NCBI GenBank assembly: GCA_024137785.1
Contig: JAHRHZ010000025.1
Span: forward strand, 30,649,624-30,707,185
Source of the DNA: Ginglymostoma cirratum
Lineage: Eukaryota
Reading direction: 5' to 3'
DNA: 57,562 nucleotides
Within the stretch, counting starts at the first letter, position 1, and each line of letters begins with the position of its first letter. Both the position numbers and the translations under genes were made by a program. Below are positions 1 to 57,562 of the stretch, one piece after another. The notes under the pieces are model-generated. The model ran no database searches. It saw nothing but the letters and a program-made list of their open reading frames with translations, and was not told where the DNA came from.

Positions 1-127
1 GACATTTCGGGCCTAGACCCTTCTTCAGAAATCTGAAGAAGGGTCTACGCCCGAAACGTCAACCTTCCTGCTCCTCTGATGCTGCTTGGCCTGCTGTGCT
101 CATCCAGCTCTGCAACTTGTTATCTCT
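1..127 (+). mobile_element. Fold-back Penelope-derived short element (family A), truncated by window start
   Basis: Bases 1-60 form a near-perfect palindrome centred near 30. Bases 33-127 match the 3' end of the GIY-YIG PLE at 57446-57540 and the hairpin at 26705-26932. Confidence 0.85.
33..60 (+). ncRNA. Minimal hammerhead-ribozyme-like motif
   Basis: CTGAAGA(33-39)-A-GGG...CCC(41-52)-GAAAC-GTC. Stem I is weak. Confidence 0.55.
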
Positions 128-1099
128 GATTTAAAAATCAAGTGTTTTTGTAGCTCAGCATTTAAGAAAACAGTTGAATCTTAGTCTTGTCACTCGAACA
201 GCAATGGGATTTTTGATTGCACTGGTATTTCTGCATATAAATGACACAACAGGCAGCATTACAGAACCCATCAGATAGCATTTGAGACTGCTTTTCAGAA
301 GATTACCACTCCTTATGATGATACTGAAGACTGTAAACTATGTTTACCCTATAAACAAGCATACATTTAATGTATTCAATGGCATCCTGTATTTCCTAAT
401 TACTAAAATTATTTTGAAATGTAGCAGGCAGAAAAAGAACTAATTGTTTATCAGCTGAAATCGCAATGCAGTTAATAAGCTTGGTCTGCGATCTATCATG
501 AAAATGTGCACGGCACTCCATGTTCCCATGAAAACCAATATCATATTATCTCTTACAGAAAAGTGAACTGAATGGAGTCAGCCACATAATGCCACCAATT
601 CTACTTTTTTAAATCTACATTTTCCATTCACTGCAAGATAGGTTGCACTTTTTATTCCTCAGCAGTGAATAACTGACTTGAAGCCTGACATGTCGTAAAC
701 CTGTTCTTGATACTTTCAAATCATGCTCCCTAAAGTAAAGCAACTGAACAAATCTGATTGTCAATTAATTTTATCCAAATTCAATGGCATGTCTTTATAT
801 GACACAAGTTATCCGACAAAGCTTTCCGCATCTGGCTCTAGACAATTGCATATTTCCTCATTTCAATTAACTATCTCTGTGAAATATGCTTCTTTATTTA
901 GAAAATGCTGAAATATTCAAAGTATATTCATGTAAATAGCATTAAGTACAGCTCAACCAAGCATTGATGGAGAAAAGGCGTAATCGACAAATTTGGCGAG
1001 TGAAGGAATCTTATTAGGATTGATCTATTTCTAAAATCGAAGTAAGTTTTGCATTTATTGTTTAATTTACACAAGTGAATATTAAAATTAAGGTTTAGT

Positions 1100-2612
1100 C
1101 AGCGGTGAAGGATTCTAAGAAGAGAATAAGTGAAGCATGGCTAAATAGTCAAATTAAGGATAGCATTAAAACTGAAAGCAAAAAAATGTATAATGTGGCA
1201 AAGACTGGGGGGTAAGCCAGAGAATTGGAACAGCTTCAAAAACCAACAAAAGTTGACCAAAAAGGGACAAAAATAAACTTTGAGAGTAAACTGACCAGTG
1301 ATATCAAGTTGGACTGCAAGAGTTTCATGAAATATATAAAAAGAGGACAGAGAGGCCAAAGACAAAGGCCCTTAGAGAATGAGGCTGAGGAGATAAAAAT
1401 AGGGAACCAGGAAGTTGAGGAGTTGAAGAAATGCTTCATGATAGAAGGCACAAAAAGCATTTTAAAATAAGTAAATAATCAAGGGGCAAAAGGGGGAGGG
1501 TGAGAAAAAAAAACACAATAACCATCATTAGAGGAAAAGGACGAGGGATATGAATGGGCTAAAAGCTGATAAGCCTCTGGATCTGACAGGATCCATCTTT
1601 GGATAATATAGAGATAATGGATATACTGGAAGTAATCTTCCAAGAACCTTCAGATTCTGGAAAAGCCCCTGAGGATTAGAAAACTGCCAATGTAAAACCT
1701 TTATTCAAAAAGGGAATGATACACAAAAAAAAATAACTGTCGGCCAGTTAGCTTAGCACCTGTCATTGTGAAAATATTAGTCTATTAAATAGGTTTTAAT
1801 AGGAGAGCAATTAGGAATACATAAAATAATATAAGCAGAGTCAGCATAGCTTCATAAAGGGGAAATAATGCCTCACAAATTTAGAAGTATTCTTTGAAGA
1901 GGTAATAAGCAGGACAGATAAAGAAGAAGAAATGTTTTTGGATTATCAGAAGATATTTGATAAAGTGCCACATGTTAGGCTACTTATTAAGATAAGAGCC
2001 CATGATATTGGAGATAGTATATTAGCATGGTTGAAGTTGGCTAATAGACAGAAAGTTGGGATAAAGAGGGCACTTTCAGGATGGCGACCTGTAACTGGAG
2101 TAGTGCTATAGGGATCAGTGCTGGAGCTACAATTATTTACAATATATATTAATGACTTAGATAACAGAAGTGAATGTACAATACTCGGGTTTAATGACAC
2201 TAAAATAGGTGGAAAGGCAAGTGGTGAGGATGACTCAAAGGGTCTGCAAAGGGATATAAAGCAGTGGTCAAAAACTTGTCAGATGGAATGTAATGAGGGA
2301 AAGTGTGACAGTAAACACTTCAGTAGTAAGAATAGAGGAGACAAGTATTATTTAAATGGAGAAAGACTGAAGAAGCCTGCAGCACAGAGGAATTTGGGAG
2401 TCCTCATGCACAAATCACAAAAAGCTAGCATAAAGTTCAGCAGATCATAGGGAAGGGAAATATTGGCATTTATCTTCAAAGGAAATGGTGTAGAAAATTA
2501 GGGAAGCCTTGCTTAAACTATACAAGATACTGGTTAGACCATACAGCTTTGCCCCCCTCTATCTAATGCGATGAGCTGAATGGCTAATTTCGCTTCTCCA
2601 TCATATAGTCTT
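1100..2612 (+). mobile_element. Decayed CR1 LINE ORF2 (linker/RT) with 3' tail remnant
   Basis: Disrupted CR1 motifs PED*KTANVKPLFKKG, NCRPVSL and QHSFIKGK. ORF 2118-2450 reads LFTIYINDLD...GFNDTKIGG (degenerate FADDTK). Confidence 0.9.
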
Positions 2613-3019
2613 GAAACAAGCTGATGCAAGGGAGCAGTTGCACAGTCAGCTAATCAGATGGTTTCATTAGAACTGGTTCCCGAATTAGTAGAGGCTGACT
2701 ATAACAAGTGACTCTGCTACGACCTGAGTGACTATAATTTGAACTGGTATAAATACAGAAGGTTTTGTGTTAGCATAAAGTCAGTAGCACAACGTCCACT
2801 TAGATAGAGTACTTGCTTAACTTAGAAATTGGTAAATCAGGGAAGTCAGGACAATCAGGGAATAGTTGCTGCATGCACTTTTATGGAACATGGAGTAGTC
2901 CAAGAGATGAAGTGATAACAATAAAGCTGAGAGTTGAAAGTTACAGGTATAAATGAGGAAAGCAGGTGGATGTTTGTCTGGTGAGTTTTAACATTTATTT
3001 TTTACTGCAACAGTTTTAT

Positions 3020-3845
3020 GGACAGCAAGACTGTCCTAAGCAAGTGGTCTCCATTTTTGAATCATTGAGCTGGTATGCATTAAGCGACACTGAAATTGAA
3101 GGAATGGGGGGAGTATCTGGGCAGTTTTGTCCAGAACATAGCCATAACGCAGATGAAAAAAAAACATGAGCTCAGGAAAGGAAGGATATGACGGCTAGGA
3201 AAGCAGGTAGTGGGGATTGAGTAGAGATTGAGAACAAATAACTATAGATACCAGTCTGGTCAAATAAGTACAATGTACTCATTATCTGTGAGAACAAGAA
3301 AAGACAATGCAGATGAGGCAGCCACAATGCAGACCAAGTCATCATAGCTCAAGTGGGCGGTCAGAGTGGGGAAAAAAAAGAACAGAAATGCAGTACTAAC
3401 AGGGATTGTATAACTATAGGGATAATGTTGGCAAGGCACGAGCATTAAGAATGTCTTATGATGGCTGGAGGGGAATTTGGAAAGGGATGGGTAAACCAAA
3501 TTATTGTGGTCCATGTTGGAACAAATTATATTGGTAGGAACAATGAGGGGGTCCCATGGAATAACTAAATAAAAACCAAAAGAACAGCAAATGCTGGAAA
3601 TCAGAAACAAAAAAAGAAATTGCTGTAAAAGCTCAGCAGGTCTGGCAGCATCTGTGGGGAGACATCAGAGTCAATGTTTTGGGTCCAGTGAGCCTTCCTC
3701 AGAACTGATGGGAGCACATTTCTTTCCACAGATGCTGCCAGACCTGCTGAGCTTTTACAGCAATTTCTGTTGTTGCCATTGCCCATGGAAAGATTGTCAG
3801 GTATTAGGCTCTGAATTAAGAAGCTGGACCTCAAAGATAAAAGAA
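3020..3845 (+). mobile_element. Decayed CR1 ORF1 (SGNH esterase-like) remnant
   Basis: Translates to RNAVLTGD.. and IIVVHVGTNYIGR (cf. VHVGTND). It resumes after the hairpin insertion as KDCQVLGSELRSWTSK. Confidence 0.65.
3562..3781 (-). mobile_element. Fold-back Penelope-derived short element (family B) with putative 9 bp TSD
   Basis: Perfect inverted arms at 3615-3657 and 3726-3768. Flanked by cccatggaa at 3553-3561 and 3782-3790. Homologous to 5266-5504 and 49936-50035. Confidence 0.8.
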
Positions 3846-4501
3846 AAGGAAGGAGTGTTACACAAAGATCAGTGCTGGAACCATTGCCATTCAACCAAAC
3901 CATTGCTGTTCAGCATTTAGATAAATTATTCAGACTGTGGAATTAAAAACAAACATATGACAAGATTTTCCACTGGATGATGACAGGGTTGGAAAGAAGG
4001 GGATTGTAAGGTGTTTAGCCTGCAGTAAAACATCATATTCTCATCACCTCTCCGATGAAGTTCTGGGCAAGAACTTTCATGGGTTAGTTTCTTGGCTTAC
4101 CAGTAATTAAAGGTCTTAAGTGGTTAATCAATAGCCAACTAAAAGGCTTAGCTTATCACCTCTCTGATAGGCAAGAATGTTGGCGAGTTTCTGACCTGGA
4201 ACCCATGTTGATCTGCTTACAGAGTTGGGGAAAGGCCTTCAACTGCCCCATTCTGGAGCCAATCGAAAGTAAGGCCAGGGGGCAGTGGGATAACCCTGGG
4301 TGACTTTTGGAAGTCAGGCTCTGTCTTTGCCTCTGACAACCCCTGATTCACCACTCCCTGTCACAAGAGGATTCAAAAGTGTCCGCTCACGTCTGGATCA
4401 TCTCCAGATGGGCCTCAGCAGGCAGACTTTAGGAGCTAGAAACTACCAGTCACTCATGGGACTTTTGTTTCTGGTGATCAACAGCTTTAAGATGATAAGA
4501 C

Positions 4502-4757
4502 CATAAGACAACAACACATGGGAACATAAATAGGCCACTTGGTCCATCAAATCTGGCCTGCCATTTCATCATTGTTGACATGTTCCTCAACCAGATACAC
4601 CTGCCTTCTTTCCATAACTCTTGATCCCTTTACTAATGAAGAACTTATCTACTTCTGTCTTAAATACACTGAATGACTTGGCCTCCACAGCTCTCTGTGG
4701 CAATGAGTTTGACTGATTAACCACCTATTGACTGAAGAAATCCCTCCTCATCTCAGT
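4502..4757 (-). mobile_element. CR1 LINE 3' end
   Basis: Antisense CR1 3' UTR/ORF2 end pattern (taggccacttggtccatc...gaagaaatccctcctcatctc), homologous to 40750-41005. Confidence 0.75.
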
Positions 4758-5265
4758 AGAAACTCCTCCTAGGGTGAGATACTTGCCTCTCAGATCTTAA
4801 TGAACTGATTGACAGGGGATCCATTAGTTGCTTTGCCAGTGGTGGCATAGTGTTTGCTGTCAACTAAAATGCTCACGCCACACTGAGAAAAAGCAGGCAA
4901 GTCTTGTCCCTCATTCACATTCTAAAATGCAGGTAAGAACATATTGTGAGAGATGGATGATATTTGGGAAAACTGCAACAATTTACATGAAGACATTAAT
5001 AAACTTGAAAAGTGGGCAAATAGTTGGCAAATGAAGTTCAACACAATGTGAGGTACTACATGTTGGTTGGAAGAAAAGGATGATCCGTTATTAATTTAAA
5101 GATCATGTGGGGTAGAAGAAGAGGACCAAGGGGATCCTAGCATAACTTCAGTAAATGCTGTGACACAGGTTATCAAGACTATTAACGTTATCAAAGCAAG
5201 CACTAGGTTTTAGTTCTGGACGGACACAATTATTTTAAAAATCATTAAATGAAACTGAACCTGTA

Positions 5266-5504
5266 AAAAGTAAAATGAAAACTGAAAAAAACCTGCGGAT
5301 GCAGTAAATCAGAAACAAAAACAGAAATTGCTGGAAAAGCCTAGCAGGTCTAGCTGCAACTGTGGAGAGAAATCAGAGTTAACATTTTTGGTCAAGTACC
5401 CCTTCTGAGGAAGGGTCACTCAATCTGAAACATTAACTCTGATTTCTCTCCATATTGCTGCCAGACCTGCTGAGCTATTCCAGCAATTTCTGTTTGTTGT
5501 TTAA
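5266..5504 (-). mobile_element. Fold-back Penelope-derived short element (family B) with putative 8 bp TSD
   Basis: Inverted arms (~5312-5400 and 5405-5500) centred at cccttctgaggaaggg. The repeat aacctgta lies at 5258-5265 and 5505-5512. Confidence 0.8.
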
Positions 5505-5595
5505 AACCTGTACTAAACCTTGGTTAGACCATAGCACGACAAGCAGTTCAGCTTACCATATTTTTACAATAATGGATATAAAGGAAATGATTTGT

Positions 5596-5700
5596 TTTAT
5601 TTGATTTGATTTGATTTATTAATGTCACTTGTACCTAGGAACAGTGAAAAGTTTTGTTTTGCATGCAGTAGGGCAGATGATACAATACAACTGCATAAGA
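5596..5700 (-). mobile_element. Short LINE 3' terminus with (AAATC)n tail, Rex1/Babar-like
   Basis: Reverse complement reads aaaacttttcactgttcctaggtacaagtgacattaataaatcaaatcaaatc. A similar tail lies on + at ~9230-9262. Confidence 0.5.
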
Positions 5701-6975
5701 GTAATGAACAGGACACATTTACAATGGATGCATCAGAAATGAGCAGATAGGTTTCTAAGCCAGGTTTCTTTCTCTTGAAAACCAAAAAAGAGTTTTTCTG
5801 TTAATTTTGAATGGTTTTCATAGAGTAAATAGAGAAATAATGTTTCGTCTTGTGAAGATAGCAATAATTTGACTCCATTAACATCAGATATTTACCAAGA
5901 AATCCAATAGGGAATTCAGAAGAAATTTCCATACTCAATAGCTGATAAGGATGTGGAACTTGCTACCACTTGGAGGGGCTGAAGTGAATATAACAGAGAC
6001 ATTAATGGAGAACCAAGCCAATTGTATGAGGGTGAAACAAACAGAGAGTAGATTTAGATGAGAAAGGAGATGGGAGGAAGCTCAAGAGCAGTGTAAACAC
6101 TTACAAGGACAAGTTGGCCTGTTTCTCTACTGTACCTTATTTTACAAATGCAATTCCTTTACTTACATTAAAGTTTAGCACATATAAAATAATTACTGGT
6201 TTGGTAGCTTTTATAAAAGGCATTAAGGTACCTAAAGCCAATTTCCATCACTGATCTACTCGATTTGACAGACCACAATATAAATGAGGGGCCTATTTGC
6301 ATTGCGATCAATGCCTGAAAGGTCTGGCCCCTCTACACCTGACAGATGATCAAAGAAATCAAAATGAGTGCAAAAGCAAAAATATTGCATCAATTAGAAC
6401 TTTCAGAGTGCAGACAACATATGCCTCCAGCCAATGGGAATTCCTCTGGGATTGTAAAAATGTTTTCACATTTTATTTATTGGTCTAAAAAAGCAGTCCA
6501 CAGGAGCTGGCAAAAACTAAAATCAATCCTTTCAGAGTCTGGGCCTTGCATACAGGCACTGTCATCTCCTGGGGTTACATCATTAAGTTTTGTTGCTCCT
6601 AAAATGTAATTTAACCTCCTCAAAAGTCACTCAGCCTCATAATTGATATCAACTGGCTCCATTCAAATTACTAGGACAAATGTTAAAGTGCCGTCTTGCT
6701 GCAGAGCCAATAACACATTGCTTACCAAGCATTGCAATGGCATCCAGAATACAACACTGCAGGATTTAAACCTCTGGAATAGTTCAGGCAAATTTCTATT
6801 TAATTTTTGGAATAATTGCTGCTGTTAGAAAAGAATCCAGAAATGTACGGTTTTGTTTCTACAGTATACTAGACCACTGAAGATCATATTTGTTTTGTTT
6901 AATACCTATAGTTACTCACCCATTGAATTTCTCATTCCACAGATGTAATTAGGACCATGAGCAAAACAACCTTAC

Positions 6976-7059
6976 CTCTCTGCTGGTTGACATAAAGATG
7001 AATAGTTTGATGCTGTCAATATTTTTATTTTAACCAAAGACATCATTTTACGCACGATC
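6976..7059 (-). other. Candidate 84 nt spliced exon (gene unknown)
   Basis: Acceptor atctttctcttgagtttccag| and donor AG|gtaagg. One frame is open (IVRKMMSLVKIKILTASNYSSLCQPAE). No recognised homology. Confidence 0.3.
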
Positions 7060-8243
7060 CTGGAAACTCAAGAGAAAGATACCTTCAAATGGTCAGGTTG
7101 CCTTGCTGTGATTTTACAGTTGTTACGCCAACTGGCTCAGGGCAAAACTTCTGCCATGATCTGCAGGGAACAAAGCTGCTTATGGCAGCTGCTGGCCAAC
7201 AAAATCTGGTTGGCATCTGGAGCGGTGATCATTGCAATGGGCAGCAAAGAGAAGCTTAACATCCTAACTTGGAAGATGTTCAAACTGTGCAAAACCTCAC
7301 AACAACATTTTGGTTTATTTCACATTCATCACTCAGGTATGCACTGGGAAATCTTTAATTTGGAAATTGAATTGAGAACAACCAGAAATTGGAAAAAAAC
7401 ACTTTGATACAATTGGTTGCCAATTATATGCTGGCTTTCCAGCAAGCCCATGGTACAGGCTTCAACCACACAACAGTCACTCCAATTTTGGTTAGTTTTC
7501 AAGAAATGACTTTTTGATTCTCTACAACCAAAGTTGAAACTCAGACAGTGACACAAAACAATTGGCATCACGTTCAACTGGATTATCAATAAAAAACATT
7601 GTTTTGATGTACAGTTTTGTTCGTTTTCATGGGGTCATTGAGTAGTCCTACTCACCTAAACTTCTTAATCAACTATCATGATTCTATGGAAAAAGGCATC
7701 TTTCTTGGTCAAGTAAAGGTTTTGTTTGCATTTTGGAAGAAACATCAACAAAGTAACTGTTCTTTCTCAGAGATAGGTGTGTTTTCTGGCAGAAAGCTAT
7801 CTATTAAATAACATCATACAATGCAGATGAGAACCACTAATGCTCCCTCCTTCCTGCTATCCTTCTTCAATTCCAACACAGGCTTCTGATTTTCCCATTG
7901 AAAGCTTTTGTTATCAAGTTGTTAATCCACCAGTTGTGAAAAGCTACTAGCAGTGCTACTATCTCACAATGACTTCACATTTCTTTTCTTCTGTTTTGAA
8001 ATTCTCTCAAAACATTCTCTCGGCATTGTCAGATCATGACTTCTGCTATTTCGGCCCTTAAAGATTTATTATTTCTGCTTTATTTTCACCTCACCATTTT
8101 TCCCCAGTGTGTAATCAATAGCATAACCACATCAAGAAAATGCCCTTTCAGCAAAAACACAAAACCCTCTTACCTTAGGAGCAATGACAAATGTTTCCAA
8201 TAAGGGAGACCATAAAGGATGCTATCCTAATTTTCTGTACTAA

Positions 8244-8978
8244 GAGGAAGAAGAATACCTCTTCCAGGTTTTCAAGGATAATGGATATCCAAAAAACTGG
8301 GTCAGAAGATGCCTACACGAACATCATCAGGAAGATACTACACACCCCGACACACTCATCACACTACCCTACATCAGGAACACATCGGAACTAATCACAA
8401 GACTCCTACAACCGCTGGGCATCAGAGTGGCACACAAGCTCACATCAACCCTACGACAACTGCTCACCCGAACTAAAAACCCACTCCCTGCCATGGACAG
8501 GACTAATGTCTTCTACAAGATTTCCTGCAGAGACTGTGAGAAGCACTACACAGGACAAACAGGAAGGAAACTAACAACTAGGGTACACGAACACCAACTG
8601 GCTACAAAAAGACATGACCAATACTCACTTATCTCAATCCACATGGATAAGGAGAACCACCAATTCGACTGGGACAATACCAAAATCCTGGGACAAGCTA
8701 AGAAGAGACAGGAACAGGAATTCCGAGAAGCCTGGTACTCCACGAAGAGAGCCATCAATAAACACAGGGAACTCGATCCCATATACACTCCACTACGAAG
8801 GAAAACCAGAAGTGAGGCAATCCAGCTCAACAGACTCCAGAGTTTAAAGACCTGGCGGAAAACACACCAACGATTCATCGGAGGCTGCACTGATGATGTT
8901 ACCCAGCATGGTAACGAAACATCTGCGGAACAACAAACCAGCTCGGCGAGCCAACCAACCTCAACACCCACAACCTGA
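8244..8978 (+). CDS. Partial PLE polyprotein: RT thumb and GIY-YIG endonuclease (5' truncated, frame still open)
   Basis: The open frame from 8244 reads EEEEYLFQVFKDNGYPKNWV...LPYI...NVFYKISCRDCEKHYTGQTGRKLTTRVHEH...HQFDWDNTKIL...EAWYS. Confidence 0.85.
   Translation, partial: EEEEYLFQVFKDNGYPKNWVRRCLHEHHQEDTTHPDTLITLPYIRNTSELITRLLQPLGIRVAHKLTSTLRQLLTRTKNPLPAMDRTNVFYKISCRDCEKHYTGQTGRKLTTRVHEHQLATKRHDQYSLISIHMDKENHQFDWDNTKILGQAKKRQEQEFREAWYSTKRAINKHRELDPIYTPLRRKTRSEAIQLNRLQSLKTWRKTHQRFIGGCTDDVTQHGNETSAEQQTSSASQPTSTPTT
8885..8928 (+). ncRNA. Type I hammerhead-ribozyme-like motif
   Basis: Stem I is CTGCA/TGCGG and the core CTGATGA lies at 8890-8896, followed by an extra T. Stem II is GTTACC-cagcat-GGTAAC, then GAAAC-ATC. 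Confidence 0.75.
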
Positions 8979-9400
8979 GCTACAGATCTACTCCAATACC
9001 TTAGACACAAAAAAGTTTTAAGCTGATGTGTCATTTAGATTTATATTGTACGTTTTTTTGAATCACGCAACTGTTCTTTTCTTTCATTCATATCAATGAT
9101 TGTAAAATGGTTGGGAATAAGTTCTGTGCATTCAGTTTGCCTCATTGTAGTGAAATGGAACATCTAAAGAGAGAAATGGTATCCTGACTGAAAAACTGCA
9201 TCATGGGTTTGACAGCAAAAAATTTGACTTGAGTACATGTGACAATAAAGCTTAAATCAATCATATTAAATCAAAATTTGCTCATGTTTGCAAATTAATT
9301 TTGAAATTTGCTGGAACTGAGAGAGAAAAATAGGTCCCCCTAGAACTGATGATTGATATAGGTATTTGAGATAACAGCCAAGCAACTGCTTATTGAAGCT

Positions 9401-9456
9401 AAGATAACAAGGTGTAGAGCTGGATGAACACAGCAGGCCAAGCAGCATCATAGAAG
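9401..9456 (-). mobile_element. PLE family A terminal fragment
   Basis: aagataacaaggtgtagagctggatgaacacagcaggccaagcagcatca matches the left arm at 26705-26755. Confidence 0.75.
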
Positions 9457-10989
9457 CATTGCTTTGTGATTAAGGCCCAGAGAAAGACAGTAGATCTAGC
9501 AGGAGCTTTATATTGAGCAGGGATGGAATTAAAAACCAATCAAATTGGCCAAAAGCAGGGAAGTGACACCCAGTTAAAACCAGTAAAAGGAATAAAGGAA
9601 GCTTTTGAAGAAGGAATGGTTAATGCAGTGGGTGTAATGTTTTGATCAGCCACTCCTAAGACATTCTTGGAGAACTGTCGATGGATTGGCCGCTGAGACA
9701 GACTGTAGTTCATTGGGCTTCTAAGCAATCAGTGTCATTGGAAATAGGTACTCCTGTTTAGTAAGTGGAATATTTATTGGAACAATATTCAATTTGTTTT
9801 GCGTCTTCAATATCACGACTAGAATCTATAGACCAGGAATGGGAGTTTACAAGATAGAGAAGAAGCAACATTTTGCATTACACGTGAAAGAAAATCCTGA
9901 TCTGCAATATATCACAAACCATTATTGATACATTGACACATTAAATCACAATGTATAGAAAGTAAAGGAGAAGTATACAGATTGTGCACATAATTTCTGT
10001 CCTGGTGAGAATGTATGAATAAAGTCGTAATAAAATAGGTGACATATTTTCTCTTCCAGAAATTAAAAGGTATTATATGAAAAGTACAATCTCTCCTTTT
10101 TGTTCCTGAGAATTACTTGATTTGACATTGTCTAATGTGTGAAACAGGCATCATTTACTGTTCTCCTGCCCATTTTAATATGACACAATATCACACTCTC
10201 ATGTTCGCTTTCATGTACTATTCTGTATGTATCATTGATCTATTAGGTTACTATAGCACTTAACAAAGGCATTTTGCAACATTTCATATCAAATGGACAC
10301 CTTTCTTCCAAAGCAAAAGTCAGTGATTAGTGTTTAATGAAAGAGTTGTATTATCATTATTTAACTGATATGAATAAGGTTGCCGGAGAAAGGTGCAGAT
10401 TGAAGACCTAATGTACTCAGAAAAAAAACCTTTTAAATTGAGTAATAATCTTTGCAAAGTATTGGTTAAAATAGTAGCATGAGACGTGTAATCACTTGAA
10501 ACTTTTCTTTGACATGAGGCTTTATGACAAGTTCATATTCGATGATACTAATTAAAATGCTCAACTCCCAAAGGAAATGTAAAACTTACAGACATTTTCA
10601 CCTCACAGTAAATGGCTGATGTTATTAATGCAAAAATGGCTATTTATACTACAGTCAACAGGGTAAAATGTGGTCTTCCAAATTTCTCTTTAAATATAAT
10701 AATGGGTTTTGCTACAGACAGTACAATTAGATTTAATTCCTTTAATGCAGCCAAGATGGGTGAACATTGAACTGAAATAATTCCTAACATTTTACAAGTG
10801 CAACTTGGCTGAATATTATAAAGGATCATGTTCTGATAGAATAAGTCTTTATGCTTAATACAGTTTCTATTTATCATATTTCACAGAAGATCTGAACTCT
10901 AGAGAGGAGGTGAGAGTGACTGCACTTGTCATCTTGCCTGCATTTCAGCCATCAGAGAATCTTAATAAATTTGTGTCAATGAGAAAACT

Positions 10990-11650
10990 CTCCACCGATG
11001 GAGTCATATCTAGCATAAATGAAGATGATTATAGTTATGGGAAGTCAGTCATTTCAGCTCCAGGACATCTCTGCAGGAGCTTTTCAGCCATGTGTCCTAG
11101 GGTCCAAGCATCTTCAAAAGTTTCATCAATGACCTCCCCTCCACCATAAGGTCAGAAGTGGGGATGTTCTTAGATGATTGCACAATGTTCCATACCATTC
11201 GCAATTCCTCAGAAACTGAAGCAGTCCATGTTTAAATGCAGCAAGACTTAGACAATATCCAGGTTTGGACCGACAAGTGACAAGTAGTATTTATGCCACA
11301 TTAGAATCAGGCGATGACCATCTCCCTTAGAGACAATTGAACCATTGTTCCTTGACATTCAATGGCATGATGATCACTGAATTCCCCATTATGAATGTCT
11401 TGGGGTCGTAGATCAGAAGCTAAACTGAACTAGCCATATAAATACTGTGGCTACAAGAGCAGGTCAGAGGTTAGGAATCCTGCAGCAACCTCCTGATTCC
11501 CCAAAGCCTGTCCACCATCTTTAGGGCATAAATCAGGAGTGTGATGGAATACTTCCAAATTGCTCGGATGAGTGCTGCTCCAACAACACTCAAGAAGCTT
11601 GACTCCATCCAGGACAATGCAGCCTATTTGATTGGCACCACATCCACAGA
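10990..11650 (+). mobile_element. Decayed non-LTR retrotransposon RT region (CR1/L2-group)
   Basis: Reads FINDLPSTIRSEVGMFLDDCT (cf. FADD) and QQDLDNIQVWTDK*Q. Homologous to 24640-24990. Confidence 0.8.
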
Positions 11651-12920
11651 CAGCTCAAATTTATTTGTTTAGAAATCAATCCAATTCAGTAGATGAGTCT
11701 GAGGTTCTATAACCCTCAACACCTCATCTGCATTCTCCTTCCATACCAACCACTTTCCCTCATCGTATGCAAGCTCTGTGACAATATTGGACTGTACTAG
11801 AGATGCTCATAAAGGTCACAAAATAAAGTTATTCAAAATATGCATACAAAACCATCATCTTACTAGGAACCCATAAGATTGTCAAAGTAAGCAAGAAATG
11901 GTTATGGGGACAAGAACCCCACAGTGAGGCTGACTCATCATTTTTAAAAGTTACCAATGCCAGGTTGGTCACATTTTGGAACAAAAATGCTCATAAGCCT
12001 TAACCATGAAAGCTAAGCTGTTTAAAGAAAGGTGAAAGTTGATCTATGACTACTTTGGAAGTAAATAAAATCAATTCACTGGTCCACCTGTACATAGAAG
12101 GTTTCAAGTCTGGGACAGAGAAGTATTAAGACAATGTCTCTGCATATTTCCAATGGTAGATTCACCCAAATACTCGTAGGCCAATGTACAACAATATACA
12201 GAGGCTAAGTGTAAAATTAACTATTGCCAACACAAAAATGTGGATTTATTTATCTAATATTGCTGGTGTTATGTAACTAAAATTGTTAGTTATCATAAAT
12301 CAAAGCCTAATTTACACCACATACACTATTCATCAAATCAAAAAGATTTACTACAACTAAGCCGAAACATCCATTGTTTAATTGCTTGCAATTTTCCACT
12401 ATTTTCATCAAACCTATCTAGTGAACTCATGTATGCTATTGTCAGTAATTGAATTTGGCCAGTTTGCTCAACTGAGAACAACATTTGGAAAGAAATCTTT
12501 TCCTAAATCCACAAAGTTTTACCTTAACAGCATAATATTGTTTACAGGTCACAAAGTTTTTATCTTAATAAACCCTTGATCTTTAGCTTAAAATCCATAT
12601 AAGCCCAAATGATAAATATGTTTGTGGAATTGTCTATCATAAATGTGTATGTTCTGGCATCACAACATTTGCTGATAAAAACCTATTTTTTTCTTTGTCA
12701 CATATTTTCACCTTTTGTGTAGTCATCTTTATTATCCAACAGGGAATAGCAATATAAATAAGAAAATGATCTTTACCTAAGGAGGATCAAATAATTCACC
12801 CTTGCATTAGTAGCATTTTCTAAATCCATCATTTAGATATATAATTTAATTATATAATGCACGTAGTAGATGTACTTTTTTAAAGTTATATATGTACTAT
12901 GCCACATTTGAATGGAAGAC

Positions 12921-13130
12921 TTAGAATCAAAGAACGATACAGCACAATCAGGACATTCAGCCTATCGTCTCTATGCCATCCCTACAAATAGAGCTACCCA
13001 ATTTGTGCCATGTTACAGCTTTCTCCACAGACCTCTATCTTCCCTTCAAGTATACACTGAGTTCCTTTTTAAAAATTGCTTACAAATTTGGTTCCTCCAT
13101 CCATTTGGATGCTGAATTCCAATACACAGA
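12921..13130 (-). mobile_element. CR1 3' end remnant
   Basis: Antisense tail ttagaatcaaagaacgatacagcac...cattcagcc. Confidence 0.55.
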
Positions 13131-13398
13131 AATTTGTGTAAAAGCAAACATTTGTACCTGTCACCATTGGTTCTCCTGTCAAAATATGCTGTGTTTGGTT
13201 CCTGACTTCTATTGCTACTACGGTGTTTTTTTACTCAGTGTGACAAAAATGTCCTTATTATGAACAATTATGAAATTTACCTTCAGTCTTCTCTGATATA
13301 AAGAAAACAACTTCAACTTTAGGTTCTTAGTGACAAAACTAAGTGAAGTTCCAAATTATAAACACAAACATGCTGCAATACAAAATATCAAATATTAT

Positions 13399-13960
13399 TT
13401 AGAATCACAGAACGGTTACAGCACTGAAGAAGGCTATTTGCTTTTTTCAAATCTGTACAGGCTCTCTGCAGGAGCAATTTAGCAAATCCCCGTCCCTCTT
13501 CCTTTCCTGCTGATTTTCAAGATTATTTTTCTCTTCAGATTTAATTCCCTTTTGAAAGCCACAATGAACCTGCCTTCATAATTTCCTCGGGCAGCATATA
13601 TCAGATTCTTGATGTATCTATGCTTTCTAAAGGGAGTTAGACTGTGGGATAATACAGAAAGAAAGCAGGAAAATGGCATCAAATGAAATACTTACTTGGA
13701 GAACTGGTGCCATCATGATATGGTGAACGGCCTCTGGTATGTGCTGTATTAATTCTGTGATTCTATGATCTTTGGTTCTTTGGAAATCACCTTAAATTTG
13801 TGTCCTCAGTTCTTGATCTTTCCACAACTGGGATCATTTTCTTCCTATCAACTCAATCTCGACCCATTAGTCTGAACAGCTATCTCAAACCTCCTTTCAT
13901 TTTTTGCTTCTCTGTAGAGAACAACCCACATTCTTCAATCACAATGCTTTCATCGCTGGA
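13399..13960 (-). mobile_element. CR1 3' end remnant containing a + strand CR1 tail (~13620-13770)
   Basis: Antisense tail tagaatcacagaacggttacagcactgaagaaggc; internal sense tail ctgtattaattctgtgattctatga. Confidence 0.6.
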
Positions 13961-14928
13961 AAAGTTTTATGAACTGCTTTTTAATTTGTTTAATTTTGCT
14001 GCACTTCATCAACAACAGTGTAAGCTACAAAGTTTTAGCCAATGCAATAAACTGAACTTGTATAAGAATAATTTAAGTAGGTTAGTTTTGCTTTATGTAA
14101 GTATTGTCTTAGCATTACTTGATGAGTTAGTTTTCCTATTTTGAATCCTTGTAAAGCAATATGACTTCTGTTAAAATAATTTTCACATTTCTTCAGTCAC
14201 ATTAGCTGTTCAGATGGAAAGCATATTCCATCTCCTAGCAAATGTGCATTCATTGTACATCTTCTCAATAAAAATATAAAAATACAAATTCCTATCTACT
14301 AACACAAACATGCTGTGGATTGTGGAAAGAAGTAAAAATATCACAGTGATGAATTCACTAAGGAAAGCCTTGCCAACAAGATAGCAATCCTTTCATTTTA
14401 CTTTGTCTGCTGTGGCATTCATGAATTTTCAACTGAATACGTCCAAAAATAGTATCATCTGAGCTTACCAATAAGTAGCACATTGACTGGGAAAAAGTGT
14501 GCTTACGTACATAATTGTACTCAAATTTGCAACTGAAATTAAGCATGGTGCAATCCCAAACTCTTACATTGTATATACGACTGTCATAAGTCCATTCTTC
14601 AAAGCAGTGCATATAAAATAATCAGAAAGACAAAATAATGACTAATTATGAAAATAAATACCAGCACACAAAGGAAAGTGGGTGTTTTTTGCTTGTTGAG
14701 CTTGGTATTAATGGTATCATTTCAAAATGACATTGATAGCCTGCTCAATTTGCCATTTCAGAGCAGCTGATGCTGTTTTGCAAGGGGTGTGAAAGGATAC
14801 TGAAAGTGTGCCTATTTTTTAAAAAGTACTTTTACAGTGCAAGTTGAGAACCCAGAACTTCAAGTGCAATTGTTTGGTTAAATTAGTTTGGATGTGCAGT
14901 GTGAATGGTTTGATAGTTTTTTTTAAAA

Positions 14929-15254
14929 TAGAAGCCCCGCAGCGTGAAAACAGGGCATCCAGCCCATCAAGTCCACACTGACCCTCCACACAGCATCCCA
15001 CCCAGAACCATCCCCCTACTCTATTCCTGAAAGCCTCCATTTCCCATAGCTAACTGACCTAGCCTGGACACGATGGGGCAATTTAGCATGGCCAATCCAA
15101 TTAACCAGCACATCTTCGAGCTGCGGGAGAAAACCCATGCAGATACAGGGAGAATGTGCAAACTCCGCACAGATGGTCATCCAAGGCTGGGATTGAACTT
15201 GGTTCACTAGAGCTGTAAGGCAGCAATGCTAACCACTGAACCACCGTGCCATCC
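14929..15254 (-). mobile_element. HE1-type V-SINE
   Basis: Reverse complement has a tRNA-like head (ggcacggtggttcagtggttagc...aagttcaatccc), the V-domain gagtttgcacattctccc and a CR1/HER1-like tail. Confidence 0.9.
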
Positions 15255-16062
15255 AACAAGCTGTAGAGTTGTTAAGTTTGAAATTAGCTTTGGGCTGACA
15301 CTAAGACTGTAATCTCTTCCACCCTGCACAACTTACAACTTGCATACAGCTAGAGTGGTCTAATATTGGTCAACATTAATCCACCGAACTGCAGCTGGAT
15401 GCCAGTTTGGCAACCTATAGCTCAGCTGCTCAATACACTGAGGGCAGCAGCTAAAAATCACGGCCACCTCTTTACTGTGGTGTACTCCAAAAGTCAGGAG
15501 CCCAAAAGCCAAACTTTATCTGAGAATGTAACCTAGAGTCTTCAGTAAAAATTGCACAACCTGAATACTGGAGAACAAAGGTAATTTGGTCAATCCTTCC
15601 ACCCATTAGCAAATAAATTGTATCATCCACCCTTTCTAGCATTTAACTCTTTAAAGAATTGTGATCCACTGCCTCAGAAATCTGTGTCAAATGTTGATTG
15701 TTCCTTGTGTGAGAAAACAGCACCTTCAAGGAGAGTAAACTCTCAAAGCCTATTTTGAGATTCTTACTAGTTCTTTTAAATATTCAAATGACCAATAACA
15801 CTTCGAGATTTCATATCTGAAATTAAGCTGTTTGAGCTGCTTTGTTAATGACATGCTGAGTAGGAGCATCTCGGTGTGAAACAAAAACATAGAGAACAAA
15901 GGTTCATTGGTGATTTATGTTGAGCTGGTTAATGGTGCATCAGTAAGCAGGAAGATGGATGTAGTTGACTTTGAGAGGGGTGAAATAAAAGGTACATGTC
16001 CAATCATAATTATGTTCCAATGTGGTACCTACAGTGAACTCACAGCTGCTCAGATAGACAGC

Positions 16063-16145
16063 AGAGTCTAAAGGTGTGAGACTGGAAAAACACAGCAGGT
16101 CTGATCGCATTTGAGGAGCAGGTAAGTCAATGTTTCAGGCCGATT
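16063..16145 (-). mobile_element. PLE terminal fragment (related family)
   Basis: aaggtgtgagactggaaaaacacagcaggtc...gaggagcagg...tgtttcagg resembles the family A arm. Confidence 0.5.
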
Positions 16146-17066
16146 TGGTCCATTTTGGACCTTATTGTCTCTCACATAGATTGCAGCCAGTTACCAACAC
16201 GCAGCTGAAATTTACACTCCTGAGACAGAGGGTTCAGAGGCTGGAGATGGGAATTTATTCACCCAATAGACGGCCTATTCCCTCTGTTCTGCCACTCTTA
16301 ATATATTGTCAGCAGTGGGGTTAACATTCTTGCCAGTAGGTCAATTGAGATTCTTAAGTGTGCAATTAATTCCCAATTAATGGCCCTGTCTTGTTGCCAG
16401 TAGGGCTTAACCAGGGGCAGCAGAAGCCCACATCTGACAGCCGGGCTGGTAGGTTTTCCAGGGCGTCAAGATTTTTAAGGCCCACATTGCTCTCACCACA
16501 TTTGTCCTTTTAAACTACACCTGTGACCTGCTCGTTTCACACCAAAGATGCCAAAACACTGACCCAAATGCCAGTCCAATGCCCTGATTGGCCAGCAGTT
16601 CTCTGAGGTGGGACTTTCTGTCTCAGAAGTCCAGCTCCTCAGTACATTGCAAGCTACCATTTAGTGCTTACCGGGAACAAGTGTTCCCTTTGGTGGGCTC
16701 CCTTCCACCTTAATCCTTAGCCTAGGAGAAACGGTCAGGAAGAAAATCCAGTGTCTCATGTAATTTGTCCCAAAGAATGGAAACAATTTATGGCACAGAA
16801 GGAAACCATTCAGCCCAGCTTATCCATGCTATCCAGCCTGATCCTACTTTCCAGCTCTTGGTCCAGAGCTCAGCAGGTTCCAATATCTCAAAAGCATGTG
16901 TTCAAGTGAGTTACACAATTTTATTAATGCAACGATGATTTCAGCCTCTAAAACTCTTCAGCTCCTCTGTCTGAAAAATACAACAGCAGCCCGTCAAATT
17001 TTACTCCTGCCTGAAATTCTCCTTTCTTGAGGTTGTTGACTTGCTCGCTGAGCTGACTTGTTTTTG

Positions 17067-17108
17067 TTCAGATGTTTCATCACCATGCTAGGTGACATCA
17101 TCAGTGGA
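17067..17108 (-). ncRNA. Hammerhead-ribozyme-like motif (antisense arm copy)
   Basis: Reverse complement is CTGATGA-T-GTCACC-tagcat-GGTGAT-GAAAC-ATC, with CpG-type decay. Confidence 0.6.
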
Positions 17109-17214
17109 GCCTCCGATGAAGCCATGTTATTCTACTCCGCTTGGAATTTATACTGTCTGGTCCGTCATGGTATAAATTCCAAGCAGAGTCGAATAACATC
17201 GTGTCATCGGAGGC

Positions 17215-17256
17215 TCCACTGATGATGTCACCCAGCATGGTGACGAAACGTCTGAA
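17215..17256 (+). ncRNA. Hammerhead-ribozyme-like motif (intact core)
   Basis: CTGATGA(17219-17225)-T-GTCACC-cagcat-GGTGAC-GAAAC-GTC(17250-17252). Confidence 0.75.
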
Positions 17257-17409
17257 CAAAAACAAGTCAGCTCGGCGAGCAAGTCAACAACGTCACCCAC
17301 AACCCGAGATACAGATCTTTACCGATACTTTATTCTCCATTCTTGATAACAATTGTTGTAAATCTCCTCTGTACACTCTCTTTACCCGCATCTACAAAAT
17401 TAAAGGCAT

Positions 17410-17595
17410 AGTTCAGCTGGACTATAGGGCTGCTCTCTCATTAGAGAAAGATGACCAGCGGTGATTTAATCTGCGAGTCAGCAGGCCTGAGGTGAGGCAA
17501 GAGTTCAAGCAGGCGACTCCTTCATTGTAACCTCAGCCAGTGCGGGAATTGACCCCACACTGTTGGAAATATTCTGCCTTACCAGCCAACTGACC
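17410..17595 (-). mobile_element. tRNA-derived SINE remnant (non-HE1 family)
   Basis: Reverse complement has a B-box-like ggggtcaattccc followed by ctggctgaggttacaatgaagg...ctctaatgagagagcagccctat. Confidence 0.5.
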
Positions 17596-20414
17596 TCCAA
17601 GCCTGTGCAGAATCATATCTAGCATAAACATGGGCTTGAAGGTAAGAAAAGCAAAGTTGAGAAATGTAGAAGGGAAAATTACCCATGTAATAAAAATGAT
17701 ACACTCAGTTTCTAAAACCTAATCTTAATTGGTTGCTTCAAAGCAAACTCAAGATTAATTAAATAGGAGACGAGGTTAAGCTAAATAAAATTAAAATTGA
17801 TCAGAGAAGTGTTGCTCAGGGTTGTCAGATGTGTCAACAAACTATAGAGTGAACAGGTATTTATACATTCACAGAGAAAGATCTTCTCACATCAGCCACT
17901 GTCTTGAACAGGGTGGTATCAACCAAATTGAAGGATTTCTAGCGAAGGGAATAAAGGTCAGATTTGAAGGTGAATAAACTTGTACAGTTCAAATGATTAC
18001 AGGGCAAGAATTACCAAGGGGCTGGAAGCAGATTTTTCCCTGCCATCTCTGCTGGAGAATATATAGTGAGGAGTAGCTCAGAAGAATTAAAGGGAAAATA
18101 TAAAATAAAAAAGAAGTCTGAGCAGCGACTAACTAAAGGTTTTTAAAATTACACAGATTTTTGAAAGGGAGATGGAGGAGATGTCTAAAAACTAACAGCA
18201 GATTTTTCTCAAAGTGACTGTCTGTGCTCCAAAAGGTTAAGTACAGCTATCTTCTCTCTGCTACCTTGCACTCACTGTAACTCTGCTTTTGCACCCACAT
18301 CTATCCCGCCAAAGGTTCATGGTTTACCACTCTCAATATTACATGTAGTGTCTTCCTTCAAAGGCTAACACACACTCTATCCGCAAAACAACTAACCATA
18401 TCTGACCTCTGTGATTCCTACTCACTTACCTGGGATCCCTCACCAGGGTTCCTGACTGAAGACAGAGCAGGACTCTGGCTGACCACAGTTCCCCCTCACA
18501 GGAATAAGAAGTGATTTCCTTAAACTTGCAGAAATGGCCATTCGGTTGAAGCACATTCAATGTGTTTGCCACATAAGCTGCTGGCACACGTTGTAAGTGA
18601 GACATTGACATGGCATGGTGCCATATATCAACATATCCACCCCTTTGACTGTTTACTCCTTGCAAACATAACAAGCTGCCTGGCTTTCTGTTTGTATGAT
18701 AAAGCAAGGCAAGTTGAAGTTACTGTGAGCATCCAAGTTAGCGTTAAGATAGCAAGTGAAAAGTCCTAAGATGTATCCTACTCTGATGTGTGAAATGGGT
18801 GCCTGCACCTGTAAGCAATGTGACCTAATAGCAGTATTGCAATGGAGGGTGATGGTGAATTCCAAGATGCAATATTGAAGTGAAGAACTGTATTCTAAGT
18901 GAGTTGGTGAGGTGTCATTAGGATGTGCTGAGGCTGGTGTTTTGCTGAAGTCAACCTCTGTAGATGGGGGTTACAGGCAGTCACTGCCCTGTGAGTTGGG
19001 GAATACTGGCCAAGCTGGATACCTGGAGAAAATGCCAGGGAGCTGCAGCAACTGCACTGACTTTCATGTTGGGAATTGGTGCCATTCAGTTTCCCTCCAG
19101 TACCCAGGAAAATAGCAACCTGCATATAAATGCAGTGAATTAGGCAATAATGCGATGTTAATGCATGTTTAGTGGTGAGATTCCCAACTAGCTGTCTGAA
19201 ACTTCAGCAGAAAATAGGACTTCATTTTCCCAACATCCAGAATCTCATTGTTTCATTTTCATTGTATTTTCCCAATGGTCTTGCTATGGTTTATATCTTT
19301 CTGTTTCTGGGAAAATTCTGCCCCAAAAGTCAATTATATAAAGGGCTGAATTTTGCTGTAATAATAATGGTGGAACTGTCAGTGTTCCCCATGATTAATC
19401 CACTTTAACTGACTGCACTACTGCAGCTTGCAAATGTACAGTTGAATATAGAAATCTGGAACACATTGTCTGTGATTCACTATTGCCCCAATAGGATGTG
19501 CTATTGAGATTCCCTTGGATTGCAATCAAGCAGAAATCACTGAACAGACTGAAGTTGCCTTTATAAGTTATAAGACACACTGTAAGTACCCTTAAATAAA
19601 TTACATCTGTTTATATAAGGTGTAACTAGGTATTTAGAATGCTTACCAAGTTCAGAGTTATTCCTGAAGAACAACAATGGCCTTCAAATCTAACGTAATA
19701 TTTGTGAAATATCATTGTTTTTTCATTATGGTAAAGAAATCATATCTTTATTCCTGTGATATATCCCAATCAATTAATTTTACTGTCCATAAGCATTTAA
19801 ATAAAAGTGAAAAATTCAGTGTGCTCTACTTTCTGATTTACTGTCTGTGAGAATGCGTCAATGTAATTAGTCACTTACTCTGCTTGATGACTTAATTGCT
19901 GTTCGCTGCCTTTGGATCCCCATGACTCAGTGCGAAGATTCAAACTGGCATTGGGAAATGTGAAATTTGTCCCAGACAGATTGTTAGATTTTTAGGGGAA
20001 GTTTTCTGCAAGGTTACTGGTGAGTAAATGAAAACCGAAGTTATTTACTAATAATCAGGTGAAATGTTTTACCAAAAGAATGGGGAGAATGCAGAACTTG
20101 CTGGAGTAGTTGAGTAAATGGGATAAAAGTGTTAAAAGAAAAGCTAGATCAGGAAGAAAAGAACAGCAAAATACCCTAGTAGTGTGGAGTATTAACACTT
20201 GCACAGACAAGTTGAGCTAAATGACCTGTTTCTGTGTCATAACACAACAAAACTGTTAGAATAAATAATGCTGTTTGTGGGCATCAATACAAATGAGGTG
20301 ATTTTTTTCTCCCAAAAACGGCAAAGTGTAATAGCCCGTTGGAGGTATGCCAGATTCTGATCCATTCCAGCTTTTAATGATTAATCTTGACATTGCTGTA
20401 CAATACTGGAACAA

Positions 20415-20590
20415 CCCTGTCTGATGAGACGTTAAACTAAAACACTGCCTGTCCTGTGAGTGTCAAAGCTGCAAGAGGGAAATATGAAGTGAAACTAATA
20501 CATTTGCTTTCCAGGAAAGAAAGGCTATCCTGGCCAAAAGATGTTTAAATGGCATTAAAAAAAAATCAAAACTATCCGATCAATTAACAT
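20415..20590 (+). mobile_element. Highly decayed DeuSINE (AmnSINE1/SacSINE1-like) remnant
   Basis: gatgagacgttaaac...ctgcctgtcct...tcctggccaa resembles the Deu-domain landmarks also seen at 47930-48100. Confidence 0.4.
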
Positions 20591-21635
20591 TTACCATTAA
20601 ATAGAATCAATTCTATTAAGGAGAGGATGAAACTAGATACTTAAAATAATATTTAGTTTGTTCCCATTACATTTTAATAAGACTGAAGTCCACTTCGTAT
20701 TAAAACAATGATACTTACACAAATATATCAGACATGGTTGAACTAACTGGTACTACACCAGGCACAATATTACAATTAGCTTTAAATCTAAAACAATGTT
20801 TGAGTAATGCAGGTGCCGTGAACACTTCTTTCTGGGGATACTAATTTGAACCTAGTCTTTAATGATAATATAGATGTCGTCCATCAGATGGAGAAAAGGT
20901 TCCCACATGAATGGAACAAACCAGTTTTTAGTTAGAACAGAACTTTTAACTTTGGAGGGAGTGTGTACCAAGTTATACTGGCATGGCTACTCAATAAAAA
21001 AGATTAGCTGGATTGGAAAATGTTAAAATCTTAGGAAAGCATAACTGTCATTTCAACACAGTAGGAAAATCTTTCTAACAGTCAAATAAAGGGCCATTTC
21101 AGTCTTCCTGATTTACTATCTAATCTGAGAATATTTTACAATGAAATAAATGGAAAAAAGAACTGAGAAATGTTCCATTCCTCAACCATCATATTTTTCA
21201 GCTTGATGTATCAGAATCCTCCAACAACAAATTTATTCAGGTCAACTGCTTGATCCTAATTTTAATCAAAAGTTAATTAAGCCTAAATCTTTTGTCCTGC
21301 TTTCATATGGCAAACATAGTGGTGATTTTGATCTGTTGTAGTGCAAAGTACCTCAAACGCACCTTGATTCAGAAAGCTGTTGCAGTAACCTTCAGTTGCC
21401 ACAAGATGCATTTAGCCCATAGAAAAATCTAATAATATCGGAGTTAAATTTTATGCTTGAAACACAGGTTTCATAAAATATAGAGGAGATGCGCCTAATT
21501 TGCAAATATGTAATTGACTCCATCCCATTGAGTCATTCATTAAACAACTCAATCAAAACAAAAAAAAACCCTTTTTACACAGAATTGAAACATTCACTTT
21601 GCACGAAAGTGATTCAACTTTCAAAATATACTTAC

Positions 21636-21726
21636 AGCCTCTAGGTGAAATCTGCCAGAGCGCTGGTTATATTTGACGCTCTGTGGATGGAAAATTTGCA
21701 GTGCTTTTGATGTATAGATTGAAATT
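21636..21726 (-). other. Candidate 91 nt spliced exon (gene unknown)
   Basis: Acceptor ctttatacttttcctgtag| and donor |gtaagtat. One frame is open (ISIYTSKALQIFHPQSVKYNQRSGRFHLEA). Confidence 0.25.
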
Positions 21727-22049
21727 CTACAGGAAAAGTATAAAGCAGTTTTACAATTGGTTCTGTATGAATGTTCAATCAAGTAATGATTAACCAGGAA
21801 CCCACTAAGCATTTATACAGTGAATCAGTAACATCTCACAAGATTAAAGGTTCTGTGAGAAATTTATTTCTACTATCCAAGTAAATATTTAGACGATTAG
21901 ATCTGAGGGGGAGGGCAACTGAAAACTGAAGACATAGCGTTCATGTTAAAATGAAAGGACAGGGTTGGGCAGGGTCACTTGATTTTGGGTCAACACCTTC
22001 CACCCTAGATCTGCACCACAAGATTACTGGCTGCCAACTGGAAACCTGG

Positions 22050-22610
22050 AATAAACATAGAAAATGCCGAAACTACTCAGGAGGTCAAGAGGCACTTTCG
22101 GAGAGAGAAACAGAGTTAATCTCTCATAACGATGATGGTCTTGATGCGAGTTCTGATGAAGGTTATTGTTAACTGAAGATTTTGAACCCTGGAGTAGCCA
22201 TGTGAAGATGTCATGGAGCTGCCCATCACTGACTATAAATAGCACAGGTGGGTGGAGTTGGGGACTACACTAGAGACTGCACCGAGCTAAATCACACTCT
22301 AGAATGAGAGTCTAAAAAGCACATAAACACCTACACACAAAGAAATAGGATTAGTCCTTGCTTAAGGCAACTATAAGATGAGAACCTGACATATTATTTG
22401 CCATATATTGAAGTAATCAGTGTAAAGTTATCATAAATAGCGTTACTTTGAAGTCGAAGCGTGAAGATTATTCTTGACCTTGTGTTCTCCTTGACCAATC
22501 CATCTTGTATTCAAACTCATAGTAAGGCATCAAGCCATGCAATAAAAGTTATTATCACCTTGGATACTAAAGTTGTTCGTTTCCATAAATGTTGCCTGAC
22601 CCACTCAGCA
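22050..22610. mobile_element. Old PLE-type hairpin remnant split by a ~360 bp unknown insert
   Basis: The left arm (22050-22180) includes gttctgatgaaggtt. A right-arm remnant tccataaatgttgcctgacc lies near 22580-22610. Confidence 0.45.
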
Positions 22611-22984
22611 AGTTAAGAATGTGGAATTTCATCAGGTAGTTATGTTTTAACCTATCTCCCTTCAATTTATGCTTAATCTGAATTGTATTAGCTTGACCCA
22701 GAAATTGACTCATGATGATTTGTAACCAGAACCTTTAGAAAATCAATTAAATTTTCACAACTTGACACAAAAGGAGGGAAGCAGCTGGTTTTTCAAAGCA
22801 AAAGTATGCATCTGAGAGAGACCCAAAGAGGGAAACAGAAACAGTTTTTGCTGTGAAAGACAGAGGAACAATTACTTATTGTGTGTTGGTCACCAAGCAG
22901 GATGTTGGCGGGAACTCATTCTCTGTCCAAAGATGACAGAGTATTTGGCCAACAAATGATTTGAGAGCCACAACAAAGTGTTTC

Positions 22985-25030
22985 AATCTTAATTTCCCAT
23001 CTGAAATGGCCGAGCAAGCCATTCAGTTGAGTCAAATTATAACCTATGCTATTGGTAACAACAAAGGCTCACCTAACTCATTTTTCCTCACTAATATCTC
23101 GGAACATGTGCTGACATTGGGAAAGCTGCCTTATCAACCAGTAAGCAAAATTTTGATGTTGTCATTAACATGAAATCAAACCTTACAGAAATGTCTCAAC
23201 TTCATCATTACTATCCCTGAGCATGTTCTGTTCCACTGGTGTAACAGATTAGCCAGAGGTGACAGAATGTTTGCGTACAATCGAAAGGAAGTGAACCTGA
23301 GAGTTTTCAACATTGACTCTAGACTCAGGTCAAACGTGGGTTACAGAATCGCCTGTTGATTTCAGCCCTTCTACCATAACCAAGCCAGGGGACGTGGTTC
23401 AATTCTAATTCAATGAGCACACCATCAGCAGAGGCACCAACACTAAGCATTCCTGAAAGTGAAATGCCAATCAGATGAAGCTAAAAATAAAGGACAACGT
23501 TGATGTTAGGAAGCAGAAGCAGCATGTGATAAGGGAGCTAAGTGATCCACAATCAATGCATCAGGTCAAATCCCTGCAGCGTTGTCACATCCAGTTGTGA
23601 ATGGTTGTGGACAATTAAACAACTAACCAGAGGAGGAGAAAACTACATAATATTCATAAACCAGTAATGACAGATCCAGCATCTCTGGTCAAAAGACAAG
23701 GCTGAACGTTTGCAACCATCTTCAGCCAGAAATATCAAATGGATGATTCCTCTCAGCTTCCTGCTGATGTTCCCAGCATCCCAGATGCCAGTCTTCAGCC
23801 AATTTGATTCAAATTAAAAGGTGCTGAATAAAACAAAGGCAATAGGGCCTGACAGCATCCGAGCAGTAGTTCTGAAGATTTGTGCTCCACAAATGCTGCA
23901 CCTCTAGCCAAGATATTCTAGTATAGCGACAACACTGGCACTTACTAAGTGGTGTACAAAACTGCCCAGGAATGTCCTTTTCACAAAATGGAGAGCAAAT
24001 CCCATCCAGCCAACTACCACTCTACCAGAGATAGTAAGAAGTGCTGATGCTGGAGTCTGAGATAACACAGTGTGGAGCTGGAGGAACACAGCAGGCCAGG
24101 CAGCGTCAGGGGAGCAGGAAAGCTGATGTTTCAGGTTGAGATCCTTCTTCTGAAATGGGGGAGGGGAAGGGGGCTCTGAAATAAATAGAGGGAAGGGGGT
24201 CAGGCTGGGGAAAGTAAGTGGGATGGTGATAGGTGAGTGCAGGTAGGTAGTGGTGGGGATTGGTCAGTGAGGTGGGAGGAGCGGATAAGTGGGATAGAAG
24301 ACAGACAGGTCAAGGAGGCGGGGATGAGAGGGAGGATTGGTCATGGGATCAGGCTGGGGGTGGATCCCAGCGTTCAGAAAATGCTGAAAGATGTGACCCA
24401 TTGTGCTATCGAACAGCATTTACTCAGCACTAACCTGTTCATCAACATTTTGCTTGGTTCTGCAAAGGTGGCTTGGCTCTAGACCTCATTTAGTCCAGAC
24501 ATGACAAAAGAGCTGAACACAAAAAATGAGGTGATAGTGACTCACCCTTGATACCAAGGCAACATTCGACGAAGTGAGGTATCAAAGTATCGTTTCTAAA
24601 CTGAAGCCAATGGGAATGAGGGGAAATCATATCTATCAGTAAAGAAGATGTTGAAGGTCAATCTTCTTAGACACTGAGCATCACTGCATAAGTTCTTTAT
24701 GAAAATGTCCTACTTCCAATTATCTTCAGCTGCTTCACCAGTGACCTGCTCTCCATCATCAGGTCACAATTAGGGATGGCTGTTGCAGATTGCACATTTT
24801 CACTATCACTCACAATTCCTCAGGGTACTGAAACAATTCAAATCCACATGCAACAGAAGCTAGAAAATATGTACACTTGGGCTGAGAAATGGCAAGCAAA
24901 TTTGTGCCACACAAGTGCCAGGCAAGAACCATCGCTGTGAGGAGAGAAAATAACCAATTCCCATTGCTAACACCAGTGCTGAAACCTCCAAGATCAACAG
25001 TGCTGGGTGGCTGTTCACCAGAGACATAAC
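22985..25030 (+). mobile_element. Decayed LINE (APE and RT), same family as 10990-11650 and 25060-27065
   Basis: Reads KAIGPDSIRAVVLKICAP and PANYH; its 5' part aligns with 25310-25700. Confidence 0.75.
24026..24365 (-). mobile_element. PLE family A 3' end (pyrimidine-rich UTR and terminal repeat)
   Basis: Reverse complement is colinear with 57160-57562. The hammerhead-like core is decayed. Confidence 0.85.
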
Positions 25031-25987
25031 TAAAGCAGCAAAAGTAATGCATGAGGAGAGGTGATAATATAGTTGCTCTGATTAGAGACACTGGTAATGT
25101 TTTAGGGACCAAGCTTAGAATTCCAGCACAACAGATGGTCAAATTCCAATTCAATGAAAAATATGGAGTTAAAAGTCTAATTATGATCAAGAAACCATCG
25201 AAGGCTATCCTACAAACCATCTAATTCATTAATATCCATCAGGGCAGGAAAACTGCTGTCCTTAACTGGCCTACATGTGACTGCAGACCCATGGGAATGT
25301 GGTTGACTCTGAAATGCCCTCTGAATTGGCCTAAGAAGCCACTCAGTTGTATCAGGCTACTAAAATGTCTTAAAAAAAGGAATGGAGTTAGATGGATCTA
25401 CTGGCATTGACTAAGGAACCAGAAATGACAGTGACAAATCAAACATGCAAAGGTCCTCTTACTAACATCTGGAGGCTACTGCTAAAATTGGGAGAGCTGT
25501 CCCACAGACTAGTCAAGCTACAGCCTGACTTAGTCATACACACAAAGTCATACCTTGCACACAGGAAAGCACCATCACCAGCCCTTGGCATGTCAACAAA
25601 CGTGGCAGCGGCTCAGGAGAGAGTTGCTCTGGAAGTTTTCAACATTGACTCTGGACCTCATGAAGTCTCATGGCATCATGTTAAACATGAGCAAGGAAAC
25701 CTCCAGCTGTTTACTCCAGCATTACTGACACATACTGAATAGAAGTACTGCACTCCCTTGGTTGATGAATCAGTACTCCCCCTTCTTGTTGAACCTGAAG
25801 GAACCCTCCATCTGGAGGAAGCACTGAGGGCTGCAAGACAGAAGAATGTGCTCTGGAGGTGGATGCCTTCAATGTGAGGCACCAAGAGTGGCTCATCAAC
25901 ATCACTACTGACCGAGCTGGTCAAGTCTTCACAGACATAGTTGCTAATCTTGGTATACAAAAGGTGGCAAGGGAACCAGCAAAAAAT

Positions 25988-26355
25988 ATAGAATCATAGA
26001 ATCCCTACAGTGTGGAAACAGGCCATTCGGCCCAACAAGTACAAACCACCCCCTCCAAACAGCATCCCACCCAGACCGAGACCCAGTCCCCACCTTTCCT
26101 TGTAACCCTACATTTCCCAAGTCCAATCCATCTAACTTACATACCCCCGAACACTACAGGCAATTTAGCATGGCCAGTCCACCTAACCTGCACATCTTTG
26201 GGCTGTGGGAGGAAACTGGAGCACCCAGCAGAAACTCACACAGGCACGGGGAGAATGTGCAAACTCCACACAGACCGTCACTTGAGGGTGAAATCAAACT
26301 GAGGTCCCTGGTGCTGTGAGGCAGCAGTGCTAACCCCTGAGCCACCGTGCCACCC
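25988..26355 (-). mobile_element. HE1-type V-SINE, full length
   Basis: tRNA-like head gggtggcacggtggctcaggggttagc, V-domain and (gattctat)n tail. Confidence 0.92.
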
Positions 26356-26505
26356 ATTGACATCATTTACAGTACACTTACAATATACATGACCTTATTT
26401 TCATGAATCTGCCTGCCATACATACACTCATCCGTGACACTGTCAGTAGGAGGGACCTTGTGGACTTGAAGTCCATACTCACATTGGTTCATGGTAGTAT
26501 CACCA

Positions 26506-26685
26506 TACTAAGTGCATTGAGTTAAAACCGATCTAGCACATTCAAAATTGTGCATCTAAGAGATACTGTGGCACATCATCAGTAGCAAGATTTTACTAAG
26601 TGCATTGAGTTAAAACCGATCTAGCACATTCAAAATTGTGCATCTAAGAGATACTGTGGCACATCATCAGTAGCAAGATTTTACT
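26506..26685. repeat. Perfect 2 x 88 bp tandem duplication
   Basis: Units start at 26506 and 26594 and are identical, with 'tact' microhomology at the junctions. Confidence 0.95.
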
Positions 26686-26704
26686 CCAACATAATTTGCA
26701 ACCT

Positions 26705-26932
26705 GAGATAACAGGGTGTAGAGCTGGATGAACACAGCAGGCCAAGCAGCATCAGAGTAGCAGGAAAGCTGATGTTTCAGGCCTAGACCCTTCTTCAGAA
26801 AATGAAGAAGGATCTAGGCCTGAAACGTCAGCTTTCCTGCTCCTCTGATGCTGCGTGGCCTGCTGTGTTCATCCAGCTCTACGCCCTGTTATCTCAGATT
26901 CTTCAGCATCTGCAATTCCTACTATCTCTGAA
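26705..26932 (+). mobile_element. Fold-back Penelope-derived short element (family A) with 14 bp TSD
   Basis: Inverted arms of ~93 bp centred near 26800 plus a ~37 nt tail. The repeat ataatttgcaacct lies at 26691-26704 and 26933-26946. Confidence 0.92.
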
Positions 26933-29191
26933 ATAATTTGCAACCTAAAGGATTACCATATCCCTCACCCTTCCACTACCAACAAGCCAGGAAGTCAATC
27001 CTGGATCAATGCCAGGTGCAGGAGGTCATTCCAGGAGCAGTATCAGGCATATCTAAAAATGAGAAATTGTGTTTTTTTGATGGTCAGGGCAGCTGTTTGA
27101 TAAGCAAACAACGGCGAAAGGGATGAGGAAAAGCATGAAAAGAGGGGGAAAGAAGGAACAAAATGACAAAGAAGCACTTGAAGATGCCTAGAATGAAGAC
27201 GCTATCTGAATTCTGACAAGGTGAGAACTGCAGCAGCAACAAGCAGATTTGACAGCAATTCAATAACTTGTTGGATTTGGAAATTTTCTAGCAGAGATCT
27301 GGCCTAATTTCTCATCAGAATGTGAATATCCACACAAGCTCACTGCTAAGGATGTGCAGTAGCATTGTGGCACAGAACAAGAAGCAACTTTCACTCAAAT
27401 GCAAAAACAAACCCAACAGCAGCTTGACAGCAGAGATGTTCAATCTGAAAGAACATCTTGCATTGATCAAGTATTCCACCATGGGATCCACAATAGCAGG
27501 ATCCACAGCAACATCACCCGAGGAATGTGCAGGTACCAAACATACTGACAAGATCAACTTACATGCATTTCACAAATAGACAAAGTGGAATGCTGTAGAG
27601 ATAACGGATGACATACAGAGACTGGCAAAAGTGGGACTGACTAGAACTGACTAAATTTTGTTCATGAATGGATTATGTTTTGTTGATCACTTATATTATG
27701 TAGTATATATCTGCAAATGGTAGTGTTTGCAATTTTCTTTTACAGTTTCCTTCATAAATAGGAGTATTTTGCATGTTATACTATGTTTAGCCAGACAATC
27801 TCTATGTCTTCTGTAACTTGCTTTCATTTTAGTTTGTAGGAGCTATTAAGACAATTATTTGAAACAATCTTCATAACACAAAATCAGCCCAAGAGTGCAA
27901 AACATCAAGTTGCAACTTGAACATAAAGTTTGAATCTTGTCAAGTCAAAATCTTTGAAAGACTTAACAATTCAAACTATTGTAACACAAATACAATTGCT
28001 TCTGACACTCAGGATACACTTCAGACATTTGACAACCATCACTGATTATCTGTTTCTACAGTGCATCGCTCCATTTCATAAAAAAAAGGGGCCAACGCTG
28101 TAGGTCATACTGGCCATTACACAAGATATTAATTTTATTTGAGCAACACAGAAGGTGCAATCTGGAAATGCTTATGTGCCATAAATATTAGTTAACGGAA
28201 ATTCTCTCAGTTATAATTCACCCGCAAGTGTGCCTGACAGCCAAGTGCCAAATAACTAAAACCTTCTTGCCTTTGTACACTACTTGTTCATCTCATTCCA
28301 GTCCTTCTATTATTTTCTACCAAAACTCAAGAATTTGTGGGCCTTAATGGACCTTAGAGAGAGTTAAAGGAAAAAAACTTTGTTATTCTTAAAATAATTG
28401 TATGTCAACTCAGTGGATGTCTGTACAAGGCTTGTGTGAAATTCCTTACTTTCAATGGTGTTTTCTCATCACATTAAATAGTATTTGTTTAATGACATTC
28501 TGCCCACCTCAGGCTTCTGACCCAGATAATACAGTGAGCCAGCATTATTGTCACATATATAGCCCTAACAAAGCAACTCTGTGTTCATGACAGCATTACA
28601 ATAAAAACAATGGTGCTTTTCCCTAGACTCCTTACAGCAAACATTACTGTTCTTATTAACCAGTTCCTACTAAGGTCCACAAATAGCAAAGAGTCAACCA
28701 ATGAACAAGGTAAGTGAAATATGAAGCCATGGTATAGTCAAAAAGGGTGTATAATAAGCTTTGAAACATGGTAACATTATAAAATAGGACTAACATGAGT
28801 ATACATACACATGTCAGGGGCAACACAAATTGAAGTGAAATTTGAGTGAGGACACTTTTTCTATTGCTTCTGACCTCACCATTGATGAATAATAAGTTCG
28901 CCCATCACCAGCAACCTTTAGGTCAGGAGCATATAGTACAAGATGGGGTGTGACTGAACAATCTTGTGTGAACTAAGTAGTGCTGAAATCTGGTATACTG
29001 TAATTATGGCTCATGTGCAACCTGGGAAGCATTAAAATTCCCTCCAGAAATGAGAGTTATCTGTAACACTGAGTAGAAAAGCAAACCACTGGTGTGGGGA
29101 GTCGCTATCATTCATCATGCAGCACTTATTCTATGAAAGCATGTGTTAAACTCTTATCCAATTTCACAACACAGTCCCGCTTGATCCCTTT

Positions 29192-29525
29192 TAGAATCAT
29201 AGAATCCCTACAGTGTGGAAGCAGGCTACTCCACCCATCAGTCCACACTGACTCTCCGAAGAGCATCCCACCCAGACCCATCCTTATACCCTATCCATGA
29301 AATCTTGCACTTTTGCCATGGCTAATCCACATACCCTGCACATGCCTGAACACTATGGGCAATTTAGCATGGCCCATTAACCTAATCTGCACATCTTTGG
29401 ACTGTGGGGGAAACCAACGCAGACAACGGGCAGAATGTGCAAACTCCACAGAGACAGTTACCTGAGGCTGGAATTGAATGTGGGTCCCTGGCGCTATGAG
29501 GTAGCACTGAGCCACCATTTCGCCC
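29192..29525 (-). mobile_element. HE1-type V-SINE
   Basis: Colinear with 25988-26355, with an internal deletion. Confidence 0.9.
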
Positions 29526-30074
29526 ACAGTATTGGTAGTTTTAGCTGGTATTGGGTAGTTAAAAACAAAATTCATTTGTAGGTAGGATAATTTGAGGCTG
29601 AATCCTAATTTGAGTGTAGCATACTGTGGCCAAAAAAAAGTGTCAATTTATATGCGCAGTGTTAATAAAAATATTTCATGTGGCTGAAGAAATGCCTCAT
29701 CTTATACACTGTGAATTATGGTAACAAAGGTATTTTTTCTGTTTTCTTTAGATTTCATTGTCAGATTAAAATGTGAGGTAACATGAACTTAATTTAGGGC
29801 TAACTGTTGTTTGATACAGAATCGATTTCAGGAGAAATGTCAGATTAGTTTACCACTAAGACCATCAATTAAGTCATTCAAAAGGGAGCCGAAGGCTTTC
29901 TATTCTGTTGATTTGATTTGATTTGAGTTCAATTGTTTTCTTTTAAAGCACAAAGACCTAGTTTACAGATTGTTCTTATGTTTAATTTAACACAGACTAT
30001 GTGATCACATTAGTAACAATAGCACAGGGAGAAAAAGAACACAAATTGAAGGTCGACAAAGTACATTTTAGCTT

Positions 30075-30235
30075 ACATTGTCACATTCCTGTTTGTGGGA
30101 CCTGGCAGTGTACAAATTGACTTCCATGTTTCTTATGTTACCAATATGTCACTACATTTCTAAAGTACTTGATTGGCTGTGAAGCTATTTAGCAGAAATG
30201 ATGACAGTTGCTATATAAAATTCAAGACTACCTTT
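30075..30235 (+). mobile_element. DeuSINE (SacSINE1/AmnSINE1-like) 3' part
   Basis: cacattcctgtttgtgggacctggcagtgtacaaattg...aaagtacttgattggctgtgaagc matches the recalled 3' consensus. Confidence 0.7.
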
Positions 30236-32124
30236 TTCTTTGGCAATAATGTGCCATTTGCAGAGAGCGACATCAATGAATTTTGATATTTGCAACCACG
30301 GATTCCCGAATGCATAGTGTAAAATCTATAAAGGTGAGATTAGAACGTATGACATCGAAAAATCACTTGAAGTTCAGACATATATGGACCTATTCGACAC
30401 AATATGACATTTAATTAGATAGATATTGAACGCTTATTCTAATAAAGAAGTGATCACTGGAGCTATGCTCCATTACATTTTCTTTCTGAAGGTTCGACAG
30501 AATTTTGTCTCCACTCTTGTCAAAAGCAATTGGAACAATTAACTTTATAAAGGATTGTAGAATCAGAGAGATTTCAAAATGTAATGAAATATTTCTCATA
30601 TGAAAAGGAGGAATACTTCAGGATTATGGATAGCTGTCTATAATGATTCATACAACGAATAAAAAGGATCAGATGGAGTCACTCAAGTTAATTCTCTGGC
30701 AATATTGAAGTACTGGACAGCTTTTGGGAATAAAAAATATGAATTGTCAAGCAGTTTAATATTATGAATGACAGCAAGATTGGCTCTTCAGAGCATGTTT
30801 CAGGAGTTGCTACTTTTAAGTCCTGCTGGATCCTATATTCTTTTCCATGTACAGAAAACTCAGTGGGATCAATTTTTTTTTCTTACAAATCTGGCATTAT
30901 TTTATGTTTGTGCAACATAGCATATATTCTATTAATTGTACCAGCCAAATTCATTAACCTCAGAACTTGCCTGTAAAATGATATTAGTGTAACAGTATCA
31001 CATTCAGTGAGTAGAAGCCCCTTTTGTTCAACTGTGGAGGAAATTGAAAAAAAAGTCTCAAATGTTTAATTTAAAAGTAAACACTAAACACCGTTGCACG
31101 TCAAGAGAAAATGATGTGCACAGATACATTATCATCTTAAGCTTTATTTTTCTTTCATATTGCCATTGAGAAAAGCTGCTTAGACCAACGGAGCATTCTG
31201 GCAATGTTGTAACACATGTGGGGGTCAAAAAGGCACACATGCATACATCTATTAATTCAGCTGTAATACAGAAGGGATCTTAGGTCAAACCTCACTAGAG
31301 TTGGCCAGGGTCCCAGGTGTTCATTATCAACTCAAACCTCCATCGAGTTAAAAAGAAAACTTAATGGCATGTGCCAAGGAATATTGTTCTGTAAAAAAAA
31401 GGAACAAATATTTCACTTCACCTGGAGACACAGACAGCAGGATTTGTCGCACTAGCTGGAGGTGGAATTCAGGACTCTGGAACCGAAATAATGAATCCCA
31501 ACAAAATATTCAGAAGATAAAAATATCCATAGTTTAAAAAAAAGGTTGAAAATGACATTCATATTAACGTTCACAGTAAAAAAATTCAACTATGCTAATT
31601 CTACTTAAATTAATAACTTTCTTTCACTTAAAGGCTAAATTGACATGAATAAGTCTTTTTACTAAATTATCTAATCTTAATGTCAGGTTTCAAGACAGAT
31701 CAACATTGTGTAATTATTTCACTGCTGACAGTAGCTAGCTTTTAGCTCTTAGAATGGAAATGGATGATGGCAACATGCCGAGACAGACACACTCTAAATT
31801 GTTTAACTTTCTTTGTGGATTTCGATTCATACAGCAATATTTGGGCGCTGAGGTCTATTTTACTGAATTGTCAAAACTGCAATATGTACATTTTGTTTAG
31901 TGATAAAAAGAAATTGCATTAAGTGGCTAAAAATCCAAAAGAAAAAGCATACACATCTGTTAACCTTTGTTCTACAATAGCAGCTTATCATGCTTTCAAC
32001 ATGGAAACGTGTTCTAAGGTGGTTCACAGTTGCGCAATCAGAGAAAAAAAGTTATTGGGCAAGTCACCAAAGGTTTGGTGAAAGAGTTGAGTTTTAAGAA
32101 GGGTCTTAAAGGACATTACTTCTC

Positions 32125-33090
32125 ATGTCCCCCAGGAATCTAACCTTGAGCTCCTCCTATCGCTCGTCTATATTCTGAATGCCAATGGCATCCACAGACA
32201 AGACAGCATTACTTTTCACGTCTATGCTGACGATGTATCTATCCAGCTCTATCTCAAATTCACCACTCCTCACTCCTCCATTGTTACTAAATTAGTATAA
32301 TGACACCCAAGACTGGAAAAGCAGAAATTTGCCTCAATAAGTATTGGGAGAATGAGATCAACCAATCAAGACAATCTATTCTCAATCCTTGGTGTCGCAT
32401 TTGATCCTGAGTGAGGCTCTGACCTCATATTTACACCATCATTAAAGCTACAAATCTGATCTCCATCATGTCATCCAACCTCCTCCCTGCCTCAGTTCAC
32501 TTGTTGTTAAAACCCCAATTGGTGCTTTCCTTACATGGCTATTCCAAAACACACCTGTTCACACTCACATTCTACCCTCTGTAAACTTGAGACCATCCAA
32601 AACCCTGCTAACCATGTCTTAACTCCCCACCCAATCTTGTTTCCTTATCACCCCTGTGCTGGTCAGCTTATGTAACAAAGCAACATCTTGATATCATCCT
32701 TTTTATCCTTGTTTTCAGATTACTGTATGGCCTTGCCCCTCTCTATCTCTGCAATTCCCTCTGGTCCCGAACTATCTGACATATCAATGCTTCTCAAATC
32801 TGTAAATCTGTGAATACTCAATTTTGTTTGTCACAGTATTGGTGGAAGTACTTTCAATTGCCTAGGTTTAAAGATCTGGGATTCCATCCTGAAATTCTTT
32901 CCCACCTTTCCTCGCTTTCCTCCCTTTGAAAAAAACTCTTTCAGTGGTAGTTCTTTGCTTAAGCTTTCAGTCAGCTGATCTAATATCAACTTATGCAGCT
33001 TGTTGCCATGGTTTGTTGTAGAACAATCGATAAGATGTCTTGGAATATTCAAATATGTTAAAGGCACTAAGTAAATCTATGTTGGTTTTG
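32125..33090 (+). mobile_element. Decayed L2 LINE RT/3' end, nested in an antisense L2 remnant (~31980-32115 and 33100-33320)
   Basis: Reads VPQES.L and FHVYADD..QLYL; ends with an L2-like tail tatgttaaaggcact...gttgg. Confidence 0.7.
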
Positions 33091-33726
33091 TTGCGGTAGA
33101 AAAAATTCAGGGAGGAAATTCCAAGCACATTACATAAGTGACCAAAGGCAATGTTACTATGGGTGAGTGAAGAGGTCAGAGTCAGAAGACAAGAGAGTTC
33201 TGGAGGAGGTGTGGTATTGGAGGAGTCCTATAGGTAGGACAGCATTGTGCCATAAACAGACTTGAAGGCAAGGATTAACATTTTATGGTGAAAGCACTGA
33301 TTGACCAGAAATCAATATACGCTATCAAAAATGGTCATGTATGTTTGCCAGGAAAGGCTGTCGGATAAAAAATATGGAGACCCCTTTCAATAGGCATGAG
33401 ACAAAATGGCTGGATTGTCCAATGGCCAAATAATCATTTTTACAACTGTAAATGGAAGTTGCACATGTGGACTGAGTGGAATCTCCATCATAGTAGACTT
33501 TGGAGGATATGCCTGGGAAATTGAAGACGACACTCAGCAATTCCTCTACATATGGTACTGTCTGAAAATATCAATTTACATCAAAGAATTCAGATGGTTC
33601 CACTGCAGTTAAGTAACTTGTTGCATACGAAAAGTTAGACTTTTAGATGCCTACTCTAACTCCTGACTAACTGTTCAATGGAACCCCCCAGCTTGCCTCA
33701 CACACCCCAACCACACCATCAGCTCA

Positions 33727-35560
33727 AGGAACCTGAGTGGAATCTCCTGTCAGAAACATGTCGCTCACTTATTGCATTAAAAACAAAGGAGTGGGGGTGA
33801 ATCTTCATGAAAGTGCCACTCCTCAGAATTCCGGCCCATTGTTTTCATTTTCTTTAATGAAGGCAATTGTGATTATTTAACATATTGCTTACCTTCAAAT
33901 TGGAGCTTTATTAAAATCTAACATGTTAGAGCATAATTTGAATGTATTTTTAAATAGATGACTGACTATTTGGTCTCCTGCCCTGAGAACATGGTAATTT
34001 TGTTGTGTCTGAGGAAATTTTCTCAACTGCATCTTCTCTTGAGGCCTCTTGCACATCAAACCAGGCACACTCCATATCCCAAGTTTGGAACCCATACCCA
34101 AAAGCTAAGACCCTCCTCTGCCACCGGGTCTGAGCCCATTTTCTCGCCATTGGATCTCTCCCCATACTACTCCAGCCCCACTCTGCCATCCCCCTGCTGC
34201 TCTGGACCCCGAACGCCTTCTCCCACCACCAGATCCAGTCCCTCCTGTTCTGTACCCAATAGCGAAACCCAACTTCAATACCCCCATGGGCCTCTATGCA
34301 ATTCCCACCCCCTCCCCTGCCACATCACTGCTCTGAACCTGACTCCTGCTTCCCCCACCTTCCTCCACTGCTGGAGCTGTCTCTTGCATTCCAGACCCAA
34401 CAGCTCCCTTCCCATGCTCCAGACTTGCCCACCCCAGCTTCTTTGGCCCACTTTGGATCAAAATCCCTCTTCCCCTTTTTTGGACCTCACCCTCCCTTAC
34501 AATGATACGAGCCCAAACTTTCCTGCTTTAGACTTGACAGCCTCACCGTCCTGCTGAACTGTTATCTACCCAAACCCAACTCAATCGGAACCCACTCCTC
34601 AGGGTCCAATATCTATCCCACACCCAGGACTCTACCCATGCCACCTTGTGACTTGGCTCCCTATCAACCTGGCACCCCAGTCCCTACCCATTAACCTCAC
34701 ACTTGCCTTATGCACCTTCCCTTTGACAGCAGCTCTCAAAGTGGCTATCTGTGATGCTGGACGTCTGAATTTCAGAAAACACTGTGAGAAAGAGGGCACA
34801 GTTTGCCTCCTCAGGAATGTTTGGGACCACGAAAGACCTATCAGAATGGAAGTGCAGTTCTGCATTTCTGAAGGATCACTGATCAGAAGCTCCTGTCAGA
34901 AATGCAGGGCTCTTTTGTCACACAAATAAAAGGAGCGGTGTTGCAATCTGCATGATATTGCGATAAATCCTGCTCTATGCAATTTCTACGGGCCCATCTG
35001 CTTAATATGTCATTTGAATGCATCATGGCTAATCTTGTCATTTTGTCCTCCTTTAGGTTAAATAAAGACTCTTGATTTATTCCAATATCCTCATTTCACT
35101 TCAAACAAAATCAGGATTTACCTCCTTCTTGATATGCTTGTCTTTTCTAAGTGCGAATGCAGAGTACTCGTTAAACAATCCCGATGCCTCTGGCAATAAT
35201 CATATTATATCGGCATGTCAAAATGCCAGTGGGTCTATCAGGTTTATATCCTTCACTGGGGCATCTAAGCATCATCTTATTTCATTCCTCTTTCCTCAGA
35301 CCCTACAAAATTACCATATTCTGAGGGCAGGAGACCAATTAATCAATCATCTGTTTAAAAAAGCATTCAATTTATGCTCCAACATGTTAGATTTTAATAA
35401 AAATCCAATTTAAAGGCAATCAATATATTAAACAATCAGTAAAGCCTTCATCAAAGAGAACAGGTTAGAATTTCTGAGGAGTGGCACTTTGATGGTAGAT
35501 ATTCTTAACGCAATAAGTGAGCTTCACATTTCTGACAGGAGATTCCACTCAAGTTCCTTC
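33727..35560. repeat. Long inverted duplication (33727-34020 versus 35291-35560)
   Basis: aaggaacctgagtggaatctcctgtcagaaa...ctgaggaaa is the reverse complement of tttcctcag...tttctgacaggagattccactcaagttcctt. ORFs 33895-34101(-) and 35072-35413(+) share their C-termini. Confidence 0.9.
34020..34995 (+). mobile_element. Non-autonomous C-rich repeat (MITE-like); an inverted homolog lies at ~35460-36780
   Basis: 34740-34905 aligns with the reverse complement of 35525-35685. The C-rich 34050-34740 segment mirrors the G-rich 35700-36260 segment. Confidence 0.6.
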
Positions 35561-36295
35561 AGAAATGTGGAGCTTTACTTCCAATCTGAGTTCGCATGTC
35601 ATGGAGAATAATTGAGGAAGACAACCTACAACCCCTCTTCCTCCTTATTCTAAATTTAAAGGTCCAGCATCACGGACAGCCACTCTGACAAAATGTAAGT
35701 CTATGAGGTAAATTTGGGGTGAGGGTACTAGGAGAGGACGGTTCCAAACACATAGAGAGTATGGTACCAGGAGCTAGAGTACCAGGGCATATCGTAGCAA
35801 GGTAAGTGATCAAGAGTGTCGGGCAGGTCGGGCTGTGTGGGAGACATCAGTCAGCGGGAGTAAGGGATGTTGGGTTGGGAGTGGGGGGGAATGTGTGTTG
35901 GGTCTGAAGAGGGTGTAAGGAATGTCGGGTTGGGAGTGGGGGAATGAATGCTTGGTCTGAGGCAGGGGAAGGGGACATTGTGTCAGAAGTGGGAGAAGGC
36001 GGTGTGATCACCGAGTGACGGGAAAGGAGATTTGGTCTGGAAGAGGGGAAGGGATTTCGGATCAGTGGCAGGTTAAGGGGTCAGGTCCAGTTGTGGGATA
36101 TGGGGTGACCAGGTCCCAATTCGGGGATTGTTCAGTGCCACATATTGGGGGAAATGTTGAGTCCTGGGTGTTGGGTCAGGTGTGGTGGTAAAGAGGTGTT
36201 TGGGACAAGCTCTGGATGACATCTGGGCAATGTGTCATTTGGGGCATGTGTGGTAATTTGGGGATCAGCTAATTGTTACTCAGGTGTTAAACTAG

Positions 36296-36606
36296 ATAGA
36301 TAATCATAGAATCCCGAAAGCCATTCAGCCCATCGAATCTGCACGGGCCCTCCAAAGTGCATCCTGCCCAGACCCATCTTTCCATCCCCATAATCCTGCA
36401 TTTACCACAACTATCCCATATAACCTGCACATCACTGGGCAATTTGGCATCTTTGAATTGTGGAAGGAAACCAGAGCACCCAGAAGAAATCCATGCAATT
36501 GCAGGAAAAATGTGCAAACTCCACACAGACAGTGACCCAAGGATGGAATCGAACTCAGGTCCCTGGTGCTTTGAGGCAACAGTGCCAGTCACTGTGCCAC
36601 TGTATC
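36296..36606 (-). mobile_element. HE1-type V-SINE
   Basis: V-domain tgtgcaaactccacacagac, B-box gagttcgattcc on the reverse strand, and tail catagaatccc. Confidence 0.88.
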
Positions 36607-37694
36607 ATAGTCTAACTTTCCCGAATAACTGCTTACTTCAGCAAAAACCTCTGAATGAAATGGATACTTTACGAGGTTTCCAAGAGTAGTTGAATGGTCA
36701 AACAGAATCTTCAATTTCCCGGACAAATGTTATGCATATCTCCCACCCATGAATGATTATCTGGCCATTTGAAAATCCAGGCTAATATTTCAGGGTCCTG
36801 AGTTCAACTCGGGGTGATAAAGAAAGTTTGAGATATCAATGATCAGTCACATTGACTCAGTTTCTCCCTACAAAGGTGCTGCTTTATCTGCTCAGTCTGA
36901 CAGCGATTGTTCATTTTTACTGCAGAGTTAGATCAATCAGAAGATCACACCATGGTCTTTAGATTTCAAGGGGACAACTTGGCCATTGTTCCTATATTTC
37001 CTTCATGCTCATGTATTTTTGCCAATCAAGTACATTTCGCACCCAAGTAGCATTTTCAGTGAAACCTTAAAAGTGCTATCTTCATGACAGTGATGTATTT
37101 CATACAGTCAACTATGATGAAAACTCACGGATTTATGCATATACAATGTTTAGTGTTATTTGACCTAGTAGGTGGTGAATTTTCTGTGTGTCTGAAGTTA
37201 ACAATTAACCTGTAAGTGTTTTTTAGCCATGATGATTTATTTTGGCGATTTCTATTTTTATTTGTTTCTCATCTCCTTCAACAGTTTTCTTGGTTTAGAG
37301 CAGGAACCTTTCCTAATTTGGTACACAAATCTAAAATAAAGAAAAATAAAAAGGGTGTGACGTTTATCATATGAACCTTGGCATTCTTGCAATTGTACTG
37401 ATGAGTGGAAGACAAAATGCTTCAGCAGTATGTCTGCTTCTTTCAAAAACGTAAAGCAATGGGCCTTGGTTTGCTGAGGAAGAGGCTCACAGTTGATCCG
37501 TTTGGATTGGTTCAGCTTGGATCACAAAAGAGGAATGATCTGCACCACACAGTGTGTGGTTCCCAGCCTTCCTGCAGTCAGCTGACTCCTGAAATCCAAC
37601 TAGCATTTCCCTACCCCAGCTAAATGAGTTGCCCAATTTCAGTTCCTGTTGTTCATCGACGCGAAATGGTTCGGGCTCGGATTTGAGTTTCAGG

Positions 37695-37885
37695 ACAGAC
37701 TGGATAGGCTGGGCCTTTTTTTTCACCAGAGCACAGGAGGTTGAGGGGTGCCCTTATCGAGGTTTGTAAAATCATAAGGGGCATAGATAGGATGAATATG
37801 GGCCAAACATATTTTAATTTGGGAAACCTGGTCAACAAGGATGAGTTGGGCCGAATGGCTTGTTTCTGTGCAGTATGACTCTATC
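37695..37885 (+). mobile_element. CR1/HER1 3' end (internally deleted)
   Basis: Reads RRLRGALIEVCKIIRGIDR, followed by the tail ttgggccgaatggcttgtttctgtgcagtatgactctat. Confidence 0.8.
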
Positions 37886-37909
37886 TTCAGAACTGACTGC
37901 ATCACGTCT

Positions 37910-38270
37910 GTTCTCCATGTTTATCACATTTTCTACCCCTCCCTCCCTCACAATCATGTTATGTTTGTGTCTTGTTTTCTTCGTACTTAGTAAAAAGAAT
38001 AAAATTTCTCCCTTTCACATTTTAATTTACAGCCTTTTTACATTTCATTTCCTTTCCTTCTCCACAATTGATAACCCTCTCATGTTTTCCACTGGGCCTG
38101 TACACGACCTGTTTTCTTGGTCTTCCTGTTCCTCTGTCATAAGTATTCAAAAAAAAAAATTTCCAACACCTTTCAATTCTTTCAAGAGTCATACTCAAAA
38201 TATTAACTCTGTTTCTCTCTCCACAGATACTGCCATCTCTAGTTTCTGCAGCAATCTCTTTTTTTGTTAC
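37910..38270 (+). mobile_element. Old PLE 3' end remnant
   Basis: A pyrimidine-rich tract is followed by attaactctgtttctctctccacagatactgcc, matching the family B arm. Confidence 0.55.
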
Positions 38271-40062
38271 TTAAAGCTGAATATATTTACAGCTCCAAGA
38301 AGAACCTCTCTGCAGTTTCAGTCTAAAAATTGAAGCCAAAAGTGAATTAAACCTTACTAAGGTGTTAGATACAGGGACAGTATTGTACAAATGATGAATT
38401 AGATACTGTGTCTGCGGTGTATTTTAAATACTGTACAAAAGCTGATTTTGTTTTTCATTTTATCAAGGAGTGATTTGTGACTAGTGGGATTACACTTCGA
38501 GCATGTTTTTAAAATCGTTGAATTTGCATTTTAACTAGACAGTTTGGGTTATCTATTTCATCTCCATTTCTTTTATAATAAATTTCTGTTTTATTGCTAA
38601 AACAAAATCTGCAGCACTGCATGCTTATGTTCAAGTGAGAGACCACTTGGTTGAAATCAAAACAAATAAAAATATGATATATCAAGCCAGGTTTCCATTT
38701 GGGATCTGACTTGTCTGATAATAACATCAGCTGGGATCATAACACAACGTACACCCAATGAAACAAAATGCTCAAAGTGCCCAAACTCATTTCACTTAAG
38801 ACACATATAGCTGAGAGAGAGAGAGGAGAGGTATCAAGACTAAAGCATATTCTTTATTTCAGAACAATTCACCACACAGCAATGAGAAAGTGATTTATTT
38901 TCAGGACAAATCTATCAAGCTACGAATTGCATCTGATCAAGTGAACAATGGATGCTGAAGTCATCATGGCCTACTAAGCAATGCATTTACTGATCAAAAT
39001 ACACATTTATTTATTGAACAAAGATGGGGAAAAAAGTCATTACCTTAGCTGTATGTCTCAGAGCGTGTGCATCAACAAGCAAATTTGTTCTACAGATATA
39101 AATATTGTGAAGCAGACAGAAGCATCAGCATGTTTCATTTGCATTCCCACTGCACATTCTCCCATAAATCAACATTTCATTAAAACTGCTGGAAAAGGTC
39201 AGTCACATATTTTTCTTGGAATTTATTTCTATCTCATCTGCTGTAGTAAGTATGATAAGCAAAACCTTAACAACACATGCCAGAGAATCATGGGTAATCA
39301 TTGCTATTATTCAGTGAATGATGCACATCCAAATAAAACTGAAAATGTGTCTCCATTAGGAGCCCCATTGTATCGTGAGGTATTAGAAATGTATAGATTG
39401 GTCAGGGTTTTGTACAGTATGTATTTCAGTTTCTCAAAGGGAATGATTCACTGGTAATAACTGTTTTCCATGCACACTATACTCAGAAATCCAGGATTAA
39501 AAGATTAATTGAGAAAATGTATGTATCCCTTCCACAATCCGGACATAGGTGAAGATTTAAACCAATAAAAAGGTTGACTGGGGCATTAGGGCCTGTTGAA
39601 GTTTTGTAAATCAGGTTCCTGATGCAAAATCAACTCTATCTAAAGACTTCTGATTTTAACGAAAGTGACAATGAGGCTGAACGACCAATCTCCAGCAAGG
39701 ATATGAATATGATGTTTCCCAGTTTTAAACAGCTTGCAACTTCACGGAAGGCTGAGATTGCTCAGCCTCAGCTATTTCCAGGAGAGGATTTGGTAGAGCC
39801 AGTAAGTGAGGTACTCGCACAACAGGTCTCAGATCCAACCACACCTTTATTGAGGCTTGCTATTCCCTCAAACCCTAGGCCCCTGGCCTCATCACCAGGT
39901 CTTCAACTCTCCACCAACATAAACTCTGTGCTACTGGGCCTCTGAAATTTCCTTCAAGGCCTTCACTCCACCTAATTGCACCGAACGTGCACACCTATAT
40001 GTCCTGCATGTTCTCCACAAGTCTGCAATCTCCTCACTTCAGGCTTCCCATGCCAAAGCAGG

Positions 40063-40205
40063 AGTTCGAAAGAAATGTCATACCAGACTTCACATGTTAA
40101 CTCTATTTCTGCCTCCTCAGATGCTGCCATGCCAGACCAACAGAGTTTCTCCAGCATTCTCTGTGTTTGTTTCAGGTTTCCAGCAACCACAGTAATTTGG
40201 TTTGA
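40063..40205 (+). mobile_element. PLE terminal-repeat remnant (family B-like)
   Basis: gttaactctatttct...cagatgctgcc...ccagcattctctgtgtttgtttcaggtttccagca. Confidence 0.65.
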
Positions 40206-40749
40206 TTTGAAGGTTTGGATCATTCCTTTCATGGGAGTGAAGCAAAGGTTGTATCGACAGTGGGTCCTAAACCTGCCCTGGGGGTAACTACCACTTTTTG
40301 GGATTTTCACAAGTATACCTTCTTAACTCTGCTTGGAAACAGTTTCTCTATCCAGTAAAGATTGCCAAGAGATCTTCCACCTTTAGAGTAGCAGCAGTAT
40401 GCAATATGAGGTATGTATGGATGTGGTTGGCTAAACAAGGAGGCAACAAGCTCTCTCCACCTCTATTAGTTCTTAAGAATGTACTTAGCAGCCAGGCTAC
40501 CACCATAGTGAGGTGAATGAGCTCTCATTGGCCTCCTGTACTCAGTCAAGTAGGAAGGGCCTTTCAGTTTATCTGGGGTGATGGCCTCTCAGCCTACCAC
40601 TGGGCACAAGCCTCCAGAGAGTAAATCAAATCCTAAACTGGTGCAAGAACACAGAAGCTGCCAGGGAACATTCTTAATTGGCTTCAATTAAGTCTTTAAG
40701 TGTGGGTAACCCTGCAGGTCCTGTCGCCACCTCCAAAACACTGGTCCAG

Positions 40750-41005
40750 AGAAGCACAGAAACATGGGAAATAGGAGAAACAGTAGGCCATTCGGCACTT
40801 CCAGCCTGCTTCGACATTTAATATGATCACAGCTGACCATCCTGCTCCTACTCTGCTCCAGCTTTCCCCCTATCCCTTTGGATCCCTTTAGCCCTAAGAA
40901 CCATATCTGGCTCCTGCTTGAAACATTCAATCCTTTATCTCATCTGCTTTCTGTGTCAGACAGTTCCACAGAGTCCCCATGCTCTGAGTGAAGAAATTTC
41001 TTCTC
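40750..41005 (-). mobile_element. CR1 3' end
   Basis: Antisense CR1 tail gtaggccattcggc...ctctgagtgaagaaatttcttctc. Confidence 0.75.
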
Positions 41006-41864
41006 AGTCCAAAATCACCCACCCCATGTCTTTAGACTGTTTTGGACACACTGGTCACAAGGGAGAGATCATCCAGAGATGGAGCGAAGCTGAAAATTGG
41101 CATGCTGGCTGGTGAGACAAATTTTCTGCCCCAATAAGCTCCAATTGCATCCCTGAGTCACAGGAAGGTCTGACTGAACAAACACTCAGTCCGTGTTCTG
41201 GTTTCACCTGCCAATTGAATATGCTTATGGTGGGTTTACAAGATTCTACACATTTTATTCATTTGAGTTGTTGACGTACTTTGCAAAAATATATCAACAT
41301 AACCTTAATTTAAAATAATATATTGAAGGAAGTGGAATTAACATAGGCATTTGCGAACATTAATCTTGGATGATATGATCTCACTGTCAAAAATATCTCT
41401 GTCTGCAGTAGAAACAAAAGAAAGATTCAACAATATTTTTAAAATTATATATCAATAAGAGATTCAACAGAATGAACAGCCAAGACAAAATAATCCAAAT
41501 GATTTCCCGAAGAAGTTAAGTGAAGGTCAGTAGCAATATCTGTCACACAAGCACACACTTCCAATGCCACATAAATTGAAGTTTTTAAATTACATGTTGA
41601 GTGCAAACAAAGGTAATGTAAATGCAACCTGATGGTTACGCCACAGTAAGTTCCAAACATACATTTCACTTTTATTTTATGAAACTGTGTTTTGTGGCAC
41701 ATTTGCTTCAGTTGAATAAATATTAACACAATTTTGATTAAAAGAAATTGGTTCTTTCTTTGAGCTAATCAGCACTTGAGTTAATTAACAGGTCTGAATT
41801 TTGATCTTCAAAGACAAGCAATTAAAGATTTACTCTCCACGTTTTGTAAGAAATTGTGACAAAA

Positions 41865-42900
41865 GAATGGTCTGAAGCATCAGGGATACTTATTACTTGC
41901 TATAAAACCATATAAAACACACAGAGATGAACTGACAACTCAAGATGGCATCTGGTACAAAGGGGATAGAGTCATTTCCCTATTCAGTTGAGTGGAGTGA
42001 TGCTAAAACAAATCCGTGCTTGCCACCAAGGAAATGAGTCAAGTCTGATGAAAGCAAGAGGTGTGTTTTACAGGCCAAACATGAAATCAAGGACCAAGTC
42101 ATCCAGTGCAATACTTGCAAGAAGTACCAATCTAAGCAAGCTAGAGATCCACAATTGATATATGAGATCCCGAGAGGCCATGGATGAAACTGGAAGCAGA
42201 TCTCTTCACACTTACAGGAACTGATTGTCTCGTCACCGCAGATTACTATTCTGACAACAGAGTGGTGGACTAGCAGACTCCAGCGACTGTCAATGAGACT
42301 GGCCAATGTCCAACAGCTCAGTTCAGCTGTTGCAGCATTCTCAACATGGTGATCAATGACAACAGCCCTTAGTTCACATGTGAAGCATTCAGCTGCTTCA
42401 TACATGATTGGGAAATTCAACGCCATACAGCATTTCCACGTTACCTCAAATCAAATGGAAAGGCTGAAATGGCAGTAAAAATTGCCACGGATATAAAAGA
42501 AATTGAGCAAATACATCACAAGGCAATCCCCGCGAGTGGAGAAACACACCTACAATAGATGTCTAAAGTAATCCAACGCAAAGACTAATGTTACAGTGCA
42601 CACCAGCTACGCTTGCAATAACAAAACCATTATTGAAGCCAAGAGTAGTAACACTTGTGAGTGACAATTCAAGGTGAAATGGCAGAAGTTTCATTTTGCC
42701 AAATCATGGCTGGAGTTCAGCAAGGGTGACCCAGTCAGAAAAGAATCCTCATTTTTTTTTAACAAAAGTAAGTCCACTTATCAACTCGGGACTTCCTCTG
42801 GATAAGTATCACCTTGATCATACACAGTGAAACTGAACCATCAGATATAGTCACAACTGCAGGAACATATGCACAACTGGAGAAGTTGTTTCTCAACTGA
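41865..42900 (+). mobile_element. Decayed Gypsy-type LTR retrotransposon integrase region
   Basis: Frameshifted motifs RDELTTQDGIWYKGDRVI, CNTCKKYQ, ADLFT...LVTADYYS, NDNSP.F and SNGKAEMAVK. Confidence 0.85.
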
Positions 42901-43367
42901 TGTTCACTGATCAGGAGGAAATGAATTCACCACTTGAACAGTCCATAGACACTGGGGGCCAATTAACAAACAAACAACAAGTGAACAACATGCCCTGGGG
43001 AGAAAAAAATTACTCAGATGAACTGAGTAAAACAATTCATACAAACACCATTTAGAGACCAGCTCAATTCAAATACTATGCTTGCAATGTACTTGTAAAG
43101 ACTGACAAGAATAACAAACTGCAAATACATGAGAATTGTTATGTCAATATTGTGTAATTTGGGTAACTCAAAATGTACACAATAATATGTGCAATTTCTT
43201 TTATACAGAAAGTAAATGCTTGGATTAAAATCTATGTTCATGTATTTAAATGTATGTACAAAATATCATGTACAAATGTACTTGCTGGTCTGTCGTCATT
43301 TGGTGATCTCTTACTGTGAATCACACAAACTCCAAGCAGCCATCTTTAAGGCACATCAATAAAGACT

Positions 43368-46240
43368 TAGAACATAGAACTGTACAGCACAGGAACGGGA
43401 CCTTCAGCCCATGATGTTGCGCCACACACAATACCAAATTAAGCCAATCCCTTCTGCCTGCCCTTGGTCCATATTCCTTCATTCCTTGCATATTCATGTG
43501 CCTGCATAAAAGTCCCTTAAATGCCCCTACTGTATCTGCTTCCACCACTATCCCTGGCAGCACGTTCCACATTCCAACCATTCTCTGTGTAAAAAAACTT
43601 GCCCCTCACATCTCCTTTGAACTTTCCCCCTCTCACCTTAAATGCATGCCCTGTAGTATTAGACTTTGCAATTCTGGGAAAAAGATTCTGACCCTGTCGA
43701 TGCATATCATAATTTTATAGACTTCTACCAAGTCCCCCTTCAGCCTCTGCTGCTCCAGAGAAAACAACCCAAGTTTTTTATAGCCTTTCCTTATAGCTCA
43801 TACCCTCTAATCCATGCAGCTTCCTGATAAACCTCTTCTGCACCCTCTGCATCCTTGCTGTAATGTGGTAACCAGAAATGAATGCAATACCCTAAATATG
43901 GCCTAACCAAAGTCTGATAAATCTGCAAAATGACATCCTGACTCTTGTACTCAATACCCCAACCAATAAAGGCAAGCATGACATATGCCTTCTTTACTAC
44001 CCTAACTACTTGTGTGGCCACTTTCAGAGAGCTATGGACTTGAATCCCAAGACCCCTCTGTACGTCAATGCTGTTCAGGGTCCTGTCATTAACTGTGTAC
44101 TTTTCCTTAACATTTGACCTCCCAGACTGCAACACCTCACACTTACCTGGATTAAACTCCATCTGCCATTTCTCCACCCGTATCTGCAACTGATCTCTAT
44201 CCTGCTGTTTCCTTTGACAACTTTCTACACTATCCACAACTTCACTGATCTTTGTATCATCTGCAAACTTACTAATCCACGCATCAACATTTTCATGCAA
44301 GTCATTTGTATTTTTCACAAGCAGCTGAAGTCCTAGTATGGATCCCTGCAGGACCCCATTCATCACAGATCTCCAGCCTGAAAAACACTCTTCCACCACT
44401 ACCCTCTACTGTCTATGTGTAAGCCAATTCTGAATCCATATGGCCATGTCACTGTGGATCCCATGCACCTTAATGTTCTGGATGATTCTACCATGAGGGA
44501 CCTTGTCAAAAACCTTACTAAAATCCACGTAGACAACATCCACTGCTCTACTCTTGACCTCCTTGAAAAATTCAATCAAGTTAATAGGATATGACCTGCC
44601 CCACATAGAGCCATGCTGACTGTCCCTAATTAGGCCATCCTTTTCCAAATGCACATAAATCCTACGTGTAAGAATTCTTTCCAATAGCTTCCCAACTGTC
44701 GATGTGAGACTCACTGGTCTAGAGTTTCCTAAATTATCCCTATTTCCTGTCTTGAACACAAGAACAACATTAGCTACTTGCCAGTCCTCCAGGGTGTCTC
44801 CGGTGGCTAACGAGGATACAAAGATCTTGGTCAAGGCCCCAGAAATCTCCTCTCTTGCCTCTTTCAATAACCTGGGATAGATACCTCCAGGGTGTGAGGA
44901 CTTATCCACCCTAATGTTTTTCAAGAGACCAAATACCACTTCTTTCCCTAGCATATTAACATGCTTTACACAAATTTCACTATCCTCCATCTCCTTCTCC
45001 TGGGTGAATAGTGACACAAAATATTAATTTATGGTCTTGCCCACTTCCTCTGCCTCCAAGCACAAGTTTCCTCCTTTATCTTTGAGTAATCCTAGTTATC
45101 CTCTTAATTTTAATGCATGTATAGAATGCCTTGGGATTCTCTTTAATCGTACTTGCCAAGATCATTTCATGGTCCCGTCTTGCTCCCCTAATTCTCTTCT
45201 TGAGTTCTGTCCTGTTTTCTTTACATTCCTCATGGGCTCCGTTCAATTTTAGCTTCCTAAATCTTACATATGCTCCTTTGTTCCTTTTGACTAAATTCAC
45301 AACTTCCATCATCCAATGGTCACGTACCTTGCCATCCTCATCCTTCTTCCTTACTGGAACATACCAGTCCTGAACTCTGATCACTAGTTCTTTAAACAAC
45401 TCCCTCATGTCAAATGTGGATTTGTCAATAACAGCCCCTCCCAATTAAGACTCCCTAGCTTTTGACTAATACTAATGTAATTTGCCCTCCCCCAATTTAG
45501 TACCTTTTCGCGTGGTCGTGACTTATCCTTATTCATAGCTATTTTAAAACTTGAGGAGTTATGACCACTGTTTCCAAAATGCTCTCCCACTGAAAGGTCA
45601 GTCACCTGGCTCATTAGCCAATATAAGATCCAGTATGACCCCTCTTCTAGTTGGACTATCCACATACAATTTCAAGAAACCCTCTTGGACGCACTTGACA
45701 CATTCTGCCTTGTTTAAGCCTTTTGCTCTAAGGGTGTCCCAATCAATATTGGGGAAGTTAAAGTCACCCACTATGAAAACCCTGTTGCTATTGCATTTTT
45801 CCATAATCTGTCGACATATTTATTCCTCAATGACTCGGGGGCTTTTGGGGAGCCTATAGTGTAAGTTTGTCACAGTGATTGCACCCATCTTATTTTTGAG
45901 CTCAACCCATTTTGCCTCAGTGGATGAGCCCTCCAGTACATCCGCTCTGAGTGTAGATGTGACATTCTCTCTGATTAGTAAAGCAACTCCTCCACCTCTT
46001 TTACCTTCCTTTTTATCTTTTATAAAACAAAAAAAACCCTGGAACATTGAGCAGCCAGTCCTGTGCCTCTATCAACCAAGTCTCTGTAACGGCCACAACA
46101 TCATAGTCACATGCACTGATCCGGGGTCTAAGCTCATCTGCCTCACCTATAATACTCCTTGCCTTGAAACAAGCACACTTCAGCCCATTAATACCATTGC
46201 GTTCATTTACCCGTCTCTGCCTGTCCTTCCTTTCTGACTT
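43368..46240 (-). mobile_element. CR1/HER1 LINE with near-complete but disrupted ORF2 (APE and RT) and 3' tail
   Basis: Consecutive ORF fragments contain VAVTETWL, GGGVALLIRE, IVGDFNFPNIDW, NSRPVSLTS, DFSKVFDKVPH and KFADDTK; (ttctatg)n tail. Confidence 0.95.
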
Positions 46241-46307
46241 AATGGGAGGGAGTTAACAGGTAGGCATGTCTAACTTTGGTCTGGTAAAATACAAATGCTG
46301 ATCGTTT

Positions 46308-46725
46308 AGAACATAGAGAACATAGAACATAGAACAATACAGCACAGAACAGGCCCTTCGGCCCTCGATGTTGCGCCGCCCTGTGAACTAATCTAAGCCC
46401 ATCCCCCTACACTATCCCATCATAATCCATATGCTTATCCAAGGACTGTTTAAATGCCCCTAATGTGGCTTAGTTAACTACATTGGCAGGCAGGGCATTC
46501 CACGCCCTTACCACTCTCTGAGTAAAGAACCTGCCTCTGACATCTGTCTTAAATCTATCACCCCTCAATTTGCAGCTATGCCCCCTCATACTAGCCGACG
46601 TCATCATCCTCGGAAAAAGACTCTCACTGTCCACCCTATCTAATCCTCTGATCATTTTGTAGGTCTCTATTAAATCCCCTCTTAGCCTTCTTCTCTCCAA
46701 TGAGAACAGACCCAAGTCCCTCAGT
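46308..46725 (-). mobile_element. Younger 5'-truncated CR1/HER1 3' end
   Basis: ORF 46470-46715 reads GLFSLERRRLRGDLIETYK...FFTQRVVRAWNALP; (ttctatg)n tail. Confidence 0.93.
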
Positions 46726-47144
46726 CTTGTTTACATACAAGCTATCCCATTCCAATGTATGTGGCGGAACATCGCACAAATTAAGGTGGTAGCCTATTGT
46801 TTTCTACAATATCCCATCCACAGGAAGATACTGGTTCATTCTAGCAGCATCAATAATCAGCAGGACTTGGTCACATCGTTGCACCAGCAGATTGTTGGAA
46901 TAGATTTGTTGCAAATTAAATGACAGGCTGTCAACATCTTGCTATTTCAGTGTCATACTGGGGACGTACTGTACCATGACAAATACAGTCTTGTGGGTGA
47001 GACATGAAATCCAGCTTGCTTCAGCTTGTTCAAGTCATTGCAATAGACTATTTGTCTCCATTTATAAAAAGGGTCAATGGTGCTTACCAACATGCCTGTC
47101 TCAGGTAATATCATAAAAGGAATCTTCTGTTAATCACTTGGAGG

Positions 47145-47670
47145 AAACTGGTGGTGTGATGGCAATTTCACTGATTAGTAATCAAGTAACACAGGCCAAC
47201 CTTCTAGGCACATAGGTTTGAATCCCACCATGGTAGGTCATGAATTTAAATGAAATTAGAACAGTGGCATAATAGCAACCATGTTGATTGTCAGAAAAAA
47301 CACATCTTGTTTGTTAATTTTTCAAGTCAAGTCACCCTTCCTCATAACTCAACCCAAAACATTAACTCTGATTTCTCTTCACAGATGCTGCCAGACCTGA
47401 TGAGCTTTCCCAGCAATTTCTGTTTTTGTTTCTGAGTTACAGCATCCGCAATTCTTTCAGTCTTTGTTTGCTAAAGTTCTTCAGAGAGGAAAAACTGCAA
47501 TCCTTGCCTGGTCTGGCCTATATGTGACACCAGGCCAATTGACATGTGGTCGATACATAAACTGGTGATTCTCAGAAATGACTCTTAACTTCCCTCGGGG
47601 GAATTACAGATGGGCAATAAATGCTACCCTATGCAGCGACACCCACATGTCATGCATGAATAAAGGAAAA
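47145..47670 (+). mobile_element. tRNA-headed short non-autonomous element related to the 5' end of the 25060-27065 LINE
   Basis: A-box-like tggtgtgatgg (47152-47162), B-box-like ggtttgaatcc (47215-47225) and an A-rich end ggcaataaatgct...atgaataaaggaaaa. Confidence 0.7.
47320..47463 (+). mobile_element. PLE family B terminal fragment with collapsed hairpin centre
   Basis: cacccttcctca...aacattaactctgatttctcttcacagatgctgccagacctg plus tail; possible TSD ttgtttg(t/c)taa. Confidence 0.75.
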
Positions 47671-47802
47671 CGTGCTGTTTTGGAGCTGGCTATATGTACA
47701 GAACCTGCTACAATCATACACATAACAGTGATTGTACCTAAAGAAAGATTCCAGTAATTATAAATAATATTGGAAGGATTGTGATAACATTAGTGTTCAT
47801 CA

Positions 47803-48100
47803 TGGCTCAGCTAGTAATACTCTGGGTTTTGAGTGAGAAGGTTTGTGGGCCAAGTCTTGCCAGGGGACTTAGCCATAAATAAAGCTGAAGCTTTAGTCCA
47901 TTACTGAAGGTATGTGGCATTGTCTTTTGGAAAAGATATTTAAACCAATGTCCTGCATTCTCATTCAAGTGGATGTAAAAGATACCAAAGTGCTATCTTG
48001 AAGAAGAGCAGGTGACTCATCTCCATGCATTCTGCTAAATACTTATCCATCAATCAACATTGATAAAACATTATCTGGTCATTTTGACATTGTTATTTTT
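47803..48100 (+). mobile_element. DeuSINE (SacSINE1-like), interrupted at its 3' end by HE1
   Basis: tRNA-like head tggctcagctagta, then Deu domain gtggatgtaaaagatacc...tgaagaagagcagg...attatctggtcatt. Confidence 0.75.
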
Positions 48101-48402
48101 ATAGATCCCTACAGTGTGGAAACAGGCCCTTCGGCCCAACAAGTCCACACCAACCCTTGGAGCATCCCTCCTAGATCCATCCCCCTATAACCCACCTAAG
48201 GTACACATCCCTGAACTCTACAGGCAATTTAGCACGGCCAATCCACCTAACCTCCACATCCTTGGACGGTGGGAGGAAACCAGAGCACCCAGAGGAAACC
48301 TGCACAGGCACAAGGAGAACGTGCAAACTCCACACAGACAGTCGCCCGACGGTGGAATCTAACCTGGGTCCCTGGCGCTGTGAGGCAGCAGTGCTAACCG
48401 CT
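48101..48402 (-). mobile_element. HE1-type V-SINE
   Basis: Colinear with the other HE1 copies. Confidence 0.9.
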
Positions 48403-49935
48403 TGCTCTATCTCAAGCCTGAGAACAGTATGCAGCCATTGTTTAAATGTGCAGTAACGTTTCTAAGGCTCTCACATGTAGTTGCTAAACCAATTCAACCA
48501 TTTTGGCAGTAATCTCTAGTCAAAGCCTTGGTATTTGAAACTGATTGAGTCACAAGATTGTAGCTACTGTGAGAAAAAAAAAACTGTTCAAGTGGTATAA
48601 TGGCCAAAGGGCAATGATATTTCTTTCAGTACGATTCATAACGTAAATTAATGATTAGATATTGTCAGTTGTTATGCTGCAAATAAAGAGTTCTGTTTGT
48701 AGCCATGAATTGAACTTTAAGACGCCTGTTATTCTAAAATGAGCTGCACAATTCATAATAAAGCAAAAGAAGTTAAAATCTTTGCCACTTATGGAAAAAT
48801 GACAACTGTGCTTTCAATTTATAGCTCCATTTTGCAGGTATATCAGGAAAAGGCTGGAAAGCGGAACTAGTTGAGTTATTCTAATAGAAACAACTGGAAT
48901 TGATATAATGGGCAGAATCTTGCGGAGGCTTGAACAACAAGGTCTATGGTGAGAATTGTAGTCGAATCATGCAAGATGTTCAGTGAGGCATGTCTTGTCC
49001 TTGGGGACCACTTGCTGCATCTTTTTACTAAATTTCCAGAGTGGAGGTGAGATGCTCAATGGCAGTGGCAGGTTGCCTGTTAAAGGGGGATTACTGTTTC
49101 TTAACAACTTTATTGAAACATACCTCTTTTATTCACTTCCTACCCAACCACACGGCATGAGCAAACCAGATGTTGAGAATTTAACAACATGGAAATCAGA
49201 GCAAGCAGTTGGTGACTCTGCTTGATATTGGCTCTGAAGAACCTCCACACTGGTCACTTGTTTTCATTTTGTATTTTTACACTATGTCTCTATTTATATA
49301 CCCAACGATTCACAAGCTTTATTAACAGCTGTTTCAAGTTGCCTGGCCACCTTCAGAGAATGATGCACTTGAATCCCAAGGTCCCTAAGCTCCTGTACTC
49401 CCTTCAAGTGTGCTATTGAGCCTGGATTGTCTCTCAGTGTTTCTCCTACCAAGGTGCATTAGCTCACATTTCTCTGCATTGATATTAACCTGCCAGATGG
49501 TGTCTGCCCATTTGGCCAAATTGTCAATGTCCCTTGGAAGTTGCTCAGTGTCATCCTCACAATTCACTATTCTCCCAAGTTTCGTATCATCTGCACATTG
49601 AGAGATTTTGCCCTCATCAATCATCTCCATATCATTTATATAAATCAGAAAAAGCAAGGGCTCAAACGCAGATCCCTGGGAAACTTTTAACTTGTCTCCA
49701 ATCTGAGAAATGCCTTTCTATGCCTTCCCTCTTTCTCCTATCTTTTTAGCCAACTTCTAATGCATCAATCTCAAACATTTCTAATTGGTAACCAATCTGC
49801 CCATGTCGCACCATATCAATTGCTTTCTGAAAATCCAAATATACATTATTCATAGCACCACCCTCATTCACAGCCTTTATCATCTCAAAGAACTCAACTG
49901 AATTTGTCAAAAATGTCCTGCCCTTGACAAAGCCA

Positions 49936-50035
49936 ACAATGAAAACAGAAGTTGCTGGAAAAGTTCAGCAGGTCTGGCAGCATCTGTGAAGAGAAATCAG
50001 AGTTAACGTTTCTGGTCTGGTGACCTTTCCTCAGA
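49936..50035 (-). mobile_element. 100 bp single-arm PLE family B insertion with 9 bp TSD
   Basis: acaaagcca lies at 49927-49935 and 50036-50044. Removing the insert restores CR1 QHGFVKG. The element starts TCTGAGGA-AAGGTC-acca-GACCA-GAAACGTT. Confidence 0.9.
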
Positions 50036-51430
50036 ACAAAGCCATGTTGTGTCATATTAACTTGCTTTTTCTCTAAGTGTACATTTATCCTGTATTACGG
50101 CCTCTAACAGTTTTCCCACTCCTGATGTCAAGCTGACAGGTCTATAGTTTCCTGGGTTATCCTTTGCCCCTTTCTTAAATAATGGTGTCACATTTGCAAT
50201 CCTCCAGACCCATGGGGCTGATCCTGCATTCTGAAATGCCTGTAAAATTCTTGTCAAAGGGTGCACAATTTGTTTCCTTTACTTAATGTAAATGTAAGAT
50301 ACATCCTATCCGGGTGACTTATCTACCTGGAGTGCGGCCAGCCATTTTTTGCACTTCCTCTTTATCTGTCACTATACTGCTCAGTTGCTCAACACCCACA
50401 TTTTCAAATAGGCCATTGTCACTATTTCCTAATTTTCTAAAGAGAGAAACAAAGTATTAGTTTAGTACCTCTGCTGTACATTTTGCTTATCCTAATTGTT
50501 CCTTATGGACCCCACTCTAACTGCCACTAATATTTTACTATTAACATGTTTAAAGTACATTTTATTATTTGTTTCAGCACAGCCTGACATCCTTTCCTCA
50601 TGCTTCTTCTTAGCCTTCCGTATTCTAGCCTTATCCTCTCTTGTACATTTGAGATCTTCTTCCTGATTTCTACTGTTATGATTATTCCAGTGCACCTCAT
50701 ATGCCTCCATTTTCTCCTTTACTTTCTCATCAATATCCTTAGTCGTCTGGGTTACTCTAGTTTGGATAGCCCAGATTTATTTATCTAGGTTGCACCCTAT
50801 TCATCTTTTTTGAAATTCTCCCATTTTTTATCCATCTTATCCACCAAAATATGTTCCAAATCATCCTGCTCCAGTTCAACTTTTAAACCCTTAAAATCTA
50901 CCCTTTTACAGTCTGGAATCTTAATCCTTCAATGATTATTATCTTTTTCCAACTTAATATTGATTCTTATTTTATTATGATTGGTACTTCCCATATGCTT
51001 TCCCATTCTGATGTTGTCCATTTGGCCTGCCTGATTTTCTAGGACCAGATCCAGTACAGCTCCCTCGCTGGTAAGGCTGGAAATGTTCCAGAAAGTTCTC
51101 CCCTTCCATGCCCCATACTCTAGCTTTCTACCTGAGGGTAACTGAAATCACCAACCATCACAACCCAACCTGTCCTGCAGACCTCTATAATCTGCCTGCA
51201 AATACGCTCTTCTTTTTCCTCCCCACTATTTGCAGGTCTATAAAAATACCCAGCAAGGTCACTGCTCCCTTCCTGTTTCTCTTCTTTAACATACAGATTC
51301 TTATTTAGGAATTACATCTTGTTTAAGGGCTATGATACTATTCGAATCTCCTCCCTTTTTATATACCTGTGTCTATTAAAAACCTTATGACCCAAGATGT
51401 TAATCATTCTGTCCTGTTCTGGCTTACTGA

Positions 51431-51713
51431 GAGAAGAACATATAAATGTATAAGGATGTCAGTCAAGCAAAGTAAACATTCCACTTCAGTTTGTTCAGAC
51501 TCTTGCAGAGCTAATGCATTAGAGTATCTTGGAGTTCAGCCAGGCATTCATAATGAATCCAGATGGAGTATCATATTTATGGTCATCTGTTTCTGCTGAT
51601 ACAGGTTCCATAAGGATTCACTATAAATTCTTGGCTGAGTTGGGTGAATACTTATGCAGTTGCCATGGGGGTAACATGGGGAAACATGATGAGAGTGAGA
51701 GAGCCAAATCATT
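51431..51713 (+). repeat. ~283 bp direct repeat, copy 1 (inserted in CR1 APE)
   Basis: Ungapped alignment to 52328-52610 at offset 897. Confidence 0.93.
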
Positions 51714-52099
51714 TGCTGTTCTGTCAATGCTACTATGTCAAATCTGCCTGGAATAATTTCTACATCCAATTCCCTAATTTTGTTCACTATACTCTGTGCA
51801 GTTATATACATACAGTTTTACTCTGCGCTTATCTCTTTCTTGATCAATGGAAGGTGACTATGTCGAGTGCAATTGAACATCCCTTTACAGGATCAAATGT
51901 TGAAATGCTGTGAAGAATAAAGTGCCCTTTCAGAAATCTGCCCTGAAAAGTAACCTACTTGTTCCAATAACCCTATCAATGTATTTCTGAGGCAAGCCAT
52001 TCCAGTATCAATAATATAAACTTTACTTATGTACCACCTCTTAATATTGTTTAAATAAACATACAGACTTTGACAAAAGAATCAGAGAAATATTCAACG

Positions 52100-52309
52100 C
52101 CTACAGTGTGGGGCAGGTGGTTCAGCACATCGACTCCACATCTAACCTAACCCCATAGCCCTGCATTTCCCATGCACCTCTTTGGACTGTGGGAGGGAAC
52201 TGGAGCACCTGGAGGAAACCCACGTAGACGCGGGGAGAATGTGCAAACTCCACACAGACAATCGCGCAAGGGTGGAATCATACCTGGGTCTCTAGCGCTG
52301 TGCCGCCCC
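52100..52309 (-). mobile_element. HE1-type V-SINE, internally deleted
   Basis: V-domain ggagaatgtgcaaactccacacagac with a partial tRNA head. Confidence 0.85.
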
Positions 52310-52327
52310 ACTGAAAGAGGTTATTAT

Positions 52328-52610
52328 GAGAATAACATATAAATGTATAAAGATGTCAATCGAGCAAAGTAAAAATTCCACTTCAGTTTGTTCAGACTCT
52401 TGCAGAGCTAATGCATTAGAGTATCTTGGAGTTCAGCCAGGCATTCATAATGAATCCAGATGGAGTATCATATTTATGGTCAGCTGTTTCTGCCGATACA
52501 GGTTCTGTAGGGGTTCACCTCAAATACTTGGCTGAGTTGGGTGAACACTCATGCAGATGCCATGGGGGTGGCATGGGGGAACATGGTGAGAGTGAGAGGG
52601 CGAAATCACT
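52328..52610 (+). repeat. ~283 bp direct repeat, copy 2
   Basis: Ungapped alignment to 51431-51713. Confidence 0.93.
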
Positions 52611-53413
52611 TTTAAGTTCCTGATAATCAAAGTGCCTTCTAACCAGCTGACCTTGGCACCTGCCTGCCCTGTATCTGTGCACTGAATGAAATTTGGCAAT
52701 AAGGGAATCCTTTAAATGGACGCATGTCTGCTGAGTTAGGAGATTTCCCAACCTGAGCCAATCACATTGATTGTGAAAACACAAATGAGAGATACAGCGT
52801 TGTGGGGAGTTTGGGCCAGGTTGGAAATACGGTCTGATTTTCATCATCTGCTGATAGCAGTTGACAATTACATGTGGATTTTTTTTGAATGGGTGTAATA
52901 AAAAATGGGGGGACTAAAGTTTAACCTTTGATCCCAAAGAGCATTTTTTATCAAACTGAAGGAAAATAAATCATAAGTAACAGGTACAAAAAGTGTTGAT
53001 TCAAACTGGTGGTGACTTGCAATTCCAATATTATGATTTATGGAGACCAGAAATTGAATTTCCAGCAATTAACACAGTCTTCCATATCAGTTCCATAAAG
53101 GGCACTTCCCAACCATATACACCTTATTTGTGCAACAATGCTAGCAAAAGCAACATGATTGGGGATATAAAAATAGGTCATCATCAAAATGAGCTAGTCC
53201 CTTACATGTACCTCTGCCATGTTCTCTGTCAGCACTACCAACATTAAAGATGAGAGGTGGCATTTGGGTGGACTGCCCACTGGTAAGAGGACCCATCATC
53301 TTAACTTGCTGATGCATGAGTGCAGATAGTCATGTGTAAGCAGAAAAACATCTCTCGCAAATCACTGCCCATCCTCCAATCCTTGAAGAGAACTCATCCT
53401 CTTTCAAATCCCT

Positions 53414-53945
53414 CATAGAATCATAGAATCTTAAAGCACAGAATGAAGCCATTTACTCTGTTATGCACATGCTGCTTCTTTAAAAAAAGCAATCTTACAA
53501 GTCCAATTTCTTTACTTCAAATAGTCCTGGAATTTTTTTAACTTTCTCAACAGTTATCTAATTCCCTTTTTAAGTTAACCAATGAATCCAATTCCATGAC
53601 TATTCAGGCTGTATATTTCAGATAACAATTACCTACTGCATAAAAAAAAAACTCATCTCCTTAGGTTTTTGTGCCAATTACCTTAAATCCTCATCATCCT
53701 GTTATTGATCCTTCTGCCAGTTTCTCCCTACATAATCTATCAAAATTGTTGACAATTTTAAAATGCCTGTATTAAATCTGCTTATAATCTTTCCCTTGGG
53801 ATAGAGAGCAGTATTGGCATCCCTGGTATCTCCATGGAAATTAAATTCCTCATTACTGATAACACGTTATTAAATACACCTTGCACCTTGCACCTTTTAG
53901 AAGGCCATGACCGAAGTGTGGTGCTTTGAATTGGCACAAAACTCA
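53414..53945 (-). mobile_element. Old CR1 3' end
   Basis: Antisense tail catagaatcatagaatcttaaagcacagaatgaagccatt. Confidence 0.65.
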
Positions 53946-56902
53946 TTTGAGGACTATGACTCTATGATTCTATGACTAATCAATGACTTATAAAGGTTTG
54001 TGTTGATGTTTATCTTCTCCTTATGCTTACTTAGTAAATAAAATTACTAACCCATGCAAAAGGGTCTGGTTAATATGAAAATGCCTGGGTTCACTTATTA
54101 AAAAGTTTAAAAAATGGCAGTAGTATTACATAGTTAGAAAACTTGCGTACACGTCACAGTTGATAGTTTCCTTGGTACAAACTATACACTATTTCTGAAT
54201 TACTTGCTACATTGTATCGATTCCTCTCTAGTGATAGCAAACATAAACACACTCACTTCAGAGTGTGCCACAGTTTGTATTGGAAGACTTATACTGATGC
54301 TTTGGAAAAATAATGAAACAATTGCTACAATGTCTTCAGGCATTAGAAAAATTTATTTACCTCTCTGTAAGCGCAAACTTGCCAGATTTGTCAACTGTTA
54401 TTGTGTGCTTGCTTGCCTTTCCTGCCACTACCTGCCTAACACTGCATCTTATAAAAATGGTTATGTGTCATTGTCAGTATGTCAGTACACCTTTAAGAGA
54501 CACAAGAGGTCAGTATGCTTTTAAGAGACATGCTTATAATATGAGCACTTCATTGTAGCGTGTGACCCAAAGATACAAAGATCTCATAGTCCATCTTAAC
54601 TGAGATCACTTGAAGCATGACATACTACTAGAAGGATGCTGCAATCTGCTATAAACTAATATCTGAGCTTCATCCATTTATACGTCCATGAATGTGATGT
54701 TTGTATGTAATAGTAAATGCAATAAATGTCTGGTGGAATCTAAAAGTATCAGAACTTCCACACCTAGTTTCTTATGTTATGAGAGTTAAGATAAGTATTG
54801 CTGCATCAGGTAATATCCATGCTGGAGGACAAGTTTACATCAAAGCCTTAATTTCCATGTTATTTTTAAGTTATTGCAGTAGGAGAATGTGCAATGGCTG
54901 AAAATACTGGAAGTTCCTGAATTGGAAAGTGAGATGTCCTAAAAATAAGTAAAAACTGCTGATATTATTTTGACTGTAAAAATACATCTTAAACATTTCA
55001 GAATCCAAAAGTAAATATTTGACTAAGACCTTTAAATGTAAAACAAATGTAAACCATTTATCACTTCAAGCATTAATTAATACATATTTTGCTAAGGCTC
55101 AGCCAGAGAAACAGCCATAAAAACACCAAGACAGTGGTTAAAGTGGCACAGATACGTAAGGAAGTTGTTGCACAGTTACTCACAATTGTACACTGCTTGT
55201 GAAAAATGGATTTCAGAACTTAGGATAGACAATTCTGTTTACTTTTGAACAAAATTACAGATAACTGCTACATAATAATTTAACAATTAAGCAAATGATT
55301 TATTCACAGAAAATGGTAATCAGGAGCAAACTATCAGAAGTAGCATTTCATTTAATCAGTTATTAACTATATTTTATGAAAATATTATGCAGTTCTGAGT
55401 CTTGCATTCAAACATTGTCAGTGATATGCATTTGTTCTGACCTGGCATTCCAATTATAATTGCACAATTCCAAATACTTTTATTTTCCATAGGAAAGCAT
55501 TTTTTCCTCCAATTTAACAATCTCTTAGAGCTGCATACTAACTCCAAGACTTTATTATTTTATGTCTGCAACAGAAAATGTTTGATACACTGGAATGACA
55601 CATTGAAATTATTTTTCAACCCCAGATTAATTGAAATTGTTCTGACTATACATCATTATTTAGATTGGTCCAGTTTGAATCAATTGGAGCTATTGATGCC
55701 ATTGCTTATTATTTTGCATAAATGCAATGTCATGTAACACTTAAAGCTGCTTCACAACAGAAAAATTTTCAATAACAAACGAGAGCTTGATTAGTTTCCT
55801 TTGAAACTCACAGTTAGGGAAGTGTTCAAGATCTTTTCTGCTGACCAGTTCCCTAAAATAAAATCATATAGTCCTCTCCCATTTCTGTGTTGCCCTCACC
55901 ATCTCTGGTTCTTCAATGCTAGATGAGCTGAACTCATCATGGGGCTGAAAATGCAGTCCACCCACAGTCAGTGTGTGTTCTGAGTGTGTGTGAGTTGATC
56001 TTGTGCTATAATACAAGGTCAGCTCATTTAAATTAATTTTCAGCATTCCCCTCACATAGCATTGGACATCCCACAAGGTGCAGGGGTCAGGCAAAGGGTT
56101 ATCCATTACTTGCAGCTCTTAAAAAGGGGATAGGCTTCAAATGAAAAATCTGCTGAAACAAAACACCTTAGCAGAAAATCACAGCCACAGAGAAGAATGA
56201 CCTTTTTGGAGCATAGATTGGCTTCTACTTGTGAATAGTCTCAGTCTGGCCTTAATAGAAAAGTGATTGAGAGAGTGAAAGGTATTTGACTATCACCGAA
56301 ACTTAAGGAAAATTGCTTGGTTATACTGTCTTGCCAAAATGAGTGTGCACATATTTTGTGTGAATTATTCTCTTAATAGCATTTCAGTGTAATAGTGTCA
56401 ATGATCAATGGTCTAGAAAATGTTTGTGTACATTTGAATGAATGGATAGTCCCTGTTGCACTTTGCTTTGCAGGCCTCATGTGTTTTCCCTGCAGCGTCC
56501 TGGGATAAAAAGCCATGCATAAACGTCAACGTTGCTTTCTCTTCATTGATGCTGAGTTTTTCCAGCAGTTTCTGTTTTTGTTGTGGTACAAAAACTGCTG
56601 GTCTAAGCATCTGTGTCACACAGATCAGATACTGTGCTCCTTCCAGCACGTGCCTCCATGGTACATTTGCTGCAGAAAGTGGTCTCACAAATGCAGTAAT
56701 AGCAAATACAGGCATTACAAATAAGTTGGAGCCACAGCTCCTCCTAAAGAGAAGTCCCTCAAGGATCTAGAAGGGCTCAGCACTCGTATCAAATCTTCCT
56801 TCTTCATCCATTCATCTCCATAGTGACTAGCATTTACACTGCAGTAGTATACTTCAAACAGCATCTTTTATTCCTAACATTATAAAAAATTCCTTGGGGA
56901 AA

Positions 56903-57562
56903 AAGCTTGGGGACCGCTTTGCAGAACACCTGCGCTCAGTTCGCAACAAACAACTGCACCTCCCAGTCGCGAACCATTTCAACTCCCCCTCCCATTCCTC
57001 AGACGACATGTCCATCCTGGGCCTCCTGCAATGCCACAGTGATGCCACCCGAAGGCTGCAGGAACAGCAAATCATATTCAGCCTGGGAACCCTGCAGCCC
57101 AATGGCATCAATGTGGATTTCACAAGCTTCAAAATCTCCCCTCCCCCAACCGCATCCCAAAACCAGCCCAGCTCATCTCCACCTCCCTAACCTGTTTTTC
57201 CTCTCACCTCAAGCCACACCCCCATCTCCTATCTACTAACATCATCCCGCCCCCTTGACCTGTCCGTCCTCCCTGGACTGACCTATCTCCTCCCTACCCC
57301 CCTACCTACACTCACCTTTACTGGCTCCATCCCCGCCTCTTCGACTTGTCTGCCTCCTCTCCACCTATCCTCTCCTCTATCCATCCTCTATCCGCCTCCC
57401 CCTCTCTCCCTATTTATTTCAGAACCCTCTTCCCCTCCCCCATTTCTGATGAAGGGTTTAGGCCCGAAACGTCAAGTTTTCCTGCTCCTATGATGCTGCT
57501 TGACCTGCTGTGTTCATCCAGCCCCATGCTTGTTATCTCGGATTCTCCAGCATCTGCAGTAC
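56903..57562 (+). mobile_element. 5'-truncated Penelope-like element (family A): GIY-YIG C-terminus, pyrimidine-rich UTR and terminal repeat
   Basis: ORF 56894-57190 reads LGDRFAEHLRSV...PVANHFNSPSHS...EQQIIFSLGTLQPNGINVDF. Its 3' end matches the hairpins at 1-127 and 26705-26932. Confidence 0.92.
57443..57476 (+). ncRNA. Minimal hammerhead-ribozyme-like motif
   Basis: CTGATGA(57446-57452)-A-GGG-tttagg-CCC-GAAAC-GTC(57471-57473), with a palindromic ACGT in place of helix III. Confidence 0.6.

Follow-up and report, generated by a model that had tools for sequence, protein, structure and literature searches.

Minimal hammerhead cores of Penelope-like elements in Ginglymostoma cirratum and the recurrent 5′ edge of their short copies

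The 57,562-nucleotide stretch of Ginglymostoma cirratum contig JAHRHZ010000025.1 that was analyzed here (the window) contains termini of Penelope-like elements (PLEs) with hammerhead-like cores, which raises the question of what these cores are and how the short copies that carry them came about. An earlier note on this DNA had assigned the termini to three unrelated-looking families, A, B, and C, with one hammerhead architecture. All of the cores that it cited for the three families were found at their coordinates, and the very long apparent open frames were rejected because they run through N-runs. The features of the window are as follows.

1..133, unstranded: family A fold-back with cores at 1-28 (minus) and 33-60 (plus) and the junction just 5′ of both; an N-run cuts the left arm.
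3571..3775, unstranded: family B fold-back with a decayed core at 3673-3702 (minus) and long tail, and a tail-only short arm (plus); 9-bp target duplication.
5278..5500, unstranded: family B fold-back with a decayed core at 5405-5434 (plus); 8-bp target duplication.
8244..9002, plus: 5′-truncated copy of family C1 (putatively Poseidon-type) with a GIY-YIG frame at 8244-8978, core at 8890-8923, and long tail.
9392..9477, minus: family A remnant, tail only.
16070..16141, minus: decayed family A remnant, part of the core plus tail.
17027..17331, unstranded: family C2 fold-back with cores at 17071-17104 (minus) and 17219-17252 (plus) and a junction 49-61 nt upstream of either core; 7-bp target duplication.
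24038..24198, minus: old family A copy with a C-rich 3′ UTR and a decayed core at 24125-24152.
26699..26924, unstranded: family A fold-back with cores at 26771-26798 (minus) and 26802-26829 (plus, C3 lost), one short and one long tail; 14-bp target duplication.
38194..38293, plus: decayed family B tail.
39981..40203, plus: B-like decayed copy.
47352..47464, plus: family B, part of the core and long tail.
49937..50038, minus: family B solo mini-copy that starts ~3 nt 5′ of its core (50005-50034) and sits in a LINE RT fragment; 9-bp target duplication, read by eye.
56520..56582, plus: family B tail remnant.
56903..57562, plus: young 3′ end of family A (putatively Neptune-type) with an endonuclease C terminus at 56903-57139, C-rich UTR, core at 57446-57473, predicted cut at 57473/57474, and a tail that runs to an N-run.
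57440..57446, plus: 7-mer that we take to be initiator-like; it overlaps the 5′ arm of helix I (57442-57445), and short copies begin at the homologous position.

Hammerhead cores and the elements that carry them

The CUGANGA and GAAA boxes and a UH cleavage triplet are present in families A, B, and C. A single unpaired base precedes helix II (A in families A and B, U in C), and helix II is closed by a G10.1-C11.1 pair, with G at 10.1 in 97% of the A and 93% of the B cores. Helix III is absent, and a palindromic ACGU stands in its place; these are the majority letters in all families, with CpG decay in many copies. Helix II is pairable over 4 bp in A (GGGT-loop-RCCC), 5 bp in B (GGGTC-loop-GACCC), and 6 bp in C. 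The single minimal-hammerhead architecture is therefore confirmed for all families in its core boxes, extra base, ACGT, and pairable helix II. The accompanying statement that stem II differs completely between families does not hold, as the A and B helices are related (GGGT.. and GGGTC..); in the family B copy that was quoted for it, the closing pair of helix II is decayed. Between the C1 and C2 forms, helix II differs by a compensatory change from U-A to C-G (32 versus 24 copies among the four commonest variants). No helix II covariation was seen inside A or inside B.

It is nearly certain that these motifs are PLE minimal hammerhead ribozymes (min-HHRs). As first posed, the finding is the description of these motifs published in 2014 (PMC4209133), to which only scale is added. 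The accessible text of that paper gives the same type I topology without helix III, palindromic positions 15.2-16.2, the extra base between 9 and 10.1, the G10.1-C11.1 pair, several consensus families per genome, and occurrence as single motifs and opposite-strand pairs. Helix I measures 4-5 bp there; here it has 3-4 bp in the A exemplars (fewer in one subfamily), 4 in B, 5 in C1, and 2 ungapped in C2, which is the form that had been quoted earlier for family C. Differences lie in helix II, which has 7-8 bp there versus 4-6 bp here, and in copy number: ~4,000 copies in coelacanth and ~9,000 in Xenopus are reported there, as opposed to 62,296 exact copies of one family here. The motifs were found in fish Poseidon and Neptune elements, and sharks are not named in the main text (PMC4209133). 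Shark motifs may be listed in the supplements of PMC4209133 and bioRxiv 10.64898/2026.07.22.740005.

A strict descriptor matched the window 8 times (200 shuffles: mean 0.03, maximum 2). In 100 blind 10-kb tiles of the 4.36-Gb genome it gave 41 matches over 522,176 readable bases, compared with 0-3 in 10 shuffles. Because 45 of the 100 tiles consist entirely of N, the resulting density of 79 per Mb is valid for readable sequence only, and extrapolation from it yields roughly 180,000 intact cores in the readable genome. The genome-wide numbers for family A are exact pattern counts: the 29-nt pattern occurs 62,296 times and its reversed control 0 times, which bears out the expectation of many ribozyme-like cores genome-wide. 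An Rfam scan of the window returned no hammerhead family and 3 weak hairpin matches, a silence that is explained by the minimal motifs lacking helix III.

In each family, the core lies 3′ of a GIY-YIG/reverse transcriptase (RT) Penelope-like ORF, in sense. The family A core follows the GIY-YIG C terminus at 56903-57139, and longer copies give RT and GIY-YIG Pfam matches; a first look at the genome yielded 101,531 candidates for this C terminus, and the 150 that were scored are all 99-100% identical. The family C core sits at the end of the frame at 8244-8978, and longer copies carry RT (Pfam); this frame has 49,228 genome candidates, and 149 others that were scored show 80-88% identity. Family B is without a frame in the window, and 5 of 30 fetched copies reach into a broken frame homologous to A. 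Named relatives of the A protein come from carpet sharks: Rhincodon (91%), Stegostoma (87%), and Chiloscyllium (58-63%).

A and B are identical at 66 of 104 aligned bases over core and tail, and the tail alone beats 300 of 300 shuffles. Their endonuclease (EN) regions are 44-57% identical; C matches A only across 63 amino acids, at 33-37%. The protein identity, tail, and helix II start common to A and B, together with the distance of C, argue for two clades instead of three unrelated families: A and B are related in core, tail, and protein, and only C is distant. A CX2-5CxxC linker between RT and EN is present in the A and B translations, and the C translation (8244-8978) lacks the Cys linker and has CCHH in EN. 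This linker is described as a mark of Neptune that is common to Nematis (text of PMC8557442). Assigned by the linker motif rather than a reference tree, A and B would be Neptune-type sisters and C Poseidon-type.

The earlier note had further suggested that the cores need dimerization or are inactive on account of a weak stem I. The dimer need or inactivity stands, but its reason is the missing helix III and not a weak helix I. By prediction, cleavage would require a dimer or the help of a protein. For PLE min-HHRs, even dimers are reported to have low activity (PMC4209133), and a dimer study of PLE hammerheads by Lunse et al. is summarized in PMC6765202. In the predicted monomer folds of A and C, the core pairs with its own GUC; the B folds are of little weight, as both exemplars are decayed copies and one was mis-parsed. 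Among cores with canonical spacing, 40 of 88 in A and 5 of 46 in B are fully intact (boxes, closing pair, and ACGT), and the losses in genomic copies are concentrated at CpG positions inside the core. Inserted cores thus appear to decay neutrally, with a same-strand partner presumably out of reach for most, so that most would be passengers.

Copy anatomy and the 5′ register

From 140 tiles (917,440 readable bases, the last 40 tiles picked beside readable ones), 154 A, 106 B, and 9 C terminal copies were collected. Every family has two 3′ end sites, 25-35 nt apart. Close head-to-head pairs (n = 52, 4 of them from the window) combine one long and one short tail in 46 cases (p 5e-9 versus 50%), and target duplications of at least 7 bp flank 40 of the 52 pairs, as compared with 6.7% in the control. 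Junctions and spacers are different in each pair, and short copies carry subfamily variants common to long copies.

By drop-off extension, homology breaks off within 16 nt upstream of the core in 49 of the 92 A copies and 44 of the 57 B copies, versus 4 of 92 C copies (Fisher p 3e-14 for A and 2e-21 for B). The A and B sets come from the blind tiles and the window and exclude copies whose core could not be located or whose flank contains N; the C set comes mostly from core-anchored searches rather than blind sampling. Exact homology is lost in 50 of the 92 A copies and 44 of the 57 B copies, almost all at -1 to -6; two of the B cases belong to a subfamily that has a UTR of its own, and the flanks beyond are otherwise unrelated or inverted. 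Copy ends spread over ~6 nt. The 5′ register falls where helix I ends on its outer side, in A as well as in B, and in both it coincides with the A of the presumed initiator-like 7-mer. A cluster of C starts at -18 to -21 (7 of 92) is too weak to call.

The same edge is seen in other counts. Among the 62,296 exact A cores, 55,772 have the 3 upstream bases and at most 30,890 have 9, the 9-base pattern being 3 nt shorter at its 3′ end; young long A copies keep all 9 upstream bases in 16 of 17 cases. Model starts fall at -8 to -1 in 47 of 161 cases for A and 44 of 115 for B. No enrichment of starts is seen within 3 nt of the cut site (6 of 161 in A, 6 of 115 in B), and cleaved RNA was rejected as the main template for this reason.

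In read set X21, depth over family B rises from ~100 to ~3,700 across the 5′ edge, with 1,412 reads that have an unrelated flank at -3. Among the inversion joints listed, 11 of 15 in B start at -7 to 0, and 8 of 15 in A at -3 to -5. As these reads are equal on both strands, they would derive mostly from copies inside host transcripts and are taken to sample the genomic copies rather than expression of the elements; for A and B, no sites were listed in X21 where many molecules begin or end. Read set X22 gave only 20 and 36 reads. A snap-back through helix I (-4 joined to +32) fits some A read joints, and a subfamily difference at 57474-57478 can mimic it; this joint is clearly shown by none of 25 A pairs.

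At 30 loci with the element's 5′ internal region, the core is visible in 14. Eight of these begin 2-7 nt before the core, one abuts N, and five extend further. In several such loci, a jump from an internal position leads into a second copy that also starts at the 5′ register. None of the 30 is a full-length copy with a visible 5′ end; two run past 1.4 kb. The sequence upstream in four long A copies and in one copy of B likewise showed no full-length element.

The base next to the register is biased as well. A base other than C stands at -5 in 5,195 A cores, and the first 100 listed, which were read without flanks, have G 59, A 31, and T 10 times (p 6e-13 versus 25%). Among fetched short A copies, G is the first base other than C at -5 or -6 in 12 of 23 cases (p 0.004); restricted to -5, it is 6 of 13 (p 0.07). 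The excess in these fetched loci is smaller and is partly a long-copy variant (2 of 8 G cases). At -4, short A copies often carry T (21 of 61). In family B, G occupies -5 in 0 of 7 non-C cases and -4 in 6 of 8 non-A/T cases. Such an extra G would be left wherever C is added without a template at the end of the RNA copied. It is also a described trace of cap copying by L1-type enzymes (PMC4038843).

Origin of the short copies

Taken together, a model can be proposed in which the hammerheads lie in the pLTRs of three PLE families, and the short A and B copies would arise when reverse transcription runs off the RNA end, which would be uncleaved, probably capped, and located 3-5 nt upstream of the core. 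A probability of roughly 60% is assigned to this model; run-off as the source of the short copies, considered by itself, is likewise judged fairly probable. There is perhaps an even chance that capped RNA of the shark Neptune elements starts at the first base of the hammerhead, with overlapping promoter start and ribozyme, and that the copies are strong-stop-like twin target-primed run-off cDNAs. From the register at the initiator-like site, the G excess, and the start site of Penelope, we infer that the RNA starts at the ribozyme. For Penelope, this site lies in the pLTR (PMC2377424).

In a full transcript, the priming sites would be present in two sets. The 3′ set would prime ordinary 5′-truncated copies, and the 5′ set, in the 5′ pLTR, would prime strong-stop-like copies of 100-135 nt. 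Priming at both target ends, with each end using a different site, would yield head-to-head pairs, and after run-off the enzyme may jump to another RNA position. The RNA would begin at the ribozyme, which would be uncut during copying.

The pile-up could alternatively be a reverse-transcription barrier, either a C-run upstream of A or an anti-core hairpin, and not an RNA end. This is unlikely: A does have a C-run that starts at -5, and a stretch upstream is complementary to part of the core in all three families and folds over the core in the A, B, and C2 exemplars, yet B stops at the same register without a C-run, C has a 7-bp anti-core hairpin without a pile-up, and a stall does not predict the G excess. 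A little less likely still is an RNA end at -4 that stems from processing rather than initiation, by a 5′-3′ exonuclease halted at the motif or at a bound protein, or by splicing. The end matches the outer end of helix I in A and B, an intron of D. virilis Penelope ends at helix I (PMC4209133), and one B form has AG at -4/-3. However, a weaker G excess is expected from an uncapped end, and the flanks have no exon in common; a splice acceptor at helix I was rejected for A and the other B form, which have no AG there.

Short copies make up about half of the A cores and most of the B cores, which would fit a separate non-autonomous SINE- or MITE-like family amplified from short masters. Such a family is improbable, since junctions and spacers vary from pair to pair, short and long copies have subfamily variants in common, and some copies with the short start run on into the element's 5′ internal region. 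Least credible is an origin from ribozyme-cleaved or circularized RNA, with the cores as active, selected genomic ribozymes. The core boxes kept across clades and the compensatory change between C1 and C2 do indicate selection on the motif in active lineages; against selected genomic ribozymes stand the absent start excess at the cut site, the CpG decay inside cores, the monomer folds that occupy the core with its own GUC, and fold-back partners that lie on opposite strands.

Known systems and implications

The run-off model can be set beside retroviral strong-stop DNA, a short cDNA whose priming site lies close to the 5′ end of the RNA. The product proposed here differs in being target-primed and integrated directly. 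A G opposite the cap, as with the L1 extra G (PMC4038843), is a likeness by analogy and not membership. Closer is PAc, the Poseidon of Anolis carolinensis (Frangieh et al. 2024, PMC11167929), which primes internally at two sites and extends both strands, in agreement with the anatomy of the pairs found here. The accessible text of that study likewise has two priming sites downstream of the ribozyme that lead to an optional tail, use of uncleaved RNA, and no cut-site ends; in PAc the ORF starts inside the motif, whereas the family A frame apparently starts ~165 nt after the core, and a fixed 5′ end of short copies is not described in that text.

The copies here have the build already known for insertion units of EN+ PLEs: 5′ truncation, an inverted 5′ copy, a 30-40-bp tail that is often one-ended, target duplications of 8-10 bp, and a pLTR motif resembling an initiator (Craig et al. 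2021, PMC8557442; Arkhipova et al. 2013, PMC3846280). As far as these texts go, they have no fixed truncation point, in contrast to about half of the copies at one 5′ register here, and their head-to-head junctions are attributed to self-priming on antisense RNA. Animal non-LTR retrozymes (bioRxiv 10.64898/2026.07.22.740005) also have a type I hammerhead and are PLE-derived, with one chondrichthyan sampled in the part of the preprint available, but they form tandem arrays. No tandem array of non-coding core-bearing units occurs in the window, and the copies lie scattered or in head-to-head pairs. The literature searched, which covered few subscription papers, gave no report of short copies with a fixed 5′ register or of a strong-stop-like PLE product.

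How PLEs transpose and what their hammerhead does are described as open questions in PMC11167929 and PMC8557442. A young family with >60,000 exact cores, a fixed 5′ register, and long/short pairs provides an in vivo record for testing the two-site priming seen in vitro, and the register names one base for cap mapping. The fold-back copies in host transcripts may also be a large source of double-stranded RNA. If the RNA indeed starts at the hammerhead, tens of thousands of junctions would be a record of where the RNA begins, of cap copying, and of template jumping, and they would show that the ribozyme was uncut at the time of copying.

Repeats and broken LINEs in the window

The Penelope-like elements share the window with several other repeats. 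A 340-nt repeat, which we take to resemble the shark HE1 SINE, is present in six copies that are mutually 66-80% alike. An inverted repeat of ~296 bp, whose arms are 78% alike and separated by 1.3 kb, is possibly a decayed DNA transposon, and a direct repeat of 291 bp has copies that are 90% alike and lie 897 apart. Two broken LINE reverse transcriptase (RT) fragments are found on the minus strand, the second of which is interrupted by a family B mini-copy (a short copy that starts just 5′ of the core).

Repeats and LINE fragments (window positions)
14928-15255, 25996-26356, 29192-29509, 36322-36603, 48089-48402, 52173-52337: 340-nt repeat
33723-34017 and 35291-35562: inverted repeat
51424-51714 and 52321-52611: direct repeat
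43791-45444, minus: broken LINE RT fragment (Pfam RVT_1 for 43794-45023)
49850-50700, minus: broken LINE RT fragment

Elsewhere in the genome, an inverted family B insertion at locus L287 adjoins an exon resembling a short-chain dehydrogenase, presumably DECR1-like (minus strand, ~720-850 of the reverse complement).

Family A copies

Both window ends (positions 1 and 57562) enter N inside a young family A copy, which is what assembly breaks at young family A repeats would produce. In the young family A insertion at L285:230-628, fragments of the tail recur and two copies follow one another, starting at -4 and -5 relative to the core; this structure suggests serial template jumps. In the young subfamily, an AUG within the core opens a 14-codon frame (window 57449-57493) upstream of the main frame. 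The family A fold-back at window 26699-26924, a head-to-head copy pair, has to its left, 14 nt away, an 88-bp perfect tandem duplication (window 26506-26685).

Sequences upstream of the cores

TATA-like AT-rich boxes lie ~50 nt 5′ of the C1 and C2 cores of family C, in the window and at loci L223-L282. Family C copy starts form a weak cluster at -18 to -21 (7/92 copies). Families A, B, and C each carry, just 5′ of the core, a stretch whose sequence complements a portion of the core box.

Upstream features
Window 8840-8850 and 17165-17175 region: TATA-like boxes, C1/C2
Window 57420-57452; window 8875-8896; L024:1495-1510 (a locus elsewhere in the genome): core-complementary stretches

The complementary stretch could keep the 3′ pseudo-LTR copy inactive, and a family A transcript starting at -4 would be without it.

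Follow-up and report, generated by a model that had tools for sequence, protein, structure and literature searches.

Minimal type I hammerheads (min-HHRs) of PLEs were surveyed by Cervera & De la Pena 2014 (PMC4209133), and the accessible part of that survey gives the consensus CUGANGAH GNNNNN..NNNNNC GAAAN palindrome NUH, which includes an extra base after A9 and a palindromic 15.2–16.2 segment, and places the hammerhead in the pseudo-LTR in all PLE clades examined. The Schistosoma min-HHR cleaved weakly as a dimer and a trimer and, in the assays presented in that part, did not cleave as a monomer (PMC4209133). In PAc, the Poseidon element of Anolis carolinensis, the ORF starts at stem II and the cut lies 26 nt downstream; according to the accessible part of Frangieh et al. 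2024 (PMC11167929), the PAc HHR cleaves only with protein present, is dispensable for in vitro insertion, and yields no RNA-seq reads ending at the cut site in the data given there. Naiads, PLEs that spread without canonical HHRs, lack the hammerhead, and 8 of 9 dimer elements from Xenopus showed no cleavage. Small PLE-associated hammerhead variants reportedly cleave as dimers, judging by the title of a 2016 report by Lunse, Weinberg & Breaker. Vertebrate non-LTR retrozymes, whose type I HHR repeats derive from PLE pseudo-LTRs, include one reported chondrichthyan (bioRxiv 10.64898/2026.07.22.740005); beyond this case, described in the accessible part of a preprint whose supplements may bear on the matter, our literature search found no shark PLE hammerhead. 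The retrozyme units are arranged head to tail in tandem, each with an HHR, whereas the copies described below are either solo and 5'-truncated or form an inverted pair.

Here we analyzed a 57,562-nt stretch of the Ginglymostoma cirratum genome (the window), which contains three such motifs; the nearest proteins point to a shark. These are very probably minimal type I hammerheads of Penelope/Poseidon pseudo-LTRs from two sister families (A and B), whose active source elements likely cut RNA weakly as dimers, with the likely aid of the protein that the element itself encodes. The motifs match an already described kind; the third copy, the overlap with the AUG, and the genome count go beyond the original prediction. 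The discovery is a small one, since PLEs of this type are expected to carry min-HHRs and the same architecture has already been published; its value lies in the material.

Copy 1 (family A; 8885–8928, + strand, predicted cut after 8923) includes CTGATGA (8890–8896), an extra T (8897), a 6-bp stem II (8898–8903/8910–8915) with U-A at pair 3, GAAA (8916–8919), CATC (8920–8923), and a 5-bp stem I (8885–8889/8924–8928) with one G-U pair. Its palindrome is broken, with ACAU in place of the self-complementary ACGU (G16.2 to A at a CpG), and helix III of a dimer would therefore be damaged. Copy 2 (family B; 17214–17257, + strand, core at 17219–17252, predicted cut after 17252) has an intact core, an intact ACGU palindrome, and C-G rather than T-A at stem II pair 3. 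The stem I of copy 2 is weak (2 bp, a C-A mismatch, and 1 bp; predicted probability of about 0), and because of this defect the segment 17200–17270, proposed in the original prediction as the substrate for a cleavage assay, would be a poor choice. The same prediction had reported both + strand motifs, the 5-bp stem I of copy 1, and the T-A to C-G change in stem II between the two copies, all of which we found as described. It had overlooked the broken palindrome of copy 1, the weak stem I of copy 2, and copy 3 (family B; 17066–17109, − strand, C3 at 17104), which carries two CpG-type changes, C11.1 to U and G16.2 to A.

The accessible description of metazoan min-HHRs (PMC4209133) agrees with these motifs in the core, the extra nucleotide, the G10.1–C11.1 pair, the long helix II, the short helix I, the palindrome, and the place in the pseudo-LTR. 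The core CUGANGA ... GAAA ... NUH is present in all three window copies, and so is the extra nucleotide between 9 and 10.1. In a 25-copy alignment, G10.1–C11.1 is G-C in 21 copies, G-U in 3, and otherwise in 1 (copy 3 is G-U), and helix II has 6 bp with 96% of cells paired (min-HHR range 4–8 bp). Family A has a helix I of 5 bp and a third family, E, one of 3 bp; that of family B (2 bp, a mismatch, and 1 bp) is marginal. The min-HHR range is 2–5 bp. A palindromic helix III had also been expected; min-HHRs have a palindromic 15.1–16.1 segment and lack helix III. ACGU is the majority palindrome in every family and is intact in copy 2, but it was lost in copy 1, and the ACAU of copies 1 and 3 arose by decay. 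The proposed comparison with Rfam speaks against the hammerhead reading, as scans of the window and of 8860–8960 matched no hammerhead family at E-values up to 10.

Two motifs would pair through ACGU and thereby form helix III. In the predicted fold of 8780–9010, copy 1 has pair probabilities of 0.95–0.98 for stem II and 0.82–0.96 for stem I, and the values are 0.6 and 0.4, respectively, in a short window. The designed dimer is predicted to gain almost no stability over a pair of monomers (−21.9 versus 2 × −10.6 kcal/mol), and an inactive co-fold at −35.1 kcal/mol lies far below it.

Copy 1 belongs to a 5'-truncated family A element of the Penelope/Poseidon type (8244–9003, + strand), which was delimited by its ORF and by homology to genomic copies and consists of a C-terminal thumb and GIY-YIG endonuclease fragment followed by a pseudo-LTR with the hammerhead and the tail. 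The original prediction of a GIY-YIG PLE holds through RT-bearing (RVT_1) fuller genomic copies and homologues, whereas the window fragment alone gives only a weak Pfam match (E-value 0.1). Many genomic copies match the ORF of 8244–9003 at 82–87% amino acid identity, with 48476 candidates at first look, and the right end at 9003–9005 is common to copies. A 671-aa frame in one genomic copy (L073) matches RVT_1 with an E-value of 4.8e-11 and GIY-YIG with an E-value of 0.79. Very long open frames among the family A candidates were rejected as runs of N. The layout is that of Penelope/Poseidon: a single ORF, an RT with the DKG motif, and, at the C terminus, a GIY-YIG with CxxC. The Zn-finger linker between RT and EN, an extra feature of Neptune and Nematis (PMC8557442), is absent in family A and present in family C. 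The insertion traits of Penelope/Poseidon were likewise found (5' truncation, inverted copies, a 30–40 bp tail, and target duplication), although around the family A copy of the window itself a target duplication was looked for and not found. Within the pseudo-LTR, the motif lies 3' of the GIY-YIG domain in copies and 5' of the ORF in two of them (L080 and L017).

The two related PLE copies of the window had been taken as one Penelope family; the relationship stands, but they represent two sister Poseidon-type families, A and B, with an endonuclease identity of about 55%, and longer family B copies carry their own endonuclease ORF. The protein tree came from a quick search and comprised 27 of 120 listed homologues, none of them a named Poseidon or teleost reference. 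Fluke and other-shark homologues probably also carry hammerheads, judging by their N-terminal residues. The printed Clonorchis sinensis (1) motif shares the stem II 5' strand, the 6-nt loop, and the UGCA stem I with families A, B, and E and is nearly identical to that of family B (PMC4209133). Fig. S3 of that survey shows 56 motifs, none of them from a cartilaginous fish.

In the shark elements, A9, the extra U, and G10.1 form the AUG that opens the PLE ORF, and the motif overlaps the first ten ORF codons. The ORF 5' end is repeated at 8896–9003 (+ strand), which is 53% identical to the N-terminus of a full-length PLE protein (P0004), and copy L017 aligns without gaps to residues 1–140 of that protein, with one internal stop. 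In the commonest Neptune-type family, an A rather than a U follows A9. The arrangement is apparently the same as in PAc, compared by its description, where the ORF also starts at stem II (PMC11167929). In PAc, two reverse-transcription start sites define the 30–40 bp tail (PMC11167929); the ends here fall about 71 and 108–110 nt past the AUG, 37 nt apart. PAc is known from biochemistry (PMC11167929), whereas the shark families are known from their sequences.

Because the AUG lies within the hammerhead core, cleavage would remove the start codon: a cut after C17, 28 nt into the ORF, would eliminate both in-frame AUGs and would also release unit-length RNA from tandem transcripts. We tentatively consider it possible, though somewhat doubtful, that the hammerhead is a translational off-switch in the shark-and-fluke Poseidon branch, in which the U is kept for the AUG and the element's protein, bound 70–110 nt downstream, triggers the cut in its own mRNA, and that more than 100,000 intact cores with the common ACGU palindrome might enable trans cleavage between shark transcripts. 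If true, this would be the highest load of ribozymes in any genome covered by our searches.

Alternatively, the motif might be hammerhead-derived but no longer cleaving, above all in family B, and be kept as start-codon context, as N-terminal coding sequence, and as protein-binding RNA near the reverse-transcription start sites, which we judge to be rather unlikely. The overlap with the ORF start agrees with this explanation, as does the conservation of the 3' flank (81% over 129 nt between families A and B), and this flank and the coding region mean that part of the motif conservation has other causes. The main family B lineage also has a defective stem I (in 102 of 131 copies of family B, C and A are mismatched at the third pair), and both the PAc HHR mutants, which were without effect on in vitro insertion (PMC11167929, accessible part), and the spread of Naiad PLEs point the same way. 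However, C3-U4-G5-A6 and G8, which lie 5' of the AUG, as well as G12, A15.1, and U16.1, each of which occupies a third codon position, are all kept in families A, B, and E and in Neptune-type elements, and the related Anolis motif does cleave (PMC11167929).

Families A and B are identical at 31 of 34 motif positions, versus 43 of 101 four-fold sites of the endonuclease (four alignments), which are thus close to saturation. The bare core is common to A/B and Neptune-type elements, whose RT identity is about 29% and whose stems differ. The core is conserved in distant PLE families; the 3' flank is similarly conserved between A and B. A protein search gave an unbiased set of 33 copies at 18 loci, in which variation affects 55 of 231 cells at N7 and loop II together versus 16 of 363 in the non-CpG core, which indicates that the lineage changes fall on free positions. 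Core divergence in this set is 4.4% versus 5.6–6.4% in the flanks, a near-neutral decay of inserted copies, and the core and palindrome are both intact in 10 of the 33. An earlier per-position divergence that suggested a conserved core was discarded, as its copies had been selected on the motif.

Copies 2 and 3 lie in a complete short fold-back insertion of family B (17030–17332, without a single strand) composed of two inverted pseudo-LTR arms and a tail. The arms (17028–17295) form an inverted repeat of 89% identity, with a tail of 37 nt attached to the right arm (17296–17332), and the insertion lies between target-site duplications of 12–15 bp at 17016–17030, whose last bases overlap the element end, and at 17332–17346, with one mismatch to the left copy (both + strand). 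Inverted arms, tail, and target duplication are formed anew at every insertion; 10–16 bp target duplications were found at 60 of 94 inverted pairs (control, 0.014 per test). Such insertions fit PAc, which cuts and extends both target strands (PMC11167929), and opposite-strand motif pairs 100–700 bp apart also occur in metazoan PLE min-HHRs (PMC4209133). In the predicted fold-back RNA (−212 kcal/mol), the sense motif is fully paired to the antisense arm and the stem II probability is 0, so copy 2, which lies in one arm, is predicted to be buried in double-stranded RNA. All three window copies are therefore likely inert, copies 1 and 3 lacking the palindrome and copy 2 being trapped, as predicted, by the antisense arm.

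It is very improbable that this 300-bp palindrome is instead a discrete non-autonomous MITE- or retrozyme-like element that is mobile as a unit, with two cooperating hammerheads. About 40 similar palindromes are among the matches listed, and rare variants are common to both arms of a locus beyond chance (25 versus 4.0 shuffled in family B, 9 versus 1.4 in family A). Nevertheless, we rejected a fixed MITE because the centre junction varies between fold-back copies and the arms of inverted pairs lie 12 to 1406 bp apart, in a continuous range; longer family B copies have the endonuclease ORF, and motifs on opposite strands leave each transcript one sense copy, paired to the antisense arm.

Genome-wide, 2412 sequences match the A/B-type pattern exactly, versus 0 for the reversed control, with stem II pair 3 being U-G in 601, C-G in 393, C-A in 30, and, by subtraction, U-A in 1388. 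The compensatory change that had been proposed is thus seen genome-wide, with C-A depleted (30 versus 249 expected under independence), but it reflects few lineage events, and covariation of this single pair was not significant in 25 hand-picked copies of A, B, E, and others (reached by 48 of 500 shuffles for pairing and 84 of 500 for score). It is barely conceivable that a multicopy repeat resembles a hammerhead by chance and that two transitions, unrelated to each other, only look compensatory. In favour of this, the copies lack independence, the double change amounts to one or two events, and the formal test is not significant, yet this explanation is already contradicted by the core that recurs at 29% RT identity, the published pseudo-LTR position and near-identical Clonorchis motif (PMC4209133, accessible part), and a strict structural scan with one match in the window and none in 60 Markov resamples. 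The prediction of a PLE-borne minimal type I hammerhead is thus sustained by the fit to the published consensus, the Clonorchis motif, and the core kept across distant families. Family E carries the U-G intermediate at pair 3, and the three sister families, with graded stems (stem I of 5, 3, and 2+1 bp; stem II U-A, U-G, and C-G) and an AUG in the core, make processing, translational switch, and relic separable. With a different descriptor, the counts in the accessible part of PMC4209133 go up to about 4,000 in the coelacanth and about 9,000 in Xenopus; here, exact core matches number 108,039 versus 50 for the control, or about one per 40 kb.

We designate three minimal type I hammerheads (min-HHRs) of Penelope-like elements (PLEs) in the window copies 1, 2, and 3. 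Copy 1 (8890–8923 from core to cleavage triplet, + strand) reads CUGAUGA, one extra U, and GAAA-CAUC, with a 6-bp stem II closed by a 6-nt loop and a 5-bp stem I (8885–8889/8924–8928) containing one G-U pair. Copy 2 (17219–17252, + strand) has C-G at the site of the copy 1 U-A pair. Both lie where the original prediction placed them; copy 3 (from 17104, − strand) was found additionally by a motif scan. The motifs are real, and their identification as PLE hammerheads was right: core, extra base, and stems fit an already known class, defined by Cervera and De la Pena (2014, PMC4209133) by the extra base, a long helix II, the palindrome, and opposite-strand pairs. A strict structural descriptor gave 1 match in the window versus 0 in 60 Markov resamples. 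The Rfam hammerhead models did not match the window motifs, which is unsurprising given that the motif lacks helix III. In all likelihood, these are standard PLE min-HHRs, with weak, dimer-dependent, and probably protein-assisted cutting of the source-element RNA.

Copy 1 lies at the end of a 5'-truncated family A element (~8244–9003), whose ORF is 82–89% identical to many genomic copies (150 of 48476 candidates scored). Judging from the RT and C-terminal GIY-YIG domain, without the Neptune linker, of its fuller copies, family A is of the Penelope/Poseidon type. Ranked by identity, the top proteins among the best 120 of 1057 come from Chiloscyllium and Stegostoma (64–67%), followed by those of trematode and other PLEs (51–56%). 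A rapid tree with 29 rows, none of them a teleost reference, joined family A to the shark proteins (SH-aLRT 99); together these results support an elasmobranch host. The shark clade (including the genomic copy L073:2703-4715(-)) stood among the trematode and other PLE proteins P0004, P0020, P0076, and P0087 (SH-aLRT 98), and a trematode (Clonorchis) hammerhead is nearly identical to that of family B; host–parasite transfer is possible. A rarer sister family (L194:1481-1554(-)) differs in stem II and its loop and has its own endonuclease, 48–54% identical to that of A. Copy 2 is a member of a separate family, B, whose longer copies encode their own endonuclease (~55% identical to that of A; 43/101 four-fold sites identical in four alignments).

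The compensatory stem II change of the original prediction is real and genome-wide: exact counts at pair 3 (n = 2412) are U-A 1388 (by subtraction from 2412), U-G 601, C-G 393, and C-A 30, the last against ~249 under independence. Clustering of 301 motifs by flanking sequence separated families A (89 copies, mainly U-A) and B (131 copies, mainly C-G) from a further one, E (8 clustered copies plus singletons; U-G); because family E carries U-G, the T-A to C-G change has a wobble intermediate. However, the change is one column with few lineage events, and covariation in 25 hand-picked copies did not place the structure above shuffles (48/500 and 84/500). Better evidence of selection is the contrast between core and free positions together with the presence of the core, with different stems, in Neptune-type family C (~29% RT identity). 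In 33 copies from the protein search, N7 and loop II were variable at 55/231 cells and the non-CpG core at 16/363. Against selection on the motif count the near-flank decay of these inserted copies (core 4.4% versus flanks 5.6–6.4%; 10 of 33 intact) and the 3' flank, which is conserved too, with 81% A–B identity across 129 nt. The main rival, that the hammerhead is a non-cleaving relic retained for coding and protein binding, is improbable overall and most plausible for family B, in which stem I characteristically contains a C-A mismatch (102/131 copies).

Predicted folds differ between the copies. Within 8780–9010, stems I and II of copy 1 are predicted with probabilities of 0.82–0.98; its palindrome reads ACAU, so its designed dimer is weaker than that of an intact copy (−15.0 versus −21.9 kcal/mol). 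In copy 2 the core is intact, but stem I is not predicted; when the whole insertion is folded, the motif pairs completely with its antisense arm (−212 kcal/mol; probability of stem II, 0). Even for an intact copy, the modelled dimer is only slightly more stable than two separate monomers and much less stable than an inactive co-fold (−35.1), which agrees with the low activity found for this class (PMC4209133). Directly 5' of stem I (~8872–8885 and 17201–17214, partly decayed in the window copies) lies a short hairpin, 5 bp closed by a 4-nt loop; it is kept in families A, B, and E, while sequence further upstream diverges, and it could replace loop 1 in tertiary contact. A GC-rich near-palindromic hairpin common to the three families (8942–8952 and 17271–17281), ~20 nt past the cut site, is a candidate protein-binding or second dimer site.

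The hammerhead overlaps an ORF start: A9, the extra U, and G10.1 form an AUG, and the reading frame starting there shares 53% identity with the N-terminal part of the full-length Dicrocoelium PLE protein P0004 (copy L017 aligns gaplessly to residues 1–140, with one internal stop). Its N-terminal signature, M-x-[PS]-x-x-x-x-K-R-L, is found again in P0004 and P0005 and at an internal position in P0011, which suggests, at the level of residues, the same overlap in those elements. The predicted cut, 28 nt into the ORF, would strip both in-frame AUGs. In the Poseidon element of Anolis (PAc), the ORF begins at stem II and the cut is 26 nt downstream; cleavage requires the protein present, core mutants had no effect on insertion, and none of the reads ended at the cut site (PMC11167929). 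For the shark elements, we infer that two min-HHRs would dimerise and weakly cleave the source-element RNA, probably with protein help; such cutting would process tandem transcripts and remove the start codon.

Copy 2 lies in the right arm of a family B fold-back, an 89% inverted repeat (17028–17295) whose right arm is 37 nt longer and which is flanked by a 12–15 bp duplication. Such inverted arms with a tail are an insertion form already described for PLEs (PMC8557442), and the structure fits the extension of both target strands, from two RNA start sites, seen in vitro (PMC11167929). A fixed MITE was rejected, since the centre junction varies from copy to copy (22 aligned B loci) and spacing in 94 inverted pairs ranges from 12 to 1406 bp. 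Of these 94 pairs, 60 have 10–16 bp target duplications (control, 0.014 per test). Within an insertion, the two arms have more rare non-CpG variants in common than shuffled arms do (B, 25 versus 4.0, 36 pairs; A, 9 versus 1.4, 23 pairs), reflecting either a shared template RNA or subsequent conversion between the arms.

Genome-wide, CUGANGA-N-G...C-GAAACGUH, a core pattern that does not require stems, had 108,039 exact matches versus 50 for the reversed control (94,257 versus 14 when restricted to C17, the base before the predicted cut), or about one per 40 kb. This is about tenfold the top count of PMC4209133 (~9,000, Xenopus), whose descriptor differs, so the two counts compare only loosely. 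Family C, dominant among the core matches listed, is far more abundant than the A/B type, often as short fold-backs, and belongs to a PLE of the Neptune type whose linker is CxxxxCxxC. Fig. S3 of PMC4209133 includes a Clonorchis motif nearly identical to the family B hammerhead and no cartilaginous fish; a 2026 preprint (bioRxiv 10.64898/2026.07.22.740005) reports HHR repeats in one chondrichthyan. Literature searches, preprint supplements not covered, found no shark-specific description of the min-HHR. What is new is confined to the lineage, the copy number, and a hint, across phyla, that an AUG forms part of the core.

Family C min-HHRs (4-bp stem II, extra A) lie at 33(+), 57446(+), and 26798(−), with related remnants at 1–131, 9395–9458, 24026–24199, 26700–26930, and 57398–57558. 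A family D min-HHR (5405, + strand; 5-bp stem II, N7 = G, GUU cleavage triplet) belongs to a family found in palindromic remnants at 3567–3775, 5273–5502, 47313–47469, and 49942–50037. Fragments of another retroelement (43791–45444, − strand; RVT_1, E 9e-10) are, we presume from motifs, CR1-like. A SINE-like dispersed repeat of ~340 bp has six copies at 66–80% identity (14913–15255, 25989–26356, 29192–29509, 36322–36603, 48089–48402, and 52173–52302). The window also holds a 284-bp direct repeat (51431–51714/52328–52611, 91%) and, at 26506–26685, an exact tandem duplication of 92 bp.

Follow-up and report, generated by a model that had tools for sequence, protein, structure and literature searches.

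A Hammerhead-Bearing Fold-Back in Ginglymostoma cirratum as a Probable Head-to-Head Remnant of a Penelope-Like Element

Introduction

Penelope-like elements (PLEs) leave insertions of a recognizable shape. An inverted pLTR accompanied by a tail and a target-site duplication (TSD) is given as the typical structure by Arkhipova et al. (2013, PMC3846280), and a 5'-truncated copy that lies inverted alongside, with a tail of 30-40 bp, is described by Craig et al. (2021, PMC8557442), whose text on integration refers to the mechanism as undefined. The pLTRs of metazoan PLEs carry minimal hammerhead ribozymes (min-HHRs), for which opposite-strand pairs about 100-700 bp apart were noted in 2014; the min-HHR of D. 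virilis has a helix I of 2 bp (Cervera and de la Pena, PMC4209133). The Poseidon protein of the anole (Anolis carolinensis) is described as cutting and extending both target strands, with two start sites that are separated by the tail (PMC11167929). The architecture of the locus considered here is already known in its parts, as publications exist on inverted pLTRs with tail and TSD, on hammerhead pairs in opposite strands and on siRNA that derives from inverted repeats of Penelope. Neither a two-primer model for PLE inversions nor PLE hairpins of sharks were found in the literature searched, which took in a minority of the subscription journals.

As a single locus, the fold-back has little importance, and its value lies in being a clean fossil of PLE integration. 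Its junctions reveal which arm donated the loop, and this separates a route in which both nicks prime a cDNA from one in which a single strand primes itself.

Layout of the fold-back

The window (the whole stretch of DNA that was analyzed, 57,562 nucleotides) contains a fold-back at 17016-17346, with the following features.

17016-17030, no strand: left candidate TSD, matching 17332-17346 at 14 of 15 positions
17028-17153, minus strand: left arm, an inverted tail-less pLTR copy, recognized by inverted-repeat pairing with the right arm
17071-17104, minus strand: putative minimal hammerhead core, damaged, with ACAU for ACGU and a G-U at 10.1-11.1
17154-17171, minus strand: loop, family sequence by which the left arm extends further 5', with family depth continuing to 17171
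17170-17295, plus strand: right arm, a sense pLTR copy, 81% identical to the PLE end at 8875-9003
17219-17252, plus strand: putative minimal hammerhead core with CUGAUGA, an extra U, a 6-bp helix II and GAA-ACGU-C; helix I of 2 bp
17296-17331, plus strand: PLE tail of 36 nt, on the right arm only, with family ends at both of its limits
17332-17346, no strand: right candidate TSD, matching the left one, its junction crossed by an orthologous contig

The arms measure 126 nt each, are spaced 16 nt apart and differ at 10 of 126 positions (7.9%); their starts precede the hammerhead core by 67 nt and 49 nt. The direct repeats that bracket them are identical at 14 of 15 positions, and none of 2994 random boundary pairs drawn from the same window with the same tolerance gave a repeat as long (maximum 14). 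The duplication is a candidate called from its sequence and position. Its last three nucleotides on the left (TGA, 17028-17030) coincide with the tail-less end of the element as a microhomology, and GT at 17170-17171 forms a 2-nt overlap between the loop and the start of the right arm, junction overlaps of 2-3 nt being of a size that can also arise by chance.

A preliminary description of this DNA had proposed most of this layout. Its 15 bp TSD and its 16 nt loop are borne out by the repeat statistics and by the spacing of the arms, and its view of the insertion as lacking an ORF holds in substance, the arm containing just the last codons of a PLE frame. The arms are present but longer than the approximately 122 bp given, since the outer 4 nt, 3 of them in the left TSD, had been omitted; the unpaired tail is likewise present, at 36 nt and not about 40.

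The differences between the arms are spread over both of them, four of the ten being CpG transitions and none compensatory, which fits arms that were identical at insertion and then decayed neutrally. A Fisher test on the CpG sites rested on a doubtful ancestral CpG at 17190 and was set aside. About 75 nt downstream of the fold-back lies another high-copy repeat (17420-17566); its reverse strand near 17543-17557 resembles a tRNA B box, and the repeat is probably a decayed SINE.

The source element

The right arm and tail (17204-17332) are 81% identical over 129 nt to 8875-9003, the end of a second PLE in the window.

8244-9003, plus strand: a PLE of its own, truncated at the 5' end and from a related family; it keeps a remnant of a GIY-YIG-like ORF, a hammerhead at 8890-8923 and a tail

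The frame in 8244-9003 encodes 244 aa and matches the Pfam GIY-YIG domain weakly (E = 0.1), while its first matches in the ESM Atlas, at 0.96, belong to mostly eukaryotic clusters with GIY-YIG on 15-20% of their members. The translation of the right arm shares its frame with the C-terminus of this element. A TSD around 8244-9003 was looked for and not found. With respect to an ORF of the parent element, a GIY-YIG remnant was found only in this 81%-identical relative, with its weak Pfam match, and no reverse transcriptase (RT) was seen; the RT and the clade of the parent are those that the neighbor would suggest. The element may be Poseidon-like.

Fold-back 17016-17346 therefore very probably comprises two head-to-head copies of the 3'-terminal 160-180 nt of a Penelope-like element with a high copy number. 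The features of EN+ PLE insertions are present, namely a hammerhead-bearing pLTR, an adjacent inverted 5'-truncated copy, a one-sided tail of 30-40 nt and direct repeats at the boundaries, and each structural feature tested in the sequence identifies the element as an EN+ PLE insertion that is truncated and carries an inverted copy.

The hammerhead cores

The preliminary description had placed one hammerhead-like core on each strand, and both cores were found, but the minus core is damaged and helix I is short. The core boxes of the min-HHR (CUGANGA, GAA and UH), with the extra nucleotide before helix II, occur in both arms. The G10.1-C11.1 pair and the palindromic 15.2-16.2 are kept in the plus arm and lost in the minus arm. 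In both arms helix I comprises 2 bp next to the core, followed by a mismatch, which falls short of the 4-5 bp expected of a min-HHR; in the copy at 8890 it comprises 5 bp. None of the Rfam hammerhead models matched at E <= 1, the three matches in the window being sub-threshold hairpins, and a mir-609 match on the fold-back (Rfam, E = 0.94) is attributed to chance. Unconstrained folds of the single arms gave no hammerhead fold (z -0.2 to -0.8), as is expected of dimer-type cores: such minimal cores need a dimer, and each strand here has a single core.

Family copies and the orthologous site

Copies of the family were sought among contigs from four DNA runs (of 20 listed), representing four samples of a related organism, that were aligned to 16731-17630 at 80% likeness. 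The family data thus describe the related organism and not the genome of the window; its joints, loose ends and pieces are cited from a listing beyond which a further 70, 2071 and 52,442, respectively, exist, and counts made among the listed ones are to be read as at least the number given. Per run, 11,476-14,720 contig pieces aligned, with the depth peaking on the element, indicating a high copy number of the family. Between the window and two contigs that span the junctions, the flanks diverge by 3.7% and 4.8%, and the same differences recur in several samples, so that the organism looks like a related species.

The orthologous site in this organism is filled. Its left outer junction, from the left flank into the inverted arm, is present in a contig covering 16733-17061 (runs X3 and X12), and its right outer junction, from the sense arm through the tail into the right flank, in a contig covering 17279-17446 (X1, X3 and X12). 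The presence of both junctions in independent runs rules out an assembly artefact, and the filled orthologue indicates that the insertion predates the split between the species. No joint that skips the insertion, as an empty site would, occurs among the 15 of 85 joints listed.

The two arms also share a rare letter. A17056 and its counterpart T17267 are found in both, in a position where about 97% of the family depth has G/C, indicating that the arms stem from one template or subfamily, the variant being present in only about 3% of the family. Arms from different subfamilies, which the preliminary description had named as the mark of two insertions, are thus not what is seen. At 17292 the family letter is C in about 95% of the depth.

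The ends of the family copies cluster. Loose ends at 17028 number 156-195 contigs per run, and 59 contigs in X1 end at the mirror position, 17295. Another 116-152 contigs have loose ends at 17320, share about 11 further letters (placing the tail end near 17331) and then enter mixed flanks. The tail-less end and the tail end are therefore both preferred ends throughout the family.

The loop and the point of inversion

Family depth passes from the left arm through the loop as far as 17171, where 105-128 contigs per run exit into a common upstream sequence (agreement 0.75-0.80). The depth in X1 is 38,762 at 17166 and 1,080-1,215 at 17202-17203. Read as an extension of the left arm, the loop fits the copy at 8800-8890 better than in the other orientation (18 versus 13 of 32 positions). 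The loop is ordinary family sequence, donated by the tail-less arm.

Other copies fold elsewhere. Seven joints of the element were listed, of which two are marked as fold-backs by sense-oriented filler (17123 to approximately 17203, and 17116 to approximately 17247, each at single-copy depth) and five are ambiguous. Two joints flagged as lying on opposite strands were rejected as fold-backs, since between arms that mirror each other such joints amount to ordinary continuations or tandems. None of the 32 pieces listed bridges the center under a 31-letter rule, and a fold point common to many copies was not found, the joints varying among the rows listed. One contig, seen in three runs, aligns over the center by 25 letters (17028-17196, about 80% identity) and may represent another copy that folds near the same point. 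The preliminary description had set a replicating hairpin family, to be known by its fixed loop, against per-insertion products, to be known by variable inversion points; the loop runs on into upstream PLE sequence and the other arm joints listed differ, which speaks for the latter.

Other fold-backs and repeats in the window

Two other families account for a further five fold-backs with hammerheads, at 1-131, 3553-3790, 5254-5520, 26691-26946 and 47307-47474, giving a density of at least six in 57.6 kb. The arm that is longer at the center is the tail-less one in four of the six, the tail-bearing one in one, and probably the tail-bearing one in the last, which is cut by the edge of the window. 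The sample, a small one, agrees better with two primers than with one route only.

The fold-back at 26691-26946 is complete, with a 14-nt TSD, a tail-less left arm with a 2-nt overlap, a loop of 4-5 nt at the 5' edge of the hammerhead and, on the right, a tail that measures about 33 nt; directly to its left lies a perfect 88-nt tandem duplication (26506-26681). The sequences at 1-131, 3553-3790, 5254-5520, 47307-47474 and 49927-50044 are fold-back or single-arm PLE stubs with TSD candidates of 9-11 nt. Within the two other families, that of 26691-26946 included, 7 of 11 arm 5' ends fall no more than about 4 nt away from the C that opens the hammerhead core, a crowding that is absent in the family of 17016-17346. 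Hairpin master copies, an RT stop or a real 5' end of the RNA could account for it; one of the crowding families has a CAG just upstream that is like a 3' splice site. The inverted arm at 47307-47345 consists of the hammerhead core only, ends at the predicted cleavage site and overlaps its TSD by about 5 nt, and this single case may have been primed on cleaved RNA.

Repeats of other kinds are also present. The minus strand of 43791-45444 has broken frames that resemble the reverse transcriptase of a CR1/L2-type LINE. Long inverted repeats at 33723-34017 and 35291-35562 (170 nt at 85% and 61 nt at 87%), with some 1.3-1.7 kb between them, are possibly a decayed DNA transposon. A 291-nt direct repeat (51424-51714 and 52321-52611; 90% identity, 897 nt apart) lies round a copy of a dispersed, SINE-like family.

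The predicted double-stranded RNA

The plus strand of the fold-back folds at a predicted -219.7 kcal/mol (z = -26), as stably as none of 100 shuffles, and it includes a paired run of 46-47 bp with G-U allowed. Forcing the hammerhead fold would cost 5-7 kcal/mol for one arm by itself and 59-64 kcal/mol for the complete element. A read-through transcript would, according to these folding models, bury the predicted hammerhead. The earlier proposal of a dsRNA stem that sequesters the ribozyme is thermodynamically sound at this cost, but the locus bears no sign of selection for pairing.

That the hairpin is now kept as a functional dsRNA, whatever its origin, as a source of endo-siRNA or an ADAR substrate, is highly improbable. 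The very stable predicted fold with its long paired run and the retention of the hairpin in the related organism would agree with such a role, and siRNAs are described from Penelope inverted repeats in transgenic D. melanogaster (PMC3681739). Against it, divergence between the arms has reached 7.9%, with none of the changes compensatory, and exceeds that of the flanks between the organisms (3.7-4.8%). No host exon was found in the 150 of 240 stop-to-stop frames (at least 60 aa) that were searched against Pfam, the remainder being 13 frames up to 42 kb, one of which was searched separately, and 77 beyond 42 kb; the scan gave a single weak match, to DUF4153, below the cut-off.

Origin of the fold-back

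The locus is probably best explained as a one-off, dead-on-arrival insertion in which just the 3' end of a high-copy EN+ PLE entered this site, before the split from the related species. An extreme 5'-truncated PLE insertion had been one of two options in the preliminary description, and the inverted 5' copy and the tail argue for it; the other, a self-contained hairpin element mobilized in trans, finds no support in a loop of plain family sequence and in fold points that vary.

Its most likely route, to which we would give a somewhat smaller measure of confidence than to the insertion itself, is a per-insertion product of two cDNAs that were primed at two nicks in the target, joined head to head and then left to decay. 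Read inward from the TSD, each strand is antisense to the element and begins at one of its two preferred 3' ends, the pattern expected of reverse transcription from two staggered nicks. The family ends at the tail-less and tail positions match the two RT start sites reported for the anole Poseidon (PMC11167929). By this route, a GIY-YIG endonuclease would have cut both strands 15 nt apart, after which one 3' end would have primed RT at the outer start site, giving the tail, and the other at the inner start site, giving none, perhaps aided by the TGA overlap. Synthesis of both cDNAs would have halted early, having passed the hammerhead core by 49 and 67 nt in the upstream direction, and the two would have been joined head to head via the GT overlap, and the arms would then have decayed independently. 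As every pLTR copy contains a hammerhead, the hairpin and its back-to-back hammerheads would be by-products of this process.

Among the alternatives, the one that stays closest to this reading keeps the same PLE stub and ascribes the inversion to self-priming (snap-back) on a single antisense strand, followed by repair. Self-priming has been proposed for rotifer Penelopes from palindromes at inverted junctions (PMC3846280), the GT overlap could pair with AC at 17152-17153, and the tail-bearing arm is the longer one in one or two of the six fold-backs of the window. The loop of this locus comes from the tail-less arm, however, whereas snap-back of a tail-bearing cDNA, in its simple form, predicts a tail-bearing donor; and snap-back from the tail-less arm cannot copy the 36-nt tail, so that a second priming event would still be needed. 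This makes snap-back unlikely, though less so than any of the other alternatives. It is decidedly improbable that the locus belongs to a hairpin family that is non-autonomous, has a fixed loop and is copied as one unit by a PLE reverse transcriptase acting in trans: 105-128 contigs per run leave the loop for upstream PLE sequence, no listed piece bridges the center, and at least two other joints occur at single-copy depth. The contig that crosses the center by 25 letters would suit such a family, the depth leaves room for a small one (up to about 3% of the loop depth), and the fold points of two fold-backs of another family (1-60 and 26700-26900) lie at most about 2 nt apart. There is equally little probability in the broader proposition that short PLE hairpins include self-propagating fold-back RNAs, with this locus in a small same-loop family beside families that fold at the 5' edge of the core.

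Two independent insertions at one spot, or a fold-back artefact of assembly, are the least credible of all. The great abundance of the family and the ability of PLEs to insert near themselves would favor a double insertion; but a single TSD brackets both arms, and these share the letter found in about 3% of the family. An artefact is contradicted by the 10 sites at which the arms differ and by the recovery of both outer junctions in independent runs of the related organism. Where PLE stubs are as dense as in such genomes, a genome-wide count could decide the priming route by computation alone.

Comparison with known systems

In the 5' inversions of L1 that arise by twin priming, both nicks prime a cDNA and the products are joined via short overlaps, the inverted part stemming from further upstream in the RNA. 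The two cDNAs of the fold-back differ from these in copying the same 3' segment, hence the palindrome. In a MITE or DNA fold-back transposon, terminal inverted repeats abut both TSDs; this class was rejected here, because the arms consist of PLE sequence and the right one is set off from its TSD by the 36-nt tail.

Non-LTR retrozymes (bioRxiv 10.64898/2026.07.22.740005) resemble the fold-back in being non-coding, hammerhead-bearing and derived from PLE pLTRs. As characterized in the text of that preprint, they are head-to-tail tandems able to yield monomers, whereas the fold-back is head to head with one core per strand; at least two head-to-tail units, each with a hammerhead, are needed for membership, which rules the fold-back out. 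With the min-HHRs (PMC4209133) it shares, as far as these are set out in that account, the core boxes, the extra nucleotide before helix II, the long helix II and the palindromic 15.2-16.2, and it differs from them in a helix I of 2 bp and in a minus copy without the palindrome and without G10.1-C11.1.

The likeness to the anole element Poseidon PAc (Frangieh et al. 2024, PMC11167929) concerns the hammerhead in the pLTR, the two preferred 3' ends separated by the tail, the AT-rich target and a TSD that opens with ATT. In vitro, Poseidon PAc cuts and extends both strands of its target, a behavior in which the fold-back would resemble it; inverted products are not modeled in the portion of that paper drawn on here. 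Closest of all are the insertions of EN+ PLEs such as Pen2a_Av, which, according to the descriptions available (PMC3846280), have the inverted 5'-truncated copy at the 5' end, the one-sided tail of 30-40 nt, the single TSD round the whole unit and a near-palindromic center. In contrast to Pen2a_Av, the fold-back has no ORF body between its repeats, and its TSD is 15 nt long, compared with 8-10 nt in the rotifer cases. It further departs from the canonical EN+ PLE insertion in that its loop can be traced to the tail-less arm.
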